From positions 3,638-67,637 of the forward strand of contig CAZEBW010000004.1 of NCBI GenBank assembly GCA_964510205.1: a stretch of DNA of 64,000 bases. The letters run 5' to 3'. The translations under genes and the position numbers were made by a program. The number at the start of each line of letters is the position of its first letter. Position 1 is the stretch's first letter. This DNA comes from an uncultured Anaerolineae bacterium (GTDB taxonomy: Bacteria > Chloroflexota > Anaerolineae > VGOG01). Of this stretch, positions 1 to 64,000 are shown piece by piece. The notes under the pieces are model-generated. The model was not told the origin of the DNA. It did not search any database and was given only the letters and a program-made list of their open reading frames with translations.

Positions 1-894
1 GCGGGGGAGGCCGTGGTGCCGCTGCGCACCCAACTGCCGGTGGACAGGCACGAGGGCGTGACTCTGTTCATGCCCGCCTATCTTTCGGACAGCGATGACC
101 TGGGAGTCAAGATCGTCTCTGTCTTCCCCCGCAATCTGGACAAGCGTCTTCCTACCATCTTCGCCTTGGTGATCGTGGTGGAGGCCGCTACCGGCCGGCC
201 GCTGGCGGCGATGGACGGCGCTTATCTGACCGCCCTGCGCACGGGCGCGGCTTCGGGGGCGGCTACCGACCTGTTGGCCAGGGAGGACGCCGGGGCAGCG
301 GCCATCTTCGGGGCGGGAGCGCAGGGGCGCACCCAGCTTCTGGCCGTTTGCGAGGCGCGGGACATCGAAACAGCCTGGGTGTACGACGTCAACCTCCAGG
401 CGGCGGAGAAATACGCCCAGGAAATGGCGGGAAAGGGGAGGGTTCCCGCTGATGTCCGGGTCGCCTCCTCCCCAGCGGAAGCGGTCCGCGAGGCCGATGT
501 CATCTGCGCGGCCACCACTTCCAGCACGCCCGTCTTCGCCGACGGCGACCTCAAGCCCGGCGCCCACATCAACGCCGTGGGGTCTTTCACGCCGCAGATG
601 CAGGAGGTGCCGGAGCAGACGGTCGCCAGGGCCAGGCTGGTGGTAGGCTCGCGGGAGGGATGCCTGGCCGAGACGGGCGACCTGATCATCCCCATCCAGA
701 AGGGCCTGATCACCGAACACGATATCTACGCCGAGCTGGGGGAAATCGCTGCGGGGCTCAAGCCGGGGCGCGACCATGCCGACCAGATCACGCTCTTCAA
801 GTCGGTGGGCAATGCTGTGCAGGACGTGTCGGTGGCCCGCGCGGTGCTGACGCAGGCCGAGGCGCTGGGGCTAGGTATTGAGGTGGAACTGTGA
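1..894 (+). CDS. Ornithine cyclodeaminase / mu-crystallin family protein (5' partial; reading frame is open to the window edge)
   Basis: 293-aa ORF with the OCD family NAD-binding core; frame continues to nt 1 without a stop. Read with some uncertainty. Confidence 0.6.
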   Translation, partial: AGEAVVPLRTQLPVDRHEGVTLFMPAYLSDSDDLGVKIVSVFPRNLDKRLPTIFALVIVVEAATGRPLAAMDGAYLTALRTGAASGAATDLLAREDAGAAAIFGAGAQGRTQLLAVCEARDIETAWVYDVNLQAAEKYAQEMAGKGRVPADVRVASSPAEAVREADVICAATTSSTPVFADGDLKPGAHINAVGSFTPQMQEVPEQTVARARLVVGSREGCLAETGDLIIPIQKGLITEHDIYAELGEIAAGLKPGRDHADQITLFKSVGNAVQDVSVARAVLTQAEALGLGIEVEL

Positions 895-901
895 GGCGCG
901 C

Positions 902-1711
902 TCAAGAGGCGAATTTGAGGAGCAGCGCCAGGCCGATCAGCCCCACCGCAGCGAACTCGATGACAATCCGCCGATTGAGGGCCTCCAGCAACCCCTGGCG
1001 GGCGAGGCCAGTGGTCAGGTAGAAGACGAGCAGCAGCAGGATGCCAGCGGTCAAGCTGTGCATCTGCAAGTGGCTCAAGGCCCAGAGGATTTCCCCCATG
1101 ACCAGGCCCACGATCAGCGCGTAGAGACCGCTTCGCCGCAGGCCCTGCTCGGTGCTGTGCAGCAGAGTGAGAGCCAACAGGCTGCTCCCGACCATCGCTG
1201 CCACCGACGAGAGCAGCGGGCGGTCCGCGCCCTCGTGGATGAGCGTGAAAAGAACGAGGGCCATGAGATAGGCGATGAAGTTCAGGCCCAAGTGAGTGAC
1301 GTTGTGGAACGAGGCGGTAGGATCAACGGAACGATACTCAGCGGAGATGATCAATGGAAGAACGATTCCCATCGCGGCCAGACCGCCCAGAGTGTAGATT
1401 GCATTTGGAGCCTTGGGCAGCAGAATCGCGGCCAGCAGCGTGGCCAGGCTGGGTAGGATGCAGGGAACGAAGGTGTGTTTGGACAGGGGATGGAGGCGCA
1501 TGATGGATGCGGCGCCGCTGTAGGCCAGGCCGGTCAGCAGCGCCGCCGTCAGCCAGTGCGCCAGTTCCCTGGCCGCGGAGAGTCGGATCGTCACAGGGAT
1601 GCTCAGCACGGCGAAGCCGAAAGTCCTCTGCGGCAAGACGACGAACAGCGAGAGGGCCAAACAGAGCAGTATCACACTTACCACCACGCTGAGCTTGTCG
1701 TAGTTGGGCAT
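902..1711 (-). CDS. Hypothetical polytopic integral membrane protein
   Basis: 269 aa, about 8 hydrophobic helices, no recognisable catalytic motif. Confidence 0.5.
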   Translation of the reverse strand: MPNYDKLSVVVSVILLCLALSLFVVLPQRTFGFAVLSIPVTIRLSAARELAHWLTAALLTGLAYSGAASIMRLHPLSKHTFVPCILPSLATLLAAILLPKAPNAIYTLGGLAAMGIVLPLIISAEYRSVDPTASFHNVTHLGLNFIAYLMALVLFTLIHEGADRPLLSSVAAMVGSSLLALTLLHSTEQGLRRSGLYALIVGLVMGEILWALSHLQMHSLTAGILLLLVFYLTTGLARQGLLEALNRRIVIEFAAVGLIGLALLLKFAS

Positions 1712-1761
1712 AGGCTCATTCTACAACTACCCCTCGTTTTTGTCAAACAGTTCTCTGGGGT

Positions 1762-1830
1762 CAGGGAATCAGGGAATCGGGGAATCGGGGAGCTGATTCT
1801 GATCCCTGATCACTGATTCCTGATTCCCTG
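1762..1830. repeat. Inverted arrays of 7-8 nt tandem repeats (AGGGAATC x3.5 followed by the reverse-complement GATTCCCT array) in a divergent intergenic region
   Basis: cagggaatcagggaatcggggaatcgggga / tgattcctgattccctg read directly; could form a long hairpin. Confidence 0.85.
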
Positions 1831-1839
1831 GTCACTTGA

Positions 1840-3930
<2,091 letters not shown>

Positions 3931-3964
3931 AACGGATTGGAGGAAGGAAATCCGTTCTTTTCTT
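3931..3964 (+). terminator. Rho-independent terminator after ligA
   Basis: aacggatt-ggaggaaggaa-aatccgtt hairpin followed by cttttctt. Confidence 0.5.
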
Positions 3965-3995
3965 AATCTGTTGTAGTGTTGTTGCGAGGAATGCC

Positions 3996-5183
3996 ATGCC
4001 ACAAGTCGTCCTGAAACGAGGCCGTGAAAAACCTATCCTGAATCGTCACCCCTGGATCTTCTCCGGGGCCATCCAGCGCGTCGAGGGGGAGTGTGATGAC
4101 GGGGATGTGGTGGAGGTGGCCGACCAGCGGGGGCGCTTCCTGGCGCGAGGCTACCTAAACCGCCGCTCTCAGATCGCGGTGCGTCTCCTCACCTGGGATG
4201 AGGACGAGGTCATCGGGACGGACTTCTGGCGGCGTCGGCTGGAGCGGGCCTTCGCCAGCCGGCAGGCCCTGGCCGCTGATCCCTCCACCGACGCCTACCG
4301 CCTGGTCAACGCCGAGTCCGACCTACTGCCCGGCCTGGTTCTCGATCGCTACGGCGATTACCTGGTGGCCCAGTTTCTAACGCTGGGAATCGAGCGGTGG
4401 AAGGCCGAACTGGTTGGCCTGGCGGCTGATCTGCTGCAGCCCAGGGGCGTCTACGAGCGGAGTGACGCGGAGGTGCGGGAGAAAGAGGGATTGGCTGCGG
4501 TCAGCGGCCTGCTGCACGGCGAGCAGCCGCCGGACCTGGTGGACATAATGGAGAACGGCCACCGTTTCTGGGTGGACATAAAGGCGGGGCACAAAACCGG
4601 CTTCTATCTCGACCAGCGGGAGAACCGTGCCAAGCTGACCAGGTACTGTGCGGGCAAAGCGGTGCTCAACGGCTTCGCCTACACGGGGGCTTTCGCCGTC
4701 TACGCCGCTGCGGCGGGGGCGGGGCGCATCACCAATGTGGAATCCTCGGCCGAGGCCCTGGCGCTGGCCCGGCGCAACATGGCCCTCAACGGTTTCGCCG
4801 ACCGCGACGACGGGTACATTGAGGGGGACGTTTTTCAGGTGCTGCGGGGGTATCGCGATCAGGGGCGGACCTTTGAACTGGTCATCCTCGATCCGCCGAA
4901 GTTCGCCCACTCCAAGGCCCAGGTGCAGTCAGCCTGCCGGGGCTACAAGGACATCAACTTGCTGGCCATGCAGCTCCTGGCCCCCGGCGGCGTCCTGGCC
5001 ACCTTCTCTTGCTCAGGCCGGGTGAGCGCCGATCTCTTCCAGAAGGTGCTCTTCGGGGCCAGCGTGGACGCCGCCCGCGATGTGCAGATCATCGAGAAGC
5101 TGTCCCAGTCCTCCGATCACGCCATCCTGCTCACCTTCCCTGAGTCGGAGTACCTGAAGGGGTTTGTGTGTCGGGTGTTTTGA
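3996..5183 (+). CDS. rlmI: 23S rRNA m5C1962 methyltransferase RlmI (PUA + class I SAM MTase)
   Basis: Near-collinear similarity to E. coli RlmI from N-terminus (KRGREKPILNRHPWIFSGAI) to C-terminus (EYLKGFVCRVF). Confidence 0.88.
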   Translation: MPQVVLKRGREKPILNRHPWIFSGAIQRVEGECDDGDVVEVADQRGRFLARGYLNRRSQIAVRLLTWDEDEVIGTDFWRRRLERAFASRQALAADPSTDAYRLVNAESDLLPGLVLDRYGDYLVAQFLTLGIERWKAELVGLAADLLQPRGVYERSDAEVREKEGLAAVSGLLHGEQPPDLVDIMENGHRFWVDIKAGHKTGFYLDQRENRAKLTRYCAGKAVLNGFAYTGAFAVYAAAAGAGRITNVESSAEALALARRNMALNGFADRDDGYIEGDVFQVLRGYRDQGRTFELVILDPPKFAHSKAQVQSACRGYKDINLLAMQLLAPGGVLATFSCSGRVSADLFQKVLFGASVDAARDVQIIEKLSQSSDHAILLTFPESEYLKGFVCRVF

Positions 5184-6229
5184 AATGCGGTGACCGCGCC
5201 CTGCTGTCCCACCTCACCCTCTATCTCAAACGCTACATCTAAGAACTGTTCTACCACCCAGATATTGGTCAGCAAGTGCTGGGTGATCTCGCAGGTGGTG
5301 AAAGCTGACGGGCCAGAGGCTAGGGCCAGGGGCAGAATCAACTGATCGGCCAGGTACTTGCCCAGGCAGGCGCCGCTTTGGTGGTAGGCCATGAACTCGC
5401 GGCAGGCATCCTCGGCCACTTTCTCGGCAGGCTTGCCGCGCTTTCCCAAAGAGGAGAAGCCGGCCACTGCATTCTCGTACTCCGCCGCGAGAAAGAGGAC
5501 GGTGCCTTTGCCTGGCGAGGGCGCGTCCACGATCTCTACCTGCGGCTCGAAACCGCGCTCTCGCAGATATCCCTCCGCGCGCTTCTGCTGCCTCTGTCCG
5601 ATGTGGGCGGGCAGGTTGGAGGCCGCGGAGACGCCCCACAGGCGCTTCAGTTCGCCCCGCTGGGTCAAATCCAGGCCCGAAAGTTCGCTCTCTCCTCGGC
5701 CCTGGATTGCCACCGTCATCTCCCCTCCGCCTATGGGATACCAGCCCCACTTCTCGACCTCGGCTTTAGCTTCCAGGCCCGTGCGGGCCAGGGTGGGCAG
5801 GTAGACGTGTTTGAGGTAGTGAAAAGAGGGGCTCCAGGCCACGTGGGTGCCGCCGCGTACGGTCAGGCGGGATGAGCCGGAGGCGAAGGCCAGGGGCAGC
5901 AGCAGGGTTTGGGCGACCAGACTGGTTGCGCCCGCGCTTCCGCCCTTGCGGGCCTCGGCCACGTCGAATAAATACTGCCCAGCGCGAGGCGACGACCGAG
6001 GCTTGAAAGTCAGCTCCAGGGAGCCCAGGCTGGCGCCTTCTAGCTCGGCCTGGCAGACTTGAGCTGTGGCCCGGACCCCGGTGAGGTGTTGGGCTTGCAG
6101 GCCGGGCCTGCGGCGCTGAGCGCGGACGTTCTCGATGCGTGTGGGTTGGCCCAGGATCGCGGATAGGGTCAGGGAAGTGCGCAGCACCTGCCCGCCTCCC
6201 TCGCCATAAGAGCCATTGATGACGATCAT
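5117..6229 (-). CDS. rtcA: RNA 3'-terminal phosphate cyclase RtcA
   Basis: The ORF extends to 6301, but the likely start is MIVINGSYGEGGGQVLRTSLTLS, matching the RtcA N-terminus; conserved H (RGGTHVAWSPS) region; C-terminus TNIWVVEQF. Confidence 0.8.
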   Translation of the reverse strand: MIVINGSYGEGGGQVLRTSLTLSAILGQPTRIENVRAQRRRPGLQAQHLTGVRATAQVCQAELEGASLGSLELTFKPRSSPRAGQYLFDVAEARKGGSAGATSLVAQTLLLPLAFASGSSRLTVRGGTHVAWSPSFHYLKHVYLPTLARTGLEAKAEVEKWGWYPIGGGEMTVAIQGRGESELSGLDLTQRGELKRLWGVSAASNLPAHIGQRQQKRAEGYLRERGFEPQVEIVDAPSPGKGTVLFLAAEYENAVAGFSSLGKRGKPAEKVAEDACREFMAYHQSGACLGKYLADQLILPLALASGPSAFTTCEITQHLLTNIWVVEQFLDVAFEIEGEVGQQGAVTAFQNTRHTNPFRYSDSGKVSRMA

Positions 6230-6385
6230 CGTTCCTCCTTCTTCCCTCAGTGGCAGATGCAAATACCATACCACATTGTCCCCAAAAGTCAAATGGGTCA
6301 TTTTTCGCCTGGCAAAAACGCTCAGCCATTGGCCATCTCTCCAACGTGTATTTCAATTTGGGGGCAAGACCGAGAGACAGCGTCA

Positions 6386-6475
6386 TGTGTCATTGCGAGG
6401 AGCGGAGCGACGAAGCAATCCCCTACGCACATTGGAGATTGCTTCGGGCGCACACACCGCGCCCTCGCAATGACA
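6386..6475. repeat. Palindromic repeat element, copy 1 (TGTCATTGCGAGGAGCGGAGCGACGAAGCAATC ... GATTGCTTCG ... CCTCGCAATGACA)
   Basis: 37-nt core identical to a second copy at 42157-42238; long terminal inverted repeat gtcattgcgagg / cctcgcaatgac. Confidence 0.7.
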
Positions 6476-6586
6476 TTTGCCCTAGAACTGAAACGCACAT
6501 CTCTCCAAATCGCTTTTTGCGTTGAATCCGACTATCGTGTATAATAAGGCAGTGTGTCCTTTACCACCTGAAGAGGAGGTCAATAA

Positions 6587-6739
6587 GTGATACCATTTCT
6601 GTCACGTGAAGAAGGACAGGGGCTCATTGAGTATGCCCTGATCATCGTCTTGGTAGCCATAGTCGTCACTGCCATCTTGCTGTTGCTGTGGGACAAGATA
6701 TACGTCTTGCTGAACCAGTTTATCAACTTCATTAGCTGA
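6587..6739 (+). CDS. Flp/Fap family type IVb (Tad) pilin, 50 aa; below the ORF-track length cutoff
   Basis: GTG start 8 nt after RBS aagaggagg. Translation VIPFLSREEGQGLIEYALIIVLVAIVVTAILLLLWDKIYVLLNQFINFIS carries the Flp signature G-x-x-x-EY-ALI plus a hydrophobic helix. Confidence 0.6.
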   Translation: MIPFLSREEGQGLIEYALIIVLVAIVVTAILLLLWDKIYVLLNQFINFIS

Positions 6740-6923
6740 CTCGTCGTCTTCGTGCACTCGACCTGACATTTGCCGTGTTTTTTCTTGCTTCAGTGGATCC
6801 AGATTCTGAGCAGAGCGGACCTTCGCGCCATTCGGCTGCGTGCGCTCAGGCCCGTGCTGATCCGGCCGCAATGACAGGCATGGGGGCCGCCTCTGCTGGA
6901 AATCCTGGCAGGCCAGGGGAAAC

Positions 6924-7628
6924 TTGACCGCTTTAGATTTGGTGCAGGGAATCAAAAGAGGTCTCCTGGATTTGCTGTTCCCCCCTCGCTGTGCGAGCTG
7001 TCGAGAGGTGGGGAGTTTGCTCTGTGCCAAGTGCCTCGATGAGTTCGAGTTGATTGAACCGCCCCTCTGCCCCCGCTGTGGTCGCCCCAGGTCCAACGGT
7101 CGCCTTTGCCCCCTTTGCCAACGCGGCCCGCTGCGAATAGACGGTGTTCGTGCTGTGGCCTATTTTGATGGAACCTTGCGCGATACCATTCACCGCTTCA
7201 AGTACTCAAACCTGCGGGATCTGGCCATCCCCTTGGGCAAGCTGATGGGCGACTATTGGGAGAAGAGCCCCCTTCCGGCTGACATCATTGCCCCCGTGCC
7301 CTTGCATCCAGCCCGACTGCGTGAGCGCGGCTACAATCAGGCGGCGCTCCTGGCCAGAGAGTTGGGGAAAAGCATCGGGTTGCCGGTCGTAGAGCACAGC
7401 TTGGTGCGCGTGCGGGCCACTCGCCCCCAGGTGGAGTTGGGTGCGCTGGAGCGCAAGGAGAACGTTCAGGACGCTTTTCGCTGCCCGAACGCCGAGCTGG
7501 GGGGCAAGCGAATCCTGTTGATTGACGACGTGTGCACCACCGGCGCCACGTTGGAGGCTTGCAGCATCGCCTTGCAGCAGGTCGGCGCTCGTTCCGTTTG
7601 GGCCTTCACCTTAGCCAGGGCCAGATGA
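6924..7628 (+). CDS. comF: ComF family protein (ComFC-like zinc-finger + phosphoribosyltransferase domain)
   Basis: N-terminal C4 cluster (CASC...CAKC...CPRCG...CPLC) and PRTase P-loop LIDDVCTTGATL. Confidence 0.75.
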   Translation: MTALDLVQGIKRGLLDLLFPPRCASCREVGSLLCAKCLDEFELIEPPLCPRCGRPRSNGRLCPLCQRGPLRIDGVRAVAYFDGTLRDTIHRFKYSNLRDLAIPLGKLMGDYWEKSPLPADIIAPVPLHPARLRERGYNQAALLARELGKSIGLPVVEHSLVRVRATRPQVELGALERKENVQDAFRCPNAELGGKRILLIDDVCTTGATLEACSIALQQVGARSVWAFTLARAR

Positions 7629-7742
7629 GCAGTGATCTGAAACGGCTTGCCTCATGCTGGCGGCGGATGATAAATCGCCAGTTCCAGGGCGGGCTGAGGC
7701 CGATGGTAGGACGCAAAACCGATTAAGGAAAGGAGATGTCAA

Positions 7743-8288
7743 ATGCAGTTGATCATCCAGGGTAAGAACATTGACGTGACCGATCGCTTGGAGGAGTACA
7801 TTGAGAAGAAAGTGGGCAAGCTGGACCGCTATCTGCCCACCATAAGCGAGGCGCGGGTAGAGCTGGCTGTTGAGGACACCAAGAGCGCTAAGGATCGCCA
7901 GGTAGCGCAGTTGACCGTGCGGAGCAAGGGCACATTTTTGCGGGCCGAAGAGAGAACTGCTGATATGTTCTCCTCGATTGACGTTGTTACGGACAAGATG
8001 TACCGCCAGATCGTTCGCTACAAGGGCAAACGCTATGGCCGAGGTCGCGGGCCAGGTGAGATGCCGCCAGTGGAGGACTTCGCATTTGAAGAGGAAGAAG
8101 AATCGTCTCGCATCGTCAGAACCAAGCGTTTCCAGTTGGCTCCCATGGATGCAGAAGAGGCCATCGAGCAAATGGAGCTTCTGGGCCACGACTTCTTCCT
8201 GTTCTTCAATGTTTACAACAATGCCATAAACGTCGTCTATCGGCGTAAGGATGGCAACTACGGGCTGCTTGAGCCGGAGCTGGCGTAG
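7743..8288 (+). CDS. hpf: Ribosome hibernation promoting factor, long form
   Basis: 181 aa; N-terminal MQLIIQGKNIDVTDRLEEYIEKKVGKL and a C-terminal dimerisation extension. Confidence 0.85.
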   Translation: MQLIIQGKNIDVTDRLEEYIEKKVGKLDRYLPTISEARVELAVEDTKSAKDRQVAQLTVRSKGTFLRAEERTADMFSSIDVVTDKMYRQIVRYKGKRYGRGRGPGEMPPVEDFAFEEEEESSRIVRTKRFQLAPMDAEEAIEQMELLGHDFFLFFNVYNNAINVVYRRKDGNYGLLEPELA

Positions 8289-8325
8289 AGACGAAACTGT
8301 CGGCGCTCAAAAGGAAAGTCAGCAA

Positions 8326-8787
8326 ATGAAGACCATACTTATCGTCTGCACGGGCAACATCTGCCGTTCACCTATGGCCATGGGGCTGCTGCGGGACAAG
8401 CTGCGGGAGGAGGGATTAGAGGACCAGTACGCGGTATCGTCGGCGGGCGTGTGGGGGCTGGATAGCCAACCGCCTTCCGCGTACGCCATTCAGATGATGG
8501 CGGAGCGAGGTATTGACATCAGCGATCACCGCAGCCGCGACCTCAGCTCGGCGGATGTGGAGGAGGCCGACCTCATTTTGACCATGGAGCGCGGGCAGGC
8601 CGAGGCCATCCGGGTGGAGTTCCCTCAACACGCTCACAAAGTTCATTTGCTGAGCCAGATGGCCGGGCGGCACTACGACGTCCGCGATCCCTACGGCGAC
8701 CCTTTGCCCGAATACCGCCAATGCGCCAACGAGATCGAAAGGTTGATCGGGGAGGGCTATCCGCGCATCATGCAGTTGGTGGGCTGA
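8326..8787 (+). CDS. Low molecular weight protein-tyrosine phosphatase
   Basis: CTGNICRSP P-loop at the N-terminus and DPYG motif near the C-terminus; internal start MKTIL preceded by aaaggaaag. Confidence 0.8.
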   Translation: MKTILIVCTGNICRSPMAMGLLRDKLREEGLEDQYAVSSAGVWGLDSQPPSAYAIQMMAERGIDISDHRSRDLSSADVEEADLILTMERGQAEAIRVEFPQHAHKVHLLSQMAGRHYDVRDPYGDPLPEYRQCANEIERLIGEGYPRIMQLVG

Positions 8788-8810
8788 GTGCAGCCGAAAT
8801 CCAAAAGAGT

Positions 8811-8895
8811 GTGGCTAAAATCTGTGGAAGGTAGTAGCGACTTCAGTCGCTTGGAACGACTAAAGTCGTCACTACCACAAGTTTTAGCCACACCC
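8811..8895. repeat. ~85-nt imperfect nested palindrome between convergent genes
   Basis: Outer stem gtgtggctaaaa / ttttagccacac, inner ggtagtagcgactt / aagtcgtcactacc. Confidence 0.4.
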
Positions 8896-8905
8896 AATCC
8901 AAAAA

Positions 8906-8935
8906 GGGGAGACCGCCGGCGGTCTCCCCTTTTCT
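8906..8935. terminator. Bidirectional Rho-independent terminator
   Basis: ggggagaccgccggcggtctcccc flanked by aaaaa (5') and ttttct (3'); serves the convergent + (PTP) and - (HNH) genes. Confidence 0.65.
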
Positions 8936-8950
8936 CATTCTCTTCAGTCG

Positions 8951-9466
8951 TCACCATCCCTCTATGAACTGCTGCCAGTCGGCGTTTTCTTTGACGTAAC
9001 GGCCAAAGAGGTAGGTACTCGTGGCAGCGGGTTCGTAAGGGCGCCGCAGCAACTGCATGTGGGCCTCTTGGAGCGTTCGTCCGCCCTTTCGATGGTTGCA
9101 GTCCGGGCACGCGCTCACCAGGTTCTCCCACTCGTGCTGTCCCCCATTGTGACGTGGGTTGACGTGATCCACGGTCAGGTTTTTGGTCTGTTTCCCGCAG
9201 TATTGGCAGGTGTAGTTGTCTCGCCGGAAGATCTCTTTTTTGGTGAGCTTGACCCGGGGGCGAGGCCGCTTGATCAGGCAGGCCAGCTTGATCACCGAAG
9301 GGCACTGGAAAGTGGTGGAAGGGGTGCGGATGACGCCCCGGCTGTTCTCCAGGACGTCGGCCTTGCCCACCACGACCAGGGTGATGGCCCTCTTGACGCT
9401 GCAAACATTCAGAGGTTCGTAATTTAGGTTAAGCACGAGAACAGGATAATCTAGCAAGCCTCTCAA
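8951..9466 (-). CDS. HNH endonuclease
   Basis: CQYCG...DHVNPRHNGG...WENLVSACPDCNHRKG HNH/zinc motif. Confidence 0.75.
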   Translation of the reverse strand: MRGLLDYPVLVLNLNYEPLNVCSVKRAITLVVVGKADVLENSRGVIRTPSTTFQCPSVIKLACLIKRPRPRVKLTKKEIFRRDNYTCQYCGKQTKNLTVDHVNPRHNGGQHEWENLVSACPDCNHRKGGRTLQEAHMQLLRRPYEPAATSTYLFGRYVKENADWQQFIEGW

Positions 9467-9524
9467 CGATGCCTCCTCTGGCTTTTCGATCCAGTACCGA
9501 TTATAACACGACCTGGCGATTAGG

Positions 9525-10298
9525 TCAAGCTTGCCCTTGCCACAGCCGCCTCAGGCGCAGGTACATCACCAGATTGTAATAAGCCATCAACAGGCTTAGG
9601 AGTAATCCGTGGAAGCCGTCCTTGTAGCCCTCCAGCGAGACGTAGCGCCGCTTGAACTCCCGGAGGGGCTGCAGGATGAAGTTATGCGGCTTGGGCCGGA
9701 CGCCTTGCTCAAACATGATCTTGGCTTCGTAGTCAGTGTAGCGGTTCTGCCTCTGGATGAATTGAGCCAGGGTGTCGTAGTTGTAGTGGATCAGGGGATG
9801 TTCCAGATGCCCCGCTTCGCCGTCCAGGATGACGACCTCGTGGACCTCCCGCTGGGGATCGTAGCGGGCTTGGCCCTGCCGCAGGAGGCGCAGTTGATAG
9901 TCGGGATACCAGCCGGCGTGGCGGATCACGCGGCCGAAGATGTAGTTGTGGCGCGGCGCCCACCAGCCCGACCGCGATTCGTCCTGGATGGCGCGGCGTA
10001 TCTCGGCCGCCAGCTCCGGTGTAGCGCGTTCGTCGGCGTCCACGAAAAACACCCAATCGCTGTCCACGGCATCCAGGGCGGCGTTGCGCTGCTGGGCGAA
10101 ATTCTGAAACGGGTGCTGGAGCACCGTCGCCCCCGCCTCTCGTGCCACCGCCACCGTGCCGTCCTGGCTGAACGAGTCGAAGACCACCACCTCGTCGGCC
10201 CATTTCACGCTGGCGATGCAGTCGGCGATGTTCTTCTCCTCGTCCTTGGTGAGAATGATGACACTCAGCTTCGACCGAGATTGGCTATTTGTCCTCAA
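9525..10298 (-). CDS. Glycosyltransferase family 2
   Basis: LSVIILTKDEEKNI...DSFSQDGT...FFVDADE (DxD) GT-A fold motifs. Confidence 0.8.
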   Translation of the reverse strand: MRTNSQSRSKLSVIILTKDEEKNIADCIASVKWADEVVVFDSFSQDGTVAVAREAGATVLQHPFQNFAQQRNAALDAVDSDWVFFVDADERATPELAAEIRRAIQDESRSGWWAPRHNYIFGRVIRHAGWYPDYQLRLLRQGQARYDPQREVHEVVILDGEAGHLEHPLIHYNYDTLAQFIQRQNRYTDYEAKIMFEQGVRPKPHNFILQPLREFKRRYVSLEGYKDGFHGLLLSLLMAYYNLVMYLRLRRLWQGQA

Positions 10299-10311
10299 GC
10301 AATCACTCCCT

Positions 10312-11268
10312 TTACGACATCTCCGCCACAGTCCGATACGCTGCCAGGCGTCCTTCTAGTTCCGCTTCGCTGATCTCACCGTGCTCGTGGGCGGCCATCG
10401 CTCGACGCTTCTCCGCTCGCAGTCCCAGCCGCACCATGCGGCGCACAGTCCACTGATAGAAACGGCCATAGTGCTTCTCGAACAGCAGATAGCGGCTCTT
10501 CCACAGGGCCGCAAACATCTCGCCCCGCACCTGCCGGGTGCTCCTGGCCTCGTGGTGCACCACCTCAGCCTGGGGCACGCAGTAGACGCCCCAGCCCGCT
10601 TTCTTCATCCGCAGGCACCAATCAATCTCCTCGCAGTAGATGAAAAACCGTTCGTCCAGCAGTCCCACCTCTTGGATGGCCTCCCCCCGCCCCATCAGCG
10701 CTGCTCCGAGGGGATGGTCAATAGCGAAGGGCTGCCCGCGCTCGTACAGTCGGCGGGGATAGCGGCCGTTGAGGCGGGAGTTGAGCAGGCGGTGATGGAG
10801 GGGGAAAAAGTCGAGAAAGGCCTGGGCCAGGGTGGGGAAGGCGAAGGCCGAGTGCTGCAGGCTGCCGTCGGGATAGAGCAGCTTGGCCCCGGCCACGCCG
10901 GCGCGGGGATTCTCGTCCAAAAAGCGCACCATCGTGGCCAGCGCGTCGCCCAGCACCTCCGTATCGGGATTCAGCAGCAGAACATAGCGGGGCTGCTCGT
11001 GACGCTTGACGGAGGCAAACCCCATCCCCCGCAGCGCTTGGTTGTTGGCCGCGGCAAAGCCCACGTTCGTCTCGTTGGCCATCAGCCTGGCCTGGGGGAA
11101 GCGCTCCCGCACCATCTCGATACTCCCGTCCGTGGAGGCGTTGTCCACTACCCAAACCTCGGCCGTCAGATTCGAGCGTTGCAGGCTGCCATAAACCGAG
11201 GTCAGGCAAGCTGCCAGCAGCCCCCGCACGTTCCAATTGACGATGATGATGGCCAGGTTCGAGTTCAA
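10312..11268 (-). CDS. Glycosyltransferase family 2 (paralog of the GT2 at 57604-58623)
   Basis: IIVNWNVRGLL...VVDNASTDGS...NVGFAAANN. Confidence 0.8.
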   Translation of the reverse strand: MNSNLAIIIVNWNVRGLLAACLTSVYGSLQRSNLTAEVWVVDNASTDGSIEMVRERFPQARLMANETNVGFAAANNQALRGMGFASVKRHEQPRYVLLLNPDTEVLGDALATMVRFLDENPRAGVAGAKLLYPDGSLQHSAFAFPTLAQAFLDFFPLHHRLLNSRLNGRYPRRLYERGQPFAIDHPLGAALMGRGEAIQEVGLLDERFFIYCEEIDWCLRMKKAGWGVYCVPQAEVVHHEARSTRQVRGEMFAALWKSRYLLFEKHYGRFYQWTVRRMVRLGLRAEKRRAMAAHEHGEISEAELEGRLAAYRTVAEMS

Positions 11269-11400
11269 GCCTCCCTCCTGCAGAAGCGACGTGTGCTACT
11301 GGCCTAGATTATACTCGTGGTGGGGTAAAAGGCAAGCTCTGGTTGGGGAGAAAAGAAAGAGGCCATCCCGGTGGGTGAGGGGTGGGATGGCCCGGTCAAT

Positions 11401-11430
11401 TTGACAAGATTAGAACATGTGTGCTATAAT
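11401..11430 (+). promoter_or_regulatory. Near-consensus sigma70 promoter with extended -10 (TTGACA-18-TGcTATAAT)
   Basis: ttgacaagattagaacatgtgtgctataat read directly; ~55 nt upstream of the small ORF at 11486 with RBS agaggaggga. Confidence 0.6.
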
Positions 11431-11485
11431 CAATCTCGAAAAACCGTTCTGTTACTTACGCTTCTAATGCAGAGGAGGGAGTGAA

Positions 11486-11725
11486 ATGGGTTTGGATATT
11501 TGGTTCAAGGAAGACATTAGGAACATTCTATTGGGTGTGGAGTTGGCCAATGGGCATCTGGCCAGTCGCTACAGTGATGACGAAGTGCGGGCTTATCGTG
11601 AGGGGTTTAAGGCTGCTCTGGCAGCGACGGCGGTGAGTTTTGGGATCTATCAATTCGGACCGCGGGCGGAAGCGCATCGCATTGGGAGCCAAACTGCGCT
11701 CTCCACAATTGCAGAGCAGCCTTGA
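11486..11725 (+). CDS. Small hypothetical protein (79 aa) behind a strong promoter at the left edge of the low-GC island
   Basis: ORF with good RBS; no recognisable domain. Confidence 0.4.
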   Translation: MGLDIWFKEDIRNILLGVELANGHLASRYSDDEVRAYREGFKAALAATAVSFGIYQFGPRAEAHRIGSQTALSTIAEQP

Positions 11726-11840
11726 ACCCGGCTGATTGATTCTTAACCCCGATGCCATTCTCCACTGGGACGCCAGGCATGCTTTGTGCAAGGCGTGTCT
11801 GCTGCTGGTCTCGGTAGAGCGGTTGCGATGCCCCCACTTT

Positions 11841-13340
11841 TCATGGAAGCGGTGGCAGTAGTATCCTATTGATGGTTATGCCCCACTGGTCACTTCTTCG
11901 TTCAAGCCCTTCCATTAGTTGCTGGCATGCTGTGGCCTTGTTCGGCGGATCATGTACATCCTGTTGCCTGTATCCACATAACGCCTCATTCAGGAGCACG
12001 GCCATTTCCTGCACGATTTCTTTGTCCCAAATAGTCTTCATGTCGGCTTCGGTCAGTTTTTTCTTCTTGGTCTTCTTGTGGTTATTCTCACCAGATTCTC
12101 TAAAGAAGTGAGGTGCATGAACCGCTTTTTCCTTATTGACCTGGTAGTAAACTACTGGGGCAAGCTGCAAGACCCCATCTGCTAGTGCGACTTTCTGTTT
12201 GGGGCAACGGCATCTCAGCTCCATGGTCGGGATTACAGCTTGAATTTGGCTGTACAAGGGAAGCTGAAGAATACTTTGACCTTCTTCCAGCACCCTGATT
12301 TCGCGACTGTCTCCGATCACAGCAATCCTGTCGGGTGGGACGGTGAAGGTGAACGCCCTGTATCCAACGAGCACCAGAAGGACAAGCAAGAGTGGCAAGG
12401 CCGTACCCGCGGCAGTCAAGACAACGATGTGCAGTGAACTGCGCACGGAAAGCAGTATGCTCGCCAGCAGCATCAGTAGTACAATGACCACAAAGCCTGC
12501 CAACGCGCTGACAAAGGCGAGCACAGGGCTGGACAGTATTAGGTTGATGGCATCGCGAGCGTATGTGAGCAATGTCTCGAGTTGAATAGCAAGCGATGGT
12601 GGAGATTGCTCCGCCGCTCCGTCCTTCTCCTGCTCTGACGGCCTCATGCCTTGCGGACTGGCGTCTCCAGGTGGAAGGGATTCTTCGTCAATGTCCTCTG
12701 AGTTCATGGCTAGTCGTTCCGTCGTTTGCTCAGGCATACTCTCTTCACCCTCCTCTTGTTTTTGCTTCGCCTCTTGGCCTGACGGCTCCGTTTGTACGGG
12801 ACCAGCTCTTCCACGTCGAAGCGGTCCTCCGCCGGTATCTCCTGAATCCATGGCTACTTGTTGGTCTCGCAGGATCTTCCGGTATCGTGACTCGACTGTG
12901 CGCCTTAGGCGGCGGTCCATGTCCTGCAGCAGTTCCAGGCTGCGTGAACAGGCTTGACTTGCCTTGAGCCATTTGCCTTGGGCCTCGCACACCGTGGCCA
13001 ATCCAAAGAGGGCTACTGCTTGACTATGTTTGTCACTCAGAAAGAAGCGAGTGCTCTCTTGATACTTGTTGGCTGCCTCATCCAAGTGTTCCTGAGCGTG
13101 AAAGATAGCTGCGAGGTGAATAAGGGCTACCCCTTGAGCATATGAGTCATCCAACATGTCCAATTCGAGAGATCCTCTTGCTGATCTAATGCTTTGCTCA
13201 GCTATCGATTGGGCTGCTTTGTACCGGCCAGCTCGTCGCAGTTTGTCGGCCTCCTTGTTGAGCACGGTACCGCGATTAGTTCGTTCTCTTAGTTGGCGTA
13301 TGATCTGGTTGGCTTGTCGGTGGTAAGGATCGGATGTCAT
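11841..13340 (-). CDS. TPR-like / acidic linker / transmembrane / SPFH-like domain protein
   Basis: Likely start MTSDPYHRQ (rc ATG at 13338-13340). TPR-like helices, an E/D/Q-rich linker, two hydrophobic helices, then IAVIGDSREIRVLEEGQSILQLPLYSQIQAVIPTMELR...VVYYQVN resembling the start of an SPFH/band-7 domain. Confidence 0.5.
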   Translation of the reverse strand: MTSDPYHRQANQIIRQLRERTNRGTVLNKEADKLRRAGRYKAAQSIAEQSIRSARGSLELDMLDDSYAQGVALIHLAAIFHAQEHLDEAANKYQESTRFFLSDKHSQAVALFGLATVCEAQGKWLKASQACSRSLELLQDMDRRLRRTVESRYRKILRDQQVAMDSGDTGGGPLRRGRAGPVQTEPSGQEAKQKQEEGEESMPEQTTERLAMNSEDIDEESLPPGDASPQGMRPSEQEKDGAAEQSPPSLAIQLETLLTYARDAINLILSSPVLAFVSALAGFVVIVLLMLLASILLSVRSSLHIVVLTAAGTALPLLLVLLVLVGYRAFTFTVPPDRIAVIGDSREIRVLEEGQSILQLPLYSQIQAVIPTMELRCRCPKQKVALADGVLQLAPVVYYQVNKEKAVHAPHFFRESGENNHKKTKKKKLTEADMKTIWDKEIVQEMAVLLNEALCGYRQQDVHDPPNKATACQQLMEGLERRSDQWGITINRILLPPLP

Positions 13341-13419
13341 TGAAGTCCCCCCATAGAAGGAAAGCCCACCGGGATGCAGGAGAGTTGGGCCGGATAAACT
13401 AAGGTGTTCTGCGATATCG

Positions 13420-14727
13420 CTATGGGCTGCCAGGCGGCAATGCAATCGCTGATCTTATGGATTGCAGAGTGGCCATCACGTCGGAAGGCAGAAGGATCTT
13501 GGTCGCTGGATCGGAGGCCATTTTCTCCAGAGCTTCAATGAAACGCAAGGCTATGAATTGTGGAATCGGGATGTTCTTAGTCTCCATCTGACGGAAGCCT
13601 TCGGTGATGGCTATGATCATTCTAGTTTGAGCTTGTGCTCTGGCAACCTCAATCAGGTTATATACTTCAGCCTGTGCCTCGCCTTCAGTGATGAGGACTT
13701 GCTTGCGACTCTCCGCCATGCGCGCTTCCCAGTCTACTTGCCATTTCTTTTGCATTCCTTCCCTAATTTCCGGAGGCACCTCAATATTCAGCATCTGAAA
13801 GCTTATGATAGTGCCTCCCCAGCCTTCGGCTATCTTTCGCAGGGAATCTCGGACACGCTGCTTGATGTCGCTTTGAGGGAACGTGTTGGGATCCAGTGGG
13901 TCAAAGATATCATCCAAGTAACGTTTGCCAATCTCGTCGCGAAGCAGATTCTTGGCTACTTCGATAGTGGCGATTTCCCAGTCATAGCTATCGTAGGTAG
14001 CTTTGAGGACCGCCTCTCTAGAGAATGGATAGGGCTTCTCTGGGTTCCACACCTTGGCTGGATCCTGCGCGATGCGGAATAGAACGCTATAGTGGATGGT
14101 CACCGGTATGCCATCTTTGGTTGAGGCATTATCTAGCGTTCCTCTCCTGAACCGTTTCCGTGTGACGATGACCTTCCTGATACTTTCAAAAGGCTTGGTG
14201 CGCACTGCACCGGGCCCCTCAATGCGAGTGAATTTCCCCATCCGCTCGAAGACAACGGCTTGCTCGTTGCGTATTACGATCAAATTGGCTACCTTGAAGC
14301 CGGCGAGTGCGCCTTTGGACTTCACCTCGTCCACTTGGCCATCTTCAACGATGATGTAGCTTCCCAGGAATAGCTCTCCGGTGACAAAAGAGAGTAAATA
14401 CCGAAAGCAGTCCCACTGATTGCCGCCCCGGCTGACCAGTATGAGTTGCGAGGCCAGAAACAGGAGACTGCCTGTTAAGAATAGATAGACAGCCAGCCCC
14501 AATACTGCCCCCGTCAGGCCTCTCGTGACGAAGGAGAAGGTCAGAAACACCCCACTTGCAGTGAAGAATATCGCCAGCGCCACGCCCTTGCTCTGGCCCA
14601 TCCTGACAAGACACCCAAGGGAGACCACAGCGAGCCATACTAGGCCCCATTTGGGCTCGTGAACTACAGAGACTAAAATCAGTAGTGGAAGCAGGGCTAC
14701 GGACAACACAAGCAAGATCTTCTTCAT
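13420..14727 (-). CDS. SPFH/band-7 (stomatin/HflKC-like) domain membrane protein
   Basis: N-terminal 4-5 TM helices, then NEQAVVFERMGKFTRIEGPGAVRTKPFESIRKVIVTR...TKDGIPVTIHYSVLFRI (SPFH core) and a coiled-coil tail; start MKKILLVL. Confidence 0.7.
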   Translation of the reverse strand: MKKILLVLSVALLPLLILVSVVHEPKWGLVWLAVVSLGCLVRMGQSKGVALAIFFTASGVFLTFSFVTRGLTGAVLGLAVYLFLTGSLLFLASQLILVSRGGNQWDCFRYLLSFVTGELFLGSYIIVEDGQVDEVKSKGALAGFKVANLIVIRNEQAVVFERMGKFTRIEGPGAVRTKPFESIRKVIVTRKRFRRGTLDNASTKDGIPVTIHYSVLFRIAQDPAKVWNPEKPYPFSREAVLKATYDSYDWEIATIEVAKNLLRDEIGKRYLDDIFDPLDPNTFPQSDIKQRVRDSLRKIAEGWGGTIISFQMLNIEVPPEIREGMQKKWQVDWEARMAESRKQVLITEGEAQAEVYNLIEVARAQAQTRMIIAITEGFRQMETKNIPIPQFIALRFIEALEKMASDPATKILLPSDVMATLQSIRSAIALPPGSP

Positions 14728-14903
14728 AGCACAAGCTCTCCTTGTTTCTGTCAGCACTCTTAAGGTACGTGAGACTGCCGTCCAGTGCGTTCAACACGAG
14801 CTTATCTGACGGCGCCACAGGTATCACCCAGTTTCCATAGATCGAGGCAAAACCAAAAGGCCGCGGCTCGATATCGAAAACGTTTTGCAATGAGGGTGCT
14901 CAC

Positions 14904-16418
14904 TCAGCTCTGGGCGATCAAAATGGGGGAAGCCCAAGTCAAGTCATCCTTATTACGCATTGCCAGCTCTCGCCGGGCATCCAGCAGTGCCAGTTCAGGG
15001 CTGCCGTGCTGGAGCATAGAACGATAGAACGCCAGTGCCATTTCCTTGGCGCTCACTGCCGGCACTGACCACCTGTAGCCCAAAACAGACGGCACCCCTG
15101 ATTGGATAATTCCATCAGCGATACCCAGGTAGTCATCGTCCAGCAAATCAACCGGGCTGCCGGTACGAGTGCCCTCGCAGCACGTCAGGTGAAACAAACG
15201 GGTGTCAGAATCTTCCAACAGCCATCTCAGCTCATTTCCGGTCATTGGCTTTATATTCCCTGACCGGTTGCTGTCTTCCCAGAAGAACAATCTGCTCTGT
15301 TCCGGAGACCCCTCGTGAAAGACTCCGTGACCAACATAATGCACGATGTGATGCTTACACCCACGGAGCATTTCTTGCACTGCACTGTATGTAGCTGCTT
15401 CGGTTCTGACATGAGTCAAATCCAACCAGTTCAGTGGCGACAGCAAATCCACCAACTCTTCTCCGATTTTGTCAATCAGATCAATGCGTGGCTCAGTGTT
15501 GGACACGAGCAGTAGAACACGCAGGTTCTCGCCTGAACTGGCGAGACGTCGTATGAGTTCAGCAGAGATGGGTTCACGCCTCGTCACTACGCCTCGAATT
15601 TGGCGGACCATTGGATGGAGCAGTGTAAGGTAATCACCAGCCTCATCGGAAAAGATGAACTCCAGTGGCAATCCTGCCAGATCTCGGGTGGATTCAAACA
15701 CGAGGTGCAAGTATTGGTTCATTTGCGTCCTACCGAGTGCTCGGTGATACCCGTTGAGTACCGCAGAGTGCTGTTCGAACAGCAGGCGGTATAGCTCCCG
15801 TCCCACGTCTTTGATCAGAAAGCGGCGGTCTGCTGTGCTCATCATGCGTTCGCTTCCCCAGCGTGCAAAACGTGGAGCGTCGAGGCTTAGTGGATTGACA
15901 GAGGTGTATGTGAAGCGGATGTTGCCACGGCCCCGCACAAGAAGTCGCTGCCCTGGCTCTAGCGAGATTGTAATTTCGCACTCTTGGCTCGGCTCAAAGA
16001 CCGGCAATTGCCATTTCAATGACCTACTGATCACGCTATCCATCACTTTAACCACATCTTCTATCATGGTCTTTGGGAGGTACTCGGCTACAAGTCGCCG
16101 TCCAGTTGCATCAGGTTCCAGGGCGCGCCTCATCGTGTCAGGGGTACCATAGCCGGTGATAATGACAATCGGGAGCCCAGGGAATCGTCGTTTAAGCTCA
16201 GCAGCTAGATCAAGGCCTTCTAGGTTGCCTTCATCTGTCTCGTCCAAGCGCATGTCAAGTAGGGCTGCGTCGAAATGCTCTCGGTCAGACAAATCCAGGG
16301 CTCGCGCAACACTGGCAGCCGTTTTGGTTGCGTAGCCCTCGTCAATCAAGAGTTGTGAAAGGGTCACTCGCCAGTCAAACAAATCATCTACGATAAGCAC
16401 CTGGATTTGTTTAGTCAT
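14904..16418 (-). CDS. Response-regulator receiver fused to CHAT (caspase-like) protease domain
   Basis: REC: ILIVDDL...FDAALLDMRL...ITGYG...YLPKT. CHAT: IVHYVGHGVFH (catalytic His) and LFHLTCCEGT (catalytic Cys), C-terminus ALLDARRELAMRN...WASPILIAQS. Confidence 0.75.
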   Translation of the reverse strand: MTKQIQVLIVDDLFDWRVTLSQLLIDEGYATKTAASVARALDLSDREHFDAALLDMRLDETDEGNLEGLDLAAELKRRFPGLPIVIITGYGTPDTMRRALEPDATGRRLVAEYLPKTMIEDVVKVMDSVISRSLKWQLPVFEPSQECEITISLEPGQRLLVRGRGNIRFTYTSVNPLSLDAPRFARWGSERMMSTADRRFLIKDVGRELYRLLFEQHSAVLNGYHRALGRTQMNQYLHLVFESTRDLAGLPLEFIFSDEAGDYLTLLHPMVRQIRGVVTRREPISAELIRRLASSGENLRVLLLVSNTEPRIDLIDKIGEELVDLLSPLNWLDLTHVRTEAATYSAVQEMLRGCKHHIVHYVGHGVFHEGSPEQSRLFFWEDSNRSGNIKPMTGNELRWLLEDSDTRLFHLTCCEGTRTGSPVDLLDDDYLGIADGIIQSGVPSVLGYRWSVPAVSAKEMALAFYRSMLQHGSPELALLDARRELAMRNKDDLTWASPILIAQS

Positions 16419-17205
16419 GGCTGCTATCCGTGGGAGTTTCTATGGCTTTGATCACAGGGAGTGTGATCGCTATCGTCGTGCCGTGGCCAATCTCAGTATG
16501 TTTTACACTAATCTCTCCACCAAACCTGGCAAGTATCAAATGCGCTAACCAGAGACCCAGGCCCTTGTTGGTCCCGGTTGACGGAATCGGACCCTGAAAA
16601 AGATCGGCAAGAATGAGTTGCGGTATCCCTGTTCCGTTATCTGCAATCTCTACTCGCACTGTGTTGTCCGCGTCCACGTACTGGGTATGGATGTCAATAT
16701 GTCCGGGTTTTTTGCTTGTTGCTTGGATCGAGTTTTCGAGCACCGCCCGGAAAACCTCCGCGAGCAAGTGGCTATCAGCACGCACGGGAGGGACATCCTC
16801 TGGAAAATCAAAACTCACCCGTACTGTCTTGGAAGTGTGGCTAGCAGAAAGTTCTTCCCAGACCTCATACAGCAGTGAGTTTACGTCTAAGGGCATAGGC
16901 GGCTCACTCGGCTCTCTGAGTACTTCGACGGCGGCACTTAATTCGCTCAAACTGCTAATGGTCTTTTCTATGGCTGTGACCAGGTCGAGGGCGGCTCTAT
17001 CGTTGCTATTGATGTATTCCTTAAGACGACCGACTCGAACTCCCAGCAACCCAGTCAAGTTGGAGAGCTGGTGCAGTAATGCAGCAGAAGCCATCCCCAG
17101 TGCAATGAGGCTGGCCTCCTCCCCGTGGCTACGGTTAGGATGTGCACTTTCTTGCGGTAGGGGTGGATTTGGTCTCTGACTTTCCCGGTCATTTGGTGGA
17201 CTCAT
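16411..17205 (-). CDS. Cytoplasmic sensor histidine kinase (DHp + HATPase_c, no TM or sensor domain)
   Basis: H-box AALLHQLSNLTGLL; N, G1 (ADNGTGIP) and G2 (GLGLWLAHLI) boxes. Confidence 0.75.
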   Translation of the reverse strand: MSPPNDRESQRPNPPLPQESAHPNRSHGEEASLIALGMASAALLHQLSNLTGLLGVRVGRLKEYINSNDRAALDLVTAIEKTISSLSELSAAVEVLREPSEPPMPLDVNSLLYEVWEELSASHTSKTVRVSFDFPEDVPPVRADSHLLAEVFRAVLENSIQATSKKPGHIDIHTQYVDADNTVRVEIADNGTGIPQLILADLFQGPIPSTGTNKGLGLWLAHLILARFGGEISVKHTEIGHGTTIAITLPVIKAIETPTDSSHD

Positions 17206-17241
17206 TTGTCGGATTCTCCCAAGCGCGGCGCGTCCTTCAGT

Positions 17242-18768
17242 TCACTCCTGATGAATCAAGATAGGCGACAACCAGGTTGGATCGTTTCTGTCCATAGCGG
17301 CCAGCTCGCGCCTTGCGCTCCAGAGGGCGAACTCCGGCCCCCCTTGCTCCAATAAGGACTGGTAGAAAGCCAACGCCAGCCGACGGGCTCCATCATCTGA
17401 CACAGGCCAGCGGAAGCCCAGCACCGAGGGTGCGCCGGCCTGCGCGACAGCGTCGGCCAGCCCAAGGAAATCGTCATCCAGCAAAGCAGCCTGAGCGCCG
17501 CTGGCTGTGCCATAGCAACTGCTCATGTACACCAGACGTGCTTCCGAGCGCCTGAGTAGCATCTTTAGTTCGGTTGCTTTCATCGGCATGACGCCACCTT
17601 GCTTATTCTCCTGGGCCCAGAAGTATAGGCTGCTATCTTCAGGGGACTCGGTCCTGTACGAGCCATGTCCTGCGTAATGTACAATGTCGTAACTGGGCTT
17701 CCCCAACTCTGATCTTACGCGCTCATACGTGGCGCGCTCCGTGGGGATGAGTTTAACACTGACAGGGATGCAGTCCTGGCTCTTTAAGTACTCGTACAGT
17801 GCCTGCGCCTCGGCATCTACGCCGTCTATTGGAGGCTGTGTGTTAGAGGCGATAATCAGAATTCGCAATTCCTGAGTCAGTGCCAGCAGCGAAGGGGAAA
17901 TCAGGCTGCGTTTCGGGGTAGCATTGTATAGAAAACGGGCGAGGGGGTGTTGAAGTACCAGGTACTCTGGAGGATCATCCGAGCGCATAAATTCCAATGG
18001 TAGTCTGAGAAATTCCCTGGGCGTCTCAAAAAGCATTGAAAACGACTGGCTCTTGGCGCGCGCTTCCACATAGGCTTTTTCGGCTTCAGGGTGCTCAGTA
18101 AATATGTCACGCCACAGACTGTGGCCGATCTCCCCAACCTGGAAACGCAAATTGCTCACGTCTCTTCTGGCGAGTTCTGTCCGCCTTGCATAGCGTTCGA
18201 GTGCCACACGCAACACTTTCCACGAGCGCAAGGAACAGACGTGGCGACCGCGCGCCCTGATCACCAGAGGCTGTCCGGCTGTGAGTGATAGAGATAGCTG
18301 GGTAGCATCACCTGTCTTCTCAAACCTCGGCTTGGTTGCCTCCTGGCGTGCTTTCGCGATAGTCTCCAGAACTTGTTCAGCCACATCCGGGGTTTTTTCG
18401 ATGAAGTCAACTACTCCGAGATATCGAATCGCGCGTACAATTTGCTTGGTTCTCGGGTAGCGTGTGAGCAGGATGACGCGAACCCGCGGATTGAGGGCGC
18501 GGAATGCCATCGCCAGGCTCAATCCGCTTTCGTCCTCTTCATCATCTCCGTGCAGGCGCACGTCAATGAGAGCAAAGTCGAACGGTTCTTGCGTGACAGC
18601 AACCAGGGCTTGTTCCTCGTTGGCCGCTGACCGGACGGTGTATCCTTCATCGGAAAGTCGCCCTGCTAACGTGGTACAGAAATCGGCATGGTCATCTACT
18701 ATCAGAATCTTGCACATTGCTACCCTCTTCATCAACTGTCTGATGGGACGCTCCGGGTCATCCAGCAT
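17242..18768 (-). CDS. Response-regulator receiver fused to CHAT protease domain (second copy)
   Basis: REC: KILIVDDHADF...FDFALIDVRL...LTRYP...IEKT. CHAT His IVHYAGHGSY and Cys LVYMSSCYGT; start may be the internal M (MCKILIV). Confidence 0.75.
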   Translation of the reverse strand: MLDDPERPIRQLMKRVAMCKILIVDDHADFCTTLAGRLSDEGYTVRSAANEEQALVAVTQEPFDFALIDVRLHGDDEEDESGLSLAMAFRALNPRVRVILLTRYPRTKQIVRAIRYLGVVDFIEKTPDVAEQVLETIAKARQEATKPRFEKTGDATQLSLSLTAGQPLVIRARGRHVCSLRSWKVLRVALERYARRTELARRDVSNLRFQVGEIGHSLWRDIFTEHPEAEKAYVEARAKSQSFSMLFETPREFLRLPLEFMRSDDPPEYLVLQHPLARFLYNATPKRSLISPSLLALTQELRILIIASNTQPPIDGVDAEAQALYEYLKSQDCIPVSVKLIPTERATYERVRSELGKPSYDIVHYAGHGSYRTESPEDSSLYFWAQENKQGGVMPMKATELKMLLRRSEARLVYMSSCYGTASGAQAALLDDDFLGLADAVAQAGAPSVLGFRWPVSDDGARRLALAFYQSLLEQGGPEFALWSARRELAAMDRNDPTWLSPILIHQE

Positions 18769-19639
18769 TCCCCCAATTTGCCTGTATGTAACTCGTTGTC
18801 GCCTTTACGTCCAGGCTGCGAGTCGAATTGCCAATACGCACCCAGAACTTGTGAACATCGCCCGTCGCCAGGAACACCGGCTTTGGGCTTTTTTCAATCG
18901 CAACGATGCAGACGTGTTTACCATCTATGGGTTCGAAGCGTGTGCGAATGTATGGCATATATTCTAGACCCACATAGGTCTTGACAATATCCGTCAATGC
19001 CAATTGAAACCCATCGGTATTTGGCTTGCGCAGAGTTTGTAAGTCTTTTTCAATACCTAGCACCGTGCCATCGTCAGCGACGCCAATGAGTAGGGTCCCA
19101 CCCTTGCTGTTCAACATTCCTGTGATTGCCACGGCGATCGTTTCCTGCAGGCTCTTGTTAGTTGTGTTTTTCTTGAAATCCCAGCGGATACTGGACTTGA
19201 ATTCCACGTGGTCATTTTCACCTTGGGCAATCAAATTGAGTACCGAGCGTTCAAATGCGCGGTTCACGTACTCCGGCAGTTGGTCTACTTCAGATTTTTC
19301 CAGGAAGCCAAACGCTGGTGATACTCCCTCGCGATCAGGTTGAAGGACCTCCCTCACCATCCTGACGTTTGCATAGCCGGTCAAGATAATGATGGCCACA
19401 TGGGGGTCCTTCTCTCTGATCTCGCGCATAAGCAAGATGCCATCTTGGTTGTCCTCGTCGGCCTCGTCCAAGCGCACGTCCAGAACTGCGACGTGAAAAC
19501 GCTCGGCGTCCAACATTTGCAGAGCCTCAACTCTGCTGGATGCCGAGCGTACTTCATAGCCTTCGTCTGACAAAAGGCCCGACAATGTTGCGCACACGTC
19601 GGGCAGGTCATCTACTACGAGAACGCGACCTTTGTACAT
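18758..19639 (-). CDS. Response-regulator receiver fused to an AlbA_2 (Schlafen-like) domain
   Basis: Likely start MYKGRVLVVDD. REC with VAVLDVRL; C-terminal ENDHVEFKSSIRWDFKKN...TLLIGVADDGTVLGIEKD matches the AlbA_2/Schlafen N-domain signature. Confidence 0.65.
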   Translation of the reverse strand: MYKGRVLVVDDLPDVCATLSGLLSDEGYEVRSASSRVEALQMLDAERFHVAVLDVRLDEADEDNQDGILLMREIREKDPHVAIIILTGYANVRMVREVLQPDREGVSPAFGFLEKSEVDQLPEYVNRAFERSVLNLIAQGENDHVEFKSSIRWDFKKNTTNKSLQETIAVAITGMLNSKGGTLLIGVADDGTVLGIEKDLQTLRKPNTDGFQLALTDIVKTYVGLEYMPYIRTRFEPIDGKHVCIVAIEKSPKPVFLATGDVHKFWVRIGNSTRSLDVKATTSYIQANWGNAG

Positions 19640-19665
19640 GGCACTCCTGCCGATTGCATCTTGTC

Positions 19666-20067
19666 TTATCGTGCCAACACTTCCTGTACTATCTTGACCA
19701 ACTCTTCGGTCTGGGTTTTCGGGATATAGTTCGCTACAAGTCTCCGGCCCTGCGTATCTGGCTCCATTGCCCGTCTCATGGTATCCGGCGTGCCGTAGCC
19801 TGTGATCATTACGACTTCGGTAGTGGGCCAATGTTGTTTGATCTCATCCGCCAGGTCCAGCCCCTCGGTGTTACTCTCGTCCGTCTCGTCCAGGCGCATG
19901 TCCAGTACTGCCAGATCAAAATGGCTGGTTTTGAGCAACTCCAATGCCGCAGGCGAAGACTCGGCAACCTGGACATCGTATCCCGCGTCCTCCAACAAGC
20001 CACCGAGCGTCGTGCGCCAATCTAGCAGGTCATCTACCACCAGAATCTTCTGCCGTTTGTTTGTCAT
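19666..20067 (-). CDS. Single-domain CheY-like response regulator (paralog of the REC of the 14904 REC-CHAT)
   Basis: ILVVDDL...FDLAVLDMRLDETDESNTEGLDLADEIK...ITGYGTPDTMRRAMEPD...YIPKT, almost identical to the REC of 14904-16418. Confidence 0.8.
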   Translation of the reverse strand: MTNKRQKILVVDDLLDWRTTLGGLLEDAGYDVQVAESSPAALELLKTSHFDLAVLDMRLDETDESNTEGLDLADEIKQHWPTTEVVMITGYGTPDTMRRAMEPDTQGRRLVANYIPKTQTEELVKIVQEVLAR

Positions 20068-20459
20068 TCTCTTACTCCTTCGTGCTTACCATGGCGATTA
20101 CGCGGCACCTGTGGAAACAGAATGATCTCCCTGACCTGCTCGAAGAGATCCTCGCTTCCGAAAGACTTGGCGAAGTAGCGCATGGCTCCCAACCGGTAGG
20201 CCGCAAGCGCCTCTTGGGTCGTGGGTTGTACTGTTGTTACGACCACCCGCTTATCAGAGTATTTCTCAGCGATGACTGCAAGCACGTCCAGGCGGCGGGA
20301 GCTTGCGATGACCAGGTCGAACTGATCCGCTTCGAGTTCAGCGAGTGCTGCCTTGGTGTCAGGCGCAACGACGATTTCAAACTTGTTGAGATCGCTCTTG
20401 GCGAACTCAATCCAGCGAGGTTCGTCGTCAATGATCAGAATGCGAGTTTTCATGATCAC
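20064..20459 (-). CDS. Atypical receiver-like protein (pseudo-receiver; phospho-acceptor Asp apparently replaced)
   Basis: ILIIDDEP present, but the expected D in FDLVI-A-SSRRL is Ala. Confidence 0.55.
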   Translation of the reverse strand: MIMKTRILIIDDEPRWIEFAKSDLNKFEIVVAPDTKAALAELEADQFDLVIASSRRLDVLAVIAEKYSDKRVVVTTVQPTTQEALAAYRLGAMRYFAKSFGSEDLFEQVREIILFPQVPRNRHGKHEGVRE

Positions 20460-23400
20460 ACCTCCTTTCCCGTCCCCGGCGCTGGGATCTGAACCAGCAT
20501 TGTTGTTCCAGTGGGATCGGTCTCTTCTATTATAGCATCACCGCCAATACTTTGCAACATCAGTCGGCTGAGCCAGAGACCCAGACCTGCCCCTCCGCCT
20601 GGCTCCTTGGATGGGACTGGTTTGACGAAGAGACGTTGCTGGACTTGCAGTGGGATGCCCGGTCCTGTATCCTGAACCCGCACACAGATATTACTGTCGG
20701 TCAGACGACTGGTAACTGCTAACTGGCCACCCGCCTTCATTGCTCGGTAGGCATTGTCAACCAAGTTGTAGAAGACCTCAGCGATCTGACCGATCGGGGC
20801 CCGAATCTGCGGCAGCGATTGATCCAGGTCTAGGGTATGTTCGATCGTTGATCGAATGGGATCCGTTCGCCACTGTTCTCTCACTTTACCCACCACGTCA
20901 CTCAGCACTGCGTTAATGTCCACATCCTGATCCTCGACCTCTCGCAGCGGTTCTTGAATGCGCGCGATGATATCCGACGTATAGCGGGCGTTACGTTCGA
21001 TGATGTCAAGGATCTCTGCAATCGTATCATTCGACATATCAACGCGCTTCCGCAGGCGCGTCACGTTGGGAACGATGATGTTGAAGGTATTATTGACACG
21101 ATGTTGTAAAGCTGCGATGGCCGTGCCCAGTGTGGCCAAGCGCTTGGTCGCGATGACTTCACTGCGTGCCTCCTCATATAACCGGGCATTCTCAAGGGCA
21201 ATGGCTGCCTGGTTGGCCATAGAGGAGATGACCTGCAAGTCCTGTTCATCGTAGGCCTGCTCTCTTTCCCAGTCGTAGATAGCGATCACGCCCAGAACCC
21301 TATTCTCCAGAACCATCGGGACACCTATCCAAGATTTGGCGACACGCCCGATGAACTCTTGATGTCCGGGCTGTCCATACCACGCTTTAGATTCCACTTG
21401 GGTGCGATGCAGGATTGGCTTCTTGGTAAGGATGACTTCTTCGGTCTTACCCCGCTTCTCCATATCAGCCTTGCGGGGATCGTAATGCACCTGCTCACCG
21501 TGCTCCGTTGCCAGACCGAAGCGGATCATCCCTGTTTCCTCGTCATACAGCGCGATGTACATGTCCTGTGCGCCGGTCAACTCCCTGGCCTGCTCGTAGA
21601 TTAGCTCCAGAATCTCATCTTGCTTCAGACGAATACCGGAGGTTAGTGCCTGTCCTACCTCATTCAGTGCCGCCAACGCCTGAACGCGCCGTGCGAGCTG
21701 CTGGTTGATCTCGTAGTAAAGCGTTGCATTATCCAACGCGATTGCCGCTTGGTTGGCCACAGAGGAGATGACCTGCAAGTCCTGTTCATCGTAGGCCTGC
21801 TCTCTTTCCCAGTCATAAATGGCGATCATACCCAGTACCTTCTCACCTGTGACCATGGGAACGCCCAAGTAAGAAGGCTGAACACGCCCGATGAACTCTT
21901 GATGTCCGGGCTGTCCATACCACGCTTTAGATTCCACTTGGGTGCGATGCAGGATTGGCTTCTTGGTAAGGATGACTTCTTCGGTCTTACCCCGCTTCTC
22001 CATATCAGCCTTGCGGGGATCGTAATGCACCTGCTCACCGTGCTCCGTTGCCAGACCGAAGCGGATCATCCCTGTTTCCTCGTCATACAGCGCGATGTAC
22101 ATGTCCTGTGCGCCGGTCAACTCCCTGGCCTGCTCGTAGATTAGCTCCAGAATCTCATCTTGCTTCAGACGAATACCGGAGGTTAGTGTCTGTCCCACCT
22201 CGTTCACTGCCTGTATAGCTTTATACAAGCGTGCGCTTTTAATAGCAACCGCTGCTGCCCCAGCTAGGGCCTCAACCAGACGCATGTGATCGTCTGTAAA
22301 GGCTCCGATTTGGGTACTCTCCAGATTGAGCGTTCCAATCACTCTGTCACGGTGTATCAACGGTGTTGTGAGTTCGGATTGTACTTCCTCAAACCACTCC
22401 TTGTAGTACGGATCGCTTTTGATATCGTTGCAAAGATATGTCTTTCTACTCAAGGCAACGTGTCCGTTGATGCTCGTCTCGTCTAGGGGTAGTCTCGTGA
22501 GGGTTCGCGTCGGCGTCTCATCCCTCTTGTTTCTCGCCCCAAATCGCAGTTCACGTGTCCGCTCGTCCAGCAACCAAATACTCGTATACTTGGCTGGCGT
22601 CAGCCTGGCCGCTTGCTCTGCGATTTGCTCCAGCAGATCCTCTAGGGAAGCAGTGCCAATGAGCGCGTATAGGTTCTGAAGAGCTCTGATATCATCAATT
22701 CGCTCTTGTAGGCTAGTCTGAGCCTCTTCGTACACACGGGCGTTATAGATAGCTGTCGCCGCTTGATTAGCGAACAGCTCGATAGCCCCCCGTTGCTCAG
22801 GAGTGAAGGGTTGTCGGCTCCGGTAATTGACGAACATAGCGCCCACGGTTTCGCCTGCTGCTTCGAGGGGGACGGCGGCTGACGATAGGATTCCCTCGCG
22901 CACTACAAAGCGCTTTTCCGGGCGCTCAGGGCGCTCTACGGTGAATGGGCCGGTGAGCAGGGTATCCGTCTGAGTATCGGGAGAGTAGAGGGGCTCTCCA
23001 CCCTCGACCACTTTCACAACGACATCATCCTTGAATATTTCGTCCTTGACAACTGTGGGGTCTCGGCGCTCTCCTTCCAAGATAGGTGGCATGATGTAAC
23101 GGTCATCCGCCTCAACGTACTGGTACACATCCACGAGATCGGCACCCAATACACTCCTGGCACTTCGCGCCACCTGACGCAATACCTCTCTCAACCCCTG
23201 TGCCGAAAGCTCAGCCGAGAGTATTCGTCCCCCAATCTGGTGCAGCCTCTGCAAGACTGCAGCCCGGCTGGTTGCCTGCTCAAGAAGTTGAGCATTGTGT
23301 ACAGCCACGGCGGACTGGCTGGCCACCGCCTCTAACAGCATCTGATCGTGCTCGTCAAAGCCGCTCAGCCCGTCCATATCAGCAGAGATCACCCCAATAA

Positions 23401-24193
23401 CCTCGTCTTGCAAGATTATGGGCGCCAGCACCATTGAGCGCTCGACGATGTCTGACGACAAACCGGGGACAAACTGAGGGTGCTTGACCGCATCCGGGAC
23501 GAGTTCTGATTGCTTGGTTTGGGCTACCCACCCGGCCAACCCGACCCCTTGGGCGAACTGCTGTCGTGCGATGCCTGCTGACGAGGCAGCTTCCAACGCT
23601 AGGTCACCGCTCTTATCCACTAGAAAAACGCTGATGTGCTTGCAATCCAGCACTCTTTCTGCGGCTTGCATAATGCGTGCGAAAAGATCGGCACGGCGCA
23701 ATTCGGAACTGATCAAGAGGCTCACTGCGTTCAGGGTCGCCAGATCCTGAATTCGACGCTGCGTGGCAGCCACTTGAGCGGAAGAACTCTCAATCAGCGC
23801 CTTCTCGAAATCAGTGAAATCCCTTGCCTCACGGGTATAAACGTCAAGCACACCAACGATTTTCCTTTTTACTCGTAGTGGTACCACCATAGCCGACTTC
23901 AGTCCCATAGCGGTGGTTTCTGGTTTGTACTTCCAGCGAGCATCGGTGTCAACGTCTGTCACGACGATTGCCTGTTCAGTCGCAAAAACGTCAGACGCGA
24001 CACTGGGCTCATCCAGGCGCAGAAACGCATCGCGAACGTATTCCTCTGACAACTCTGTCGCTGCAGCGATCCGGAGGGTTTCCCCCGTTTCATCGGCAAG
24101 CCAGATACAGGCCGGCAGTCCCAGAGTCTGGCTTATGGTCTCCACCACGGGTTGAAAGAACTGCTTTTTATCAAGTTCTTGAGAGGGGATCAT
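20456..24193 (-). CDS. Large cytoplasmic multi-GAF-domain sensor histidine kinase (1245 aa)
   Basis: At least 5-6 GAF-like modules, coiled coil, H-box ALQHRVNN, HATPase_c (DTGPGIP...GLGLWLSR); no TM helices. Confidence 0.8.
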   Translation of the reverse strand: MIPSQELDKKQFFQPVVETISQTLGLPACIWLADETGETLRIAAATELSEEYVRDAFLRLDEPSVASDVFATEQAIVVTDVDTDARWKYKPETTAMGLKSAMVVPLRVKRKIVGVLDVYTREARDFTDFEKALIESSSAQVAATQRRIQDLATLNAVSLLISSELRRADLFARIMQAAERVLDCKHISVFLVDKSGDLALEAASSAGIARQQFAQGVGLAGWVAQTKQSELVPDAVKHPQFVPGLSSDIVERSMVLAPIILQDEVIGVISADMDGLSGFDEHDQMLLEAVASQSAVAVHNAQLLEQATSRAAVLQRLHQIGGRILSAELSAQGLREVLRQVARSARSVLGADLVDVYQYVEADDRYIMPPILEGERRDPTVVKDEIFKDDVVVKVVEGGEPLYSPDTQTDTLLTGPFTVERPERPEKRFVVREGILSSAAVPLEAAGETVGAMFVNYRSRQPFTPEQRGAIELFANQAATAIYNARVYEEAQTSLQERIDDIRALQNLYALIGTASLEDLLEQIAEQAARLTPAKYTSIWLLDERTRELRFGARNKRDETPTRTLTRLPLDETSINGHVALSRKTYLCNDIKSDPYYKEWFEEVQSELTTPLIHRDRVIGTLNLESTQIGAFTDDHMRLVEALAGAAAVAIKSARLYKAIQAVNEVGQTLTSGIRLKQDEILELIYEQARELTGAQDMYIALYDEETGMIRFGLATEHGEQVHYDPRKADMEKRGKTEEVILTKKPILHRTQVESKAWYGQPGHQEFIGRVQPSYLGVPMVTGEKVLGMIAIYDWEREQAYDEQDLQVISSVANQAAIALDNATLYYEINQQLARRVQALAALNEVGQALTSGIRLKQDEILELIYEQARELTGAQDMYIALYDEETGMIRFGLATEHGEQVHYDPRKADMEKRGKTEEVILTKKPILHRTQVESKAWYGQPGHQEFIGRVAKSWIGVPMVLENRVLGVIAIYDWEREQAYDEQDLQVISSMANQAAIALENARLYEEARSEVIATKRLATLGTAIAALQHRVNNTFNIIVPNVTRLRKRVDMSNDTIAEILDIIERNARYTSDIIARIQEPLREVEDQDVDINAVLSDVVGKVREQWRTDPIRSTIEHTLDLDQSLPQIRAPIGQIAEVFYNLVDNAYRAMKAGGQLAVTSRLTDSNICVRVQDTGPGIPLQVQQRLFVKPVPSKEPGGGAGLGLWLSRLMLQSIGGDAIIEETDPTGTTMLVQIPAPGTGKEV
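21209..22290. repeat. 540-bp tandem duplication (2 copies) of one GAF module inside the histidine kinase gene, with a ~320-nt 100% identical core
   Basis: 21343-21662 equals 21883-22202 at nucleotide level (the + strand ORFs 21359-21604 and 21749-22144 translate identically); flanks ~75-85% identical. Confidence 0.75.
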
Positions 24194-24228
24194 GGGTCAC
24201 TCTCCTTGTCATCTGTAAATGGGCAGAT

Positions 24229-25569
24229 TCAATTATGAGGTTGGTGTCTCCAGACTTCCAATGACTCCCTATATCCCGCTTCCGAAAATGCTAACCCCTT
24301 CTCCCTCAGCATCATAGCGGTGAGAAGGTGAGGTAATCCTTTCTTCTTTTCCAGGAAGACGATTTGTGGGCCGGAAAGCGTACGCCTACCATTCTTCTTC
24401 AGGAATTGCATGAGCTGGCGACGTCCGCGCTCAACGGTCTTTAAGAAACGCTGTGCCTCGGTTGAGAAATAGGATTCCAGTTTCTCCTCGTCCTCCGGCG
24501 CCGCTCGCGAAGCGTTGCGCACTGTTTGGGAAATGCAATCTATCAGTGTGGGTAGAAACCCCCTGGTTTCGATGCCCAGAACAATCTGCCGCGTTACGAC
24601 ACCTCGAATCAATAGCTTAATGAGACGCTCTCGCCCATTCTTACCTGGAGGTGGAGCGCCATCTGCGACTAGGAAATACAGCGCCTTTAGATAATCTGCC
24701 ATCACATGTTCGCTGGCAGTGATCAACGATTCTGGCAGGTCAGGTGCGCGAACGAGACTATGTATGGTGTCTGTGATCGGTTGGTAACTACTTATCTCAA
24801 ACACTGATTGAGCATCTTGCAGGATCATTGCCACGCGCTCAGTGCCAATCACCGTTTCGAAGAAAGGCTCCGTCATCGGTTGGAGCCTTTGGGTCTTAGT
24901 GTCTATCTCGGTGCTGACAAAGAGTGAATTGGCGAATTCAACGAACCGACCGCACTGGCAAGGCGGCCGACAATCGGGGCCGCAGCCAAAGACCGCGCCT
25001 CGATCAAAGAACATCTCAGTATTGGGCCCGCATTTACGATAGCGAACTACCCCTTCAATGCCATTTCCTTGTTTCCAGAGGTTGTCCTTGACTCCCAGAC
25101 CTATGATCTGCTCTTCAGGCATCCCGATACTCCGCCAAGCTTGATGAGCCTCTACATCCTCGTCAAACGCATGCTTTGAAATCTTACCCCCGGCGAAATA
25201 AGTGACCCATATGTTGTCTGGCTTGATTCTCAGGTTTGAGGTCATGAACTCCCACATTTGCTGGATAACAGTTGCCTTGCTGAGAGCATTAAAGGAAAAA
25301 GCGGCGGGCATTTCAAACAAGCTTAGGTGCACATTGTCGGTTCCAACGGTGTCAATGTCGAAATATCTGAAGCACTTTTGCACCAGTGCATACTTATGCC
25401 CGGCACGCTTGCCCATCTGATCAAGAGCCTTTTCAAATTGCGGTAATCCAGCACTCATTACGAACGACATAGGAATAGAGGGATGCAACAGCGAGGCACT
25501 AGGCAGAACGGAGAATCCTTTGCCCTGGTAATAATCGAGGAACGTTTGGCTAATGGCTGGGGATCGCAT
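24229..25569 (-). CDS. Alanyl-tRNA synthetase catalytic-fragment paralog (AlaRS N-terminal ~441-aa-like, divergent)
   Basis: SQTFLDYYQGKGFSVLPSASLL...QFEK...VQKCFRYFDIDTVG...HLSLFEMPAAFSF...GKNGRERLIKLLIRG is collinear with the AlaRS N-terminus (FLDFF..GH..VPS..LLFTNAGM..QKCIR..D.VG..HHTFFEML.NFSFGDYFK..GNEGRGYVLRRIIRR). No editing or C-Ala domains; several canonical motif residues are changed. Confidence 0.6.
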   Translation of the reverse strand: MRSPAISQTFLDYYQGKGFSVLPSASLLHPSIPMSFVMSAGLPQFEKALDQMGKRAGHKYALVQKCFRYFDIDTVGTDNVHLSLFEMPAAFSFNALSKATVIQQMWEFMTSNLRIKPDNIWVTYFAGGKISKHAFDEDVEAHQAWRSIGMPEEQIIGLGVKDNLWKQGNGIEGVVRYRKCGPNTEMFFDRGAVFGCGPDCRPPCQCGRFVEFANSLFVSTEIDTKTQRLQPMTEPFFETVIGTERVAMILQDAQSVFEISSYQPITDTIHSLVRAPDLPESLITASEHVMADYLKALYFLVADGAPPPGKNGRERLIKLLIRGVVTRQIVLGIETRGFLPTLIDCISQTVRNASRAAPEDEEKLESYFSTEAQRFLKTVERGRRQLMQFLKKNGRRTLSGPQIVFLEKKKGLPHLLTAMMLREKGLAFSEAGYRESLEVWRHQPHN

Positions 25570-25620
25570 TTTCTAGCTCCAAATCACGCGATACACCGAA
25601 CGTTATTGTAGATGCATGAA

Positions 25621-25649
25621 TATTATATCAAACCTGTCCTTAAATGTCA
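25621..25649 (-). promoter_or_regulatory. Perfect sigma70 consensus promoter (TTGACA-17-TATAAT on the minus strand) driving the AlaRS-like / HK / REC / CHAT operon
   Basis: Reverse complement reads ttgacatttaaggacaggtttgatataat; ~45-nt leader with ggag RBS before the ATG at 25569. Confidence 0.55.
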
Positions 25650-25704
25650 AGGCATCCAAAATACTGGATAGACATACACCGTATCGTTCAAGGAGTTGGG
25701 GTAA

Positions 25705-26070
25705 TCACACATTCGGGTGATGGCACTTCTTCCCAGTCGAAAATATCTCTAGCGAAGGGGCATCATATCGAGGCCCTCCTTCGAAGTCCCTAACGAACCG
25801 GTAAAACTCGTCAATGAAGCTGACTAATTCATCAGTATGCTCACTGATCGCCTTGACATCAGGGGAGATGTTCTCCTTGAGTTCCCTCTTGAACTTTTCA
25901 TCCTTCTCCTCAAGAGCAGCCCAATCCCAAGCCCCGTCAAGGTACTTGCGAATCTCCCCTAGCACATGATCTCGTGCGAGTGTGAGATCAGATGGGCAAT
26001 CTTTTGCCTTTAATCTACGATAATCTAATTCCATTTCCCTGCAAAGGGCTGGCGCATGGTCTCTGTCCAT
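25705..26070 (-). CDS. Hypothetical protein (possible C-terminal part of a frameshifted lipoprotein)
   Basis: 121-aa ORF, no domain; low-GC. Confidence 0.3.
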   Translation of the reverse strand: MDRDHAPALCREMELDYRRLKAKDCPSDLTLARDHVLGEIRKYLDGAWDWAALEEKDEKFKRELKENISPDVKAISEHTDELVSFIDEFYRFVRDFEGGPRYDAPSLEIFSTGKKCHHPNV

Positions 26071-26249
26071 CCCCTCGAAACTCTCAACACGTGAGTCAAA
26101 TTCATTGAGCGATTGACCAGCTCACAGGCATATTCCCTTACCAATTTGACATCAGCAGGTTTTGAGGATGTCTGCTCAGGGCTGCAGGCCATGACCACCG
26201 GCATTAGAAAACAAAACAGAAGTAGCAAGACAATCTTTTTCATGAGCAC
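26025..26249 (-). CDS. Lipoprotein N-terminal fragment (signal peptide + lipobox), possibly frameshifted into the downstream ORF
   Basis: MLMKKIVLLLLFCFLMPVVMACSPEQ; overlaps 25705-26070 in another frame by 46 nt. Confidence 0.35.
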   Translation of the reverse strand: MLMKKIVLLLLFCFLMPVVMACSPEQTSSKPADVKLVREYACELVNRSMNLTHVLRVSRGWTETMRQPFAGKWN

Positions 26250-26440
26250 TCTACCTCCTCAGATGGTGTGGCAGATCGTAGTGCCGGCAGGTCAGAGCCA
26301 GAAGCTGATTGGCCCCGACATTTCATAGATTAGTTAGGGCTCTAGAAGAGTGTAATCCATTCGCCACGGTTCATTTACGGGGGTTACCTGCGTCATGCTT
26401 CCACCCCTCTACACGGCGGTTGCGCCCCCCCAAAAAACGC

Positions 26441-27730
26441 CTACTCGTTCCAAGCCCCCCCACTAGCCACATCAACCGTGATCAGCACGGGGTCAACCCG
26501 GTCCTGGACGATTTCGACGCCCTCGTGGATCAGGCCCGCCCAGACGTAGAAGGGGTTGCGCGGGGGCTTGTCCAATATCTGGATGGCGCCGGCGATGGTC
26601 ACTCTCTGGCCGGGCATGAGGTAGTGGAATACGTCGTCTCCCTTGACCACCGCCTCTAGTTCGTCGTGCTGGCCTAGGGACCAGCGGAAGGGGTAGGGAT
26701 AGGCGGGGTTCTCTTCGAAGTCTAGGCCGAAGCGCCAGGCGCCGTCCGATTGGTGCCACTCCAGGGTGCTGAAGTTCTGACGGCTGGTGTAGGTGGCGCC
26801 CGGCTCGGGGCCGGTGGTGCGAACGGGGGTGTCGCCGTAGTTCTCCACGGTGGCGGTGAAGTACAGCGTCCCGCTCAGGGGGATGGTGAGAGAGGTGAAA
26901 TCGCCCCGCAAGCCCTCGTCGGTGGCATACTCCACCACGGCGTTGATGATGTCGGCGCGGGGCACCCCGCCGTGCTGGATGGTCAGGGTGCTTCGCTCCT
27001 CCACCCGCTGGCCCAAGATGTCCTCGGCGATGGCCGTCACGGTGTAGGTGCCATCGGGCGGGGGGACGGACCCCAGATCAACGCCGCCCTCGTAGTCGTA
27101 CTCGTGCAGGCCCACCTCTCCCGGCTCGATCCGCTGCGATACTTTCTCTGGAATGAAGAACTTCTCCCCTTCGTCGTTGAGGAGATAGACGCGCACGGTG
27201 GCCGGCTTGGGGAGGAAGTAGTTGATGGTCACGTGGTCGCCAACGCCGTCGCGGTTGGGGCTGAAAACCTGGGGGGAGACGGAGAAGCCTCTCAGCTCAG
27301 GAAGGCTGGTGTCAGCGTCAACGATGGTCAGGCTGCCCTCCGCCTTCTGGGTGTGGCCGTCCTCGCCGGTGGCCTCGACGACCCAGGCGTACTGCCCATT
27401 GGGCAACATGCGCCGCTTGACCGAACCGCCGTCAGCCACGTCCACCACCCCGCCGAATAGGGTCCAGTAGGTCTCGTCCTGGGCCGAGCGTCGCTCTTCC
27501 TTTCGATGGTAGTGCCGCTCGCCGGCCTGGTCAATGAAGTAGATGGACACGCTGGCGTTGCGGGAGAGCTTGTAAAGGATGTTGGCGGCGTCGTCGTGCC
27601 CGTCGGCATTGGGCGAGATCACGTCGGGATAGAACTCCACGTCGTAGAGCAGCGGGCGGGACGAGCAGCCGGTCATGCTGAGCCCCGTCAGGATCAATGC
27701 GATCACCAGCGCGATAGACAAGTGTTTCAA
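26441..27730 (-). CDS. Secreted lipoprotein, hypothetical (Ig-like/beta-sandwich rich)
   Basis: Signal peptide + lipobox LSMTGCSS; no catalytic motif recognised. Confidence 0.55.
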   Translation of the reverse strand: MKHLSIALVIALILTGLSMTGCSSRPLLYDVEFYPDVISPNADGHDDAANILYKLSRNASVSIYFIDQAGERHYHRKEERRSAQDETYWTLFGGVVDVADGGSVKRRMLPNGQYAWVVEATGEDGHTQKAEGSLTIVDADTSLPELRGFSVSPQVFSPNRDGVGDHVTINYFLPKPATVRVYLLNDEGEKFFIPEKVSQRIEPGEVGLHEYDYEGGVDLGSVPPPDGTYTVTAIAEDILGQRVEERSTLTIQHGGVPRADIINAVVEYATDEGLRGDFTSLTIPLSGTLYFTATVENYGDTPVRTTGPEPGATYTSRQNFSTLEWHQSDGAWRFGLDFEENPAYPYPFRWSLGQHDELEAVVKGDDVFHYLMPGQRVTIAGAIQILDKPPRNPFYVWAGLIHEGVEIVQDRVDPVLITVDVASGGAWNE

Positions 27731-27880
27731 ATCAGCGGCACCTCCTTAACGTTGTGAGTTCTCCCGGAAAGTGCTCGAAGCCCCGTCCTCGGGGCGGCTT
27801 TCGTAGCGCAGCTACGCCAGCGACGCCCCCGGGGACGGGGGCTGGGAGCATCTTCAAAGACTTTCCGGGAGATCTCTTGT
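27731..27880 (-). promoter_or_regulatory. Highly structured GC-rich leader upstream of the lipoprotein gene (nested inverted repeats)
   Basis: tcccggaaagt...actttccggga outer stem; ccccgtcctcgggg, cgtagcgcagctacg and cccccggggacggggg inner hairpins. Confidence 0.3.
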
Positions 27881-27922
27881 CAGCCTGAAGTTTACCAGAT
27901 TGTGGATGAATAGTCAAGACGG

Positions 27923-27975
27923 TTCACTTTTCACGTTTTTTACGTTTCACGTTTCACGCTTCACGCATCACGTAG
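27923..27975. repeat. Heptamer tandem array TTCACGN x7, upstream of folC
   Basis: ttcacttttcacgttttttacgtttcacgtttcacgcttcacgcatcacg. Confidence 0.85.
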
Positions 27976-28123
27976 GTATCTTGCTTAAGCAGGTAGCGAT
28001 TTGTCATGCAGCTTTCTCTATCTCCTGATCTCTGGTTTTCGCATGATTTTACTTTTTCCCCCAGTTGGTATAAAATACAAGGCCGAAGTTCAAAGGCCAC
28101 CCGTTGGGATCGGATGACGAGAT

Positions 28124-29482
28124 ATGCTAACCTACCAAGACGCGCTCGACTACATCTACGGCTTCACCGATTACGAGAAGAAGATCTCCTACCTATACTC
28201 GCCGGAGCACTTCGATCTGGCGCGCGTGGAAAAGCTGTTGGCCTCGCTCGATGACCCCCACCGACGCTTTAAGTCCATTCACATCGCTGGCACCAAGGGC
28301 AAGGGTTCAGTGGCGGCGATGAGCGAATCTGTCCTGCGGGCGGCGGGCTACCGCACGGGTCTCTACACTTCGCCGCACCTGCACACTTTTCGAGAGCGGA
28401 TTCAGGTCAACGGCCAGTTGATTCCCGAGGAAGCGGTGGCTTCTCTCACCGAGCGATTGCAGCCCCTGGTGAGCCAGATCGAGGGCATCACCACCTTCGA
28501 GATCATGACTGCCCTGGGCTTTCTCTTTTTCGCCGAGCAGGGCGTGGAGCTGGCCGTTCTGGAGGTGGGCATGGGCGGCCGACTGGACGCCACCAACGTC
28601 GTGGATCCTCTGGTAGCCGTCATTACCTCCATTAGTTACGATCACACGCGTGTGCTGGGGGAGACCCTGCCCCTGATCGCACGGGAGAAGGCGGGCATTA
28701 TCAAGGACAAGGCTTTGGTGGTCAGTGCGCCCCAGGCGCCGCCGGCCATGGCCGTCATCGAAGAGGTGTGCAGGGAGCGCGATGCCGAGCTGATGGTCGT
28801 CGGCCGAGACTGGACGTGGGAGGCCGGGGAGGCCAACCTGGACGGGCAGTGGTTTGGAGTAACGAGTACCGAGGGACGAGTACCGAGGGACGAGTTCTGG
28901 ATTCCTTTGCTGGGCAGGCACCAGGTGGATAACGCCACCGTCGTCGTGGCCGCTGTGGACAAGCTGCGCCAACGAGGCGTCAACATTCCCCAGGCCAGCA
29001 TCGCCGAGGGCCTGCGGCGGGTTCGCTGGCCGGGACGGCTGGAGATTCTGGGCCGCGAACCCTGGCTGGTGGTGGACGGGGCGCACAACGGCGATTCGGC
29101 GAACAAGTTGGTGGCGGCGATCAAGGCCTTGTTTCCCTATCGGAAGCTGATTCTGGTGTTCGGCGCCCTGGCGGGCCACAGCGCGTCCGATATGCTGCGT
29201 GCCCTCTTGCCAGCGGCGGATGAGGTGATCCTCACCCAGGCCCATCGCATCAGGGCCGTGGCGACATCGGATTTGCTCCGAGAGGCGGAGGCCGTCTCCA
29301 CTTCCAAGACGAAGGCGGCAGTGGTCGCTGAAACAGTGGCCGAGTCCTTAGAACGCGCGTTGGCCCTGGCCGGCCCTGATGATCTGATTTGCGCCACCGG
29401 CTCGTTTTCCATCGTGACTGAAGTGCGCGAGGCCTGGGCCGAGAGGCAGGGCGCGGAGACGCCAGAGCGCGATGTGGGGTAG
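28124..29482 (+). CDS. folC: Bifunctional folylpolyglutamate synthase / dihydrofolate synthase
   Basis: Mur-ligase P-loop IHIAGTKGKGS, collinear with FolC; contains a 14-nt tandem duplication at ~28861-28895. Confidence 0.9.
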   Translation: MLTYQDALDYIYGFTDYEKKISYLYSPEHFDLARVEKLLASLDDPHRRFKSIHIAGTKGKGSVAAMSESVLRAAGYRTGLYTSPHLHTFRERIQVNGQLIPEEAVASLTERLQPLVSQIEGITTFEIMTALGFLFFAEQGVELAVLEVGMGGRLDATNVVDPLVAVITSISYDHTRVLGETLPLIAREKAGIIKDKALVVSAPQAPPAMAVIEEVCRERDAELMVVGRDWTWEAGEANLDGQWFGVTSTEGRVPRDEFWIPLLGRHQVDNATVVVAAVDKLRQRGVNIPQASIAEGLRRVRWPGRLEILGREPWLVVDGAHNGDSANKLVAAIKALFPYRKLILVFGALAGHSASDMLRALLPAADEVILTQAHRIRAVATSDLLREAEAVSTSKTKAAVVAETVAESLERALALAGPDDLICATGSFSIVTEVREAWAERQGAETPERDVG

Positions 29483-29502
29483 AGAGCGATAACGGAGGAG
29501 AG

Positions 29503-31119
29503 TTGATGAAAGCTATACTGTCTCCAAGTGGCAGACGTAAAACGTCAAGCGTGAAACGTGAAACGTCAAACGTAGAACGTCAAGCGTCAGGTGCCAGGGG
29601 TCAAACGTTGAGGTTCAAAGCTATCTTGGCGACCTTGCTGATAAGCTTGGGGGCGCTGATCTTGTGCCAATCCCTGAGGGTGGAAGGGTCGCCCGTCCCC
29701 GCCTCTCCTGTCCTCCAGACTGAGGAGGAGAGGACGGCGGCGAGCGACGCGCCGTATCGGGCCCGCATCGTGATCAGCACTTCCTCTGACTGGACGCGGC
29801 TCTACGTTCGAGGTGGAGAGCGCATTTTGAACGCCAAAACTGCTATCCTGCAGGGCGACGCCGCCACGACGAAAGCGGAGTGGGACGGCGACGAGCTCTA
29901 TTTGGAACAGCCTCTGGCCAATGCTCCAGCCCAGACGGTCAAAGTGCAGTACGATCTGGTGATGACGGGCCTGGACAGTGACGGCCACGTCTTCTTCGAG
30001 AGCCAGAAAGGCGATTTGGGCGTCACCACCACGGAGTTCTACAATTACAGCTCATCTTCCGCTACTCCCATCGCCTCCTGGTCCAATCTGCTGGACAAAG
30101 CGGGCGATCCTTCCAATCCCTTCTCTTTTTCCATAGCCAGTTCCCATTTCACAACGGGTGGTCCCCTGCCCCTGCGGCACGTCTCGCCCAGATTGGTTTT
30201 GGCCTTTTATTATCCCTGGTACGATCTCGATTCCTGGTCGAGCCCAGTTCTCGAGGACCATCCGCTCATGCCTGCTAGTTCCGGCGACGTGGAAGCCATC
30301 ACCAGGCACGTCACCTGGGCACAGCAGCATGGCATTCACGGCTTCATCTCGTCCTGGTGGGGTTCGGGCAACTACCGCGATGCCAATTTCGCCAAGTTGC
30401 TCTCCGTGGCGGAAGGCACCGATTTCAAAGCAACTATCTACTTCGAAACCCTGGGCGAACGTTTCAGGACCCCCCAGGACGTTGTTCATCAGTTGGAGTA
30501 CGTCCTGGATTCCTACAGCGATCACCCCAACTTCCTGCGCTATCGGGGCCAGCCGGTGATTTTTCTTTACGCTGTGGACCACGTAGCCAGAGAGCCCGGC
30601 CAACCCCCCCTTCAGTCCTGGCAAGCCATACTGGGGCAGATGCGGGCTGATGGTTACGATGCAGTGTGGCTCGGCCAGACCTTCGATCCCAGCTATCTGC
30701 AGGTGTTCGACGGCCTGCACGCCTACGGCTTCTATGCCCCAGATATGGCTGAGGTGTACGCTTCGGTTTCGGGCCAGGTGAGGAGCTATCAATTCCTGCA
30801 CGACCCGACCGCCGAGCGGAAGATCTGGGCGCCAGCGGTCATGCCGGGCTATGACGACGACCTGTTGGGCCGCCCAGGTTCCTGGTATCTGGATCGAGCC
30901 GGTGGGGACGCCTACGGCTTCACTTTCCAAGCGGCCATTCAGTCCCAGGCCGATTGGATCGTCATCACCAGCTTCAACGAGTGGTGGGAGCACACTCACA
31001 TCGAGCCCAGCGACCGCTACGGGTTCACTTATCTGGGGCTGACTAAGGAGTGGTCGGACGCTTTTCTGGCTGGAGCTCCTCAACTCACTTTCCTGCCCCT
31101 GATCACCAAGAACTGGTAG
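29503..31119 (+). CDS. Secreted putative glycoside hydrolase, GH99-like (endo-alpha-mannosidase family); true start probably TTG at 29608
   Basis: FYYPWYD...HGFISSWWG...ITSFNEWWEHTHIE resemble GH99 motifs. The first 35 codons are encoded by the heptamer array; a signal peptide MRFKAILATLLISLGALILC follows the TTG. Confidence 0.45.
   Translation: MMKAILSPSGRRKTSSVKRETSNVERQASGARGQTLRFKAILATLLISLGALILCQSLRVEGSPVPASPVLQTEEERTAASDAPYRARIVISTSSDWTRLYVRGGERILNAKTAILQGDAATTKAEWDGDELYLEQPLANAPAQTVKVQYDLVMTGLDSDGHVFFESQKGDLGVTTTEFYNYSSSSATPIASWSNLLDKAGDPSNPFSFSIASSHFTTGGPLPLRHVSPRLVLAFYYPWYDLDSWSSPVLEDHPLMPASSGDVEAITRHVTWAQQHGIHGFISSWWGSGNYRDANFAKLLSVAEGTDFKATIYFETLGERFRTPQDVVHQLEYVLDSYSDHPNFLRYRGQPVIFLYAVDHVAREPGQPPLQSWQAILGQMRADGYDAVWLGQTFDPSYLQVFDGLHAYGFYAPDMAEVYASVSGQVRSYQFLHDPTAERKIWAPAVMPGYDDDLLGRPGSWYLDRAGGDAYGFTFQAAIQSQADWIVITSFNEWWEHTHIEPSDRYGFTYLGLTKEWSDAFLAGAPQLTFLPLITKNW
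29534..29590. repeat. Heptamer tandem array CGTGAAA/CGTCAAG x7 (inverse orientation of the 27923 array), immediately after folC
   Basis: gacgtaaaacgtcaagcgtgaaacgtgaaacgtcaaacgtagaacgtcaagcgtcag; together with 27923-27975 it forms inverted repeats bracketing folC. Confidence 0.85.
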
Positions 31120-31159
31120 GTCAATCTAGACTCTACTGAAAGAAGGTGAACTGCTGGCA

Positions 31160-31208
31160 AGACCCTAAAGGTTTCCAAAACCTTTAGGGTCTCCACGCTG
31201 CTTTTTTC
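31160..31208 (+). terminator. Putative terminator after the GH gene
   Basis: agaccctaaaggttt-cca-aaacctttagggtct hairpin, T-tract ctttttt ~10 nt downstream. Confidence 0.45.
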
Positions 31209-31247
31209 GGGGGAGTCAATCTATCAAACTATTGGAGGCTTAGCTGA

Positions 31248-33704
31248 ATGTCGGATACCGATATGGACAAACTTCTTGAGGAGGGAGGCTTCTTGGCCGT
31301 CAGTGGCCGGCGAGCCGAAGGAGTCCTTCAGAATGCTTGGGAGGAGGTGCGTGAAGCAACCAACGAAATCGCTGAATATCCCTTGCTTCCCCTGCGCGAT
31401 ACGGTGGTTTTCCCGCACATGGTCACCCCGCTCTTTGTGGGCCGCGATCGCTCGCTGAAGGCTGTGGAGGCGGCGATGGCTACCGATGGCATCATCGTCG
31501 TGGCGGCCCAGAAGGATGCCGAAATCGAAGAGCCAGGCTGTGATGACATCTACGCCGTCGGCACCGAGATGACTATCGCCCGCATGTGGCACCTGCCCGA
31601 CGGCACGACCAACATCTGGGGGAAGGGCACGCGAAGGGTCGAGATCCTCAATTGCGTGCACGTTGACCCCTACATCAAAGTGAGAGTCAGGAACATAGTG
31701 GAACCCAGCGAGGAGGATCTGTCCACTCAGGCCCTGATGCGCGCCGTGCTGGCTCTGTTCGAAAAGTGTGTGCAACTGGACCGCAATCTGCCCGAAGACG
31801 CTTACGTGATCGCCCTGAACATTGACGAGCCGGGGTGGTTGGCAGACCTGGTTGCTTCTGCCCTGAACATAGATATCGAAAAACGCCAGGAAGTGCTGGA
31901 GACCATTCAGCCGCTCAGCCGCCTGCAGCGATTGAGCATCCTTCTGGCCCAGGAGCTGGACGTCCTGGAGCTGGAGGACCGCATCCACGCTCAGGTCCAG
32001 GAAGAGGTGGACAAGTCTCAGCGCGAGTATTTCCTGCGCCAGCAAATGAAGGCCATCCAGACCGAGTTGGGCGAGATTGATGGCCAGTTCCAAGAGGTCA
32101 ACGAGCTGAAGGAGAAGATCGCCGCCATCGGGATGCCGCAGGAGGTGCGCGAGAAGGCGGAGAAGGAGCTTGGCCGTCTCTCTTCCATGCCCGTCGCCTC
32201 TCCTGAGGTGAGCGTCATTCGCACCTACCTCGATTGGTTGATCGAATTACCGTGGAGCGAGGACACCAACAATAACATGGACATCGCGGCTGCAGCCCAG
32301 GTGTTGGAAGAAAGCCACTATGGCCTGGACAAAGCCAAGGAGCGCATTTTGGAATACATGGCCGTCCGCAAGCTGGCCGGCGAGAAAATGCGCAGCCCGA
32401 TCTTGTGCTTCGTGGGGCCGCCGGGAACGGGCAAGACCTCCCTCGGCAAAGCCATCGCTCAGGCGTTGGGAAGGAAGTTCGTGCGGGTCAGCCTGGGCGG
32501 CGTCCGAGATGAGGCGGAGATACGGGGGCACCGGCGCACTTACGTGGGCTCTATGCCGGGCCGCGTCATCCAGACCATGCGCCGCGCCGGAACCCTCAAC
32601 CCCCTCTTCATGCTGGACGAGATAGACAAAATGGGCGTTGACTTTCGGGGCGATCCCTCGGCCGCCCTGCTGGAGGTGTTAGACCCTGAGCAGAACCACG
32701 CTTTCTCCGATCACTACCTGGACGTGAACTATGACCTGTCAAAAGTGATGTTCATCACCACGGCCAATATCCTCGACCCCGTCCCGCCTGCCCTGCGTGA
32801 CCGTATGGAGGTCATCGAGTTCCCCGGCTACATCGAGGAGGAGAAGCTGGAGATCGCCAGGCGATTTCTCTGCCCCCGGCAGTTGACGGAAAATGGCTTG
32901 GACGATACGGAGCTCCACTTTTCAGATGAAGCATTGCGTCACATCATCCGCGAGTATACTTACGAAGCTGGGGTGCGCAATCTGGAGCGAGAGATCGCCA
33001 ATGTGTGTCGCAAAGTAGCCCGGCGAGTGGCTGATGGCGGGCCGCCCGCCCAGCGCGTCACCATCCAGTCGCTGCCCAAATATCTAGGCCCGCCGCAGTT
33101 TACCTACGGCCTGGCTGAGGAAGAAGACGAGATCGGGGTGGCTATGGGCATCGCCTGGACGGAGGCTGGCGGAGACATCATGCCCGTGGAAGTGAGCCTG
33201 ATGGAGGGCAAGGGGAATCTCATGCTGACTGGCCAGTTGGGCGAGGTGATGCAGGAGTCGGGCCAGGCGGCGCTTTCCTATGCCCGTTCTCACGCCGAGG
33301 CGTTGGGCATCCAGGGGCAGGACTTCGATAAGCTGGACATCCACATCCACGTGCCAGAAGGGGCCATCCCCAAGGACGGGCCTTCGGCGGGAATCACCAT
33401 GTCCACGGCCCTCATCTCGGCCTTAGCCCACCGTCCCGTCCGCCACGATGTGGGCATGACGGGCGAGATCACCCTGCGGGGGCGGGTGCTGCCCGTGGGC
33501 GGCATCAAGGAGAAGGTGCTGGCCGCCCACCGCGCCGGGCTGAAAACCGTCATCCTGCCCAAGAGAAACGAAAAGGACATGGTCGAAATTCCTAACAAGG
33601 TCAAACGGGACCTGGAGTTCATCTTCGTGGAGCGAATGGATGAGGTGCTGGCCGCGGCTCTGCTGCCGGCAGACAAGAAGCGCAAGAAGAGGTCCCTACA
33701 CTGA
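31248..33704 (+). CDS. lon: ATP-dependent Lon protease
   Basis: LON N-domain, AAA+ Walker [10 protein letters not shown], protease domain with catalytic S ([11 protein letters not shown]) and K. Confidence 0.95.
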
Positions 33705-33781
33705 GAGGCGCGCAATCGAGCGTGATCCTGCCTGGGTGAAGGGGCAGCGGCTGGCACGGGCGATTTACGAAAGGCGGAACA

Positions 33782-34810
33782 ATGATATCGGTCATTAGAA
33801 AAGCAGTTCTCCTGGGCGTGGTACTGGGCCTGCTGAGCCTTGCTGGCTGCGACTTCGGCGACCTGTTGGCAGGGAGAGGGACGCCGACGCCGAACATACC
33901 TGATCTCAGTGAGCTGGTCCCCGATGACTGGACCATCGAGAAAAGAGTGGAAGTAGACGTTGACGGGGACAGCGAGGTCGAGTGGCTCGTCATCTACCGC
34001 TACGACAAATCTCCCAGAGGCTTCGGCGGCCCTCTGGGGGGCGTGATTTATGACCGCCAGCCCGACAGGTCGCCCGAGAATCTGGCCACGCCGGAGCCGT
34101 ACCGGCCGTCCATTCTGGTGGCTTACCACCTCTTGCCGGGGAAGGGCGGAAAGGGCTATTTGGGGGAAAACCTGGGCGGCGAGGATACGCCCTGGCCTAG
34201 AGTGGCGCAATATGATGCCAACGGGGATGGCCGCGAGGAACTGGTGATCCTGGGCTACTCCTTTCCCGGTTTCCCCACTAGCCTGGCCATCTTCCGTTGG
34301 GTGGATAGGCAGAGAGGCTATGAGACTCTGATCCGCACAGAGGGCGAGGGCGCAGACGTGCTGTGGGGCGATGCCGGGGTCGAGCTGAAACCCGCCTTTG
34401 GCGAGGGGCCTATAGGAACGGTCATCGTGAGAAGCAGGCTGCATCACCCCTACTGGTATCTGCGTAGTCAGATTGGCCGCCGAATCGTTTACGAGTGGGA
34501 TGATGCCCAGACGAAGCTGGTGAAGAAATCCGAAAACATTGATTTCGTCTTTGGTCGCCCTCGGGGCGCCGAGCAGTCCAAGCAGAAGCAGTACCCCGTG
34601 GCCTATCCCGAGGCTGCCGTGCTGGCGTACTACGAAGATGGGCGCATAGAGGACATCGTTGCTGTGCAGGAAAACGAGGACGGGGAGGCTAAGGTGAACG
34701 TGCGACTGACGGTTGATGGCCAGCTTGTGGAGGATGTCTGTAGCCTCACCAGGAAATCCACCGGAAAGGTGAAGGACGTGACAAAGTGGGAGGTGAGTTG
34801 TCCGGAATGA
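33782..34810 (+). CDS. Hypothetical lipoprotein
   Basis: Signal peptide + lipobox LSLAGC. Confidence 0.5.
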
Positions 34811-34815
34811 TGTCT

Positions 34816-34890
34816 GTGATTCGTAGGTTCGTAGATTCGTAAATTCGTGGGTTCGTAGATTCGTAAGTTCGTAGATTCGTGTTACCGACT
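34816..34890. repeat. Tandem array of 8-mers RTTCGTRR x8
   Basis: gattcgtaggttcgtagattcgtaaattcgtgggttcgtagattcgtaagttcgtagattcgtg. Confidence 0.9.
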
Positions 34891-34902
34891 GGAGGAGGCT
34901 GA

Positions 34903-36216
<1,314 letters not shown>

Positions 36217-36225
36217 TGATTTGAC

Positions 36226-36254
36226 ATCAGGCCCGATTAACGGTACAATAGAAG
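36226..36254 (+). promoter_or_regulatory. Candidate sigma70 promoter (TTGACA-17-TACAAT)
   Basis: ttgacatcaggcccgattaacggtacaat upstream of 36345. Confidence 0.4.
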
Positions 36255-36344
36255 GTGATGTTATATTCTCTTGCTTGGGCTCGGTCTGAGACCTTCGCCC
36301 AACGGAGGATGTCGGTTCTGGGCTGTCCAAGTTAGGAGGATCAC

Positions 36345-36695
36345 ATGCGAGCTACTTTACCCAAAATACCCCAGAGTGTGGAGCGAACCCTCGGCCCAGA
36401 GGCGACGGGTGACTTGAGCCAGTGGTTCGAGATTGTTCTGGTTGAACACGCCGTGCGTCGTGACGAGTATCGTGAGGTGCTTTCACGTCTGGACATCCTA
36501 GAGCACGACGTCGCCGATGTGAAGGACGGAATCACCGACCTGCACCGCACAATGGATGATCGCTTCGATCGGATGAACGAGCGCTTCGATGAAATGTACA
36601 GGCACATCAGCACCATGACCCGCTGGACGGTGGGGACGCTGGCTCTGTTGGGCACCATCATGACCATCCTGATGGCTATCGCTCAGTTCACCTGA
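36345..36695 (+). CDS. Hypothetical coiled-coil protein with C-terminal transmembrane anchor
   Basis: 116 aa; C-terminal WTVGTLALLGTIMTILMAIAQF. Confidence 0.45.
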   Translation: MRATLPKIPQSVERTLGPEATGDLSQWFEIVLVEHAVRRDEYREVLSRLDILEHDVADVKDGITDLHRTMDDRFDRMNERFDEMYRHISTMTRWTVGTLALLGTIMTILMAIAQFT

Positions 36696-36737
36696 TTACA
36701 ACTAGCTTCTTGCATAAACGGCAGGGATTTCATCCAG

Positions 36738-36776
36738 AAAAGCCACCAGAGGTCTTACCTCTGGTGGCTTTTTGTC
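36738..36776 (+). terminator. Rho-independent terminator
   Basis: aaagccaccagagg-tctta-cctctggtggcttt + ttgt. Confidence 0.65.
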
Positions 36777-36784
36777 TTGGAGAG

Positions 36785-36864
36785 CCCACCCTCCCCTAGC
36801 CCCTCCCTGTGAGGGAGGGGAACATCATGCTCCTCCCCCTCGGAGGGGGAGGCTGGGTGGGGGA
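36785..36864. repeat. GC-rich nested palindromes (C-tract / G-tract hairpins)
   Basis: cccaccctcccc...cccctccctgtgagggagggg...ccccctcggaggggg...ggctgggtggggg. Confidence 0.45.
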
Positions 36865-36905
36865 GCTTCAGTAGATCACAGTCGCTCGCGGTGGATTGCC
36901 AAATC
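36865..36905 (-). other. Conserved ~40-nt motif, copy 1 (second copy at 57547-57586), in the 3' region of a minus-strand glycan gene
   Basis: gcttcagtagatcacagtcgctcgcggtggattgccaaatc vs gcttcagtagatcgcggtcgctcccgttgaattgccaaacc (~33/40 identical). Confidence 0.4.
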
Positions 36906-36973
36906 CACCGCCAAACCGCTGGATCTGGCGATCCAGCGGGAGCAAATTGTGATGTACTGAGCTTCGATGATTT

Positions 36974-38437
36974 CTAGACAGACTCTTCCAGCTCCGGACG
37001 AGCCTCTTCTGTCAGCCTGGCGGCAGCCACCGCCAAACCGATGTACAGCCAGAACAGGGCCACGGCGTGGGGGAAGCTGAAGAGGTAATGGTCGAGGATG
37101 CCGCCTATCAGTCCCCCCACCACGGCTGTTTGAAGACCCAACAGGATGGCCTCCAAACGCGGATCGTGCTCCATGTTTTTCCAACTGCGCCAGGTATACC
37201 TGAAGAAGATGGCCATGATGACCAAGAACACGCCCAGCCCCACCAGGCCCATCTCCTCGGCGATGAGCAGGTAGAGGCTGGATACGCCCAGGTAGATGTC
37301 TATATCGGGCGTGCCGATGAAGCCTACGCCGATCCAGGGGTAGCGGCTGATGAGGATGAAGGCGTCTTTGTACTCCCCCAGACGCATTTGGCTGGCCAGG
37401 TCTTGAAACTGCACTCCCTCGGTGAAGTGTATGACGTATTCTCGCGTCTGCGGCAGGAGCAGGACGAGCAGGCCCGCAGCAGCCAGCACGGGCAACAGGC
37501 GGCGATACTTGATCACGGCCAGCAGGACCAGGGCGCAGCCGAGGCCGGCCATTGAGCCTCGCGAGAAGGTCAGAATCAGACAGAGGCCCATCGCCGCCAA
37601 CATGGGTGCGGCCAATGTGCGCTTCAGGAGCGGGCGCCGCGTGAAAAGCTGGGGGACGGTCAGCGACGCCACCAGGATCAACAGGCCGCCCAAAATGTTG
37701 GGGTCCACGGAGGTGCCGATGGCCCGCATGGGCAGCGAGGGGTCGTCGCGGATGAAGCGCAGCACCCCCCAGCCGGCCGGGTAGTTGAAGACGCGCAGGG
37801 CGGAGAGGAGGCGGACGGTGAGGGCGCGGGGCAGGAGATAGAGCACCACGCCAATCAGGGCTTCCCCGAAGCCGGCCAAGATGATGACCAGCACCAACTG
37901 CTCCAGCTCCTTGCGGGTGCGCACGCAGTTGACCGTTACGAAAAACAGGGCGATGCCCATGATGATCTCGGCGAAGCGGCGCACGGCGTTGGGCGTGGGA
38001 CTGGCGTGGGCCAGGCCGGCCACGAAGGAGACGAAGGCCAGGAACAGGAAAATGACGATGGGCAGGGCCAAAGGGGAGGTCACGAACTCCTGCTGCTGGC
38101 CGGTGACCAGGTGGGCCAGCCAGACGGCGAACAGCACCGCCAGCACCAGGTTCGGAAAAGTGGGGGTGAAGCCGATCTTGATGGGCAGGGCGCCGAAGGG
38201 CAGCAGGCAGACGATGCCGATGAGGGCCATGAAGCCGAATTGAGTGCTCTGCAACATCATCAGTCCGCTGACAAGCGCCATCACCAGGGCCGCCGTGATC
38301 AGCGGGCCGGGATAGGCGATCAGCCATCCCCCGATGATTCCCAGCGCCAGGCAGAGGGCTATCACCGCCAGGGCCACCACCCAGCGCTTGTCGGATACGA
38401 AAATGGATTGTAGGCGGTTGTAGGTGGAGTTTTGCAT
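36974..38437 (-). CDS. O-antigen ligase / O-antigen polymerase family membrane protein
   Basis: 487 aa, ~11 TM helices with a large periplasmic loop typical of the Wzy_C family. Confidence 0.55.
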   Translation of the reverse strand: MQNSTYNRLQSIFVSDKRWVVALAVIALCLALGIIGGWLIAYPGPLITAALVMALVSGLMMLQSTQFGFMALIGIVCLLPFGALPIKIGFTPTFPNLVLAVLFAVWLAHLVTGQQQEFVTSPLALPIVIFLFLAFVSFVAGLAHASPTPNAVRRFAEIIMGIALFFVTVNCVRTRKELEQLVLVIILAGFGEALIGVVLYLLPRALTVRLLSALRVFNYPAGWGVLRFIRDDPSLPMRAIGTSVDPNILGGLLILVASLTVPQLFTRRPLLKRTLAAPMLAAMGLCLILTFSRGSMAGLGCALVLLAVIKYRRLLPVLAAAGLLVLLLPQTREYVIHFTEGVQFQDLASQMRLGEYKDAFILISRYPWIGVGFIGTPDIDIYLGVSSLYLLIAEEMGLVGLGVFLVIMAIFFRYTWRSWKNMEHDPRLEAILLGLQTAVVGGLIGGILDHYLFSFPHAVALFWLYIGLAVAAARLTEEARPELEESV

Positions 38438-38448
38438 AAAGACCTCCG

Positions 38449-38580
38449 GGGTTCGTAGATTCGTAAATTCGTAAATTCGTAAATTCGTAGATTCGTAGAT
38501 TCGTGGGTTCGTGGATTTGATCCCGAATTTATGAGTCCCGAGTCTACGAATCTACCAGTTTCACGTTTCACGTTTTACGG
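38449..38580. repeat. Composite repeat block: TTCGTAR x9 direct, inverted partial copy, then TTTCACG x3
   Basis: gttcgtagattcgtaaattcgtaaattcgtaaattcgtagattcgtagattcgtgggttcgtgg ... tctacgaatctac ... tttcacgtttcacgttttacg. Confidence 0.9.
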
Positions 38581-38800
38581 TAATGGTGACAGGCAGTAGG
38601 ATTCTGTTGTCCTTTATCTCTCCATCATCTCCCAAGATTGGCAATCGTTGCTCTGTCGCCAGTTCGTACATTCCGACCTCCAGCCAATGTGGTCCCGCTG
38701 GAGTGTCCTCTCGGACAGTCAGGATGTACTCGTCTTCGATGACCTCGCCGACGTCCCAGACGGAAGTGGGATAATCGCCCTCCAAAGGCTGGCTGTCCAT
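38561..38800 (-). pseudogene. Orphan 79-aa ORF homologous to the C-terminal repeat domain of the adjacent GT-C proteins (likely gene remnant)
   Basis: WLEVGMYELATEQRLPILGDDGEIKDNRILLPVTITV parallels EVGLYLAETGNRLDLLDQDGRLMGNRILLSKVRIV at the C-termini of the paralogs. Confidence 0.4.
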
Positions 38801-38814
38801 CTGCCCCCAGATGT

Positions 38815-38888
38815 GCGCCGCGACGTCATGTGATGAAGCCGCCGCGACGTCATATGATGAAGCGGCCTCGACGTCATATGATTAAGCG
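38815..38888. repeat. 24-nt tandem repeat x3 (GCCGCGACGTCATRTGATGAAGCS) with internal GACGTC / CATATG palindromes
   Basis: Read directly between the remnant ORF and the GT-C gene. Confidence 0.8.
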
Positions 38889-40990
38889 GCCTCGTCAATC
38901 AGGTGGGTGAAGATGGTGTAATCGGTGTCCATCTCTGCCTCAGCTCGCCAGTAGAGGGTCAGGTGGATCTCCTCGTCTGGCCTAAGCTCGACTTTGTCCA
39001 CTTTGTATCCGATCAGAGTGACCTTGTTATCCAGGTTGAAATCCAACGGGTTATCAATCGCTACCTCCCGACGTTCTCGCGGGAGCATCTTCAACTGACC
39101 GATGACGACGCTTGGGGGATCAAGTTTTGAACCAGTGGTGGGGTCGTAGTGCCCCACCTCAACTCGCACGAGGCTGGGCGCTTGGGCGTCCTCGCTGATG
39201 GGCAGCCGATAGGCGTCGGCGATGATCCCCCCTGGGGCCCACAAGCTGGTGGGATACGAACCCCAACCGGGATAGGTGTCCTCAGATCCCACTAGTTCGC
39301 CCCCGCGCCCCAGCAGGTGGATAAACAGGTAGTAGTCCTTCTCCTCCATCTCCGCCAGCCCCTGCCAGTAGAAAGTGACGCCCAGCGTCTCGCCCGGCCT
39401 GACCGTCTCTCTATCTAGTTTGAAACCGAGCAGTCGGATTTTCTCTCCAAAATCGTGGACCACCCCTGGCGGGACCTCGCTGGGGGAGACGATGGGCGGC
39501 CTGGCGTAGGCAGGGTGGATGTAGACAAATGGACAGAGGGCGGCGAAGGCGAACATGGCCAGACCTATCACCGTCACCAGGATGTTAACGTATCTCCCAG
39601 ATACCAGTTGGCTCAGGCCCAGCATCAGCAGGACGGATATGGCGGAGATGGCGGGAAATAGCAGCCGTCCCTGGCTGGCGGGCGTCGTCCACGTCCAGCG
39701 AACTAGTCCCGCGAAGACGATGCCCAGCCAGAGGATGAGGACAAAGAAACCAGGTTTTTCCCGTTTCACAGTACTTCCCTGGGCGTTTGGAGTGTTCGTA
39801 AACTGGTGTGTTTTGGGTCCAAAGGATGCGAAAAACCTGGTTTCTGACAACCAACGCCGTCTCACAAACCAAATCCCCAAGCCCACCAGGGCCAGCAAGC
39901 TTACCACGTCCAGGATGGCGTAGGCGGCGGGCGCAACCAAGATGCTGAACCAGCCAAACAGCGCCCAGAAAGACATGCGCAGGCCCCGAAACTCGCCCCA
40001 CAGTTCTGACAGATTCGATGGCCCACTATCTCGGCCCACCACGGCCAGCATGGCGTTGAGGCCGGTCGGGTCCCCGTAAAGCTGCCAATTCCTGACGTAC
40101 CACCAGCCAGCCACCGCCAGCACTACGGCAAGGACGATCAGCCCCCCGATCAACGGCCTCGCCGACCGGCGGCGGTAGGCTTGCACGACGAGGACGACGG
40201 CGGTCAAGATCAACAGGCCCAGGCCGCTGAGCTTGGAGAGGCAGGCCAAACCTAGGACGAGGCCCAACAACACGTAATACGCAATACGCAATACGAACAG
40301 GCGGCGTGTTGCGTACTGCGTATTGCGTATTTCGTATTGCGTATTGCGTACCAACAGAAGCAGCGTCAGTGACGATAGGAAGACCACTAGATTGTCGTTG
40401 TTGATGGAGCTGCTGATGAACAAGAACTGCGGGATGAAGGCGTTGATGGCTGCGGCGCCGAGGGCGAGGTGTTCGCGGTCAGGGAAGACCTCCAGAGCGA
40501 GTCTATGCGTCAAGAACACGGTGCCTGCCCCCAGGAGCACCGACAGCAGGCGGACGAGGTGCACCGCCAAAGCTGTGCCCTGAAAGGGGAAACTCTCCCG
40601 CCGGGTATGGACGATCACGTTCTTGTTGCCTGCATCCAGCGGCGTGCCGACGTTGCGCTGGGGATTGTACCAGAGTAGGTCCTCCGCCTCGCTGGTATCG
40701 CTCCAGAAAGTGGTCAGTGCGCCGATCAGGTAATACAGAGGCGGCTGGCTGCCCTCCTGCTCCCACAATCCCGGCTCTTCGGGGTTCTGCACCGGCAGTC
40801 CCTTCCCATCAGCAAGATGCTTGATGAAGAAGTAGTGGTAGATCTCATCGGGCGCCTCGAAGATGGGCGTGACCAGGCTGTAGGTGATGCCCAGGGCGAT
40901 GAACGTGGTTAGAATTAGGGTTATGGCCCAGTGTTGTCTCATAGTGCAAAGTCCTACGTCCCACGTCCTACGTCTCACGTCCGAAGTCAT
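38882..40990 (-). CDS. PMT/ArnT-like GT-C glycosyltransferase (GT39/GT83-like), paralog 1, with 2 C-terminal beta-domain repeats
   Basis: ~12 TM N-terminal domain with loop-1 motif FEAPDEIYHY; C-terminal repeats ...LTLYWQ...DYxxFxHL...; N-terminus and an internal site encoded by heptamer arrays. Confidence 0.6.
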   Translation of the reverse strand: MTSDVRRRTWDVGLCTMRQHWAITLILTTFIALGITYSLVTPIFEAPDEIYHYFFIKHLADGKGLPVQNPEEPGLWEQEGSQPPLYYLIGALTTFWSDTSEAEDLLWYNPQRNVGTPLDAGNKNVIVHTRRESFPFQGTALAVHLVRLLSVLLGAGTVFLTHRLALEVFPDREHLALGAAAINAFIPQFLFISSSINNDNLVVFLSSLTLLLLVRNTQYEIRNTQYATRRLFVLRIAYYVLLGLVLGLACLSKLSGLGLLILTAVVLVVQAYRRRSARPLIGGLIVLAVVLAVAGWWYVRNWQLYGDPTGLNAMLAVVGRDSGPSNLSELWGEFRGLRMSFWALFGWFSILVAPAAYAILDVVSLLALVGLGIWFVRRRWLSETRFFASFGPKTHQFTNTPNAQGSTVKREKPGFFVLILWLGIVFAGLVRWTWTTPASQGRLLFPAISAISVLLMLGLSQLVSGRYVNILVTVIGLAMFAFAALCPFVYIHPAYARPPIVSPSEVPPGVVHDFGEKIRLLGFKLDRETVRPGETLGVTFYWQGLAEMEEKDYYLFIHLLGRGGELVGSEDTYPGWGSYPTSLWAPGGIIADAYRLPISEDAQAPSLVRVEVGHYDPTTGSKLDPPSVVIGQLKMLPRERREVAIDNPLDFNLDNKVTLIGYKVDKVELRPDEEIHLTLYWRAEAEMDTDYTIFTHLIDEAA
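40268..40347. repeat. In-frame inverted heptamer arrays (CAATACG x3 / CGTATTG x5) inside a GT-C CDS
   Basis: taatacgcaatacgcaatacgaacaggcggcgtgttgcgtactgcgtattgcgtatttcgtattgcgtattgcgta; encodes RNTQYEIRNTQYATRR. Confidence 0.85.
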
Positions 40991-41035
40991 TGACTTAGGA
41001 CCTCGGACTTAGGACCTAGGACTATTCTCACTTTG
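40921..41035. repeat. Inverted heptamer arrays (GTCCYAC x4 / GGACYTAG x4) spanning a GT-C stop/start junction
   Basis: gtcctacgtcccacgtcctacgtctcacgtccgaagtcattgacttaggacctcggacttaggacctaggac. Confidence 0.85.
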
Positions 41036-43332
41036 CTCAACAGGATTCGGTTGCCCATCAGCCGGCCGTCCTGGTCGAGGAGGTCTAAGCGATTCCCGGT
41101 CTCAGCCAGGTAGAGCCCCACCTCGATCTCGTAGACGTCGGGAGGGGCGTCGGGGGCGATGTCTAGCTCGTATTGGTCCACGACGATTTGCCCCCTGGCC
41201 CAGGCGGAAGTGGAAGGCTGCGGCTGGCGGTCCGCTCCTGCCCAGATCTGATCTCCCTCTCTCAGCAGGTGGACGAAGACGGTGTAGGCGTCCCTCATCT
41301 CGGCCAGGCTCTGCCAGTACAGAGTAAGGTGGATGGCTTCGCCCGGCTCGGCCTTTCTGCGGTCCATCTCGTAGCCCACCAGGGCGATCTGGCCCCCAAA
41401 GTTGAAATGCACCGGATTGGGCAGCCCGGTTTCGGACCTGGGCAAGACCCCGATTTTCCCGAAGCGCACGTTATCTCCCGCAAGTTCTCCATTGGCCCCG
41501 TACACGGGTAGGCGTTCGCCCGTCGCAGCGTCGTAAGGCCCCACCTCCAGTTGGGCCGAACTGGGGGCGTAGGTCGTCTCTGGCAGCGTCAGGGTGTAGG
41601 CGTCCGCGATGGCGTCGCCGGCCTGCCACAGCGTGGTAGGGAAGCTGCCCAGTCCGGGGAAGGTGTTCCTCTGGGCTATGACGAGATCGTTTTCGTCCAG
41701 CAGGTGAACGAAGACGGCGTAGTCCCGGTTCATCTCGGCCAGGGATTGCCAGTACAGGGTGACGGTTAGCGAATCGCCGGGTTGCAGGTTGTAGGTTGTA
41801 GGTTGCAGGTTGTAGCCCAGCAGCTTCATCACTCCGCCGAAGTTCATATCCAGGCGATTTGGGATGGCCTCGATCTGTTCGGGAGAGAGCAGGGGCGGCC
41901 TGGCGTAGGCTGGGGCGATGTAGGCCACGGGACAGATGCAGGCGAACACGAACATCGCTCCGGCCAGCAGGGCTGTGGCCTTGCCTCGCCAGCGGGTGGG
42001 AATGAGTTGTAACCATCCCAGCAGGGGCAGGATGGCGAGGGACGCAGTGGCTGGGAAGAGGTGCCGCCCAGAGGGTGCAAAGACCCACTGCAGCCAGCGC
42101 AGCAGGGCGGCGAAGACCAGTAAGCTCCACAGCAGGAGCAGGGCTAAGCCCTGCCATGTGTCATTGCGAGGAGCGGAGCGACGAAGCAATCTCCTCCTTG
42201 CGGCTTGGGGATTGCTTCGCTTCGCTCGCAATGACACATCCGTGAGTTTGGTCCCGTTTCTAACGACTAGAACTAACAGCCCCAGGGCGCCCAGGCGCAC
42301 CACAATTCGCAGGACGGTGTAGATCCAAGGGTGGACGTGGACATTGCCCCAGCCGAAGGCGGCCCAAAAGGACAGCTCCATCTGAGAGAACTCGTGGATC
42401 AACTCGCCGAGGGTGAGCTGCGGCCGGCCGGGGCCCACGATGGCTTGGTGGATCTGCACCCCCAGCGGGTCGCCGTGCAATCGCCAATTCAAAGTATACC
42501 ACCATCCGGCTACGATGGCAACAACAGCAAAGACGATCAGGCATGCCTTGAGAAAGGCCCACCCAGAGCCTCTGCGCCAGGCGGCCATGGCGATGGCCAC
42601 GACCGCAGCAGGCAGCAGGGCCAGCGCGCTCGCTTTGGTGATGAGGGCCAATCCCACGGTCAGCCCCAGCCAGACCAGACGGCGGGTGGAGAGGCCCCTT
42701 CTCCTCAGGCGGACCATGAGCCACAGGGCCAGGGTGCACAGGGCCGACACTGCGCTGTCGTTGCTCACTGCACTTGATATAAAGATGAACTGCGGATTGA
42801 AGGCCACCAGGCCCGCTGCACCAGCGGCGAAAGAACGTTGCCGGGGGAACAACTCCAGCGCAATCAGATAGGTGGCCAAGACGGTGGTTGCTCCCCAGAG
42901 CACCGACACCAGGCGGGCCATACGAACGGCCAACACCGCGCCGCGATAGGGGAAGCGTTCCTCGTTGGTGTGAAGCACTCGGTTTTTGTTGTCGTTGACC
43001 GTGCCAGGCGCGCTGTAGCCCCAGAAAGGATTGAGCCACGCCAGGTTCTGCCAATCGTCGTCTTCGATCCAGAACGTAGCCAAAGCCGCCGTGACATAAT
43101 ACAGTGGGGGCTGGGTGGCCTCCTGTCTCATCAGAGGCTGCGTTTGCGCCAGGCTCTGCACCGGCAGACCTTTCCCGTCGCCCAGCCATTTGACGTAAGG
43201 GTAATGCCACAACTCGTCGGGCTTCTCGAAGAGGGGCGTGGCTGCGTTGTAGGCGATGCCCAGGGCGAAAAACGCGGTTAGGATTAGGATGATGGCCCAA
43301 TGTTGTTTGATGGTCCGAGGTCCCCTATCCAT
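40987..43332 (-). CDS. PMT/ArnT-like GT-C glycosyltransferase, paralog 2, with 3 C-terminal repeats
   Basis: FEKPDELWHYPY loop motif; contains in-frame GGTTGTA repeats (TYNLQPTTYNLQP) and the palindromic element (SLRAKRSNPQAARRRLLRRSAPRNDT). Confidence 0.6.
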   Translation of the reverse strand: MDRGPRTIKQHWAIILILTAFFALGIAYNAATPLFEKPDELWHYPYVKWLGDGKGLPVQSLAQTQPLMRQEATQPPLYYVTAALATFWIEDDDWQNLAWLNPFWGYSAPGTVNDNKNRVLHTNEERFPYRGAVLAVRMARLVSVLWGATTVLATYLIALELFPRQRSFAAGAAGLVAFNPQFIFISSAVSNDSAVSALCTLALWLMVRLRRRGLSTRRLVWLGLTVGLALITKASALALLPAAVVAIAMAAWRRGSGWAFLKACLIVFAVVAIVAGWWYTLNWRLHGDPLGVQIHQAIVGPGRPQLTLGELIHEFSQMELSFWAAFGWGNVHVHPWIYTVLRIVVRLGALGLLVLVVRNGTKLTDVSLRAKRSNPQAARRRLLRRSAPRNDTWQGLALLLLWSLLVFAALLRWLQWVFAPSGRHLFPATASLAILPLLGWLQLIPTRWRGKATALLAGAMFVFACICPVAYIAPAYARPPLLSPEQIEAIPNRLDMNFGGVMKLLGYNLQPTTYNLQPGDSLTVTLYWQSLAEMNRDYAVFVHLLDENDLVIAQRNTFPGLGSFPTTLWQAGDAIADAYTLTLPETTYAPSSAQLEVGPYDAATGERLPVYGANGELAGDNVRFGKIGVLPRSETGLPNPVHFNFGGQIALVGYEMDRRKAEPGEAIHLTLYWQSLAEMRDAYTVFVHLLREGDQIWAGADRQPQPSTSAWARGQIVVDQYELDIAPDAPPDVYEIEVGLYLAETGNRLDLLDQDGRLMGNRILLSKVRIVLGPKSEVLSQ
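42157..42238. repeat. Palindromic repeat element, copy 2, inserted in frame inside a GT-C CDS
   Basis: atgtgtcattgcgaggagcggagcgacgaagcaatc...gattgcttcgcttcgctcgcaatgacacat. Confidence 0.75.
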
Positions 43333-43583
43333 AGTCCATAGTCCTAGGTCCGATGGAAGGCGGCCTCGGACCTAGCGCGATTTCACAAAACAGGCATTGA
43401 TTCTTGAGACAGCGTCCGCCAGGGGCTCCGCTGCGCTCAAGCCCCTGGCTCAGTCTACAAAGCCCCCGCTGGGGCTGGGGTCGTCAGGCCGCAGGCCTTT
43501 GTACCTGAGCCCGGCGGCTTCAGCCCCGGGCGGAGTGGCGGCGGAGTCAACCTTTGTTGTGTGATGCAGTGCTAGGCTTGGAT

Positions 43584-45926
43584 TTATTTGACTCGTACTT
43601 TGCTCAACAGCACGCGGTCGTCCAGCAGCCGCCCGCCCTCCCCCACGATTCTCAGGCGGTCGCCTGTCTCCGCCAGGTAGAAGCCTATCTCGACGTCGTA
43701 CACGTCGGCGGGAGTGTCGGCATAGATGGTAAGTTCGTATTCGTCCACTATCGTCTGGCCGGGCTGCCAAGTCGAAGTGGGGGACTTGCCGTCCAGGGGC
43801 CAGCTATCCTCTTGGGCCCAGATGCGGTTCTCTTCTCCCAAAACGTGGGTGAACACGGAGTAGTCTTCTTTCATGTCAGCCAGCCCCTGCCAGTAGAGGG
43901 TCAGGTGGATGGTCTCGCCGGGCGCGGCCGTCCGTCGGTCCATATCGTATCCGACGAGGGCGATCTTGTTTGCGAAGTTGAAGTGGACGGGGTTGGGCGC
44001 CTCTGCTTCAGCTCGGGGCAGGATCTCGAATTGGTGGAAGCGGACGTTGTCGCCCAGGGCCTCTCCATTGGGAGCGTAGGCCGACAGCCGCTCCCCGGTG
44101 TCGAAGTTGTAGAGTCCCACGGCCAGTTGGGCTTGGTTGGGGGCGAAGGCCGTCTCTGGCAGGATGAGGACGTAGCGGTTGGCGATGGCCTCTCCTGGCG
44201 ACCAGAGGCTGGTGGGATAGAGGCCCTGTCCGGGGTACATGTCTCGTTGGGCGACGATGAGCTCGGTTTGGTCGAGCAGGTGGACGAAGGTGCTGTAGTT
44301 CTCGTTCATTTCGGCCAGGGCTTGCCAGTAGAGGGTGACCTCCAGTGAATCGCCAGGTTTCAGGTGACTGGGTATTGGGTATTGGGTATTGGGTATTGCG
44401 TAGCCTAGCAGCTTGATCACTTCGCCGAAGGAGACGTCGAGGCGGTTGGGGATGGCCGCGATCTCTGCTGGTGAGAGGGGTTGGGGTTTGGCGTAGGCGG
44501 GGGCGATGTAGCGGAAGGGGGTGGCGGCGGCGATGATGAACATCAGGCTGCCCAGCAGGCAGGCCAGCGTTTTGGTGTAAGCGAAGCGGCGGTTTTTGTA
44601 AGCGAAGCGACGGCGTCGGGGCACGAACTGGCTCAGGCCCAAGAAGAGCAGGATGGAGAGGGCCGAGATAGCTGAAAAGACCAGTCGCCCTTGAGAGGAC
44701 CAGGTCAGCAGCGCCCAGCGGATCAGGGATATGAACACGATGGCCGGCCAGGCCAGCAGCAGCGCTACTTTGATCCAGGCCTCTGGCCGTGGTTTGTCTC
44801 CAATCAATTTGCGAATCAGGAAGGCGATCACCCCCAGGGCGGCTGCTATGGCCATGAGATTCAGCAGGTCGTAGACCCAGGCATCCATGGGCACGTTCAC
44901 CCCGCCGAACAGGCCCCAGTACGACATGGCGAAGCCCTCACGCTCCCCCCACAATTGACGGAGGGTGGCGGGCGGGTGGCGCCGGCCCAGAATGTCCAGG
45001 AACACGTTTAGCCCCAGGGGGTCGCCGTAGAGCTTCCAATTCCTGACAAACCACCAGCCTGACAGGAGTGCAGCCAGACCCACCACGATGAGGCCGCCTT
45101 GCAGGAGAGTTCGCCAGGAGCGTTGACGGTAAGCAGCGTAGGCGACGGTCAGGCCCGCCAGCGCCAGGAGACCGATGGCGCTCTCTTTGGTCAGGATGGC
45201 CAATCCTATGACCAGCCCCAGCCATGCCCAATCGCGGTTTGCGGTTTGCGGTTTGCGATTTGCGATTTGTGGTTTGCGATTTGTGATTTTGACCATCATC
45301 AGCAGGGCCAGGCTGCACAAGGGCACCACCAAGTTGTCGTTGTTGATCGCGCCGCTGACGAACAGGAACATGGGAGTGAAGGCGTTGACGGCGGCTGCGC
45401 CCAGGGCCAAGTCCTCGCGGCCGGGGAAGATCTCCAGAGCGAGCAGGTAAGTCAGCAGCACCGTGGCCGCTCCCATCAACACCGAGAGGAAGCGTATGAG
45501 GTGCACGGCCAGGGCCGTCCCATGCCAGGGGAAGGCCTCTTGTTCGGAGTGTATGACCAAATTGGTGTTGCCGTCGGCGGTCAGCACGCCGTTATCCACG
45601 TGGGGGTTGGGCCATAACAGGGGCGGCTGGCCGTGGTAGGCGTCGTCGGTGTCAATCCAGAAAGTGGCCAGGGCGCCCAGGGCGTAGTACAGGGGCGGCT
45701 GGCTCCCCTCCTGCCGCCAGGGCTGATCAATGCCGGGATCCTGCACGGGTAGACCGTGGCCGTCCGCCAGGTGCTTGACGAAGGGGTAGTGCCACAACTC
45801 GTCGGAGGCCTCGAAGATGGGTGTGACTACGCTGTAGGCAACGCCCAGGGCGATAAACGTGGCCAGGATGAGGGCGATGGCTAAAGGTTGTAGGTTGTAG
45901 GTTCTAGATTTTAGGGTTGCGTTCAT
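43584..45926 (-). CDS. PMT/ArnT-like GT-C glycosyltransferase, paralog 3
   Basis: FEASDELWHYPF motif; in-frame heptamer insertions at 44361-44400 (GGTATTG; AIPNTQYPIPS), 44575-44610 and 45225-45290 (GCGRTTT; KITNRKPQIANRKPQTANRD). Confidence 0.6.
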   Translation of the reverse strand: MNATLKSRTYNLQPLAIALILATFIALGVAYSVVTPIFEASDELWHYPFVKHLADGHGLPVQDPGIDQPWRQEGSQPPLYYALGALATFWIDTDDAYHGQPPLLWPNPHVDNGVLTADGNTNLVIHSEQEAFPWHGTALAVHLIRFLSVLMGAATVLLTYLLALEIFPGREDLALGAAAVNAFTPMFLFVSGAINNDNLVVPLCSLALLMMVKITNRKPQIANRKPQTANRDWAWLGLVIGLAILTKESAIGLLALAGLTVAYAAYRQRSWRTLLQGGLIVVGLAALLSGWWFVRNWKLYGDPLGLNVFLDILGRRHPPATLRQLWGEREGFAMSYWGLFGGVNVPMDAWVYDLLNLMAIAAALGVIAFLIRKLIGDKPRPEAWIKVALLLAWPAIVFISLIRWALLTWSSQGRLVFSAISALSILLFLGLSQFVPRRRRFAYKNRRFAYTKTLACLLGSLMFIIAAATPFRYIAPAYAKPQPLSPAEIAAIPNRLDVSFGEVIKLLGYAIPNTQYPIPSHLKPGDSLEVTLYWQALAEMNENYSTFVHLLDQTELIVAQRDMYPGQGLYPTSLWSPGEAIANRYVLILPETAFAPNQAQLAVGLYNFDTGERLSAYAPNGEALGDNVRFHQFEILPRAEAEAPNPVHFNFANKIALVGYDMDRRTAAPGETIHLTLYWQGLADMKEDYSVFTHVLGEENRIWAQEDSWPLDGKSPTSTWQPGQTIVDEYELTIYADTPADVYDVEIGFYLAETGDRLRIVGEGGRLLDDRVLLSKVRVK

Positions 45927-48900
45927 TGCACTTGCACCTTGCTCAACAGAATGCGGTCGCCGGGCAAAGGTTCGCCCTGTTCATCGAAAGCGGGAAGTCG
46001 CTGCATGGTCTCCAAATCGTACATCCCCACTTCGATCTGGTACTCGCCGGCCGGTGCGGCCGCGTCCACGATGATCTCGTATTCGTCTACCACGACCTCG
46101 CCGGGAAGCCAGCTCGTCGTCGGATGCGCGCCCCTCATGGGAAGGTTATCTTTTTGCCCCCAGGTGCGATTCTGGGCGTCTACGAGGTGGGTGAAGACGG
46201 TGTAGCTGGTCTCCATTTCTTGCTGTAAGCGAAGCGGCGCTTGCCAGTAGAGGGTGAGGTGCAGCGTGCCGCCTGGCTTCACGGTGGTCTTGTCGAGATC
46301 GTAGCCGAGGAAGGCCACCTTGTCAGCCAGGTTCGCTCGCAAGGGATGTTGGATGTCGGTGGGCGCGGTGAAAAGCCGCTCAGGGGCGATTACCGACAAT
46401 GTCGCCAGAGGTTGGAAGTCGGAAGTTGGAGATTGGAGGTTGGAAGGTTGAATTTTGAAGTTTAAGCTTTGCTCGCCCGTTGGAGCAGCGGCATCAACCG
46501 CCAGGTCGTATTGGCCGCGAATGACCTCGCCTTCCTTCCAGCGGCTGGTGGGGTATTCTTCGTTGGCCAATGGGAACTCTCCCCTGGCCCAAACGTTTCC
46601 CGTGCTGTCTTGCATCTGTAGATGAAGGCGGTAGTCGCTTTCCATCGAGCGCAGCGCCCGCCAGAAGAGCGCGGCTCGCATTGTCTCCCCCGCCCGCGCT
46701 TCGGTGGACGACAGGTCGTAGCCCAGGAGTTCCACCTGGCCGTCGAAGTCGTGACGCAGGGGGTGGGGGATGGCCAGCTCCTCGATGGTCGGCGGCACGC
46801 TGGGGCTGGCTACGGCGACTGTCCCCAAGGCGTACTCCGTACCCGCTGGCGCGTTCCTTTCGTCCAAGATGCGCAGGCTTTGCAGCGTGTCCACATCATA
46901 AACGACCAGCTCCACTTGATAGCGGCCCGGCGGGATGCCAGGCAGCAGGGAGAGGGTATGATGCCTCTCCACGATCCCGCCCACCTCCCAGGCATAGGTC
47001 GCCAGGCCGTCTTCGTTCTCCAGCCATTCGTCTGTTTGGCTCCAAAGGCGCCCCTGTTCGTCCACCAGGCGGAGGGAGAGGGCGTAGCCCTCCTGCATCT
47101 GCGCCTGGGTCTCCCACCGAAGGGCGACCCCCAACTGCTTTCTGTACTCGATGATGTCCCCGGTGAAGCCGTGGCCCGTCAGCCGCAAGCGGTTGCCGAA
47201 ATTGACGTTAGCCTGGACCTGGATGGGGCTCAAATCCAGGTCCAGAGGAGAGGTGAGGAGATAGCGAGAGACGGTGGTATGGGGAAGGGCCTCTCGGCCG
47301 ATGAGCAGGGCATGGGTATTCAGTTGGTAACTGATCCAATTGCCCATATCGCTTTCTGGGTAGGCCACGTACCATAGCTGTCGGGGCGCGGCGGACTCTG
47401 TTAGCTTGTCGGTCATGTCGGTCCAGCCCTGGCTATCGGAGACGACGTAGTAGGTCAGCGGCCCTTGATAATGCTTGACGAAGGGCGAGTCGGCGTCGAG
47501 CAGCACGACGTCGTCCGGCTGAGCCTGGCTCTCCAAATAGGCGATCAGCTCTTGGTAGTAAGTGTTGGGATAGATCCAGGCGTAGTCCACGCCGCGAATC
47601 TTGACCACGTGCTCTGGCTGCTGTTGACCGTGGAGAGCCGCTGTGACGGGCGAGTCTTGCTGCACATCGCTGACGTAGAGCACGGCGTAATCGGCGGTAG
47701 CTGTGTTGTGCTCCGTCAGTGCTTCCGTCTGGCCCTTGAACAGGGGGGCGAACCCTGGGATGTCCCAGGTGGCAACGCGAAGGTCTGTTGCATTCTCCTT
47801 TTGATTCAAATATCTGGCCGCCAGATCCATGCCCTCGCCCCAGCCCGCGGGCAGGATTTGGATGGCTCTGGATGTGCCGCCCAGCAGGGGGTTGGCGTAG
47901 GCCAGATAGTAGGGATGGTAGGGCAAGGCGAGAGCAGCCTGGAGGAGCACCACTAAGCTCAGAGCCAGCTCGATCCCCCATCTCCAATGCCTGGATAGGA
48001 AGGCTTCGATGAAATAGACCCACCCAACAGCGGCCAGGATGTCAAGGGCCAGAAAGGCGGGCAATAGATACCGCTCGAACTTCTTGGCCCCCACGGCCAG
48101 AGTGATCGTGACCAGGGAAACGTAGACGAGCAGGGCGAGTACCTCGAACCACTTCGAACCTCTTTTCTTTACGATGGCCCAAAATGCTGCTGCCAGTAGG
48201 CCCAGCCAGACGAGGGGCGTCGTCCTGAAGAGCAGGCTGAAGGGATAGAACCAGGGGCCTGGGTCGGAGACGGACTGACCGAGGAAGAAGTTGACGGGGT
48301 GAGGGGTGGCGGCGAAGCGGTGGGCGAGTCCGAAGGTGCCGCGCAGGGTCTCGACGGGAGAGACCCACATAGCTGGCCAAAGGGCCACAAAAGCGATAAC
48401 CGCTACCATGCACCACACCGAGAGGGACCGTAGCGAACTGAAAATCGGCTTGGCCCACGCCTGCCCTGAGCCTTGTCCTGAGGCCGCTTCGCCTACAGTC
48501 GAAGCGTGTCGCCGGAGGATTGCCGACTTCGTGAGACCCTCGAAGCTGAGCAAAAGGGCGGCGAAGGGTAGCAGAGCGAAGGCGGTGGCCTTGGTCAGAA
48601 AGGCCAGGCCGGCTAGGCACCCTGAGAGGCCGAGGTAAACAAGGGAGCGATTATGCCTCAGGTAGACGAGAAGGCTCAGGACGGACAGGATCATCAGGTT
48701 GGCCGCCGCCCCGTCGGTGTGGAAGACTCGCGAATGGGCCAGGTGGAAGGGGTCGAAGCAAATCAAGAGCGCGGCCAGGAGGGCCACCCTCCCCCCGAAG
48801 AGTTTCCTGGTCAGGAGGTATACCCCCACCGCGCTCGCTGCGCCGAGGAGAACGAGTGGGAGCTTGGCTGCCACCAGGAAGAGGGCCAGGCGGCGCAGGG

Positions 48901-49234
48901 CAGCTACGTTGTACAAATCAAGCGTGGCTAGCTGTTGCAGCCAGTTCCACTCGGCCGCCCCTTGCCCCAGCAGGAGCTGGCCGGCTGCCCCCAAAGCCCC
49001 GGCCCACATGATGGTCACCCCAGGCGCCCCCACCTGGAAGGTATCGGCGAAGCGCCCGCTCTCTATGGCAGAGAGGAAGCGGAGCGAGCGGTAGACCCAC
49101 ATTGGCTCGTCCCAGGTGATGAAGGTGTTGAGGGCCAGGATGCGGGGCAGCAAGGCCAAAACGAAAAGGCCCAGGCAGATGAGCGTTTGTCGCTTCTTGT
49201 TACGAAATCGCATTCGCCGCTGGCTCATTTTCAA
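45923..49234 (-). CDS. PMT/ArnT-like GT-C glycosyltransferase, paralog 4 (1103 aa, 3-4 C-terminal repeats)
   Basis: TWDEPMWVYRS loop motif, 12+ TM; C-terminal repeat domains; in-frame GGTTGGA-family array at 46420-46465. Confidence 0.55.
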   Translation of the reverse strand: MKMSQRRMRFRNKKRQTLICLGLFVLALLPRILALNTFITWDEPMWVYRSLRFLSAIESGRFADTFQVGAPGVTIMWAGALGAAGQLLLGQGAAEWNWLQQLATLDLYNVAALRRLALFLVAAKLPLVLLGAASAVGVYLLTRKLFGGRVALLAALLICFDPFHLAHSRVFHTDGAAANLMILSVLSLLVYLRHNRSLVYLGLSGCLAGLAFLTKATAFALLPFAALLLSFEGLTKSAILRRHASTVGEAASGQGSGQAWAKPIFSSLRSLSVWCMVAVIAFVALWPAMWVSPVETLRGTFGLAHRFAATPHPVNFFLGQSVSDPGPWFYPFSLLFRTTPLVWLGLLAAAFWAIVKKRGSKWFEVLALLVYVSLVTITLAVGAKKFERYLLPAFLALDILAAVGWVYFIEAFLSRHWRWGIELALSLVVLLQAALALPYHPYYLAYANPLLGGTSRAIQILPAGWGEGMDLAARYLNQKENATDLRVATWDIPGFAPLFKGQTEALTEHNTATADYAVLYVSDVQQDSPVTAALHGQQQPEHVVKIRGVDYAWIYPNTYYQELIAYLESQAQPDDVVLLDADSPFVKHYQGPLTYYVVSDSQGWTDMTDKLTESAAPRQLWYVAYPESDMGNWISYQLNTHALLIGREALPHTTVSRYLLTSPLDLDLSPIQVQANVNFGNRLRLTGHGFTGDIIEYRKQLGVALRWETQAQMQEGYALSLRLVDEQGRLWSQTDEWLENEDGLATYAWEVGGIVERHHTLSLLPGIPPGRYQVELVVYDVDTLQSLRILDERNAPAGTEYALGTVAVASPSVPPTIEELAIPHPLRHDFDGQVELLGYDLSSTEARAGETMRAALFWRALRSMESDYRLHLQMQDSTGNVWARGEFPLANEEYPTSRWKEGEVIRGQYDLAVDAAAPTGEQSLNFKIQPSNLQSPTSDFQPLATLSVIAPERLFTAPTDIQHPLRANLADKVAFLGYDLDKTTVKPGGTLHLTLYWQAPLRLQQEMETSYTVFTHLVDAQNRTWGQKDNLPMRGAHPTTSWLPGEVVVDEYEIIVDAAAPAGEYQIEVGMYDLETMQRLPAFDEQGEPLPGDRILLSKVQVQ

Positions 49235-49276
49235 CTCCGAGGTAATGCGTTTCTCCCGCTATTCTTGTGCCTGCTC

Positions 49277-50302
49277 TCAATCTGGCTCTGCGGTGAGGGC
49301 TGAGCTCTCAACGGCAGCCTCGTGCGAAGCGCCTGCCCGCTCAATCAACTCAAATCCTTCCCGCGAGAGATAGAAGTAGCCCAAGGCCAGGGGGAGTATG
49401 TGAGTGGCCCGAAAAAGGAGGGCGAAGGCTAGTGCATCGCTCCTGTCGGCGGAGAAGACCGCGAGTATGCCGGCGAAAACGAATTCCAGAGTACCCACTT
49501 TGCCAGGCAGAGCCGGGACGAGGCTTGCCAAGTTGAAGATGACCAGCAGAAGGACATAGATGTATCCGGACAGGGATATGCCTAACGAGGCGCCGGTCAG
49601 AAGAAAGGTGATCAGCATAAGAGACCAAGCCGAAAACGATAGAAGGACTGAGAGCGCCATCCCTCTTCCCTCTTTCAAAATCAACATCCCTTTGCTGAAG
49701 GAGGCCAACAGGTTCTTGGCTTTGGAGGCCAGAGAGGGAGAGATTTTGGCCAACCCCGTGGTCAGCAGATGGGTGATGTCTTCCCCTCGGTGATACCAGC
49801 TCGCCAGGAGAAGGAGGCCGACGGCAAATAGAAGGCCGGCCAGACCACCCACGTACATGATCCAGTCGGGCAGCGGGAAAAGACGGAGGAGCACCAGCAG
49901 GCCAAAGAGTAGAATCAGCACATCGAGCATCCTCTCCACGACGATGGTCGCCAGAACCGTGCTGGTCCGCAGGCTTTCCCCTCTTGCCAGCGCGAAAGCG
50001 CGCAACAACTCGCCCGATTGGACGGGTAGAAAGTAGTTGCCGAAATAACCAATCAAAATCCTGGGCAGCAGAATGCGGACCCTCAAATCCTTAACCGGCC
50101 TGAGAAGATACTTCCAACGGGCGGCTCGCAAGCCGAAAGCCCCCAGGCGAAGCAAATTGGCCAGAACCAGATAGGAGTAGTCAGCTCCTCGCAGGGCCAA
50201 CGCGAGCTTTCCCGCCTCGATATTTCTCACGACCAGGAACAATAGGAGAAGGCTGATTCCAGTTCCGATCAGCAGCCGATATCTTTTCACCGTCAACCCC
50301 AA
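49277..50302 (-). CDS. Flippase-like domain protein (UPF0104 / lysylphosphatidylglycerol-synthase TM-region family)
   Basis: 341 aa, 8 TM, N-terminal KRYRLLIGTGISLLLLFLVV. Confidence 0.55.
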   Translation of the reverse strand: MGLTVKRYRLLIGTGISLLLLFLVVRNIEAGKLALALRGADYSYLVLANLLRLGAFGLRAARWKYLLRPVKDLRVRILLPRILIGYFGNYFLPVQSGELLRAFALARGESLRTSTVLATIVVERMLDVLILLFGLLVLLRLFPLPDWIMYVGGLAGLLFAVGLLLLASWYHRGEDITHLLTTGLAKISPSLASKAKNLLASFSKGMLILKEGRGMALSVLLSFSAWSLMLITFLLTGASLGISLSGYIYVLLLVIFNLASLVPALPGKVGTLEFVFAGILAVFSADRSDALAFALLFRATHILPLALGYFYLSREGFELIERAGASHEAAVESSALTAEPD

Positions 50303-51981
50303 TACCCCAGCCCTTTGAGCCTCTCCTCGATCAACGCGCTATCTTCCTGGGAATAGGCGCCAGCCTGGCCTCCCCGTTCCTCAGGGGCCTCGGTGTAGAG
50401 CACAGGATTGGAGACAAGAAAATCTTCCTGGAGGGCTTCTTTTAGCACTTTCCCATCCATGTCCACAGGCACGGGCAGACCCAGCAGATGTAGGATGGTG
50501 GGAGCGACGTCTATGATCTGCGCTCCCGTGATGGTCTCGTTCTCTCTGATGCCGTCACCCATCAGGGCAATCAAGCCGTTCATCCTATGGTCGCCGGAAT
50601 TGCCGAAGACATCCTCGATGATATGACGGGACGCAAACTCCAATATGCCCAGTGGCTTATATCTCATGTCCCTAGCTATAAAGGAGATATCGGGGGCTTT
50701 GTCAACGTATGGGCCATTGTAGAACTCTTCTTTGGTCAAGATCTCGCCGATAATCTTCTCACCAGTCTGAGGATCTCTAAACTGGCGCAAATCATGTACG
50801 ATTTTATCCCGAAGCTCCTCGTATTCGCGGCCAGGCTCGACAATGCCCTGGGGCTCCCTACCTTTGAGATTGATGAAGATCTGACCGTAGTTGCCTCTGG
50901 AATAGGCCCTTGTTGTGGACCAGTCCACCGACGACATGGAGAGGAACATGGCTTTCAGCAGACGAATCAGTTTGTGGCGTTGAACCAACCCGCCGGAAAG
51001 CCTCAATTTGGCCAGACCGAGCTCCATAGCCAGCCTGTATAGGAGACCGGGGGTGAACCCTCTGCTGAAAAGGGCGTACTTGGCCTTGGTGATGAAATCC
51101 TGTTTCAACCTTAAATAGCCTGACTCCATCAGCCAGATGTTGAAGTTGACGAATTTGTGAATAGGCCCAAAGCCATGATCAGACATTAAGATCACCACGG
51201 TCTCGTCGCCCGCGCTCTGAATCAACTGTTGCAGGCCGGCATCCACCTCCTTGAGAAAGGACATGATCCGACCCTCGAATTTCGCCGCCTCACTGTGGTT
51301 GTGCTTGGGATGGGTGGGATCGAAGATGTGCCACAGTTCGTGTTGGAGCCGATCCATGCCCGAGAAATGCACCATGAAGAAATCCCAATCGTAGTGCTCG
51401 AGAAGGTAGCGGCTCGTGTTAAGCCTGTACTCGAAAACCTGAAAGAGTTCCTCGATGACATGGCCGACTCGCCCTGGGCTGTAGACCTCGGTGTGCAGCA
51501 GGCGGTACTTTCCAAACTTCCTCTCCAGCTCGGGTATCAAAGTCTTGGGGTAGGAAAAGCGCCTATCTCCGGGCGGCGTCAGCATGCCGCTTATGAGGAA
51601 ACCATTGACCTGGCGCGGTGGATAGGTGACCGGCACATTGACCGTTCCTACCTTCTTACCCGCCTCGCTCACCAGGTCCCAGATCGCCTGACCGCTGCAC
51701 ATGTCGGCGCTGACGGGCTCTCGATCGAAGCTCTCTCCGTGGCGAAGGAGGAATTCGAAAACCCCATGTTTGCCGGGGTTTTTGCCCGTCATGAAGGACG
51801 CCCAGGCGGCTGCCGTCACGGGGGGAAAGACGGTGTGCAATTCACCTGCTGCCCCATTCTCAAGCATCTTTCTCAGAACAGGGAGGTGGCCCTCCTTAAT
51901 CAAGGGGTTGAGCAAATCCAAAGTCGCCCCATCGAGGCCGATGACCAAGACCCTGCGATGATTCACGTTCTCCTCTTTCAA
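50293..51981 (-). CDS. Alkaline-phosphatase superfamily protein (type I phosphodiesterase / nucleotide pyrophosphatase family)
   Basis: VLVIGLDGATLDLL...TVFPPVTAAAWASFMTGKNPGKHG (metal-binding / Thr nucleophile region). Confidence 0.7.
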   Translation of the reverse strand: MKEENVNHRRVLVIGLDGATLDLLNPLIKEGHLPVLRKMLENGAAGELHTVFPPVTAAAWASFMTGKNPGKHGVFEFLLRHGESFDREPVSADMCSGQAIWDLVSEAGKKVGTVNVPVTYPPRQVNGFLISGMLTPPGDRRFSYPKTLIPELERKFGKYRLLHTEVYSPGRVGHVIEELFQVFEYRLNTSRYLLEHYDWDFFMVHFSGMDRLQHELWHIFDPTHPKHNHSEAAKFEGRIMSFLKEVDAGLQQLIQSAGDETVVILMSDHGFGPIHKFVNFNIWLMESGYLRLKQDFITKAKYALFSRGFTPGLLYRLAMELGLAKLRLSGGLVQRHKLIRLLKAMFLSMSSVDWSTTRAYSRGNYGQIFINLKGREPQGIVEPGREYEELRDKIVHDLRQFRDPQTGEKIIGEILTKEEFYNGPYVDKAPDISFIARDMRYKPLGILEFASRHIIEDVFGNSGDHRMNGLIALMGDGIRENETITGAQIIDVAPTILHLLGLPVPVDMDGKVLKEALQEDFLVSNPVLYTEAPEERGGQAGAYSQEDSALIEERLKGLGYWG

Positions 51982-51995
51982 ATCAGATCAATCTC

Positions 51996-53678
51996 CTAAG
52001 CTATGTAGCCCAGTCCCTTCAGCCGCTCCAGGATCAGCTCCCTGTCCTCTCCGACGTAGTCCTGGCTGCTCTCCGCTTTTTCCAAAGAGGGCTCGCCATA
52101 AGTTACCCGATGGGATTTCAGGAATCCGGGAGTAAAAGCCTTCTGCAAAACCTTGCCTTCCAGGTCGGAGGGTAGAGGTAGCCCCATAGCGTAAAGGATG
52201 GTGGGAGCGAGGTCAATGATCTGAGCCTCGTCTAAGCTCTCGCCGGCTTTGACACCTCCGCCGTGTAGGATCAATATACCATCCATACTGTGATGGCCCG
52301 TCTGTCCATAGCTGGGCTCGATGACGCGATTTGAACCGAAATCCGCATGGCCGAAGGAAACGTACTTGGAGCGCTCAGTATGCAGAACCAGATCGGGCAT
52401 CCTGTCCAGGCTTTTCCCCTGGAATATCTCCTCTTTTCTATAAGCCCTTTTGATCACCTTCTCGCCGCTTTGAGGATCGCGCAAGCTCTGCGCTTCGCCG
52501 ATTAACCTGTCTCGCAGCCTCTCGTACTCCCGCCCCGGCTCGACAATTCCCTGCGGGTACTTTTCCTTGAGATTGATGTAGACCTGCCCGAAGTTGCCCA
52601 CGGCGAAGGCCCTGGTCTTCGACCAGTTGACATCGGAGAAGGAGAGGAAGAGCTTTTTCAGGAGGCCGAGGGATTTCCCCCGTTTCACGTTTGCCCGCAG
52701 GCCGCTTAGGCCCAAATACGTCGCTAGCTTCAGGATATTCATGGGGGTGAATCCCGCCTGGAACATAGCATACTTGGCCAGGCTGAGCGGATCTTTCTTC
52801 AGGCTCAGCAAGCCCAATTGGCGCAGCCAGTTGTTGACGTGGAAGAAACGATGGAAGGGACCGAATCCGTGATCCGACATCACCACAACGATGGTATCCT
52901 CGTCCGCTTGAGCCAGAATCCGACCCAGGTGGCGGTCAATCTCCCGATAGAAGCTCAGGATGGACTCCCTGTGCAGATCTGCCTGGATGGGATCGTATAG
53001 AGGGTGCTTTTCGTCGAGGAGATGCCAGAGCTCATGTTGCAGCAAATCCACCGATTCGAAGACAGAGACGAAGAAATCCCACTCCCTGTTCTCCAGCAGG
53101 TAAAGCACAGCCTCGACTCTTTGGGCCTCGAACGCTTTCACATCCTCAACGAAACGTTCAATGTTACCAGATCGGTTGCCCTCAGGCGGGGAGAGCGGGA
53201 AATCCCCCACCTTTCGCCGCAGCTCTTCCCTGAGCGAAGGGGGATAGGTGTAATCGCTATCGGGACCAGGGGCCATAAAAGAGCTGACGATGAAGCCGTT
53301 CACCGCCTCGGGGGGATAGGTGACGGGAAAGCTCACTAGCCCCACCTTGCAGCCAGCATCGCTGATGAGATTCCACAGCGTCCTTGAGGTTCTGAAGGTG
53401 GCGTTGGCGACAGATACCTGATAGCTGCCAGGGCGGGGAAAGACGAAATCCACCAACCCGTGTTGTCCAGGGTTCTTGCCCGTGGCGAAGGATGTCCAGG
53501 CCGAGGCCGAGACGGGAGGGATGGTGGTGGTCAGGGCTCCGACCGTCCCTTCGCTCATCAACCTTTGCAGGGTAGGCAATTTGCCGTCCCTGGCCCAAGG
53601 CCGGAGCAGGTCGAAAGTGGCGCCGTCCAGTCCTATTACCAACACTCTTCTGTTCTCCGCGGCGTTCTCAGCAAACAT
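51996..53678 (-). CDS. Alkaline-phosphatase superfamily protein (paralog of the preceding gene)
   Basis: VLVIGLDGATFDLL...TTTIPPVSASAWTSFATGKNPGQHG. Confidence 0.7.
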   Translation of the reverse strand: MFAENAAENRRVLVIGLDGATFDLLRPWARDGKLPTLQRLMSEGTVGALTTTIPPVSASAWTSFATGKNPGQHGLVDFVFPRPGSYQVSVANATFRTSRTLWNLISDAGCKVGLVSFPVTYPPEAVNGFIVSSFMAPGPDSDYTYPPSLREELRRKVGDFPLSPPEGNRSGNIERFVEDVKAFEAQRVEAVLYLLENREWDFFVSVFESVDLLQHELWHLLDEKHPLYDPIQADLHRESILSFYREIDRHLGRILAQADEDTIVVVMSDHGFGPFHRFFHVNNWLRQLGLLSLKKDPLSLAKYAMFQAGFTPMNILKLATYLGLSGLRANVKRGKSLGLLKKLFLSFSDVNWSKTRAFAVGNFGQVYINLKEKYPQGIVEPGREYERLRDRLIGEAQSLRDPQSGEKVIKRAYRKEEIFQGKSLDRMPDLVLHTERSKYVSFGHADFGSNRVIEPSYGQTGHHSMDGILILHGGGVKAGESLDEAQIIDLAPTILYAMGLPLPSDLEGKVLQKAFTPGFLKSHRVTYGEPSLEKAESSQDYVGEDRELILERLKGLGYIA

Positions 53679-53848
53679 ATCTTACCTCAGTGGACGGATT
53701 ATAGACGAAAGCGTGGGTAAAGTCAATGCAGGCCAAACAGCATTTTCCCCCTCGTTGTAGAGGGGGATGACGATAGATCCGTCTGCTTTCACCTCTGCGA
53801 CCCTCCCGCAGACTCTGAGCCTGCGGGAGGGTGTTATTGGCTGTCGGT

Positions 53849-56074
53849 CTATGGCCCGAAGTTCTTGAGCACCAGCGGCAAATAGACGTGGTAGGCGGAT
53901 GTCGGCGTTGTCGTGGATGTGGCAGTGCTGGTTGCGGTAGGCGTAGGTGTGCGGGTGGCCGTTGGTGTGTTGGTCAGCGTTGGAGTCAGCGTGTTTGTAG
54001 GCGTTGGTGTGTTAGTCGGTGTTGAGCTTGGCGTGGCGGTAGAGGTTGATGTAGAGGTGGGCGTCGGCGTAGGCTCGTCTGTGATGCGCAAGATGAGGAG
54101 GCCACCTGCGTTATCGGCCACGTAGACGTAGTCCCCGGCCACCTGAACGCCTCTGGCATCGCCGGGCGTGTCAAAGGCCCCAACTTCGATGGGATTTTCC
54201 TTGTCAGCCACGGAGACGATCCGCAGGCCAGCGCTTCCATAGGCCACGTAGGCGAGGTTTCCTACGACCTGAACGTCGAAGGCCCAGCCACGGATGTCAA
54301 ATGAGCCGACCTCGGTGGGATGGGCCTTGTCGGCCACCGAGATGATCCGCAGACCGCCCCCCCGATCGGCGACGTAGGCATAACTGCCAGCCACGTGCAC
54401 ACCGCTTGCCCGGTCGGGTGTATCGCAGAAGCCTTCCTCTGTAGGATTGGCCTTGTCGGCAATGGAGATGACGCGCAGCCCGCTTTCTCCGTCGGCGACG
54501 TAAGCGTGGTTGCCGACCACGTGCACGCCGCTTGCCTGGTCGGGTGTATCGCAGAAGCCTTCCTCTGTGGGATTGGCCTCATCGGCAACGGAGATGATGC
54601 GCAGCCCGCTTTCTCCATCGGCGACGTAGGCATAAGCCGCTGTCGCTTCCGAGGCCGCTGCCGCTTCGCCCACTACATGAACGCCTTTGGCGTCATCGGG
54701 CGTCTCGGCGAAGCTGACTTCGGTGGGGTTTGCTTTGTCCGAAACGGAGATGACGCGCAGCCCAGCCACGCCATCGGCGACGTAGGCGTAAGCCGCTGCC
54801 GCTTCCGAGGCCGCTGTCGCTTCCGAGGCCGCTTCTGCTTCCGAGTCACCCACCACGTAAACGCCCTTAGCCGAACCAGTGGTATTCCAGAAGCCTTCTT
54901 CTGTAGGATTGGCCTTGTCGGCCACCGAGATGACTCTAAGTCCCTCGTCCCACTCAGCGACGTAGGCATAGTTCACTTCCGAGGCCGCTTCCACATAAAC
55001 ATCCCTTGCCTCGCCAGCGGTGTCGAAGAAGCCTTCCTCTGTCGGACTGGCCTTGTCGGCCACGGAGATGACTCGGAGGCCGCCTGTCTCATCGGCGACG
55101 TAAGCGCGGTTGTCAGCTACGTGAACGTCGAACGCTCGGTCGGGTGTGTCACAGGAACCGACTTCAGTGGGATTCTCCTTGTCGGCCACCGAGATGACCC
55201 GCAGCCCGCCGTAGTTGTGGGCGATGTAGGCATGGTCGCCCACAACGTGGACCTTCCTGGCATAGCCAGATAGGTCCAGATGGCCAGTCTCAGAAGGATT
55301 CTGCTTGTGGGCGACTGAGATCACCCGCAGACCTCTATCCCAATTGGTGACGTAGGCGTGGGCCGCTCCCGCTTCCGAGTCGTCCATGACGTGAACGCCA
55401 TTGGCCGAGCCTGGCATATCGAAGAAGCCGACCTCGGTGGGGTTGGCCTTGTCGGCGACGGAGATGATCCGAAGCCCTCCGGTTCCAGCAGCGACGTAGG
55501 CGTAGGCTCCCAAAACGTGGACGTCTTCTGCCGAGTCGGGCGTGTAGAGGGAGCCTACCTCGGTTGGATTCGCCTTGTCAGCAACGGAAATGATCCGCAG
55601 CCCGCTCCACTCGTCGGCCAGGTAGGCGTACTCGCCAACGACATGAACGCTGTGGGCACGGTCCAAATCTAGGTGACCTACCTCAGTGGGGTTGCCTTTG
55701 TCGGCAAGCGAGATGATCCTTAGGCCCCCGTCCCCAGCGGCGATATAAGCGTAGGCCGTTTCCACTTCCGAGTCCCCTTCCACGTGGATGTCCCTCACGA
55801 TGCCGGGGAGCGCTTCAGTGCGTCCCATCTCGGTGGGGTTGGCCGGATCGGAGACATCCACGATGACCAGCTTCAGCCCGTTGCCGACATAAGCGTACTG
55901 TCCGGCGACGTGAACGGCGTGAGTCGCTCCCCTAATCTGGCCCACTAACTCCAGCGCCAAACCGTTCTGGGCGCCCTGGGGCGGAAGGGCCAGCCCCGAA
56001 AGGGAAGTGCCCGCCAGGATAAGTGCGAGGCTGATGACGACCGGGGCAATCTTCCAGAGATGTTCTTTGTTCAT
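53849..56074 (-). CDS. Secreted LVIVD-repeat beta-propeller protein with Thr/Pro-rich C-terminal linker and short hydrophobic tail
   Basis: Signal peptide MNKEHLWKIAPVVISLALILAG; ~14 repeats of YAYVAD..GLRVISVADKANPTE (LVIVD motif at LKLVIVDVSDPANPTEMG); PT-rich segment; ends AYHVYLPLVLKNFGP. Confidence 0.7.
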   Translation of the reverse strand: MNKEHLWKIAPVVISLALILAGTSLSGLALPPQGAQNGLALELVGQIRGATHAVHVAGQYAYVGNGLKLVIVDVSDPANPTEMGRTEALPGIVRDIHVEGDSEVETAYAYIAAGDGGLRIISLADKGNPTEVGHLDLDRAHSVHVVGEYAYLADEWSGLRIISVADKANPTEVGSLYTPDSAEDVHVLGAYAYVAAGTGGLRIISVADKANPTEVGFFDMPGSANGVHVMDDSEAGAAHAYVTNWDRGLRVISVAHKQNPSETGHLDLSGYARKVHVVGDHAYIAHNYGGLRVISVADKENPTEVGSCDTPDRAFDVHVADNRAYVADETGGLRVISVADKASPTEEGFFDTAGEARDVYVEAASEVNYAYVAEWDEGLRVISVADKANPTEEGFWNTTGSAKGVYVVGDSEAEAASEATAASEAAAAYAYVADGVAGLRVISVSDKANPTEVSFAETPDDAKGVHVVGEAAAASEATAAYAYVADGESGLRIISVADEANPTEEGFCDTPDQASGVHVVGNHAYVADGESGLRVISIADKANPTEEGFCDTPDRASGVHVAGSYAYVADRGGGLRIISVADKAHPTEVGSFDIRGWAFDVQVVGNLAYVAYGSAGLRIVSVADKENPIEVGAFDTPGDARGVQVAGDYVYVADNAGGLLILRITDEPTPTPTSTSTSTATPSSTPTNTPTPTNTLTPTLTNTPTATRTPTPTATSTATSTTTPTSAYHVYLPLVLKNFGP

Positions 56075-56099
56075 CTTTCCTTCCATTCGCTTCTCTTGC

Positions 56100-57305
56100 T
56101 CAGGTGATCTGATCTTGCAGAACTCTCTCGTAAAGCGCACCTGTTTTCTCAGCGATCTTCTCCCAGGTGAAGCTCTGGGCTAGTCTGGCCGCCCCCTCGC
56201 CCAGGCGCCGCCGCAGCTCGGCGTTCGACGCCAGTCTGGCAATGGCCTCGGCCAGCGCGACCGGGGCGTCGGGGGGGACGAGGAGGATGTTCTCTCCATG
56301 CACAAGCTCAGGCACGTCCGCTCGTGGGCGGGTGCTGACGGTGGGCAGGCCATGGGCCAGGGCGGCCATGAAGCTCCCCCGCCGGAACGAGGCCCCGTCC
56401 CGGTAGGGCAGCACGCAGATGTCGGAGGCCAGCAAGTTGGCTGAGACCTCGGCCTGGGGAGTGTAGCCCGTCCAAAACACGCTATCCGTCAGGCCCAGCT
56501 CCGCGATCAAACCTTCGACCCTCTTCAGATAGGCCAGGTTGGTGGGATCGCTGGAGCCTACTTTGCCCCCTACCATCATCAGTTGGAGGTTGGAGGTTGA
56601 TTGCATCAGCCTAGCCAGGGCACGTATCAGGGTTTCGGCTCCTTTGCTCTTGTTGAGGAAGCCGAAGTAGGAGAGCAGGATGTCATCCGGTCCCACGCCC
56701 CAACGGGCTCGCCAGGCCTCGCGGTCGTAGTCCGCCGGCGGTGCGGGGCTGATGTTGGAGCCGATGGGGATCAGCGATAGGGAGCGGATGGACGAATAAT
56801 CGGACAGCCTGGCGAAATCCTCGGCGTTGGTGGCGATGACGGCGTCGCTCCAGCGGGCCAGGGCCAGGTTCACCCACCAGCGCAGGGGGCCGGCTTTGGG
56901 GAAGAGGTAGGGCACCTTTAGATCGTGGAAGGTGACTACGGTCAACGGATGGTCTTTGGAAGAACGGGACGCGAGGCGCAGCGGCAGGAGATTGATGGCC
57001 GGGTGCATGTCGTAGGCGGCTGTCTGGTATTGGATGTTGACGATGTCGGAGCGGGTCTCGTTCAGTAGCTCGATGATGCGTCGCCAGGAGCCCCAATCCC
57101 ATTTCTCGATGATAGGGAAAAGGGACAAGTGACCAGTGACAAGGGGCAGCCCTGATCCCTTGTCCCTAGTCCCTAGTCCCTTGACCGAGGTGATAACGCT
57201 GACCTCAACTCCCAGCTCGGCCAGCGCCTTACCCAGCTCGTTGGTGAAATCTCCCACACCGCCTTGCATGGGTGGGAACTCGCCGCTGATTAGACACACT
57301 TTCAT
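56100..57305 (-). CDS. Glycosyltransferase family 4
   Basis: MKVCLISGEFPPMQGGVGDF... GT-B fold with E-x7-E region; in-frame heptamer insertions at 56575-56600 and 57140-57180. Confidence 0.8.
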   Translation of the reverse strand: MKVCLISGEFPPMQGGVGDFTNELGKALAELGVEVSVITSVKGLGTRDKGSGLPLVTGHLSLFPIIEKWDWGSWRRIIELLNETRSDIVNIQYQTAAYDMHPAINLLPLRLASRSSKDHPLTVVTFHDLKVPYLFPKAGPLRWWVNLALARWSDAVIATNAEDFARLSDYSSIRSLSLIPIGSNISPAPPADYDREAWRARWGVGPDDILLSYFGFLNKSKGAETLIRALARLMQSTSNLQLMMVGGKVGSSDPTNLAYLKRVEGLIAELGLTDSVFWTGYTPQAEVSANLLASDICVLPYRDGASFRRGSFMAALAHGLPTVSTRPRADVPELVHGENILLVPPDAPVALAEAIARLASNAELRRRLGEGAARLAQSFTWEKIAEKTGALYERVLQDQIT

Positions 57306-57546
57306 GCTTCGGTCCTGCTTTCGAGAACACGGATGTACAGGGTAGTCCCCCTCTTGGGTGTTGTTGATTGGCCCTCGGTCTGAAGACCTCGGCTGATACA
57401 GGAAATCCGTTGAAACGGATTCAGAACAAATGCGATTTATCGCATTTTATGTCTCAGCCGGGCAATTCATTGCTCGGCAAGGCCAGCAACACTCTACGGG
57501 GGGACTACCGAGTACAGGATTTACGGATTTTGCCTCAAGCTGGGTA

Positions 57547-57586
57547 GCTTCAGTAGATCGCGGTCGCTCCCGTTGAATTGCCAAAC
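57547..57586 (-). other. Conserved ~40-nt motif, copy 2 (see 36865-36905), followed by two perfect hairpins
   Basis: gcttcagtagatcgcggtcgctcccgttgaattgccaaacc; nearby aatccgttgaaacggatt and aaatgcgatttatcgcattt hairpins at ~57400-57460. Confidence 0.4.
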
Positions 57587-57603
57587 CGACTGAGCTTGAT
57601 CCG

Positions 57604-58623
57604 TTAATCCTGCGAATCCGCCGTTATCCTCCCTAACACTTGCCAATACGACTTAATCCGCGCTGCTCGCAGCGGTCGCTTGTGCCCCACCAGCCACTTG
57701 AGGGCTTCTACGATCAGTTGATAGAAATAGGTGACTAGGATAAACAACCGCAACGCCTCTGCTTGCCACGGGCCGTGATGCTTGCGGAAATAGCGGATTT
57801 TGCTGCGCTGGAATTGGATGTGCTGGAAGGATTTGACCTGCTCGCTCGATTGCCCCCCGTGGTGGACCACTTTGGCCGTGGACAGGTAGATTATCTTCCA
57901 GCCTCGCTCCTGGGCTCGACGGCACCAATCCAATTCCTCAGAGTACATGAAGAAGCCTTCGTCTAGTGGCCCCACCTGTTCGATGGCCTCGCGGCGGGCC
58001 AGCAAGCAGGCTCCAGTGACCCAGTCCACCTCTTGCACCTCGTCGTCCGGGCGGTCTGCGATGTAGTAGCGTCCGGCGACGCGGTTGTGGGGGAACCACT
58101 GCTGCATGATCGTGCTTTCCAGGAAAGCGGTGGTCAGGGTCGGGAAGCGGCGGCGCGAGGACTGGATGCTGCCGTCGGGGTTCAGGAGCTGCGGCCCCAG
58201 CGCGCCCACTTGAGGATGCTCGTCCATGTACTCGACCATCGTCGCCAGCGCGTCGCCGACCACTTCCGTGTCCGGGTTCAGCAGCAGGACGTATCGCCCC
58301 CGGCTGACGGCGATGCCCTGGTTGTTGCCCACGGTGAAGCCCACGTTCTCGCGGTTGGCGATGAGCCGCACCTGGGGGAACTCCTTTTCAACCATCGCTG
58401 CGCTGCCATCTGAGGAAGCGTTGTCTACTACGATGACCTCGAGCCGGAAGTTGGAAGGTGGAAGGTGGAAGATGGAATCGAGACAACGCTTCAGGAGGTC
58501 TCGTACATTCCAGTTCACGATCACAATGGACAGATCCATTCTAACCTTCGACCTCCAATCTCCAACCTCTAACCTCCAACCTCCATTTGCTAAGACGGCG
58601 GCTTCTAGGCCGCCGCGTCTCAA
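57604..58623 (-). CDS. Glycosyltransferase family 2 (true start probably MDLSIVIVNWN near 58539)
   Basis: IVNWNVRDLL...VVDNASSDGS; the annotated N-terminal extension is encoded by GGTTGGA-type heptamers. Confidence 0.75.
   Translation of the reverse strand: MRRGGLEAAVLANGGWRLEVGDWRSKVRMDLSIVIVNWNVRDLLKRCLDSIFHLPPSNFRLEVIVVDNASSDGSAAMVEKEFPQVRLIANRENVGFTVGNNQGIAVSRGRYVLLLNPDTEVVGDALATMVEYMDEHPQVGALGPQLLNPDGSIQSSRRRFPTLTTAFLESTIMQQWFPHNRVAGRYYIADRPDDEVQEVDWVTGACLLARREAIEQVGPLDEGFFMYSEELDWCRRAQERGWKIIYLSTAKVVHHGGQSSEQVKSFQHIQFQRSKIRYFRKHHGPWQAEALRLFILVTYFYQLIVEALKWLVGHKRPLRAARIKSYWQVLGRITADSQD
58440..58600. repeat. Inverted GGTTGGA/GGAAGGT heptamer arrays flanking the GT2 start codon (one array in frame inside the CDS)
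   Basis: gaagttggaaggtggaaggtggaagatgg (58443-58472) vs cctccaatctccaacctctaacctccaacctcc (58548-58590). Confidence 0.8.
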
Positions 58624-58706
58624 ACATCTATCCCCAAGTTACCAATTCAGGACTCTCACCCCTCACCGCAAGACAGATGGCCGCCACCTCTCATTGCCTC
58701 GTTGCC

Positions 58707-59684
58707 TCATTCTCGCCGCTCTACCACAAAATTGGCTAGGTCGAGCATGGCCTGGCGGTATTCGTTGGGGGGCAGGAGCGTGAGGGCCTCGCGGCTCTTG
58801 GCGGCGAAACGCTTGGCTTCGGCCGTGGAAGACTCAATCGCTCCCGATTCCTTGATCGCTTTCAGCGCTTGCGCCTCATCGCCTCCCCGATCTCGCCCGT
58901 TCAGCACGCTGGTCACTGTCTCGTCCTCTGGATGGGCCTCCAGGAAATAGAGAGTGGGCAGGGTGAGGATGCCCTGGCGCAGGTCGCTGCCGACAGGCTT
59001 TCCCAGCACATCCTCGTTGCCTGCGAAGTCGAGGATGTCGTCCACGATTTGAAAGGCCATTCCCAAGTTGTAGCCATAATCGCGCAGGGCTTGTATTTCT
59101 GGCTCCGGTGCGCCGCTCAGGACGCCCCCCGCCTCCGTTGAGGCGGCGAAGAGAGAGGCGGTCTTGCTGTAAATGCGTTGGTAGTAGTATTCCCTAGCGG
59201 TAGCCGTTGTTCGCTCCCCCTCTTTGCTGTCAAAGATCTGATTCAACTCGCCGCTGCAGATCGTCATCAGGGTTTGGGCGAAGATGGAGACCACGCGCAC
59301 GCTCTCGGTCTCGGCGGCAAACGCCGCTGATCTGGCGAAGAGGTAATCACCGGTCAGCACCGTCGCTGCGCTGTTCCACATGGTATTCAGGGTGGGGTTG
59401 CCGCGGCGTAGAAAAGCGTTGTCTATCAAATCGTCGTGGACGAGAGTGGCTGTGTGCAGCGTCTCCACGGCTGCGGCCAGGGAAGTGACCTTTTCGGCGT
59501 CGGCGGGATAGAACTTGCTCGATAGGAGAACCAGAGCAGGGCGCATCCGCTTGCCGCCGCCGCTCAGCAGATAGTCCAGTATGGTCCTCATTTGTTCGTA
59601 TTCGATGCGGTAGACTTCGCGCATCTTGCGCTCTACACGCTCCAGGTCCTGGCGGATGATTTTGAAGATGGGGATGACCTTCAA
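58707..59684 (-). CDS. Polyprenyl diphosphate synthase (trans-isoprenyl diphosphate synthase family)
   Basis: First and second Asp-rich motifs LVHDDLIDNA and FQIVDDILDF. Confidence 0.85.
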   Translation of the reverse strand: MKVIPIFKIIRQDLERVERKMREVYRIEYEQMRTILDYLLSGGGKRMRPALVLLSSKFYPADAEKVTSLAAAVETLHTATLVHDDLIDNAFLRRGNPTLNTMWNSAATVLTGDYLFARSAAFAAETESVRVVSIFAQTLMTICSGELNQIFDSKEGERTTATAREYYYQRIYSKTASLFAASTEAGGVLSGAPEPEIQALRDYGYNLGMAFQIVDDILDFAGNEDVLGKPVGSDLRQGILTLPTLYFLEAHPEDETVTSVLNGRDRGGDEAQALKAIKESGAIESSTAEAKRFAAKSREALTLLPPNEYRQAMLDLANFVVERRE

Positions 59685-59700
59685 GGCTGTTTCCTTTCGT

Positions 59701-60489
59701 TCAGAGATCTAATGCAAATAGTGCTCGCGCATTGTCCGAGGTAATTCGCGCCACTTCTTCTACCGACATCTCCTTTAGGCGGGCGATGGCCTGAGCCACC
59801 AGCTTTACGTAAGCAGGCTCGTTGCGTTTCCCTCGATGGGGATGGGGCGTCAGGTAGGGACAATCGGTCTCCACCAGCAGCTTTTCCAGGGGCAGTTGAC
59901 GGACCAAGTCCCGCAGGCGTCGGGCATTGTCAAAAGTCACGGGGCCGGCGACGGAGATATAGAAACCCAGTTCGATGGCCTCTTGCGCCATAGCCAAATC
60001 GCCGGAGAAGCAGTGCAGAACCCCCGCTGGCTGATGGCTGCTCTTGGCCCAACGGCGCAGAGTGGCCATAATCTCTTCGTGGGCTTCGCGATCGTGGATG
60101 ATAACCGGTTTCCCCACTTCGCTCGCCAGGGCCAACTGCTGTTGGAATGCCCGGCGCTGCTGATCTCGGGGCGAGAGATCGCGATAGAAGTCCAGCCCGA
60201 TTTCGCCGATGGCGACCACTTTGGGATGGAGCGCCAAGGCCCCCAGCTCTTCCAGCATTCTCCTCGTCACGGTCTTGGCGTCGTGAGGGTGCACACCTAC
60301 CGCTGCGTAGACCTGGGGGTAAGCCTCGGCCAGGGCCACCGCCGCCTGGCTGGAAGCCAAGTCGGCTCCGACATTGACGATAGTCCTCACCCCAGCGGCC
60401 TGGGCTCGCTCGATGACTCGCTTCCGATCGTCGTCGAATTGGGGGAAGTCGAGATGGGTGTGGGTATCAACCAGCAGCGTGTCTGGCAT
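59701..60489 (-). CDS. tatD: TatD family metal-dependent hydrolase/DNase
   Basis: MPDTLLVDTHTHLDF...; conserved His/Glu/Asp positions. Confidence 0.85.
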   Translation of the reverse strand: MPDTLLVDTHTHLDFPQFDDDRKRVIERAQAAGVRTIVNVGADLASSQAAVALAEAYPQVYAAVGVHPHDAKTVTRRMLEELGALALHPKVVAIGEIGLDFYRDLSPRDQQRRAFQQQLALASEVGKPVIIHDREAHEEIMATLRRWAKSSHQPAGVLHCFSGDLAMAQEAIELGFYISVAGPVTFDNARRLRDLVRQLPLEKLLVETDCPYLTPHPHRGKRNEPAYVKLVAQAIARLKEMSVEEVARITSDNARALFALDL

Positions 60490-60907
60490 CTCGTCGTTTC
60501 CTGGGCTGAATGAAAGTGGTCTCGTGCTCCTCGAAGATCACCCGGAAGGTCTCAAGGAAGTCCTGCCTGCCCAGCAAAGGGGGGATGTCATCCCTGTCCA
60601 GGAAGCCAAGCGGGATATGCCTCTCCCAGCGACCAAGCTTGACCGTCACATCACGGCATAGATAAATTGTCTCGCTGCCGCCAATGCCGTGGGTACCGTG
60701 TTCTATGCAATCCACATTGACATCTATCCCCAGTAGAGGAGCATACCGTTTGGGCATAATGGTGTAATCGGCTCCGGTATCAACTATCATGCTGACGGAT
60801 ACCCAATTGTCCTGCTCTTTCGTCTGGACCAGAACGTCAGCAACAGGGCGATACACGACGCCGAAGAGATCGGAGGGCACGGCTTTGTGACGGAATTTTA
60901 GAGCCAT
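60467..60907 (-). CDS. Retropepsin-like (clan AA) aspartic peptidase domain protein
   Basis: VSMIVDTGADYTIM (D-T-G-A active-site motif). Confidence 0.55.
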   Translation of the reverse strand: MALKFRHKAVPSDLFGVVYRPVADVLVQTKEQDNWVSVSMIVDTGADYTIMPKRYAPLLGIDVNVDCIEHGTHGIGGSETIYLCRDVTVKLGRWERHIPLGFLDRDDIPPLLGRQDFLETFRVIFEEHETTFIQPRKRRDARHAAG

Positions 60908-61125
60908 AGGATGTATAGCTCCTCTTTCGTGACATAGGTTAGCAGAGGGATTCTACCTGGATGTTTCTTCCTGACCTCTTCCAACAGTCGTACCCCCTGT
61001 TCTTCGTCCTCAATTTCGTGTATCTCCTCGCCGATCACGAGGACATGCTTTCCCCTGAACTCTTCTTCTCTTGCCTGAAGGGTTTGATGTTCCAGTGAGA
61101 AATCGGTTTGCATTTCCATTATCAA
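60898..61125 (-). CDS. Small acidic hypothetical protein
   Basis: 75 aa, overlaps the start of the aspartic peptidase gene by 10 nt. Confidence 0.3.
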   Translation of the reverse strand: MIMEMQTDFSLEHQTLQAREEEFRGKHVLVIGEEIHEIEDEEQGVRLLEEVRKKHPGRIPLLTYVTKEELYILWL

Positions 61126-61135
61126 TCCTCCCTCA

Positions 61136-62560
61136 TTAAGGTTCCAGCCCCGCCAGCCTCATCCCCTCCTCCAGGAGGGGCCTCACCTTGTCCTGGTGCG
61201 TTGTCTCGCAGTAGATGCGGAGCAGGCCGGGCTCGGTGCCGGAGAAGCGCATCAAAAGCCAACCGCCGTCCTCCAGGCTGAACTTGTAGCCATCGGTGGT
61301 GTTAAGGTCTGTCACCTCGAGGCCAGCCACGGACTCCGGCCTAGCCTCATCCACGCGCCGCTGCACAGTTTCTCGCTCTTCACGCGGGAAGTAGTGGTCA
61401 ATGCGGTCGTAGTAGTAGCGAGCGCCGACGACTTCGTACAGGTGGTCCAGGAGCTGGGAGGGGGTCTTGCCCGTTTGCACCATGAAATCGAGGAAGTAGA
61501 GATTGGCCAGGATGCCGTCCCGGTCGGGGACGTTGCCCCGAAAGGCGTAGCCTCCACTCTCCTCCCCGCCGATCATGGCCTCCACCTCCAGCATCTTGGG
61601 GGCCACGTACTTGAAGCCTACCCCGGTCTGGTATACCGGCACGTCGTAGATCTGCCCCAGCTTCTCCAGAACCGAGGTGGTGGAGAGGGTTTTCACAATC
61701 GGACCCCGCCAGCCTCGCACTTCCAGCAGGTACAGCGCCAACAGGCCGTAGACCTGCAACTGGTTGACGAAGCGGCCATGCTCGTCGCCTATGCCGATGC
61801 GGTCGGCGTCGCCGTCGTTGATGATGGCCACGTCGGCTCCTAGCTCCACTACCGTGGCCAGGCACGGGTCCACGTTGGGGGGGATGGGCTCGGGTCGAAC
61901 CATGTCGGGGAAGAGGGGATTGCGCAGGTTGTGGATCTCGATGATCTCTGTGCTGCCGCCCCCCAGGATGCGCGGGAACCAGCCGATGCCGTTGCCCCAC
62001 ATGGGATCCGCGACGATGGTCAGGCCAGCGGCTTTGATAGGCTCGACGTCAATCAGGTCTCGCAGGTGGGCCAGATAGGCCGGCGCCGGGTCGAAGCGCT
62101 CCACTAGGCCCTGATCCTCGGCCTCGTCCAACGCCAGGCGTTTCACCTCCTCAATGGGCGGGATGTGAGCCTCGATCTCTTTTAGCCCATCGGGAGCGAT
62201 GGCGCCCCCGTGCTCGTCCCGCACCTTGAAGCCGTTGTCGGTGGGCGGATTGTGGCTGGCGGTGATGTTGACCGCTCCCGCCGCCCCCAGCGCCACCACG
62301 CTGTGGCCGATGACCGGGGTGGGGGTGGCCCCCTCGGTGAGGTGGACGCGGATGTCGTGGGCGGCCATCACCTCGGCCACGGCAGCGGCGAAGTGCTCCG
62401 AGGCGAAGCGGCGGTCGTGGCCCACTACCACGCCCTTTTCGGAGCCGCCATTGTCGAGCAGATAGCGGGCGAAACCTTGGGCGCAGCGCCGCACATTGTC
62501 GAAAGTGTAATCCTCGGCGATTTGAGCACGCCATCCGTCGGTGCCAAATTTGATCTTCAT
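61136..62560 (-). CDS. Phosphoglucomutase/phosphomannomutase family protein
   Basis: KFGTDGWR at the N-terminus, active-site [13 protein letters not shown], metal-binding DGDADR. Confidence 0.85.
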
Positions 62561-62964
62561 TCGTCTTCTAATCCTTTCCTCACCATCGCCAGGACCTCGG
62601 AGGCCAGGCTGATAGCTTCTGCGGCATCCTGTTCGTCGTAGACTTCAGCTGGCACCCCGCCTGGCAAGGCATTGGGGTAGCGAGTGGGAATGTAGAAACG
62701 GTCCAGTTTGCCTGCCGATCCAGCGAGGTCAGCGAAGCTCTTCTCGTACTCTCTGCAGCGACGGCTGAGCTCAGCCACCGAGTGCCCCACTACCACCCGC
62801 TCTCCTTGAGCGAACAGGAAGGCTTTAAGGGCCTTCTCTGCTGCTTGCTGGGCGCTGAAGCAGGCTATCGAGTAGTATTCCCCGTCCGCATTGTGTTCAG
62901 CAGCTCGGAGGTCGTATTCGGCTTGCTTCAGCCAGCGCTCTGCTTCACCCTTAGGGTCTTTCAT
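62557..62964 (-). CDS. HEPN domain protein (toxin component of a HEPN/MNT pair)
   Basis: 135 aa all-alpha, C-terminal FYIPTRYPN motif typical of PF05168-type HEPN; 4-nt overlap with the upstream MNT gene. Confidence 0.6.
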
Positions 62965-63292
62965 AGATGACGACTCCTTCTTTCAGTACCATTTCGATAA
63001 AGGGATTTCTCCGCTCTTGCATCTCGGCGAACTCTTGAGGGGTGTAGACCAATACGTCCATAGCGAAAGTGGGTTTGACGAGTTCATACACCCTTCCCAG
63101 TCTGTCCAGAAAGCGCTCCTGGGTCTCTTTGATGATCACCAAGTCGAGGTCGCTGTATTCATCCTCATCTCCGCGGGCCCAGGAGCCGAAAAGGATCACC
63201 TGCTGGGGGTCGTATGCTTCTAGCGAGGCAATGACGTGAGAGATTCCCTCTCGTCTTGAAACGGTTTCCATGTTATCAAAGATCTTTCTCAT
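62951..63292 (-). CDS. Minimal nucleotidyltransferase (MNT) antitoxin
   Basis: ILFGSWARGDEDEYSDLDLVII (G-S-x9-D-x-D). Confidence 0.75.
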   Translation of the reverse strand: MRKIFDNMETVSRREGISHVIASLEAYDPQQVILFGSWARGDEDEYSDLDLVIIKETQERFLDRLGRVYELVKPTFAMDVLVYTPQEFAEMQERRNPFIEMVLKEGVVIYERP

Positions 63293-63552
63293 TGCTCTTT
63301 CCCGTAAAGGTAGCGATCGTGCTCTACAGCAGCGTTTGGCAGTCGGCCAGGTTGGGCATCACGTCCCAGGGAGCGAAAAACCTCCCAACCCCTTGGTGAT
63401 TCTTTTCGCTTAGCTTCATCCGGCACGGGCAAAATGCGAATCTCCCCTGGCCGCACTACTACCTGCAAACGGGTGCCCAATCCAGCATTGCGAATCCAGT
63501 GTTCGTCAATCCAGATCCCCTGTTGAACCTCTAGCATCTTTTGATTAGGCAT
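63289..63552 (-). CDS. Small hypothetical protein, possibly AbrB/MazE-like
   Basis: 87 aa; RLQVVVRPGEIRILPV beta-strand pattern; weak. Confidence 0.3.
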   Translation of the reverse strand: MPNQKMLEVQQGIWIDEHWIRNAGLGTRLQVVVRPGEIRILPVPDEAKRKESPRGWEVFRSLGRDAQPGRLPNAAVEHDRYLYGKEQ

Positions 63553-63569
63553 AGTTTTGTTCTCCTCTC

Positions 63570-64000
63570 CTATCTCAGATAGTTTTCCTTCTTCAGCGCT
63601 TCCAGATCGGCATCCACCATGATCTGGATCAGCTCCTCAAAAGTGACGGCAGGCTCCCAGCCCAGCTTGGTGTGGGCCTTGTTGGCATCAGCCACCAGAC
63701 AGTCCACGTCGGCAGGGCGAAGGAATCTGGGATCGACCACCACATGGTCTTGCCAGCCCAGATCGAGGTAGCTGAAGGCCACCTCGCAGAGATATCGCAC
63801 TGAGTGAGTTTGCCCGGTACCCACCACGTAGTCGTCCGGCTCGTCCTGCTGGAGCATGAGCCACATGGCTTTGACATAGTCTCCGGCGTAGCCCCAATCT
63901 CGTTGGGCCTCTAAGTTGCCCATCCTCAGTTCATTGTCCAGGCCCAGTTTGATGCGGGCTGCGCCGTAGGTCACTTTATGGGTTGAGAACTCCAGGCCTC
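63570..64000 (-). CDS. gmd: GDP-mannose 4,6-dehydratase, C-terminal part (gene continues beyond the window end)
   Basis: [38 protein letters not shown] matches the Gmd C-terminus. Confidence 0.8.

Follow-up and report, generated by a model that had tools for sequence, protein, structure and literature searches.

A receiver-Schlafen/AlbA_2 fusion protein in a two-component cassette of Anaerolineae: a probable response regulator with an endoribonuclease output

The cassette and its genomic setting

The window, which is the whole stretch of 64,000 nucleotides of an Anaerolineae contig that was analysed, contains a cassette of genes in the order AlaRS-like paralogue, histidine kinase with six GAF domains, pseudo-receiver, receiver, the receiver-AlbA_2 fusion considered here (REC-AlbA_2), REC-CHAT, second kinase and REC-CHAT. 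The features of the cassette and its immediate surroundings are as follows.

25622..25650, minus strand: TG-extended sigma-70 consensus, TTGACA-17-TATAAT (12/12 in a consensus scan)
24229..25569, minus strand: truncated AlaRS-like paralogue of 446 aa that opens the cassette and has only the aminoacylation half (Pfam tRNA-synt_2c)
20456..24193, minus strand: soluble histidine kinase with six GAF domains and HATPase_c, 1245 aa (Pfam)
20064..20459, minus strand: pseudo-receiver with Ser at the acceptor position, 131 aa (Pfam, CheY alignment)
19666..20067, minus strand: stand-alone receiver with intact acceptor, 133 aa (Pfam, alignment)
18758..19639, minus strand: REC-AlbA_2 (Schlafen-type) response regulator gene, 293 aa (ORF, translation, Pfam Response_reg and SLFN_AlbA_2)
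17242..18768, minus strand: REC-CHAT caspase-like protease, 508 aa (ATG 18768) or 491 aa (ATG 18717) (Pfam)
16411..17205, minus strand: second, sensor-less histidine kinase, 264 aa (Pfam HATPase_c, NCBIfam AtoS-like)
14904..16418, minus strand: second REC-CHAT protease, 504 aa (Pfam)
13420..14757, minus strand: membrane-anchored SPFH/Band_7 protein with N-terminal TM segment (Pfam)
11841..13445, minus strand: TPR protein at the end of the low-GC block, with a single predicted TM segment (Pfam, GC profile)

The REC-AlbA_2 open reading frame, which the first-pass annotation had picked out, is a genuine gene of the minus strand that starts at ATG 19639-19637, preceded at four nucleotides by AGGAG, and stops at TGA 18760-18758; its 293-residue product is identical to a protein (P0001) present in NCBI/Logan. 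The upstream gene for the stand-alone receiver ends 27 nucleotides before this ATG. The same annotation had placed the gene in a CHAT operon, as is borne out by the two neighbouring REC-CHAT genes, and had described an overlap with the end of a preceding REC-CHAT gene. An overlap of 11 nucleotides does exist as annotated, but the order is the reverse: it is the stop of REC-AlbA_2 that overlaps, on the coding strand, the start of the REC-CHAT gene that follows it (ATG 18768). Even this overlap is uncertain, because homologous REC-CHAT proteins start at MxKILIVDD, which matches ATG 18717. A start at the latter codon, which is preceded by a GAGGG-like Shine-Dalgarno sequence, would put about 40 nucleotides between the two genes, as in the related loci L003 and L004.

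The kinase with six GAF domains has no predicted transmembrane segment. Neither of the two HATPase_c kinases of the cassette gives a Pfam match to HisKA; candidate H-boxes, picked by eye, are ALQH1031RVNN in the large kinase and ALLH45QLSN in the 264-aa kinase. The His/Cys dyads of the REC-CHAT proteins lie in the contexts HYAGHG and SSCYG (17242..18768) and HYVGHG and LTCCEG (14904..16418), and the 504-aa protein shows a weak match to the HetF family. The AlaRS-like protein scores below the NCBIfam cut-off and belongs to a distinct family of about 446 aa, which is kept in 9 of 12 related loci; the sigma-70 sequence upstream of its gene is a pattern match and a candidate for the cassette promoter. 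SPFH genes also adjoin the cassette in the related loci L003, L004 and L081.

The cassette recurs in several Anaerolineae lineages with protein identities of 50-80%. In the window it is compositionally distinct, with a GC content lower than that of its flanks, and the genes that flank it are housekeeping genes, none of which was found in the 13 related loci, so that synteny does not extend beyond the cassette. Because of its lower GC and the lack of flank synteny with these loci, the cassette behaves as a movable unit. PADLOC called no defence system, and its weak matches to SduA, PDC-M60 and BovA represent receiver or CHAT domains only. PADLOC and a survey of the flanking genes of the window revealed no co-localisation with known defence genes, and nothing marks the window as a recognisable defence island. 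With one match among 2.9 million viral contigs, an origin from phages was rejected.

Domains and conserved residues of REC-AlbA_2

The protein is composed of two domains joined by a predicted helix.

19292..19639, minus strand: receiver domain, residues 1-116 (Pfam, family alignment, CheY alignment)
19223..19297, minus strand: predicted long alpha5/linker helix, residues 115-139 (AF2 full-length model)
18812..19219, minus strand: SLFN_AlbA_2 domain, residues 141-276, a single lobe that corresponds to the active-site C-lobe of mammalian Schlafens
19196..19219, minus strand: catalytic motif E141-NDHV-E146-F-K148, Ex4ExK (sequence, aligned to rat SLFN13 E205/E210)
19073..19075, minus strand: D189, equivalent of the catalytic D248 of rat SLFN13 (profile alignment)

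The proposed fusion of a receiver with an AlbA_2/Schlafen domain is confirmed by Pfam, in which both matches lie far above their cut-offs: Response_reg (PF00072) at residues 6-102 (E 6.8e-19, 68.5 bits, cut-off 30.2) and SLFN_AlbA_2 (PF04326) at residues 141-276 (E 1.7e-18, 67.7 bits, cut-off 25.3, profile positions 1-117 of 118). In the receiver, D10/D11, D54, T87 and K115 align with D12/D13, D57, T87 and K109 of CheY, with D54 (nucleotides 19480-19478) as the predicted phospho-acceptor; among 17 orthologues they show complete or at least 90% conservation, and 11 distant REC-AlbA_2 representatives retain them. An acidic insert, RLDEADEDN, follows beta3 of the receiver.

The C-terminal half has the AlbA_2/Schlafen fold, and its model is of high confidence (pLDDT 95.1). 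The signature quoted in the first-pass annotation is present as G-E141-NDHV-E146-F-K148-SS ... GGTLLIGVA-D189-D190-G. The family profile alignment matches E141, E146, K148 and D189 to E205, E210, K212 and D248 of rat SLFN13, of which the E205A and E210A mutants are inactive (PMC5862951), and the motif equals that defined for prokaryotic Schlafens (pSlfn), Ex4(E/D)xK (PMC13056530). A search of the PDB with the single sequence of the C-terminal half gave marginal Schlafen matches (E 0.06-0.5) in which the first Glu was mis-placed, a register that was put right by the family profile. Conservation of the four residues is complete or at least 90% in 17 orthologues, 91 family members and 83 multidomain relatives, and 10 of the 11 distant representatives retain them; the family representative P0123 persists despite the loss of E146, K148 and D189. 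A chance motif match was ruled out by the Pfam E-value (1e-18) and unambiguous fold searches. The protein contains one AlbA_2 unit (residues 141-276), which aligns with the C-lobe region of SLFN11/13; the two-lobe horseshoe core of mammalian Schlafens was not found in it.

Apart from the receiver and AlbA_2, Pfam detected no output domain of the HTH, wHTH or LytTR type. NCBIfam matches (NtrX, AtoC, FixJ and similar) are limited to the receiver and far below the cut-offs, and a single-sequence PDB search with the full-length protein likewise gave receiver matches only. The names of relatives in public sources are not informative; JGI calls them 'predicted HTH transcriptional regulator' or 'FixJ family response regulator'.

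Effector domains are interchangeable behind this receiver. In other Anaerolineae an orthologous receiver (59-72% identity) is joined to a TCAD9 kinase-like domain, and identity to these TCAD9-type orthologues ends at residues 131-136, which places the junction of the output-domain swap at about residue 133. The junction lies in the helix that connects the receiver with the nuclease domain in the AF2 model (residues 115-139), and the full-length model is moderately confident there (pLDDT 56-69 around residues 131-160). More distant REC-AlbA_2 relatives adjoin REC-TIR or form CHAT-TRADD_N-REC-AlbA_2 fusions, and the AlbA_2 module also occurs as the C-terminal end behind SBP_bac_3, bPH_2, GmrSD_N/DUF262, STAND-like ATPases, WD40, caspase and Lon. 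A gene of the 2TM sister clade in Methylobacter has housekeeping gene surroundings.

A phosphorylation-switched nuclease and the alternatives

These features suggest, with a probability of roughly 0.6, that REC-AlbA_2 is a response regulator whose output is a single-lobe, metal-dependent endoribonuclease of the Schlafen/AlbA_2 type, most likely a tRNase. The earlier reading of the protein as a phosphorylation-controlled effector or nucleic-acid sensor is supported. The nuclease domain would be switched by phosphorylation and deployed, together with the caspase-like proteases, as one of the outputs of a single phosphorelay. In this model, the soluble kinase with six GAF domains senses an intracellular cue, possibly with the second kinase, the pseudo-receiver and the stand-alone receiver also in the pathway, and phosphoryl groups would pass to D54 and to the receivers of both CHAT proteases. 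Phosphorylation, presumed to be activating rather than inhibitory, would alter the alpha4-beta5-alpha5 face of the receiver and the long alpha5 linker helix, so that the protein dimerises or oligomerises, or the nuclease domain is freed. Two single lobes might then build an RNA-binding cleft, for which mammalian Schlafens use two lobes of one chain, and RNA would be cut at the E141/E146/K148/D189 site. One signal, triggered by infection or severe stress, could thus be coupled to both translation shut-down and proteolysis and lead to growth arrest or cell death in filamentous Chloroflexota.

Whether DNA, possibly of phages, is the substrate of such a nuclease instead of tRNA or rRNA has to be considered, since SLFN5 is described as a 'DNA/RNA binding protein', the SAMD9 domain was solved with DNA, SLFN11 binds single-stranded DNA and the fusion partners of the subfamily include the DNA-restriction module GmrSD_N. 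This seems very improbable: SLFN11/12/13/14, SAMD9, RorSlfn5 and CbCash all cut tRNA or rRNA (PMC5862951, PMC13056530, PMC13462974), and all Schlafen-fold nucleases characterised via this active site so far cut RNA. It is also improbable that the AlbA_2 domain is a non-catalytic, nucleic-acid-binding output through which the phosphorylated protein acts as a transcription factor or an RNA-binding regulator of the cassette or of other genes. The majority of response regulators bind DNA, AlbA_2 has long been annotated as a putative DNA-binding domain (the JGI names reflect HTH/FixJ regulators), the AlbA_2 domain of SAMD9 was crystallised with DNA and first solved as a DNA-binding domain (7ksp), and P0123 persists without three of the four residues. 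However, a newer structure presents the SAMD9 domain as a tRNase (9o0d), each of the sibling receiver proteins in the cassette bears an enzyme, and the full catalytic set is invariant or nearly so over hundreds of relatives, which disfavours a binding-only output because binding alone would not need it. A DNA-binding transcription factor was rejected on account of this conserved set and the absence of an HTH or other DNA-binding domain in Pfam.

It is possible, if rather doubtful, that the protein is a phosphorylation-controlled RNase with a physiological role, in which the GAF kinase responds to a metabolic signal and the trimming or inactivation of tRNA or rRNA leads to dormancy or filament differentiation; the CHAT proteins would then be developmental proteases like cyanobacterial HetF, and the AlaRS-like protein would give the cassette a link to tRNA metabolism. 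The wide conservation of the cassette across Anaerolineae also fits a physiological or developmental regulator, as do its housekeeping flanks with no known defence system nearby, its conserved first gene, an AlaRS paralogue, the weak HetF-family match of the 504-aa REC-CHAT protein and the housekeeping neighbourhood of the Methylobacter gene; moreover, 30.4% of pSlfn genes have no defence association, whereas 69.6% co-localise with known defence genes (PMC13056530), a common but not a defining trait of the family. This role is at odds with the nature of the domains exchanged at the receiver slot or next to it, namely TIR, TRADD-N, CHAT and TCAD9/EAD8, which are tied by comparative genomics to conflict and cell death (PMC7159879, PMC8195603), with the movable character of the low-GC cassette, and with the fusion of the AlbA_2 module to GmrSD_N/DUF262, an architecture shown to be anti-phage (PMC13056530).

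A tentative extension, which we hold to be less likely than not, is that the whole cassette represents an undescribed class of immune or programmed-death system, in which a cytoplasmic multi-GAF kinase would arm several receiver-fused effectors at once, the second kinase, pseudo-receiver and single-domain receiver would provide a relay or threshold, and one effector slot would be exchangeable. The slot would hold a Schlafen RNase in this cassette and a TCAD9 kinase-like domain in its relatives from other Anaerolineae, with the caspase-like CHAT proteases alongside. For the truncated AlaRS paralogue, a role as antidote to the tRNase, as decoy or as tRNA-linked sensor is conceivable. The cassette connects two-component signalling with caspase-like proteases and with TIR and kinase-like effectors, and bears on how death effectors are triggered in filamentous bacteria. 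It is compact and experimentally tractable, with defined kinases, a defined acceptor Asp and a predictable outcome when its catalytic residues are mutated.

Comparison with known systems

CheB, PleD, RpfG and PorX are response regulators with enzymatic outputs, and share with REC-AlbA_2 a receiver with a full acceptor, a helical linker, a catalytic domain and one or more kinases in the operon. To our knowledge, the RNA-directed response regulators, of the ANTAR type, bind RNA and do not cut it. In the literature searched, which includes a mention of PorX (PMC12839542), no response regulator was found whose output is a Schlafen/AlbA_2 domain or any other endoribonuclease, nor anything relevant on nuclease-type outputs or any publication on a Schlafen/AlbA_2-receiver fusion. 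An endoribonuclease would join the list of response-regulator outputs if the proposed function is correct.

The conflict and apoptosis-like systems of multicellular bacteria (Kaur, Burroughs, Iyer, Aravind; eLife 2020, PMC7159879; 2021, PMC8195603) share CHAT/caspase, TIR, TRADD-N, TCAD9 and EAD8 with the cassette family, whose host belongs to a filamentous lineage. Those systems have a MoxR-vWA, STAND or GTPase core, of which the cassette has none, and their receivers are independent of histidine kinases, whereas the cassette has two integral kinases. Membership in the MoxR-vWA ternary systems was rejected: the MoxR AAA+/vWA and iSTAND/VMAP core is absent, by Pfam, from the ten proteins of the cassette and its surroundings, and only effector-type domains are common to both. 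The word Schlafen is absent from both texts, and the literature searched held nothing relevant on kinase-coupled REC-CHAT/TIR defence systems. COG2865-type proteins (DIP2311, PDB 3lmm) carry AlbA_2 at the N-terminus, followed by a minimal histidine-kinase-like ATPase and wHTH; REC-AlbA_2 lacks this layout, with no N-terminal AlbA_2, HATPase_c_4 or wHTH.

Among the closest parallels are Schlafen nucleases, which were recognised as immune effectors common to bacteria and humans only in 2025-2026. Prokaryotic Schlafens such as RorSlfn5 and EcoSlfn7 (Perez Taboada et al., Nat Microbiol 2026, PMC13056530) cut tRNA once a fused sensor is activated, and have in common with REC-AlbA_2 the Pfam domain, the Ex4(E/D)xK motif with the catalytic Asp and the fusion of one nuclease module to a variable sensor; in EcoSlfn7 (DUF262-Slfn) the nuclease is also C-terminal, as in REC-AlbA_2, and the subfamily includes GmrSD_N/DUF262 fusions. 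The sensors of pSlfn bind a phage protein directly, whereas that of REC-AlbA_2 is a two-component receiver, to which a kinase would therefore supply a phosphoryl group as input; the REC-AlbA_2 gene also lies within a multi-effector operon, outside a recognisable defence island. The main text of PMC13056530 does not mention receivers, response regulators or two-component systems. Within the effector family of prokaryotic Schlafens, REC-AlbA_2 appears to be a novel variant.

CbCash, a 33-kDa CRISPR-associated Schlafen with a Rossmann-like sensor (with Csx15; Nat Commun 2026, PMC13462974), is of similar size, about 290 aa, and similarly combines a single Schlafen lobe with a small alpha/beta signal-receiving domain, which dimerises in CbCash. 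It works via dimers and filaments and cleaves tRNA, and its activity needs an oligomeric rearrangement upon a small signal. The domain order is opposite to that of REC-AlbA_2, and the signal is cA4 from type III CRISPR, in place of the aspartyl phosphorylation expected here, with regulation through a dodecamer-to-filament transition. Mammalian SLFN11/12/13/14 have two AlbA_2-like lobes per chain, a linker and a helicase, compared with the one lobe of REC-AlbA_2, and sequence identity to mammalian Schlafens and the SAMD9 tRNase domain is only 15-20%. The characterised prokaryotic Schlafens are all switched by binding of a ligand or protein directly to the fused sensor. If the proposed function is correct, a Schlafen effector would be under the control of a histidine-aspartate phosphorelay, and the tRNA-cutting immune and death effector of humans and of phage defence may here be switched by phosphorylation, in a prokaryotic counterpart of the phosphorylation gating of human SLFN11, although the Ser/Thr phosphorylation of SLFN11 is mechanistically unrelated to that of a receiver Asp.

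Domain composition and active sites of REC-AlbA_2

The 293-aa protein REC-AlbA_2 is encoded on the minus strand by an ORF that starts at ATG 19639, with AGGAG standing four nt 5′ of the start codon, and ends at TGA 18760-18758; an identical protein occurs in NCBI and Logan assemblies. Pfam places Response_reg at residues 6-102 (E 6.8e-19) and SLFN_AlbA_2 (PF04326) at residues 141-276 (E 1.7e-18; positions 1-117 of the 118-position profile), both well over the curated cut-offs. The ORF and these domains bear out the first-pass annotation, which had read a receiver fused to an AlbA_2/Schlafen domain at 18758-19639 and had proposed a Pfam check of the C-terminal half, and the AlbA_2 signature that it quoted is found as G-E141-N-D-H-V-E146-F-K148-S-S ... 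G-G-T-L-L-I-G-V-A-D189-D190-G. It had also placed the start of the gene over the end of a preceding REC-CHAT gene, which reverses the arrangement: a 133-aa stand-alone receiver gene lies directly upstream, and it is the stop of REC-AlbA_2 that overlaps, by 11 nt, the longest-ORF start (ATG 18768) of the downstream REC-CHAT. Even this overlap may be spurious, because homologous REC-CHATs begin at MxKILIVDD, corresponding to a second possible start at ATG 18717, which has a GAGGG-like ribosome-binding site and would leave a spacer of ~40 nt, the same as in the related loci L003 and L004.

In the receiver, D10/D11, D54, T87 and K115 fall on the canonical positions of CheY in an alignment with that protein, are invariant or at least 90% conserved among 17 orthologues, and are retained in 11 more distant REC-AlbA_2 representatives, so that the domain looks like a functional phospho-acceptor. 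An unusual acidic insertion, RLDExDExN, after beta3 is common to four of the five operon receivers. Its full pattern, D-x-R-L-D/H-E/G-x-D-E-x-N/D, and a PDxxG insertion before beta5 occur in the receivers of 19666-20067, 18758-19639, 17242-18768 and 14904-16418 (minus strand); both insertions are absent from CheY in the alignment and appear to mark a cassette-specific receiver subfamily. The fifth receiver (20064-20459, minus strand, 131 aa), first in the operon, keeps the DD pair, Thr and Lys and has Ser in place of the acceptor Asp, and is therefore classed from its sequence as a pseudo-receiver.

The model of residues 127-293, made from 91 homologues, has a pLDDT of 95.1 and a pTM of 0.90. 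Neither a missing AlbA_2/Schlafen match nor a different fold, the outcomes that the earlier annotation had named as contrary to its reading, was found: the top 29 Foldseek matches in the PDB are all AlbA_2/Schlafen-fold entries, namely DIP2311 (3lmm), SLFN5/11/12/13/14, the SAMD9 DNA-binding/tRNase domain and 2kyy. Schlafen matches from a single-sequence search were only marginal and ambiguous in register; the family profile pairs E141, E146, K148 and D189 with the rat SLFN13 residues E205, E210, K212 and D248 (chain numbering +13) and shows a family-specific five-residue insertion after EFKS. The catalytic triad of SLFN13 consists of E205, E210 and D248, and the E205A and E210A mutants are dead (PMC5862951). 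The motif E141-x4-E146-x-K148 is identical with the Ex4(E/D)xK signature reported for 5,930 prokaryotic Schlafens (pSlfn; PMC13056530). Across the 91 sequences of the family alignment, E146 and K148 never vary and E141 and D189 are conserved to at least 90%, and E..x4..E.K is invariant among 83 multidomain relatives. P0123, a 49% identical REC-AlbA_2 representative of 296 aa, has lost E146, K148 and D189 (VAFLSG ... GVGKNG) with its receiver acceptor residues kept, and is probably an inactivated copy; unlike P0123, the protein studied here is not a degenerate copy. We put the probability that it consists of a receiver and a catalytically intact Schlafen-type domain at roughly 0.9. The first-pass suggestion of a second phosphorylation-controlled effector or nucleic-acid sensor is supported as well.

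Operon and exchangeable output slot

The genes of the cassette, all on the minus strand, are as follows.

Genes of the cassette
25569-24229, minus, AlaRS-like paralogue, first cassette gene
24193-20456, minus, soluble kinase with six GAF domains
20459-20064, minus, pseudo-receiver
20067-19666, minus, stand-alone receiver, 133 aa
19639-18758, minus, REC-AlbA_2
18768-17242, minus, REC-CHAT
17205-16411, minus, sensor-less kinase
16418-14904, minus, second REC-CHAT
14757-13420, minus, membrane SPFH protein
13445-11841, minus, TPR protein

Both CHAT domains retain the His/Cys dyad contexts. The kinases of 16411-17205 and 20456-24193 (minus strand) are both soluble; Pfam detected no HisKA domain in either, and they have in common a candidate non-canonical H-box, A-L-(L/Q)-H-x-(L/V)-(S/N)-N (H45 and H1031). 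A perfect extended sigma-70 consensus (25622-25650, minus strand; TTGACA, 17 nt, TG-TATAAT, 12/12), which is a pattern match only, is placed ~50 nt upstream of the AlaRS-like start and is a candidate for the single promoter of the cassette. The AlaRS-like gene (24229-25569, minus strand) is a truncated paralogue of 446 aa with only the aminoacylation and tRNA-recognition half, and its family of ~446-aa proteins is large and uniform. Relative to genuine AlaRS its active-site motifs are altered (DTGMGLER to ETVIGTER, WNLVFMQ to ANSLFVS, and a 4-aa deletion in motif 2). Of 12 related loci 9 keep it, the loci with the TCAD9 variant described below among them, and it shares the cassette with a putative tRNase.

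The core order AlaRS-like / GAF-HK / REC / REC / REC-X / REC-CHAT is conserved across related loci. GC content is 0.50-0.55 in the cassette block (~11800-26000) and 0.58-0.65 in both flanks, where the genes have housekeeping functions; for 12 flanking proteins checked against 13 related loci, no homologue lies next to the cassette. The annotated stretch (~6.9-33.7 kb of the window) showed neither an integrase nor a transposase. The cassette acts as a self-contained unit, possibly a mobile one.

In three related loci the receiver in the same slot is 67-72% identical to that of REC-AlbA_2 up to about residue 133 and is followed by a TCAD9 (PF19974) APH/kinase-like domain of ~400 aa instead of AlbA_2, giving REC-TCAD9 proteins of ~530 aa (L007 10396-11997; L008 10402-11979; L024 1286-2887), a clean output-domain swap. 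The paralogous receivers within the operon are, by comparison, only 36-39% identical to that of REC-AlbA_2. In two further loci (L011, L013) the match, 51-59% identical, likewise covers the receiver alone and a gap about as long comes after it, the TCAD9 scan having covered L007, L008 and L024 only; in L006 the contig ends ~420 nt past the receiver match. A further representative, P0124, is REC-TCAD9-EAD8. In L091 (6174-8247) the gene of a 39% identical relative comes directly after a REC-TIR gene, and the operon also contains GAF/PAS-HK, REC and REC-GAF-HK. Another relative, 35% identical, closes an equivalent kinase/receiver operon, also downstream of GAF/PAS-HK, REC and REC-GAF-HK genes, and is a single polypeptide, CHAT-TRADD_N-REC-AlbA_2 (L088 8001-9797); this Rosetta-stone fusion speaks for one pathway shared by CHAT and REC-AlbA_2. 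The output slot is exchangeable, with death- or immunity-type domains as the alternatives. The Pfam names TCAD9, EAD8 and TRADD-N fit the terms used in comparative-genomic work on the conflict and apoptosis-like systems of multicellular bacteria (PMC7159879, PMC8195603); "TCAD9" does not occur in the main text of PMC7159879, nor Schlafen in the text of either paper.

A search with the C-terminal half gave ~25 clusters of REC-AlbA_2 proteins of 282-293 aa (53-88% identity), and the full-length genome matches are all in Chloroflexota/Anaerolineae MAGs. REC-AlbA_2 proteins of only 33-39% identity also occur, as do longer forms, for example REC-REC-AlbA_2. After the REC-AlbA_2 clusters comes, with 40-48% identity, a large clade of ~265-275-aa proteins that have two predicted TM helices before the AlbA_2 module. 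The closest non-receiver relatives (P0046, P0051 and ~80 further clusters, ~270 aa) have these helices with the same linker (LIAQGE) and AlbA_2; loci L085-L087 also represent this type, and in Methylobacter such a gene lies between ubiD and an HD-GYP gene, outside any defence island. When 1.84 billion representatives were searched exhaustively, 406 matches reached E <= 1e-30; most are proteins of 200-1,176 aa that have the module at their very C-terminal end. The N-terminal partners in a Pfam census of 83 of the 406 are SBP_bac_3, bPH_2, GmrSD_N/DUF262, ORC-CDC6-like and AAA_16 ATPases, further receivers, WD40 propellers, pentapeptide repeats, Lon, caspase and HEAT. Such pairing of an unchanging catalytic module with hypervariable partners typifies a portable effector, as AlbA_2 seems to be.

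Proposed mechanism and biological role

The GAF kinase, perhaps via the second kinase and the accessory receivers, would phosphorylate D54, and the change in shape would travel along the alpha5/linker helix (residues 115-139), which is continuous in the predicted model. Dimerisation, oligomerisation or release of the nuclease lobe could result, whereupon two lobes would make an RNA-binding cleft and cut RNA, most probably tRNA, the substrate being suggested by every characterised enzyme with the same active site (PMC5862951, PMC13056530, PMC13462974). Activity dependent on oligomerisation has two precedents: CbCash, in which a single Schlafen lobe with a dimerising sensor is activated via rearrangement into filaments (PMC13462974), and SLFN11, in which, according to the same paper, phosphorylation and dimerisation gate activity. 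The proposal takes as its established basis the receiver acceptor set, the catalytic set of the Schlafen lobe, the two operon kinases and the interchange with enzymatic effectors, and we regard such a phospho-switched RNase as moderately probable.

Of all steps of the proposal, the biological role is the one held with least certainty. The company that the domain keeps and the cassette-like behaviour of the locus favour a conflict or cell-death function. A physiological or developmental role is less probable; it would be in keeping with the housekeeping surroundings, with the lack of PADLOC system matches and with the broad conservation of the cassette within Anaerolineae.

Relation to known systems

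No response regulator with a Schlafen/AlbA_2 output was found in the literature searched, although one may be catalogued without comment among the 55 pSlfn architectures of PMC13056530; nor did that literature describe receiver-fused CHAT, TIR or Schlafen effectors assembled in a cassette under kinase control. The MoxR-vWA/STAND core components of ternary conflict systems are absent from the cassette by Pfam, and receivers are described in the papers on those systems as occurring independently of histidine kinases (PMC7159879, PMC8195603), whereas the cassette has two kinases. REC-AlbA_2 lacks the HTH domain of DNA-binding response regulators. The mammalian Schlafen core is two-lobed, whereas the single AlbA_2 unit of REC-AlbA_2 is the counterpart of its active-site C-lobe only. 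In every sequence and structure feature testable in silico the protein agrees with CheY-like receivers and with pSlfn-type Schlafen nucleases, and the view of pSlfn as a constant nuclease with variable partners, as given in PMC13056530, agrees with the AlbA_2 subfamily described here. The effector family is already known, and what is new is the His-Asp phosphotransfer input together with the multi-effector operon.

Follow-up and report, generated by a model that had tools for sequence, protein, structure and literature searches.

How can two neighboring domains of one protein be identical at every nucleotide over some 300 positions and, directly beside that stretch, carry synonymous divergence that is saturated? 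This question is raised by a sensor histidine kinase gene in the window analyzed here (the whole stretch of DNA, 64,000 nt), in which two adjacent GAF domains, GAF5 and GAF6, are directly repeated in frame, the starts of the two copies lying exactly 540 nt apart. Tandem repeats are well known to evolve in concert, and GAF5/GAF6 are a new example of this known process, real, fairly ordinary and biologically modest. The interest of the locus lies in its being a clean, datable case in which gene conversion inside one gene has reshaped what a bacterial two-component kinase senses. Similar conversion took place in several Anaerolineae lineages independently, and the GAF unit concerned has also been gained and lost. 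It also cautions that domains described as “87% identical” are not to be taken as a young duplication.

Throughout the text coordinates are positions in the window, and the features discussed lie on the minus strand unless stated otherwise. We call GAF5 unit A and GAF6 unit B of an AB-type pair, where an AB-type GAF is defined by an HMM built on the repeated unit. Relatives are referred to by protein (P) and locus (L) handles where they need to be told apart.

The host kinase and its gene neighborhood

The gene (20456-24193), recognized from its open reading frame and translation, encodes a sensor histidine kinase of 1245 aa with six GAF domains, a probable DHp region after them and a C-terminal HATPase_c. 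Pfam places GAF_2, GAF and GAF_3 (PF13185, PF01590 and PF13492) on six stretches, with GAF_2 at 359.9 bits and GAF at 310.8 bits (six stretches each), above the gathering score, and finds HATPase_c (PF02518) at 63.5 bits against a cut-off of 26.4. This bears out an earlier description of the repeat as a GAF module that was duplicated within a sensor kinase. Pfam HisKA has no match in the kinase; the probable DHp region was recognized by aligning the C-terminal 254 aa with the DHp and catalytic domains of ThkA (structure 3a0r; E = 8e-16, aa 15-247 of the fragment aligned). The probable DHp and the catalytic ATPase domains together occupy aa 1016-1245 (20456-21148) and carry an invariant H1031-R-x-N-N motif, kept in all of 14 homologues compared. 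The Pfam matches comprise GAF and kinase domains only, without a surface-anchor domain, and the host protein is a cytoplasmic six-GAF histidine kinase of an Anaerolineae-type (Chloroflexota) genome. One NCBI protein (P0001) is 100% identical to it.

GAF5 (aa 659-833, 21695-22219) and GAF6 (aa 839-1013, 21155-21679) follow four other GAFs and stand directly N-terminal of the DHp/ATPase core. The AB-type HMM scores them at 284 and 280 bits, respectively, GAF5 is modeled by AlphaFold as a GAF fold, and the two share 87% of their amino acids.

Directly downstream of the kinase, on the same strand, four genes with Pfam receiver domains occupy 17242-20459: a REC gene (20064-20459) that overlaps the kinase stop codon, a second REC gene (19666-20067), a REC-SLFN/AlbA_2 gene (18758-19831) and a REC-CHAT gene (17242-18768). 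This order (REC, REC, REC-SLFN/AlbA_2, REC-CHAT) is kept at L001, L002, L004, L017 and others. An AlaRS-like gene upstream of the kinase matches 33 loci at E ≤ 1e-8, and in the 14 loci listed among these the match stops just before the kinase. Loci with the AlaRS-like gene upstream and REC genes downstream are positional orthologues of the kinase.

A mosaic of identity between GAF5 and GAF6

At an offset of 540 nt, the longest exact run between the two copies is 307 nt long, with 21342-21648 (GAF6) equal to 21882-22188 (GAF5, aa ~669-770). The first-pass annotation had put a perfect core of 320 nt at ~21343-21662; the repeat itself is real, with an exact run of 307 nt and mismatches at 21649, 21656 and 21662. 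Its identical translations of listed open reading frames are also explained, in that the frames exist (21359-21604 and 21749-22144) but are antisense to the minus-strand kinase. Next to this main tract lies a patch of 67 nt that encodes the last beta hairpin (GAF5, aa ~771-793, 21815-21881, VQPSYLGVPMVTGEKVLGMIAIY; GAF6, 21275-21341, VAKSWIGVPMVLENRVLGVIAIY), where 29 of the 67 nt differ between the copies (57% identity). The patch is followed by a second tract of 65 nt with a single mismatch and an exact run of 54 nt (GAF5, aa ~794-815, 21750-21814; GAF6, 21210-21274), the chance probability of which, given the divergence outside the core, is ~2e-11. Beyond about 21186-21667 the copies are no more alike at this offset than background, about 25-30%, and their linkers are unrelated. 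The flanks of the core, given earlier as 75-85% identical, instead form a mosaic that includes the 57% patch, the 65-nt tract with its one mismatch and sequence at background.

Between A and B there are 105 differences at 579 aligned sites. In a shuffle test (20,000 shuffles) the longest run was 64 nt, against the 307 nt observed, with an analytic bound of ~1e-24, so that the main tract is longer than the divergence of the pair allows. No third copy of the repeat was found in the 64-kb window, and the repeat is not a head-to-tail array. TRF returned no rows for the interval because the 540-nt period exceeds its period limit of 500, and a BLASTP comparison of the kinase with itself gave just the trivial match over the full length.

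The AB-type family and the copy number of two

The homologues of the kinase likewise carry multiple GAFs, between 4 and 10 each, and most are encoded in Chloroflexota/Anaerolineae MAGs. In the protein search the nearest relative after the identical P0001 is 73% identical, and no same-species strain was found in that search; the best match among GTDB representatives is at 56%. AB units score 200-300 bits with the AB-type HMM and all other GAFs score <75 bits, which marks a discrete subtype, itself made up of two subtypes (I and II) that are ~50% identical to each other. Among 75 homologues, two AB units is the commonest state (43 proteins), with one unit in 14, three in 5, four in 1 and none in 12. 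The comparison of copy number that had been suggested for strains was made between species, the only level at which variation is seen, and positional orthologues carry from 1 to 4 AB units; this spread would be the product expected of unequal crossing-over between the same repeats.

The A-to-B junction (21653-21718, LYYEINQQLARRVQALAALNEV) is part of the long helix linking GAF5 and GAF6. Its peptide, LYYEINQQLARRVQALAALNEVGQ, and the 180-aa spacing of the units are also found in P0008, P0014, P0004, P0020 and P0027, which come from independent assemblies and whose own A/B pairs are 55-85% identical. Because two units is the commonest state and junction peptide and spacing recur in independent assemblies, the AB pair is ancestral, and the two-copy state is not an invention of the assembly.

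These observations bear directly on the possibility of an assembly artefact, by which either a single-copy gene was expanded (a strain chimera) or two similar cores were collapsed to one consensus that was then used twice. Such an artefact is conceivable in that the source is probably a metagenome-assembled contig, P0001 being encoded on a single NCBI contig of 92,483 nt and the relatives all being MAGs, the 307-nt exact repeat is longer than typical k-mer sizes, and consensus calling or bubble-popping in metagenome assembly could overstate exact identity; the earlier warning of an assembly hazard was a plausible one, the repeat interval being of a kind that short-read assemblers can collapse or mis-polish. 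Against an artefact, the open reading frame is intact and in frame through two complete GAF folds, each copy has its own flanks with a junction as in independently assembled relatives, two copies is the commonest state of the family, and tracts of a similar kind are present in other assemblies, multi-megabase contigs among them. We therefore consider an artefact improbable: the copy number of two looks genuine, and the 100% identity of the core is the identity as assembled.

The age of the two copies

Synonymous and nonsynonymous differences are distributed very unevenly along the pair. The core (102 codons) has a pS of 0 and a pN of 0.004, the patch (23 codons) a pS of 0.74 and a pN of 0.31, the post-patch segment (24 codons) a pS of 0.22 and a pN of 0.017, and the two linkers (23 and 21 codons) a pS of 0.64 and 0.73 and a pN of 0.47 and 0.52, respectively. 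The synonymous divergence of the patch is saturated; third codon positions account for 17 of the 29 differences, which show no base bias. A DGR (TR/VR) origin of the patch was considered and rejected, because the mismatched positions carry all four bases in each copy and not only adenines in one. Across the 43 pairs there is no family-wide A- or B-specific signature in the patch, only the C-terminal linker being position-specific, and within the type I subfamily such a signature is weak (11:3 for A of the window and 9:5 for B).

The first-pass annotation had called the repeat a “recent 540-bp tandem duplication”, a reading at odds with the saturated patch and linkers, with the prevalence of the two-copy state and with the presence of the same junction in relatives. 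From these three observations together it follows that the duplication is old and that the recent part is therefore homogenization only. A recent duplication predicts near-identity throughout the unit and a new junction. The shuffle test rejects that uniformity, what is seen is a mosaic ranging from 57% to 100% with a junction common to relatives, and a simple recent duplication is thereby ruled out. It could be rescued by supposing that one 540-bp GAF unit was truly duplicated recently and that the patch and linkers then diverged rapidly or were replaced locally. The exact in-frame period of 540 nt and the 307-nt identical core would fit such a history, and the varying number of AB units in the family shows that duplications do happen. 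The rescue nevertheless has to contend with a patch whose changes are synonymously saturated, fall mostly at third positions and show no A-specific mutational bias, with linkers that fit the position-specific consensus of the family and with the conserved A-to-B junction, and we regard it as highly improbable.

Selection on the nucleotide sequence itself, through an antisense gene or a structured RNA in both copies, has next to no likelihood as the cause of the identity, since the antisense ORFs of 81 and 131 aa that overlap the two cores are a simple product of a repeat in a coding region of 59% GC, and such selection cannot hold 307 nt without synonymous change beside 67 saturated nt, nor does it sit with tract positions and lengths that vary among relatives.

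Identical tracts in relatives

Comparison across the family shows how the copies of one protein can be closer to each other than to their counterparts elsewhere. The A and B units of one protein typically share 55-89% identity, and A-to-A identity between proteins can be as low as ~50%; unit A of the window is 87% identical to its own B, against 51-82% when it is compared with the A units of other proteins. The nearest neighbor of an AB unit is its own partner for 21 of 86 units. At the protein level, the core residues of A match those of B at 102 of 102 positions and those of relatives at 53-88 of 102, whereas the patch residues of A match its own B at 13 of 22 positions and relatives at 14-19 of 22, mostly better, so that at this level paralogues are closer than orthologues inside the tract and not outside it. 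As to which copy served as donor, 9 relatives have a unit A that is nearer to the core than their unit B, and in 6 unit B is the nearer one. The idea that the patch of B is a type II relic was rejected, that patch being closest, when aligned, to those of the type I relatives P0038 and P0055 (18/22).

The same feature recurs at the level of DNA. A survey of 76 species-representative genomes yielded 30 adjacent AB pairs with pS from 0.2 to 0.8, most at 0.6-0.8; in many relatives pS is saturated over the entire unit. The longest exact A/B run is 418 nt at L003, 307 nt in the window, 97 nt at L012, 78 nt at L008 and 65 nt at L014, each with a shuffle p ≤0.003 in this survey; L048, on a 2.85-Mb contig and left out of the shuffle test, has a run of 54 nt and is 95% identical over 150 nt. 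Clustered identical tracts of their own, of up to 418 nt, are present in at least five other genomes, and the positions and lengths of the tracts vary among relatives. The tract at L003 takes in the hairpin patch, and the patch is therefore not universally protected. Clustered identical tracts arose independently in several Anaerolineae lineages, although repeated independent duplication and loss could mimic part of the family-wide pattern.

Probable recent recombination between old units

We consider it very probable that GAF5 and GAF6 owe their present sequence to recent non-reciprocal homologous recombination between two old, diverged GAF units, with tracts of ~310 and ~65 nt and the 67-nt patch left unconverted. 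The mosaic had been attributed by the first-pass annotation to gene conversion after domain duplication, and on this point it is borne out by the pS of the individual segments, the shuffle test and the map of the mosaic. The repeats pre-date the event, as their flanks carry old divergence and their junction is conserved.

The course of events that we infer begins with an ancient tandem pair of one GAF subtype. Some 310 nt of one copy would recently have been written onto the other by homologous recombination, as intragenic gene conversion within one chromosome or between sister chromosomes. The tract of ~65 nt may have arisen in the same heteroduplex through patchy repair, or in an event of its own, and the 67-nt hairpin patch and both linkers would have escaped conversion and kept their old, saturated divergence. 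The same recombination substrate would also account for how orthologues came to gain and lose AB units, by way of unequal crossing-over. In GAF folds the side of the ligand pocket falls within the N-terminal two-thirds of the domain. The likely functional consequence is that the N-terminal two-thirds of GAF5 and GAF6 are identical, which leaves the last hairpin and the connecting helices as the sole differences between the two sensors.

The predicted structure gives the segments of the mosaic a physical setting. An AlphaFold model of aa 652-1021 (pLDDT 81.6) consists of two GAF folds joined by one long connecting helix, continuous over model residues 152-201. The 307-nt core corresponds to model residues ~18-119, a stretch that starts where the N-terminal helix ends and runs up to the loop preceding the last hairpin. 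The patch corresponds to the strands 123-131 and 134-143 of that last beta hairpin, and the second tract to a loop and the beginning of the connecting helix.

Type I and type II pairs

The AB pairs of the family are nearly all made of like units, with 37 homotypic pairs and 2 heterotypic ones (P0014, I-II; P0047, II-I), and syntenic orthologues differ in whether their pair is of type I or of type II. The kinase and its closest orthologue, P0005, are 85-100% identical over most of aa 1-540 and aa 991-1245, but only 33-63% identical across aa 661-990, an interval that coincides with the two AB GAFs. The AB pair as a whole is of another subtype than that of the closest orthologue, as if it had been swapped. 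With P0008 and P0019 the pattern is reversed. The history of the AB pair therefore differs from that of the rest of the gene. The contrast with P0005 could reflect replacement of the module or alternative fixation by conversion. A more far-reaching proposal is that the AB pair is more than a passive target of recombination and acts as an exchangeable sensor cassette, in which a whole pair is replaced and then homogenized by intragenic conversion, the homogeneity of the two sensors being selected; we put this forward tentatively and think it rather unlikely. If true, cassette exchange would retune the input to a conserved pathway that leads from the GAF-kinase to REC-CHAT/REC-SLFN. Such exchange of the sensor pair is a somewhat more interesting question than the conversion itself, and the replacement of type I and type II pairs could merit a dedicated comparative study.

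Comparison with known systems

Among known structures, the best Foldseek matches of the modeled pair are the GAF tandems of PDE6, PDE5, PDE2 and CyaB2 (E ~3e-15, TM up to 0.59). The predicted architecture resembles that of GAF-A/GAF-B in PDE2/5/6 and CyaB2 (3lfv, 3mf0, 3ibj, 1ykd and 9cxi), in which two GAFs are connected by a long helix that leads into an effector. Sequence identity to these tandems is only 12-17%, and the AB pair differs from them in following four further GAFs and in feeding a histidine kinase. GAF-A and GAF-B of the PDE/CyaB2 proteins are old, functionally differentiated paralogues, and we know of no concerted evolution between them. The cAMP-binding GAF of Lcd1 (5w10) is a weak sequence match only (E = 2.4e-5, 23% identity).

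With regard to process, bacterial paralogues such as tufA/tufB and the rRNA operons undergo concerted evolution by RecA-dependent gene conversion. They share with the AB pair a patchy identity in diverged duplicates and a greater similarity of paralogues within a genome than of orthologues between genomes. Unlike tufA/tufB and the rRNA operons, the duplicates here are domains 540 nt apart in one open reading frame, and every event must therefore keep both the reading frame and the fold. A full-text literature search found no report of concerted evolution of GAF arrays or domain repeats in histidine kinases.

The closest documented analogue for a GAF domain is that of Trypanosoma brucei, where gene conversion of GAF-A has taken place between the phosphodiesterase paralogues TbrPDEB1 and TbrPDEB2 (PMC2689650). 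In both systems a GAF-sized, non-reciprocal transfer between close, similar coding sequences leaves a mosaic of identical and diverged segments. The trypanosome case involves two eukaryotic genes, whereas here two domains of one bacterial kinase gene are affected and the process recurs across the family.

Periscope proteins are found on the surface of bacteria and contain tandem domains that are identical in DNA and vary in number (PMC8201768; PMC9704523). They are alike in that tandem domains of high identity serve as recombination substrates and that copy number varies, from 1 to 4 AB units in the family described here. They form extracellular stalks of many near-identical repeats whose length varies between strains; the kinase, unlike them, is a cytoplasmic sensor, usually with two units, patchy identity and variation between species. 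Classification of the kinase itself as a Periscope-type protein was accordingly rejected, given its two patchy units and a Pfam profile without a surface-anchor domain. For DNA-identical, number-variable tandem domains, Periscope proteins are the closest bacterial concept.

Divergence and proposed homogenisation of the AB GAF pair

The six-GAF histidine kinase of the window is 85–100% identical to its closest orthologue (P0005) outside the two AB GAFs, GAF5 (unit A) and GAF6 (unit B). Residues 661–990 of the window kinase (about 21224–22213), which correspond to exactly these two domains, were set against P0005 and three further homologous kinases (P0013, P0008 and P0019), and their identity to P0005 is only 33–63%. 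The AB units fall into two subtypes with about 50% identity between them, and AB pairs are nearly all homotypic (37 versus 2). Taken together, the local drop in identity to P0005, the existence of two subtypes and the homotypic pairing suggest that the sensor pair has undergone cassette-like replacement or alternative homogenisation. The orthologous kinase of another Anaerolineales MAG (L003; contig CAZZEX010000021.1) carries a 418-nt exact tract between its own two AB GAFs (4441–4858, offset 534), which is longer than the exact tract of the window and includes the hairpin patch, the last-beta-hairpin segment that is divergent between the window’s GAF5 and GAF6.

Genomic neighborhood of the kinase

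Upstream of the kinase lies a gene for a 446-aa AlaRS-like protein (24229–25569, minus strand) with a tRNA-synt_2c match; its similarity to class II alanyl-tRNA synthetase is limited to the catalytic N-terminal part of that enzyme. The protein matches 33 related loci, and in all 14 of these that were listed its gene is directly upstream of a multi-GAF kinase. The downstream gene group (14904–20459, minus strand) encodes two receivers that stand alone, fusions of REC to SLFN/AlbA_2 and to CHAT, a HATPase_c protein of 264 aa and a second REC-CHAT, after which come SPFH and TPR proteins (11841–14757). The order AlaRS-like, kinase, REC, REC, REC-SLFN, REC-CHAT is kept in several Anaerolineae MAG loci (L001, L002, L004 and L017).

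Other repeats in the window

Four PMT_2/DUF2142-type membrane glycosyltransferase paralogues (702, 781, 780 and 1103 aa) are encoded in succession at 38882–49234 (minus strand) and have in common patches of 60–78% nucleotide identity spaced about 2.4–2.6 kb apart. A 763-aa beta-propeller protein with 12 LVIVD repeats is encoded at 53849–56140 (minus strand) and shows up in the DNA as a 126-nt periodic repeat family. Two TTCGTARA arrays, each of about eight 8-nt copies, lie at 34818–34880 and 38452–38517; a 22-nt pattern gave 12 matches versus 0 expected. The first overlaps the end of ORF 33782–34810 and lies upstream of ORF 34906–36216; for the second, the overlap is with the 5′ end of a Wzy_C/O-antigen-ligase-like ORF (36974–38437).

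What the first reader, a model, noticed from the sequence alone, without database searches (positions are those of the whole stretch)
24229..25569. Stand-alone divergent AlaRS catalytic-fragment paralog as first gene of the signalling operon
The 446-aa protein is collinear with the N-terminal ~441 residues of alanyl-tRNA synthetase (the minimal aminoacylation fragment), but lacks the editing and C-Ala domains. Signature positions are altered (HHTFFEML becomes HLSLFEMP, SFGDYFK becomes SFNALSK). It is therefore unlikely to be a housekeeping synthetase and may be a repurposed tRNA/amino-acid binding module or pseudo-enzyme, perhaps functionally linked to the Schlafen-like tRNA-associated domain downstream. 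No canonical alaS is present in this window for comparison.
Basis: partly seen in the sequence, partly recalled or inferred. Interest (0 to 1): 0.75.

Follow-up and report, generated by a model that had tools for sequence, protein, structure and literature searches.

The report
AlaRS-like input module of a histidine kinase
This gene is not a broken or spare alanyl-tRNA synthetase: it belongs to a conserved, apparently undescribed family of synthetase-derived proteins that sit next to, or are fused to, a cytoplasmic sensor kinase, so it most likely acts as that kinase's ligand-sensing input.

Summary
Window 24229-25569 (minus strand) encodes a complete 446-aa protein collinear with the AlaRS catalytic fragment (Pfam E=5e-70; AF2 pLDDT 90; TM 0.77-0.83 to AlaRS fragments). 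It has no editing or C-Ala domain, and there is no other alaS in the window. It is not an artefact. It belongs to a monophyletic family (20/20 bootstraps) of ~380-460-aa proteins found in Chloroflexota, cyanobacteria, Saprospiraceae and Thiothrix relatives, among others. In 46 of 52 informative loci a GAF-domain gene, usually a multi-GAF histidine kinase, follows within 400 nt or is fused (AlaRS-like+GAFn+HK; also 2xAlaRS-like+GAF+HK). REC proteins follow, with variable effectors (CHAT, Schlafen/AlbA_2, APH-TCAD9, trypsin). The adenylate-site residues are retained (R69, F90, E183, E209, N212, R242). The alanine pocket is coherently switched (V214L, D235E, G237V; W211 relaxed), and so are the G3:U70 readers (N303G, D400K). 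The short motif-2 loop, the H87L change and a Cys4 motif are shared with the nearest canonical AlaRSs, so they are not diagnostic. Best reading: a neofunctionalised nucleotide/small-ligand-binding, possibly adenylating, input module of the kinase. The ligand is unknown. A tRNA-state sensor (GCN2-like logic) is the main rival. The Schlafen link is not conserved.

The parts
25622..25650 (-). Sigma-70-type promoter (TTGACA-17 nt-TATAAT with extended TG), 52 nt upstream of the AlaRS-like start codon
   Evidence: 12 of 12 consensus matches; sequence
24229..25569 (-). AlaRS-like protein, 446 aa: a stand-alone paralogue of the AlaRS catalytic fragment (aminoacylation domain plus tRNA-recognition-like helical domain)
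24820..25569 (-). Class II catalytic-core part (about aa 1-250). Retained: R68 (E. coli R69), F85 (F90), W165 (W170), E185 (E183), E211 (E209), N214 (N212), G242/E244/R245 (motif 3). Switched: L216 (V214), E238 (D235), V240 (G237), A213 (W211)
   Evidence: residue roles from PMC12143591
24952..24984 (-). Cys4 motif C196-x3-C200-x3-C204-x-C206. It is invariant in the family but shared with the closest canonical AlaRSs, so it is ancestral and probably a metal-binding knuckle
24232..24819 (-). Helical tRNA-recognition-like domain (about aa 251-446). The G3:U70 readers are replaced (Asn303 to G309; Tyr399-Asp400 to E407-K408), while the basic helix is kept (R313, R315, K318, R322)
   Evidence: PMC6055181
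20456..24193 (-). Soluble histidine kinase with six GAF domains (1245 aa), the constant partner of the AlaRS-like gene. It starts 35 nt downstream with an AAGGAG ribosome-binding site
20064..20459 (-). Single-domain REC lacking the phospho-acceptor Asp (pseudo-receiver)
19666..20067 (-). Single-domain REC with the acceptor Asp
18758..19639 (-). REC-Schlafen/AlbA_2 effector. The likely true start is the ATG at 19639, preceded by AGGAG; the mechanical ORF extends to 19831
17242..18768 (-). REC-CHAT (caspase-like protease) effector
16411..17205 (-). Second, short histidine kinase (HATPase_c)
14904..16418 (-). Second REC-CHAT effector
13420..14757 (-). Membrane-anchored SPFH/Band_7 protein. SPFH genes recur next to the module in several Chloroflexota loci
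11841..13445 (-). TPR protein with transmembrane segments at the end of the gene block

Best explanation
The gene encodes a neofunctionalised paralogue of the AlaRS catalytic fragment. It serves as the dedicated cytoplasmic input module of a soluble multi-GAF histidine kinase.

Shown here:
- The family is monophyletic and separate from canonical AlaRS.
- It is almost always encoded immediately upstream of, or fused to the N-terminus of, a GAF-domain protein, usually a GAF-kinase, which is followed by REC proteins.
- The class II adenylate-binding residues are invariant.
- The alanine pocket and the G3:U70 readers are replaced by different residues that are themselves conserved.

Inferred:
- The protein still binds an adenine nucleotide.
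- In its remodelled pocket it binds a small ligand other than L-alanine, and it possibly forms an acyl-adenylate.
- Ligand occupancy or turnover is passed by direct contact to the GAF array, and so to the kinase.
- The kinase then phosphorylates REC domains fused to effectors. In this window these are two CHAT proteases and a Schlafen/AlbA_2 protein, with a pseudo-receiver and a plain receiver as likely buffers or relays.

It is not expected to charge tRNA(Ala) for translation.
For: Family and separation:
- An exhaustive phmmer search gives family representatives at 300-470 bits, then canonical ~880-aa AlaRSs at 220 bits or less.
- The E235 clade is monophyletic in 20/20 NJ bootstraps, with a long stem of 0.34.
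- TIGR00344 scores 224 bits against a cutoff of 457.

Linkage:
- Five looked-up loci show the same order: AlaRS-like, GAFn-HK, then REC proteins, four of them with effector-linked genes.
- Across the GTDB loci, 46 of 52 with enough downstream DNA have a GAF gene within 400 nt on the same strand, or fused. Most exceptions are fragments or have the GAF gene upstream or ~1 kb downstream.
- Natural fusions exist: AlaRS-like+GAFx5+HATPase (P0126), AlaRS-like+GAFs (P0128, L041), and 2xAlaRS-like+GAFx2+HK (P0122, P0123).
- Both copies in tandem forms keep the full signature.
- The window has a perfect promoter before the gene and a 35-nt gap to the kinase gene.

Active site:
- R69, D76, H86, F90, W170, E183, E209, N212, G239, E241 and R242 are conserved in both the family and canonical AlaRS.
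- V214L, D235E, G237V, N95A and D400K are conserved-but-different; W211 and SFGDYFK are relaxed.
- PMC12143591 assigns adenine stacking to the Phe/Arg pair, the alpha-phosphate contact to the motif-2 Arg, the Ala methyl contact to Val, and the amino-group contact to Asp235.
- The ~380-aa, mostly proteobacterial, sub-branch (Thiothrix relatives; one Thermodesulfovibrionales locus) lacks the C-terminal helical part but keeps the adenylate-site residues.
- The invariant MSFVMSAG loop over the site is the only low-confidence segment of the AF2 model. This is consistent with a ligand-ordered lid (inference).

Other:
- All signalling proteins lack transmembrane segments, which implies an intracellular cue.
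- The kinase-proximal GAF type is the most conserved kinase segment (47% identity, 39/39 loci), more so than the kinase core.
Against: - No ligand, catalysis or physical contact was tested; everything beyond synteny, fusion and residue conservation is inference.
- R85, the SFGDYFK motif and W211 (canonical-invariant) are not conserved. The motif-2 loop is short, although that is also true of related canonical enzymes. ATP triphosphate binding or adenylation chemistry could therefore be impaired.
- Fusions could in principle be read-through or gene-calling errors, although several independent architectures exist.
- The presence of a separate full-length alaS in the same genomes could not be checked.
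Confidence: 0.55

Rival explanations
1. tRNA-state sensor (GCN2-like logic). The AlaRS-like protein binds tRNA acceptor stems or 3' ends (uncharged, damaged or foreign tRNA) without G3:U70 specificity, and tRNA binding switches the GAF kinase on or off.
For: - The complete helical tRNA-recognition-like domain is retained in most members.
- Its most conserved stretches are the two loops that read G3:U70 in AlaRS, now PPPGK(N/D)GRER and EKxxGLP. The basic residues are kept or gained (R313, R315, K318, R322, K408) and Gly403 is kept.
- PMC6055181 shows that N303A relaxes rejection of G3:C70. Asn303-to-Gly could therefore permit generic helices.
- The adenine site could hold A76.
- AcmF shows that a truncated AlaRS-like protein can use tRNA(Ala) as a substrate (PMC12945691).
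Against: - D400A/N nearly abolishes tRNA(Ala) use in E. coli AlaRS (PMC6055181), and here the residue is Lys.
- The ~380-aa, mostly proteobacterial, sub-branch lacks the C-terminal part carrying this loop yet keeps the kinase linkage.
- No tRNA gene or Rfam element is associated with the loci.
- The coherent remodelling of the amino-acid pocket is not explained by tRNA sensing alone.
Confidence: 0.2
2. Inert pseudo-enzyme scaffold. The fold is kept only as a docking or oligomerisation platform for the kinase, with no ligand binding in the old active site.
For: Canonical-invariant positions R85, S97-F102, W211 and R315 are relaxed. Regulatory aaRS paralogues without catalysis exist (HisZ, the GCN2 HisRS-like domain; established knowledge).
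Against: The adenylate-site residues are invariant across phyla at ~35-50% overall identity. The pocket substitutions (E 100%, V 94%, L 87%) are fixed rather than drifting. Both copies of tandem forms keep them.
Confidence: 0.1
3. Group-transfer enzyme. It acts like AcmF (aminoacyl-tRNA-dependent transfer) or EpmA/PoxA and the AlaRS lactyltransferase activity (acyl-adenylate transferred to a protein lysine), and covalently modifies the kinase, a REC protein or a small molecule.
For: It has the same truncated architecture and the same Asp-to-Glu change as AcmF (D232E) (PMC12945691). The adenylate site is retained. The linkage to a defined protein partner is tight.
Against: AcmF is reported to have lost most ATP-binding residues and to have N219Q; here both features are canonical. 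The spacing between the strand Asn/Gln and the Glu differs (13 residues in AcmF against 24 here), so the family is not AcmF-like in detail. No biosynthetic genes are nearby. No conserved acceptor is identified.
Confidence: 0.08
4. A genuine second alanyl-tRNA synthetase: an editing-less minimal AlaRS, for example for stress or antibiotic resistance.
For: The E. coli 1-441/461 fragments are active in aminoacylation (established knowledge; PDB 3HXU). The fold and the ATP-site residues are retained.
Against: D235, G237, V214, Asn303 and Asp400 are all replaced, and D400A/N is nearly inactive in E. coli (PMC6055181). The score is below the TIGR00344 and NF002436 cutoffs. The gene is always tied to a kinase, never to a translation context.
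Confidence: 0.03
5. Truncation artefact or pseudogene of alaS (frameshift or contig break).
For: None found.
Against: The ORF is intact, with promoter, ribosome-binding site and stop codon. There is no AlaRS C-terminal similarity downstream in any frame. More than 100 same-length homologue clusters occur in many assemblies.
Confidence: 0.01

Closest known systems
Canonical bacterial AlaRS catalytic fragment (E. coli AlaRS 1-441, PDB 3HXU; Methylomonas AlaRS429, 9JC7; Aquifex 1RIQ)
   Same: Same two-domain fold (TM 0.77-0.83) and collinear over ~440 residues. The class II motif-2 Arg, adenine-stacking Phe, motif-3 Gly/Glu/Arg, E183, E209, N212 and W170 are retained. The short motif-2 loop and the Cys4 motif are shared with the nearest canonical subgroup.
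   Different: 28-34% identity. No editing or C-Ala domains. The alanine pocket is switched (V214L, D235E, G237V; W211 lost). The G3:U70 readers are replaced (N303G, Y399E, D400K). SFGDYFK is relaxed. There are insertions at E. coli positions 133/134 and 174/175. The genomic context is a kinase operon, not translation.
AcmF, the AlaRS-like Ala-tRNA(Ala)-dependent alanyl transferase of ascamycin biosynthesis (PMC12945691; ACS Catal 2024 14:3533)
   Same: A truncated AlaRS-like protein with only the aminoacylation and tRNA-recognition domains. It carries the same Asp-to-Glu change at the amino-group-binding position and has a non-translational role.
   Different: AcmF is reported to have lost most ATP-binding residues and to carry N219Q, and it sits in a nucleoside-antibiotic gene cluster. 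The family here keeps the ATP-site residues and Asn212, has replaced the G3:U70 readers, and is tied to a GAF histidine kinase. The AcmF sequence itself was not available for direct comparison.
Regulatory aaRS paralogues: HisZ (a HisRS paralogue that is the regulatory subunit of ATP-phosphoribosyltransferase) and the HisRS-like domain of GCN2 kinase (from established knowledge)
   Same: The same logic: a synthetase-derived module, without a translational role, that is adjacent or fused to the enzyme or kinase it regulates. The GCN2 parallel is a synthetase-like sensor joined to a protein kinase.
   Different: A different synthetase lineage (AlaRS, not HisRS), a different kinase type (histidine kinase with GAF domains), and bacterial. 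Here the nucleotide-site residues are fully conserved. No tRNA or ligand binding has been shown.
Detocs-type defensive two-component systems and the EAD/TCAD/CHAT conflict systems of Kaur et al. 2020 (PMC7159879)
   Same: Kinase, then single REC(s), then REC fused to a swappable effector. The effectors and adaptor domains are typical of conflict systems (CHAT, Trypsin, EAD7, EAD11, TCAD9, SLFN). The module is enriched in filamentous, multicellular bacteria.
   Different: No PADLOC model matches beyond weak REC hits. The sensor part is GAF domains plus an AlaRS-like protein, which the eLife paper does not mention. No viral-contig copies were found. The cyanobacterial, Saprospiraceae and Thiothrix-group versions lack death-type effectors.
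AlaX (stand-alone AlaRS editing-domain paralogues)
   Same: Also a free-standing piece of AlaRS.
   Different: AlaX is the editing domain. The protein here is the complementary N-terminal catalytic fragment, and no tRNA_SAD or DHHA1 domain is present.

Membership tests
Canonical alanine--tRNA ligase (alaS; TIGR00344 / NF002436) | Scores above the curated equivalog cutoff | tested here: not met
   TIGR00344 224.3 bits against a cutoff of 457.05; NF002436 190.8 against 529
Canonical alanine--tRNA ligase (alaS; TIGR00344 / NF002436) | Editing (tRNA_SAD) and C-Ala/DHHA1 domains follow the catalytic fragment | tested here: not met
   The ORF ends at residue 446. Pfam finds only tRNA-synt_2c. Full-length AlaRS queries match only their first ~440 residues.
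Canonical alanine--tRNA ligase (alaS; TIGR00344 / NF002436) | Class II ATP/adenylate residues (motif-2 Arg69, Phe90; motif-3 Arg242; E183, E209, N212) | tested here: met
   Invariant in the family; roles from PMC12143591
Canonical alanine--tRNA ligase (alaS; TIGR00344 / NF002436) | Alanine pocket: Asp235 (amino group), Val214 (methyl contact), Gly237 | tested here: not met
   E238, L216 and V240 in the query. The family has E 100%, L 87% and V 94%; canonical AlaRS has D, V and G at 100%.
Canonical alanine--tRNA ligase (alaS; TIGR00344 / NF002436) | G3:U70 readers Asn303 and Asp400 (with Tyr399 and Gly403) | tested here: not met
   The equivalents are Gly309, Lys408 and Glu407; only the Gly403 equivalent is kept. 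Importance of these residues from PMC6055181.
Canonical alanine--tRNA ligase (alaS; TIGR00344 / NF002436) | It is the genome's (sole) AlaRS and charges tRNA(Ala) | not testable with these tools
There is no other alaS in the window. Enzymology was not possible.
AcmF-type AlaRS-like aminoacyl transferases | Truncated to the aminoacylation and tRNA-recognition domains | tested here: met
AcmF-type AlaRS-like aminoacyl transferases | Asp-to-Glu change at the amino-group-binding residue | tested here: met
   E238; AcmF D232E per PMC12945691
AcmF-type AlaRS-like aminoacyl transferases | Loss of most ATP-binding residues, and the Asn-to-Gln change (N219Q) | tested here: not met
   R69, F90 and R242 are retained, and N212 is retained in 96% of the family
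AcmF-type AlaRS-like aminoacyl transferases | Located in a nucleoside-sulfamate biosynthetic cluster; uses Ala-tRNA(Ala) | tested here: not met
   The neighbours are a kinase, REC proteins, CHAT, SLFN and SPFH. tRNA use was not testable.
New family proposed here: kinase-associated AlaRS-like proteins | Signature R69 / F90 / N212 with L214-E235-V237 (rarely V/I/R214 or A/G237), and usually K at the Asp400 position | tested here: met
   The query reads R, F, N, L, E, V, K. The clade is monophyletic in 20/20 bootstraps.
New family proposed here: kinase-associated AlaRS-like proteins | Encoded immediately upstream of, or fused to, a GAF-containing histidine kinase | tested here: met
   Window: 35-nt gap. 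46 of 52 loci. Fusions.
Detocs / known anti-phage two-component defence systems (PADLOC) | Component proteins match the system's HMMs | tested here: not met
   No PADLOC hit for the AlaRS-like protein or either kinase; only weak REC-level hits, E of about 1e-6 or weaker

The most novel reading that the evidence does not exclude
The AlaRS-like protein is an active adenylate-forming enzyme that makes a previously unknown acyl- or aminoacyl-adenylate-type signal. The conserved kinase-proximal GAF domain of its partner kinase reads that signal. This would be a synthetase-derived 'messenger synthase + GAF receptor' pair gating caspase-like and Schlafen-like effectors in filamentous bacteria. A comparably novel alternative is a bacterial GCN2-like tRNA-state sensor.
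Probability: 0.15. Interest if true: 0.9.

Novelty: new variant of a known kind. Interest (0 to 1): 0.72.

Why it matters
Stand-alone pieces of aminoacyl-tRNA synthetases that took on regulatory or biosynthetic jobs (HisZ, GCN2, EpmA, AcmF, AlaX) have each opened a line of biology.

- This would be the first AlaRS catalytic-fragment family hard-wired into two-component signalling. It gives a concrete, testable candidate for how a cytoplasmic histidine kinase could read an amino-acid, nucleotide or tRNA-related cue.
- Its outputs include caspase-like CHAT proteases and conflict-system adaptor domains, and it occurs mostly in filamentous bacteria. It therefore bears on regulated cell death or dormancy in multicellular prokaryotes.
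- There is a practical point as well. These genes are currently labelled 'alanyl-tRNA synthetase' (JGI) or 'hypothetical protein' (NCBI). That can mislead MAG completeness checks and annotation. The L214/E235/V237 signature separates them cleanly from true alaS.

Tried and rejected
- Truncation or frameshift artefact: rejected.
- Regulatory RNA or T-box upstream, or any Rfam family in the window: none at gathering score.
- A dedicated tRNA gene next to the module: none in the window and no recurrent tRNA in 48 loci.
- Known defence system: no PADLOC match.
- Phage origin: no relative in viral contigs.
- Prior description: full-text searches for AlaRS-like/paralogue terms, PF01411/tRNA-synt_2c, and synthetase-like domain plus histidine kinase returned AcmF and a cyanobacterial orthocaspase review whose domain table lists an alanyl-tRNA synthetase-like ('alas') domain among those fused to caspase homologues (not followed up); none describes the kinase-linked family. 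Kaur et al. 2020 does not mention AlaRS.
- I first read the 4-residue motif-2 deletion (loss of K73) and the Cys4 motif as paralogue-specific. I rejected this after finding both in the nearest canonical ~880-aa AlaRSs.
- GAF domains against the PDB gave only generic matches (DevS, PDE5), so no ligand clue.
- Guo et al. 2009 (D235/G237 mutagenesis) is not in the library.
- The first NJ attempt timed out and was redone.
- The AF2 tool returns no coordinates, so pocket geometry and the Cys4 position could not be inspected.
Full report
**1. The observation**

The ORF 24229-25569 lies on the minus strand, starts with ATG, ends with TGA and encodes 446 aa.
- It matches Pfam tRNA-synt_2c at E=5.2e-70 (residues 6-442 against profile positions 2-426 of 552) and nothing else.
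- The best solved-structure relatives by sequence are AlaRS N-terminal fragments: 9jdn/9jc7 (E~1e-48), E. coli 3hxu/3hxz (aligned to residues 6-433) and Aquifex 1riq.
- An AlphaFold2 model built on 80 family sequences is confident (pLDDT 90.3, pTM 0.89). Foldseek places it on AlaRS catalytic fragments with TM 0.77-0.83.
- Full-length canonical AlaRS queries hit the window only at this ORF and only with their first ~440 residues. There is therefore no editing or C-Ala remnant downstream and no second alaS in the 64 kb.
- A 12/12 consensus sigma-70 promoter with an extended TG lies 52 nt upstream of the ATG. The next gene starts 35 nt after the stop, behind an AAGGAG site, with no terminator between. 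'First gene of the operon' holds.

**2. The operon**

Downstream on the same strand lie:
- a soluble kinase with six GAF domains (20456-24193);
- two single-domain receivers (20064-20459, 19666-20067);
- REC-Schlafen/AlbA_2 (likely start 19639);
- REC-CHAT (17242-18768);
- a short second kinase (16411-17205);
- a second REC-CHAT (14904-16418);
- a membrane-anchored SPFH protein and a TPR membrane protein.

None of the signalling proteins has a transmembrane segment, so the cue is intracellular.

**3. A conserved family, not an accident**

- A word-indexed search found 609 relatives at E<=1e-10. The best 120 clusters are nearly all 413-485 aa (a few shorter, partial sequences) and 49-87% identical.
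- An exhaustive phmmer scan of 1.84 billion representatives shows family members at about 300-470 bits. It then drops to canonical ~880-aa AlaRSs at 220 bits or less and 30-34% identity.
- In an NJ tree of 153 sequences, the proteins with Glu at the Asp235 position form one clade in 20/20 bootstraps, on a long stem of 0.34.
- A scan of one genome per GTDB species returned 70 loci. Most are Chloroflexota (Anaerolineae, Caldilineaceae, Promineifilaceae, Thermoflexia, Chloroflexia). Others are filamentous cyanobacteria (Phormidium, Spirulina, Leptolyngbyaceae), Saprospiraceae, Thiothrix/Thiofilum/Thiolinea, Methylococcaceae, Gallionella and Thermodesulfovibrionales.
- None was found in viral contigs.
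- Sources label these proteins 'alanyl-tRNA synthetase' (JGI) or 'hypothetical protein' (NCBI).

**4. The constant partner is a GAF histidine kinase**

- Five looked-up loci at 51-64% identity show the same order: AlaRS-like, multi-GAF kinase (1176-1889 aa), then REC proteins. Four of the five also carry effector-linked genes, namely SLFN_AlbA_2, TCAD9+APH, EAD7-CHAT or CHAT on REC proteins, and EAD11 on a REC next to an EAD11-Trypsin gene.
- I annotated all loci with phmmer, using the window's own proteins as queries. Of 52 loci with at least 1.5 kb downstream, 46 have a GAF-containing gene within 400 nt on the same strand, or fused.
- The six exceptions are fragments, a frameshifted copy followed by a kinase, a kinase ~1 kb away, or a GAFx6 gene immediately upstream.
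- Ten loci also have a GAF-only gene just upstream, and one has two tandem AlaRS-like genes.
- Natural fusions exist in several architectures: AlaRS-like+GAFx5+HATPase (1718 aa), AlaRS-like+GAFs (1300 aa, also seen on a GTDB contig, L041), 2xAlaRS-like+GAFx2+HK (1488 and 1448 aa) and 2xAlaRS-like (910 aa). In the tandem forms both copies keep the full residue signature.
- Effectors are variable. CHAT was detected in 12 and SLFN in 4 of the 38 loci with at least 8 kb downstream. The cyanobacterial, Saprospiraceae and Thiothrix-group versions reduce to AlaRS-like, GAF-kinase and a REC, which in the Thiothrix relatives and Methylococcaceae is fused to the kinase where present.
- Within the kinase, the GAF type nearest the catalytic core is the best-conserved segment (median 47% identity, found in 39/39 partner kinases). 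It is more conserved than the kinase core itself at 29%.

**5. What changed and what did not**

I compared 86 down-weighted family sequences with 83 canonical sequences, column by column.
- **Conserved in both:** A41, G42, Q65, C67, R69, D76, H86, F90, M92, W170, E183, D187, R206, E209, N212, F215, G239, E241, R242, R305, R314, G402(403) and P404.
- **Assigned roles (PMC12143591):** adenine is stacked between the motif-2 Phe and the motif-3 Arg; the alpha-phosphate is held by the motif-2 Arg; the alanine methyl contacts the Val equivalent to V214; the amino group binds Asp235.
- **Conserved in both but different:** V214L, D235E, G237V, N95A, T88S, L37F, D400K (PMC6055181 numbering) and F424Y.
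- **Conserved only in canonical AlaRS (relaxed here):** W211, S97-K103 (SFGDYFK), L93, R315, R8, H20, P30 and D33, among others.
- **G3:U70 readers:** per PMC6055181 these are Asn303 and Asp400, with Tyr399 and Gly403. D400A/N is nearly inactive, and N303A loses rejection of G3:C70. In the family these positions are Gly, Lys, Glu and Gly respectively, inside two of the most conserved stretches of the helical domain (PPPGK(N/D)GRER and EKxxGLP).
- **Reading:** the adenylate site is under purifying selection, while the amino-acid pocket and the RNA-identity contacts were replaced by new, fixed residues. That is the pattern of neofunctionalisation, not decay.
- **Short sub-branch:** a ~380-aa, mostly proteobacterial, sub-branch lacks the C-terminal part of the helical domain but keeps the adenylate-site residues and the kinase linkage. 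The catalytic-core pocket is therefore the universally conserved functional element.

**6.

- The 4-residue deletion in the motif-2 loop removes E. coli A70-K73. Together with the invariant Cys4 motif (C196-x3-C200-x3-C204-x-C206), it looked family-specific.
- Both also occur in most of the closest canonical ~880-aa AlaRSs.
- A canonical Chloroflexota alaS picked up by the scan (L070, 885 aa) has the short loop and 'HLTFFEML', with D235, G237, V214 and YDTFGFP intact.
- These features, and the H87L change, were therefore inherited from the canonical ancestor and say nothing about loss of function.

**7. Mechanism**

- **Shown:** family identity, separation from alaS, operon position, synteny and fusion with the GAF kinase, the pattern of retained and switched residues, and solubility.
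- **Inferred:** the protein binds an adenine nucleotide and, in its remodelled pocket, a ligand other than L-alanine, and it may form an acyl-adenylate. It docks on the GAF array and modulates kinase autophosphorylation. Phosphotransfer to the REC-effector proteins sets the output.
- **Side observation on the lid:** the invariant MSFVMSAG loop over the site is the only low-confidence stretch of the model. This fits a ligand-ordered lid.
- **Main rival:** a tRNA-state sensor, analogous to the HisRS-like domain of GCN2. The conserved basic helical domain favours it. The Asp400-to-Lys change, the sub-branch lacking that region, and the absence of any associated tRNA or RNA element weaken it.
- **Other rivals:** an AcmF- or EpmA-like transferase, an inert scaffold, a real minimal AlaRS, and an artefact. 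They are ranked lower for the reasons listed under the rival explanations.

**8. Comparison with known systems**

- The closest characterised relative in architecture is AcmF (PMC12945691). It is a truncated AlaRS-like enzyme with the same Asp-to-Glu change. However, AcmF is reported to lack ATP-site residues and has N219Q, unlike this family, and its context is antibiotic biosynthesis.
- Functionally the nearest logic is HisZ/GCN2 (established knowledge).
- The downstream wiring resembles Detocs-like and Kaur et al. (PMC7159879) conflict systems. No PADLOC model matches, and that paper does not mention AlaRS.
- Four full-text searches found no description of this kinase-linked family.

**9. 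Verdict**

I rate it a new variant of a known kind (an aaRS paralogue recruited as a regulatory module), with interest 0.72.

Noticed in passing
window 21186-22181 (minus-strand kinase gene 20456-24193): The kinase carries a 540-nt tandem duplication with a 300-nt core that is 100% identical (21342-21641 = 21882-22181). It duplicates one GAF domain. This is either a very recent GAF expansion or an assembly artefact. GAF number varies from 1 to 7 among orthologous kinases.
   Followed up: partly
window 20064-20459 (-): The first receiver after the kinase lacks the phospho-acceptor Asp (DLVIASSRR instead of DLxxLD) and has a ~10-aa deletion. This pseudo-receiver form is conserved in the Chloroflexota operons. 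In the cyanobacterial, Saprospiraceae and Thiothrix versions the first REC has the Asp.
   Followed up: partly
window 24952-24984 (-); P0170-P0270: A CX3CX3CXC motif in the catalytic domain is shared by the paralogue family and by most of the nearest canonical ~880-aa AlaRSs. It lies where E. coli has the loop G194-G204. It is probably a metal site of a large AlaRS subgroup.
   Followed up: partly
window 12000-26000: G+C falls to 0.50-0.55 across the whole signalling gene block, against 0.58-0.65 in most of the rest of the window. This is compatible with horizontal acquisition of the block.
   Followed up: no
L003/L010-L013, L032, L075 and window 13420-14757: Paired SPFH/Band_7 genes, often with a TPR protein, recur next to the AlaRS-like/kinase module in several Chloroflexota. 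They lie upstream in those loci and downstream in the window.
   Followed up: partly
L061-L066; P0174, P0187, P0198, P0247: A ~380-aa, mostly proteobacterial, sub-branch (Thiothrix relatives; one Thermodesulfovibrionales locus) has V/A or V/G at positions 214/237 instead of L/V and lacks the C-terminal ~60-100 residues. It is still followed by a GAF protein, in some loci a GAF-HK-REC hybrid kinase. P0235 (976 aa) has an unannotated ~600-aa C-terminal extension.
   Followed up: partly
window 25705-26243 (-): Two small ORFs lie upstream of the promoter: a ~72-aa putative lipoprotein (signal peptide ending VMAC) and a 121-aa protein with no family match. They are conserved only in near-identical contigs (L008, L009), so they are not part of the conserved module.
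   Followed up: partly
L054 8598-11386; P0121-P0123: Tandem duplicated AlaRS-like genes or domains occur, and both copies keep all signature residues. This hints at a (hetero)dimeric working unit.
   Followed up: partly

Follow-up and report, generated by a model that had tools for sequence, protein, structure and literature searches.

The window, a 64,000-nucleotide stretch of one contig of an uncultured Anaerolineae bacterium, carries on its minus strand a 20-kb envelope-glycan cluster with four GT-C genes (GTC1 to GTC4), a GT4 gene and a GT2 gene. Domain searches matched the array-bearing ORFs to PMT_2/GT-C, Glycos_transf_1 and Glycos_transf_2, and a fold search returned Pmt4, STT3 and ArnT. 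This cluster contains 15 of the 18 period-7 tandem arrays in the window, where 60 second-order Markov simulations gave 0.28 on average and never more than 3. Periods of 5, 6, 8, 9 and 10 are represented by 0–4 arrays each, and two further GT2 genes at 9.5–11.3 kb have none. The arrays comprise 2.6–8 copies, with octamer units instead of heptamers at a few loci. Since 7 = 1 mod 3, translation passes successively through all three frames of an array and yields a period of seven residues, and most of the cluster arrays are indeed in frame and yield such periodic peptides. Coding DNA normally excludes repeats whose unit is not divisible by three, which makes these in-frame heptamer arrays unusual. 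Those within genes are confined to tails and loops, while those at gene junctions contribute stop codons, GGAG-type SD motifs and even ATG. Many arrays are convergent inverted pairs able to form hairpins; the inverted pairing of several of them was absent from the initial annotation. In an inverted pair the arm rich in CAA encodes a polar loop, and the hydrophobic residues at the start of a membrane helix come from the complementary arm, which is rich in TTG. That annotation was borne out as regards the arrays themselves and the in-frame reading of most peptides, but not in its statements on unit multiples, GGTTGTA sites and intact ORFs. All but two of the peptides that it quoted were found in long minus-strand ORFs at the places given; the peptide TYNLQPTTYNLQP is in fact GYNLQPTTYNLQPGD, and the GTC4 peptide FQPPISNFRLP is FKIQPSNLQSPTSDFQP.

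The features of the cluster are all on the minus strand. The GTC1 frame terminates in a (GAAACGT)~3 array (38555–38579) which encodes its final residues and stop (...TVKRET*). A 24-nt unit is repeated 3.1 times at 38817–38891, and its first copy holds an in-frame TAA (38882–38884) which truncates the gene, leaving about 105 conserved codons beyond it; ORF 38882–40990, formerly described as intact, is therefore interrupted. The ortholog in L012 contains the same insert of three 8-aa repeats intact, and those in L007 and L008 are without it. Within GTC1 lies an inverted heptamer pair (40265–40348), of which arm 1 (40301–40348, AATACGC units) encodes RNTQYEIRNTQYATRR in a loop and arm 2 (40265–40300) encodes LFVLRIAYYVLL at the beginning of the next TM helix. 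Its predicted RNA hairpin has a dG of -48 kcal/mol (z -6.0). The (GGACGTR)n array at 40943–40990 lies between the GTC2 stop and MRQHWAI of GTC1 and could be translated as an N-terminal tail (MTSDVRRRTWDVGLCT) or serve as an intercistronic leader; for the GTC1 start (MTSDV...), a plausible SD is present at both candidate ATGs. The neighbouring (GTCCTAR)n array (40990–41022) provides GTC2 with a 10-residue C-terminal extension (VLGPKSEVLSQ*), whereas its orthologs terminate in ...LLSKVRV[EK]. These two arrays pair as a hairpin (z -4.7) with the AUGA stop/start overlap of GTC2 and GTC1 in its loop. In the LLGY...PGD beta-loop of GTC2, a (TACAACC)5 array (41779–41814) is read as YNLQPTTYNLQP, and orthologs have other units at this site. 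The GTC2 ATG is itself included in a (GGACTAT)2.4 mini-array (43328–43344), and its orthologs possess array-coded N-termini of the GLRTMDWGLRT type. A separate family of small palindromic elements, clearly inserting in frame, is represented by a copy in GTC2 (42154–42239) and an intergenic one (6385–6478).

The LLGY...PGD beta-loop of GTC3 contains a (CAATACC)4.9 array (44367–44399), read as AIPNTQYPIPS, and the tract at 44369–44402 is nearly perfect (96%). The K/R-rich loop after helix 197–216, probably cytoplasmic, contains an (AAATCGC/AAACCGC)8 array (45231–45290) read as KITNRKPQIANRKPQTANRD. Within this array a new variant of the unit is repeated over a local stretch; orthologs have related units at the site, many with a complementary second arm. 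The N-terminal tail (MNATLKSRTYNLQP) is encoded by a (TACAACC)~3–4 array (45885–45915) and recurs in L003 and L015. An AF2 model of GTC3, with a mean pLDDT of 86, gives the array sites scores of 42 (residues 1–10), 71–85 (loop after TM helix 197–216) and 61 (beta-loop 511–520). By this model the first site is a disordered N-tail, the second a loop joining membrane helices and the third a beta-loop, in agreement with the proposal that the inserts occupy loops or termini. GTC4 contains a (TCCAACY)n array at 46409–46459, read as given above, where L005 and L008 have FKLQTSNLQPPTSNFQ and FQLPTSNFQ. The heptamer GGTTGTA had been reported from three GT-C sites; we found it at two, 41780–41814 in GTC2 and 45886–45906 in the GTC3 tail, the GTC4 unit (GGTTGGA/GGAAGTY) being related but different.

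In GT4, a (CTCCAAC)2.6 array (56580–56599) specifies TSNLQL, a segment equal in length to that of array-free homologs and 14 aa longer in L005. An imperfect inverted pair (57114–57182) encodes KGLGTRDKGSGL (57147–57182) and PLVTGHLSLFP; its hairpin has a dG of -43.5 kcal/mol (z -4.3), and the loop is 5–8 aa longer than in L013 and L011. The (CTTCCAC)n array in GT2 (58438–58477), read as FHLPPSNFRLE at 58438–58470, likewise brings no net gain over array-free homologs. Since the arrays at GT2 aa 52–62 and GT4 aa 237–242 add no length, they replace sequence, and the description of the arrays as insertions does not extend to these two. Just upstream of the probable GT2 ATG (58539) is an SD-like (GGAGGTT)5–6 array (58546–58585), partly complementary to 58438–58477, with which it gives a long-range fold around the start (z -2.25). 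The GT2 extension proposed initially, MRRGG...RSK, opens at a TTG that is simply the start of the longest frame. Because homologs begin 0–2 residues ahead of DLSIV, where the window has an ATG, this array is most likely a 5' leader and not coding.

Arrays also occur outside the glycan genes. On the plus strand, a (GAAACGT/ACGTCAA)n array (29533–29589), beyond the interval first described, lies in the N-terminal tail of a membrane-anchored, GH99-like protein, and a 14-nt (2x7) unit repeated 2.4 times with 100% matching (28857–28895) is read in frame as TSTEGRVPRDE in ORF 28124–29482, whose product appears FolC-like. An intergenic (ACGTTTC)n array (27919–27973) has its unit in common with the arrays at 29.5 kb and 38.56 kb. 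An intergenic inverted pair, TCAGGGAA x3.9 and CTGATCC x4.4 (1761–1836), precedes the ligA ATG by about 25 nt. Octamer arrays lie in the leaders of the enolase gene ((GATTCGTA)7.9, 34818–34880, plus strand) and of a Wzy_C-like gene ((ACGAATCT)8, 38452–38517, minus strand), ending about 24 and 16 nt before the respective ATGs.

The clusters of 12 related Anaerolineae MAGs, at 70–84% identity, were used for comparison. In the clusters of close relatives period 7 accounts for 56 arrays per 100 kb and every other period for fewer than 4; other contigs of the same MAGs have about 11 per 100 kb, making them some 5-fold rarer there, and homologous clusters in more distant Anaerolineae are nearly free of period-7 arrays. 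The arrays had been said to be multiples of three units, which applies to 20 of the 98 in-CDS arrays of the window and its 12 relatives (mode 4–5 units). Steps of three units (7 aa) are instead the clearest differences in copy number between orthologs, the LLGY...PGD loop measuring 8 aa in 63 sequences, 9 in five, 16 in 32 and 23 in one. Arrays differing in unit and copy number occupy the same loop positions in the orthologs as well, so most were not inserted recently. Loops free of arrays and ancestral in appearance (DLETNEVR, ELETERVK) occur in distant and some close homologs, and short array-free ones also in some paralogs, which indicates that the arrays are derived and not ancestral protein sequence; a (TGGTCAT)3–4 tract in a TM helix is missing from one subclade and from paralogs. 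Units drift through intermediates one substitution apart (ATATCCA, ATCTCCA, ATCTCAA, ATCGCAA, ACCGCAA), and a single-substitution network includes 46 of 51 units against at most 37 in random composition-matched sets, a figure inflated by the orthologous arrays in the sample. Each ortholog among the 12 MAGs reads its arrays in a single frame, none being frameshifted. Array sites are kept across paralogs and homologs down to about 55% identity, which is long for neutral repeats and could reflect selection. Judging from these comparisons, the arrays are derived within the clade and are mostly old hypervariable tracts that are still changing.

Several explanations were weighed. An unlikely one is cis-regulation of the glycan operon by the arrays and hairpins, at the RNA or DNA level and with the peptides as a by-product. 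Leader arrays would then tune initiation via SD-like GGAGG units or SD sequestration, and hairpins between or within genes would stabilise stretches of the mRNA or make ribosomes pause at the boundaries of membrane helices. Three local inverted pairs in the window do form strong hairpins (z -4.3 to -6.0), one with the GTC2/GTC1 stop/start overlap in its loop, and the long-range pairing brackets the GT2 start. A homolog in L013 (56% identity) has a hairpin of unrelated sequence at the same in-gene loop site, the arrays are enriched in the glycan cluster, and every intergenic array in the window terminates 10–25 nt ahead of an SD and ATG, which recalls the TAACTGA repeats of Beggiatoaceae (PMC4679880). 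This leader-end position, together with the very stable hairpins (z -4 to -6), hints at a role at the RNA level. Lone arrays, however, are unstructured (z near 0), and unit and copy number are free to vary among species. The arm 1 unit has been replaced by a non-complementary one in L005 and L007 with arm 2 unchanged, and arm 2 has been lost in the window, L002, L012 and L015; pairing is therefore not obligatory. Covariation was no better than in shuffles (250/500 for percent paired), and no Rfam family was matched. The tests run favoured neither a regulatory role for the hairpins nor phase variation. The latter, which we regard as very unlikely, would treat the arrays as contingency loci in which adding or removing a single 7-nt unit would move the reading frame and toggle envelope glycosyltransferases. 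The unit length is not divisible by three, the genes are of the surface-polysaccharide type, tracts such as that at 44369–44402 are nearly perfect, and heptanucleotide SSRs, one of them in a frameshifted ORF, have been proposed as mediators in H. influenzae (PMC2651432). Most tracts are nevertheless short (4–5 units) and imperfect, several occur per gene, including mid-gene and at 3' ends, and two main array sites are inferred to be cytoplasmic. The orthologs, as noted, keep a single frame, and the sole disrupted gene has a point nonsense mutation in its 24-nt array, not slippage.

We regard as decidedly unlikely a genuine miniature mobile element, akin to REPIN, MITE or the Nostoc SDR, whose hairpin would be transposed by an enzyme encoded elsewhere in the genome. 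It would account for identical units at non-homologous sites of one genome, for the frequency of inverted pairs and for the presence or absence of arrays among orthologs, and the palindromic family described above is a precedent for insertion in frame. Opposed to it, the hairpin loops have no shared core or ends, no target-site duplications were noticed at the sites inspected, many arrays have only one arm, the 38 window ORFs scanned include no transposase or reverse transcriptase, and stepwise mutation suffices for unit change. Scarcely credible is the view that the tracts are ancestral low-complexity linkers with incidental periodicity, or assembly artefacts. Clade orthologs do have tracts at the same sites, but the 7-nt periodicity exists at the DNA level, the same units are also intergenic, and the corresponding loops of distant homologs and paralogs are short and without repeats. 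The arrays were found independently in MAGs of many studies and on a Logan contig of SRR7048218 encoding an identical GT4 protein, and the linker and artefact readings are contradicted on all these counts.

With confidence a little above even, we consider the arrays to be a lineage-specific heptanucleotide repeat family of one Anaerolineae (Chloroflexota) clade, chiefly in the GT-C/GT4/GT2 cluster, which changes by slippage and inter-site copying and is tolerated in genes. Such DNA is broadly of one kind with cyanobacterial STRR and with the heptamer SSRs of Xanthomonas and Nostoc. Copy number would change through replication slippage, and selection would retain only frame-preserving, stop-free variants at tolerant positions. 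Plain slippage explains neither why the same unit recurs at unrelated sites nor why the arrays are concentrated 5–10-fold in a single gene cluster. Some copying from site to site is implied by identical units at non-homologous positions, and new sites may be seeded by copies of existing arrays, for which template switching, ectopic conversion or a hairpin-dependent step are candidate routes. The array-coded peptides would mostly be tolerated passengers and not functional modules. From the interpretation offered initially, location in loops and termini and copying between sites are retained; recent insertion is, for most arrays, not, and the mobile mechanism proposed alongside replicative copying has left no classical mobile-element mark at the sites inspected or among the 38 ORFs scanned.

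Among known systems, STRR (short tandemly repeated repetitive sequences) occur in Calothrix, Nostoc and Anabaena and are mainly intergenic. They resemble the arrays described here in being tandem heptamers scattered over many loci, each with anything from a few copies to tens, and with several lineage-specific unit families per genome; here, in contrast, most cluster copies are in frame in genes and the host is a member of the Chloroflexota. Tandem copies of the STRR units CCCCAGT, TTGGTCA and CAACAGT are lacking in the window, and TTGGTCA arrays are present in its relatives. The heptanucleotide repeats of Calothrix are among these cyanobacterial STRR (PMC4692102). Heptamer SSRs are the commonest class of long SSR in many bacteria, with convergent inverted pairs in Xanthomonas (PMC4692102; PMC4679880). 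The GGGNATC SSRs of Xanthomonas and Nostoc (Rehm et al. 2015, PMC4692102) share with our arrays the heptamer unit, a preference for about four units, frequent convergent inverted pairs, same-locus variation in length and sequence between related species, and location near gene starts and ends. The window arrays differ in being mostly A/C-rich or G/T-rich, without G-tracts, and abundant in CDS. TAACTGA repeats of marine Beggiatoaceae and some cyanobacteria (MacGregor 2015, PMC4679880) are likewise heptamers a few nt before start codons, in filamentous hosts as here, but they have a single unit, are almost all intergenic and are almost never inverted. No TAACTGA tandems occur in the window.

The Nostoc punctiforme SDR (small dispersed repeat) reported by Elhai et al. 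in 2008, a study cited in PMC3116915, is said to be nested in heptamer arrays and to have a defined 21–27-nt core; no enzyme is known to mobilise it. It is comparable as a very small repeat with heptamer arrays and hairpins, occasionally in genes and of suspected mobility, and differs from the window hairpins, whose loops have no such common core. REP and REPIN sequences (PMC3116915) are also short, dispersed, hairpin-forming inverted repeats, often between operon genes; unlike our frequently intragenic tandem heptamers, REPINs are extragenic, conserved in sequence and RAYT-linked. No RAYT was seen in the window. In Neisseria, contingency-locus SSRs are found in surface-glycan genes. Those of Haemophilus (PMC2651432) resemble the present arrays in having units that are not a multiple of three, in or adjoining surface-glycan or adhesin genes. 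Contingency SSRs are long and perfect and switch frame between strains, whereas the arrays of this clade are short, imperfect and in frame in every ortholog examined.

Using Tandem Repeats Finder and our own scan of the whole window, we found its repeat content to be dominated by period 7, with 18 arrays of 2.6-8 head-to-tail units. Most contain 4-5 units, and the match within arrays is 76-96%. Sixty second-order Markov simulations returned a mean of 0.28 and a maximum of three such arrays, and periods 5, 6, 8, 9 and 10 account for 0-4 arrays each in the window; on these two counts chance or low complexity was rejected as the source of the arrays. An assembly artefact was also rejected, since arrays occur at the same sites in MAGs from many projects. 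Together, the DNA-level periodicity, the intergenic copies and the array-free homologs exclude both ancestral low complexity and artefact. Fifteen of the 18 arrays lie between 38.5 and 58.6 kb, in a minus-strand envelope-glycan cluster, and at least 12 fall within reading frames. The other two Glycos_transf_2 (GT2) genes of the window carry none. A perfect 14-nt array of 2.4 copies at 28857-28895, read as TSTEGRVPRDE, lies in frame in ORF 28124-29482, which we call FolC-like by sequence alone; in-frame arrays are therefore not confined to the glycan cluster. The region 12000-26000, with a G+C content of 0.50-0.55 versus ~0.60, contains zero heptamer arrays and codes for TPR, Band_7, CHAT-response-regulator, Schlafen/AlbA_2 and 6-GAF histidine kinase proteins. 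The block might have been acquired, as an island of signalling or defence-like genes.

Based upon Pfam, the glycan cluster comprises a Wzy_C-like gene, four GT-C (PMT_2) genes named GTC1-GTC4, genes for an LPG_synthase_TM protein, two phosphodiesterases and an LVIVD-repeat protein, a Glycos_transf_1 gene (GT4), a GT2 gene and a polyprenyl synthetase gene, all on the minus strand. A terminator-like palindrome (53800-53832) lies immediately downstream of the LVIVD gene, and a 33-nt imperfect inverted repeat (57334-57366 / 57484-57516) occupies the intergenic region upstream of GT4. The GT-C hosts of the arrays are GT-C glycosyltransferases: they possess a PMT_2/PMT domain, and E39, D42 and E43 of the acidic motif in the first loop are invariant. 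An AF2 model of GTC3 (77-sequence alignment, mean pLDDT 86, pTM 0.85) was submitted to Foldseek, which matched its membrane part to Pmt4, STT3 and ArnT and its C-terminal part to tandem beta-sandwiches.

As 7 = 1 mod 3, an array is read successively in three frames and yields a peptide with a period of seven residues; (CAATACC)n is read as IPNTQYP and (AAATCGC)n as KSQIANR. The translated peptides listed in the initial annotation all map to long minus-strand ORFs where it had placed them, with two small corrections (GTC2 reads GYNLQPTTYNLQPGD and GTC4 reads FKIQPSNLQSPTSDFQP). Its statement that the arrays are multiples of three units does not hold, the copy number being divisible by three in 20 of 98 in-CDS arrays from the window and its relatives, with a mode of 4-5 units; clean three-unit insertions are the wrong picture. 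The unit GGTTGTA, said to recur in three GT-C genes, was found at two sites, 41.8 and 45.9 kb. The proposal that the inserts are tolerated in loops or termini agrees with the GTC3 model, in which the array-coded segments are an unstructured N-tail (pLDDT 42), a short K/R-rich loop between helices 197-216 and 226-246 (pLDDT 71-85), which we infer to be cytoplasmic, and a loop between strands 504-510 and 527-536 (pLDDT 61). A 21-nt tandem duplication at 44571-44612, not heptamer-based, codes for RRFAYKN RRFAYTK in a GTC3 loop; most orthologs are without it, and part of it is present in L012, a genome piece of a related MAG (as are the other L-numbered sequences here).

The N-terminal tail of GTC3 (MNATLKSRTYNLQP) is common to two other genomes and is probably translated. 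For the extension proposed in GT2, the TTG start is only that of the longest ORF; in its homologs the protein begins 0-2 residues ahead of DLSIV, a position at which the window has an ATG, so that the (GGAGGTT)n array most probably belongs to a leader. In GTC1, a Shine-Dalgarno sequence is present at both candidate ATGs, and either may be the start.

The ORF at 38882-40990, previously described as intact, ends at a TAA inside a 24-nt array. This codon (38882-38884) cuts GTC1 within a threefold tandem insert at window positions 38817-38891. It is a point nonsense codon, the other 24-nt copies reading TCA there, and beyond it the frame stays open for ~105 conserved codons, up to a stop that a heptamer array supplies. 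The insert is intact in L012 and lacking in L007 and L008. The nonsense codon looks like recent pseudogenisation or a sequencing error. The GTC2 ortholog of L007 (15724-18187) has a 19-residue insert, LSKGAREQGSKGAREQGSY, in a conserved segment, which occurs in no other ortholog and is likewise a 24-nt tandem insert resembling that of GTC1 in the window.

Other small in-frame elements are found in these genes. A palindromic element of ~90 nt (ATGTGTCATTGCGAG...CTCGCAATGACACAT) is present in two copies, one intergenic (6385-6478) and one in frame in GTC2 (42154-42239), where it codes for AKRSNPQAARRRLLRRSAPRNDTW. The motifs at its ends recur in L002, L005, L008, L022, L029 and L044, and it is a second small inserting element, unrelated to the heptamers. 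A third, MITE-like in-frame insert lies at 39745-39845 in a GTC1 loop (ETRFF...EKPGFF), where a perfect 16-nt inverted repeat (AGAAACCAGGTTTTTC / GAAAAACCTGGTTTCT) surrounds 69 nt; it is found in L008 and L012 and not in L007. Octamer arrays sharing the unit GATTCGTA on the plus strand occupy the leaders of the enolase gene (34818-34880) and of the Wzy_C-like gene (38452-38517). Since the former gene is on the plus and the latter on the minus strand, their mRNAs would carry complementary octamer repeats. In the homologs P0018 and P0032 octamer arrays are translated, as NWETGKLV / TNLPIYQS.

A scan of GTDB species genomes found orthologs of the cluster in a dozen Anaerolineae MAGs (protein identity ~70-84%) and also returned clusters that are more distant. 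When same-species variants were sought, the nearest protein in a 5.8-billion-sequence set was only 82% identical, and the sole further contig, from Logan run SRR7048218, codes for a GT4 protein identical to that of the window. Alignments place the arrays of orthologs, and often of paralogs, at shared positions, namely the N-tail, the loop following the GT-C transmembrane helix that ends in LLMMV (site ii), the LLGY...PGD beta-loop (site iii) and gene junctions, as well as near residues 45 and 240 of GT4 and residue 52 of GT2. At the same locus, units and copy numbers vary among genomes. The initial annotation had called for a comparison with orthologs lacking the inserts, and the more distant homologs indeed have short, non-repetitive loops. 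Among 120 database homologs, site iii is 8 residues long in 63 (DLETNEVR-like), 9 in 5, 16 in 32 and 23 in 1, lengths that follow seven-residue steps; a few long versions are of hairpin type. ELETERVK, which looks ancestral, is retained by some close orthologs. Eight relatives have a (TGGTCAT)3-4 tract within a membrane helix; as the subclade of the window and the paralogs are without it, the tract is taken as derived. Since the flanks of its empty and filled sites have diverged strongly, it may have arisen by in-situ expansion or by insertion. The arrays coding for FHLPPSNFRLE in GT2 and TSNLQL in GT4 do not exceed in length the array-free loops seen in distant homologs, and the tracts at these sites are 10-14 residues longer in L005, L007 and L022. 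In the relatives, period 7 accounts for 56 arrays per 100 kb versus <4 for other periods. The close clade has 2-11 arrays per 10 kb in its clusters; other contigs of these MAGs have ~1 per 10 kb, and homologous clusters of other Anaerolineae ~0. L005, L007 and L008 have an additional GT-C paralog, located between GTC3 and GTC2, where the window has only a 250-nt gap (43333-43583); this paralog is ~60% identical to GTC3 and its site ii is array-free (PLVETPISMKRSV).

Several arrays form inverted pairs, two complementary arrays here called arm 1 and arm 2. When sense-strand RNA folds were compared with shuffles, the pairs at 40255-40360 (-48 kcal/mol, z -6.0), 40940-41030 (-39.6 kcal/mol, z -4.7) and 57105-57190 (-43.5 kcal/mol, z -4.3) gave stable hairpins, the loop of the second holding the overlap between the GTC2 stop and the GTC1 start. 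The leader and intragenic arrays of GT2 can pair across ~100 nt around the start codon (z -2.25). Single arrays were unstructured. In the GTC1 pair, arm 1 codes for a polar loop, RNTQYEIRNTQYATRR, and the complementary arm for LFVLRIAYYVLL, which runs into the next membrane helix, a contrast that arises from the hydropathy complementarity of sense and antisense strands. At site ii, arm 2 (LLDIRYWVLG, part of a helix) is conserved. In L005 and L007, arm 1 has exchanged its ATATCCA unit for AAATCKC while arm 2 shows no corresponding change; the window, L002, L012 and L015 are without arm 2. This hairpin is the best sampled, with eight related genomes. There 84% of cells pair in register, shuffles doing as well in 250 of 500 cases, and three pairs have double changes (48 of 500 shuffles), so that no covariation above shuffles was detected. 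Given the change of arm 1, the loss of arm 2 and the lack of covariation, pairing appears to be a property of how the tracts originate and is not demonstrably selected. The whole window had no Rfam match.

Units could change stepwise, one substitution at a time, with each new variant then spreading. The intermediates ATATCCA, ATCTCCA, ATCTCAA, ATCGCAA and ACCGCAA are all seen, and the array at 45231-45290 has three copies of the newest variant in a row at one end. In a single-substitution network 46 of 51 units are connected versus at most 37 in random sets, a significant result, though partly inflated by orthologous arrays in the sample. The unit GAAACGT is found at 27.9 kb (intergenic), 29.5 kb (a GH99-like N-tail) and 38.56 kb (the GTC1 C-terminus), GGTTGTA at the two GT-C sites named above, and the CCAATAY and CCAACYT families occupy at least six non-homologous sites in GT-C, GT4 and GT2 proteins. 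With the same unit at unrelated sites, in-situ slippage alone is insufficient, and some copying between sites is implied. To that extent the mobile or replicative mechanism suggested initially finds support; evidence for a classical mobile element was not obtained. Pfam scanning of 38 window ORFs revealed neither a transposase, Y1 included, nor a reverse transcriptase, no defined ends or target-site duplications were seen at the heptamer arrays inspected, and the hairpin loops and centres, which differ between sites and genomes, share no conserved core.

Units of 7 nt lying in surface-glycan genes make phase variation an attractive explanation, but the tracts are short, imperfect and several per gene, and in tblastn each ortholog from the 12 relatives aligned as one HSP in one frame, with no frameshifts at arrays. 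Two observations hint at a regulatory role, namely the stability of the hairpins and the position of the intergenic arrays, every one of which, 7-mer or 8-mer, stops 10-25 nt before a Shine-Dalgarno sequence and ATG; a strict regulatory need is difficult to reconcile with the free loss of pairing. It is conceivable, though we think it improbable, that an active copying process, other than a classical transposon, writes heptamer arrays and hairpins into the glycan operon of filamentous Anaerolineae, where they would be kept for their action as RNA or DNA, either as SD-like leaders and intragenic hairpins pacing translation or membrane insertion, or as a means of rapid diversification of glycan enzymes. 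If so, this would be a new class of repeat element, one that is structured and also translated in frame, with a possible relationship to heptamer repeats found in other filamentous bacteria (cyanobacteria, Beggiatoaceae).

Dozens of repeats with a unit that is not a multiple of three stand in frame within conserved enzymes across a whole clade. They offer a natural experiment in how genes are invaded by repeat DNA, which protein positions accept arbitrary inserts of seven-residue period, and how a polar loop and the hydrophobic start of a helix can come from opposite strands of a single repeat. The tracts inflate or distort gene calls through false N-terminal extensions and repeat-supplied starts and stops, and look like 'hypervariable regions' when Chloroflexota glycosyltransferases are aligned. 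The arrays might serve as strain-typing markers. Were they regulatory or actively written, they would point to a new level at which control or mutagenesis operates in an abundant, poorly studied phylum.

Heptanucleotide repeats are the most abundant class of long SSR in many bacterial genomes, for which polymerase slippage has been proposed as the cause, and repeats in coding regions usually have a unit that is a multiple of three, others being reported as rare there (PMC4679880; PMC4692102). The position of the intergenic arrays before SD and ATG resembles that of the TAACTGA repeats of Beggiatoaceae (PMC4679880). Among the papers searched, none dealt with heptamer repeats in Anaerolineae or Chloroflexi. 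Contingency SSR loci have long perfect tracts and frame-shifting differences between strains or relatives; the tracts here are neither long nor perfect, and no such difference was seen in the 12 relatives. REP/REPIN elements are extragenic, with a conserved palindrome and a RAYT, whereas the arrays are intragenic with many different units and the scanned ORFs include no Y1 transposase. MITEs have terminal inverted repeats, a target-site duplication and defined ends; neither such ends nor a duplication were seen at the heptamer arrays inspected, and other elements in the same genes do look MITE-like. A diversity-generating retroelement would have a reverse transcriptase and, close to the variable region, a template repeat; the 38 scanned window ORFs include no RT, and the variation is in copy number rather than adenine-specific substitutions. 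The SDR elements of Nostoc, reportedly described by Elhai and colleagues in 2008, have a conserved 21-27-nt core embedded in heptamer arrays; they differ from the window arrays, whose hairpin loops share no such core. [quoted passage not shown] The features of the STRR-type, or heptanucleotide long SSR, family (tandem copies, dispersion, an excess of period 7 and variation at a locus) are all found here, the main departure being that this family is predominantly intergenic. We therefore file the arrays as an STRR-like heptamer SSR family, known in kind but occurring in a new host lineage, and with the unusual property of a heavy, long-lasting, in-frame occupation of coding sequences at fixed loop positions, including hairpins in which one arm codes for a loop and the other for a helix start.
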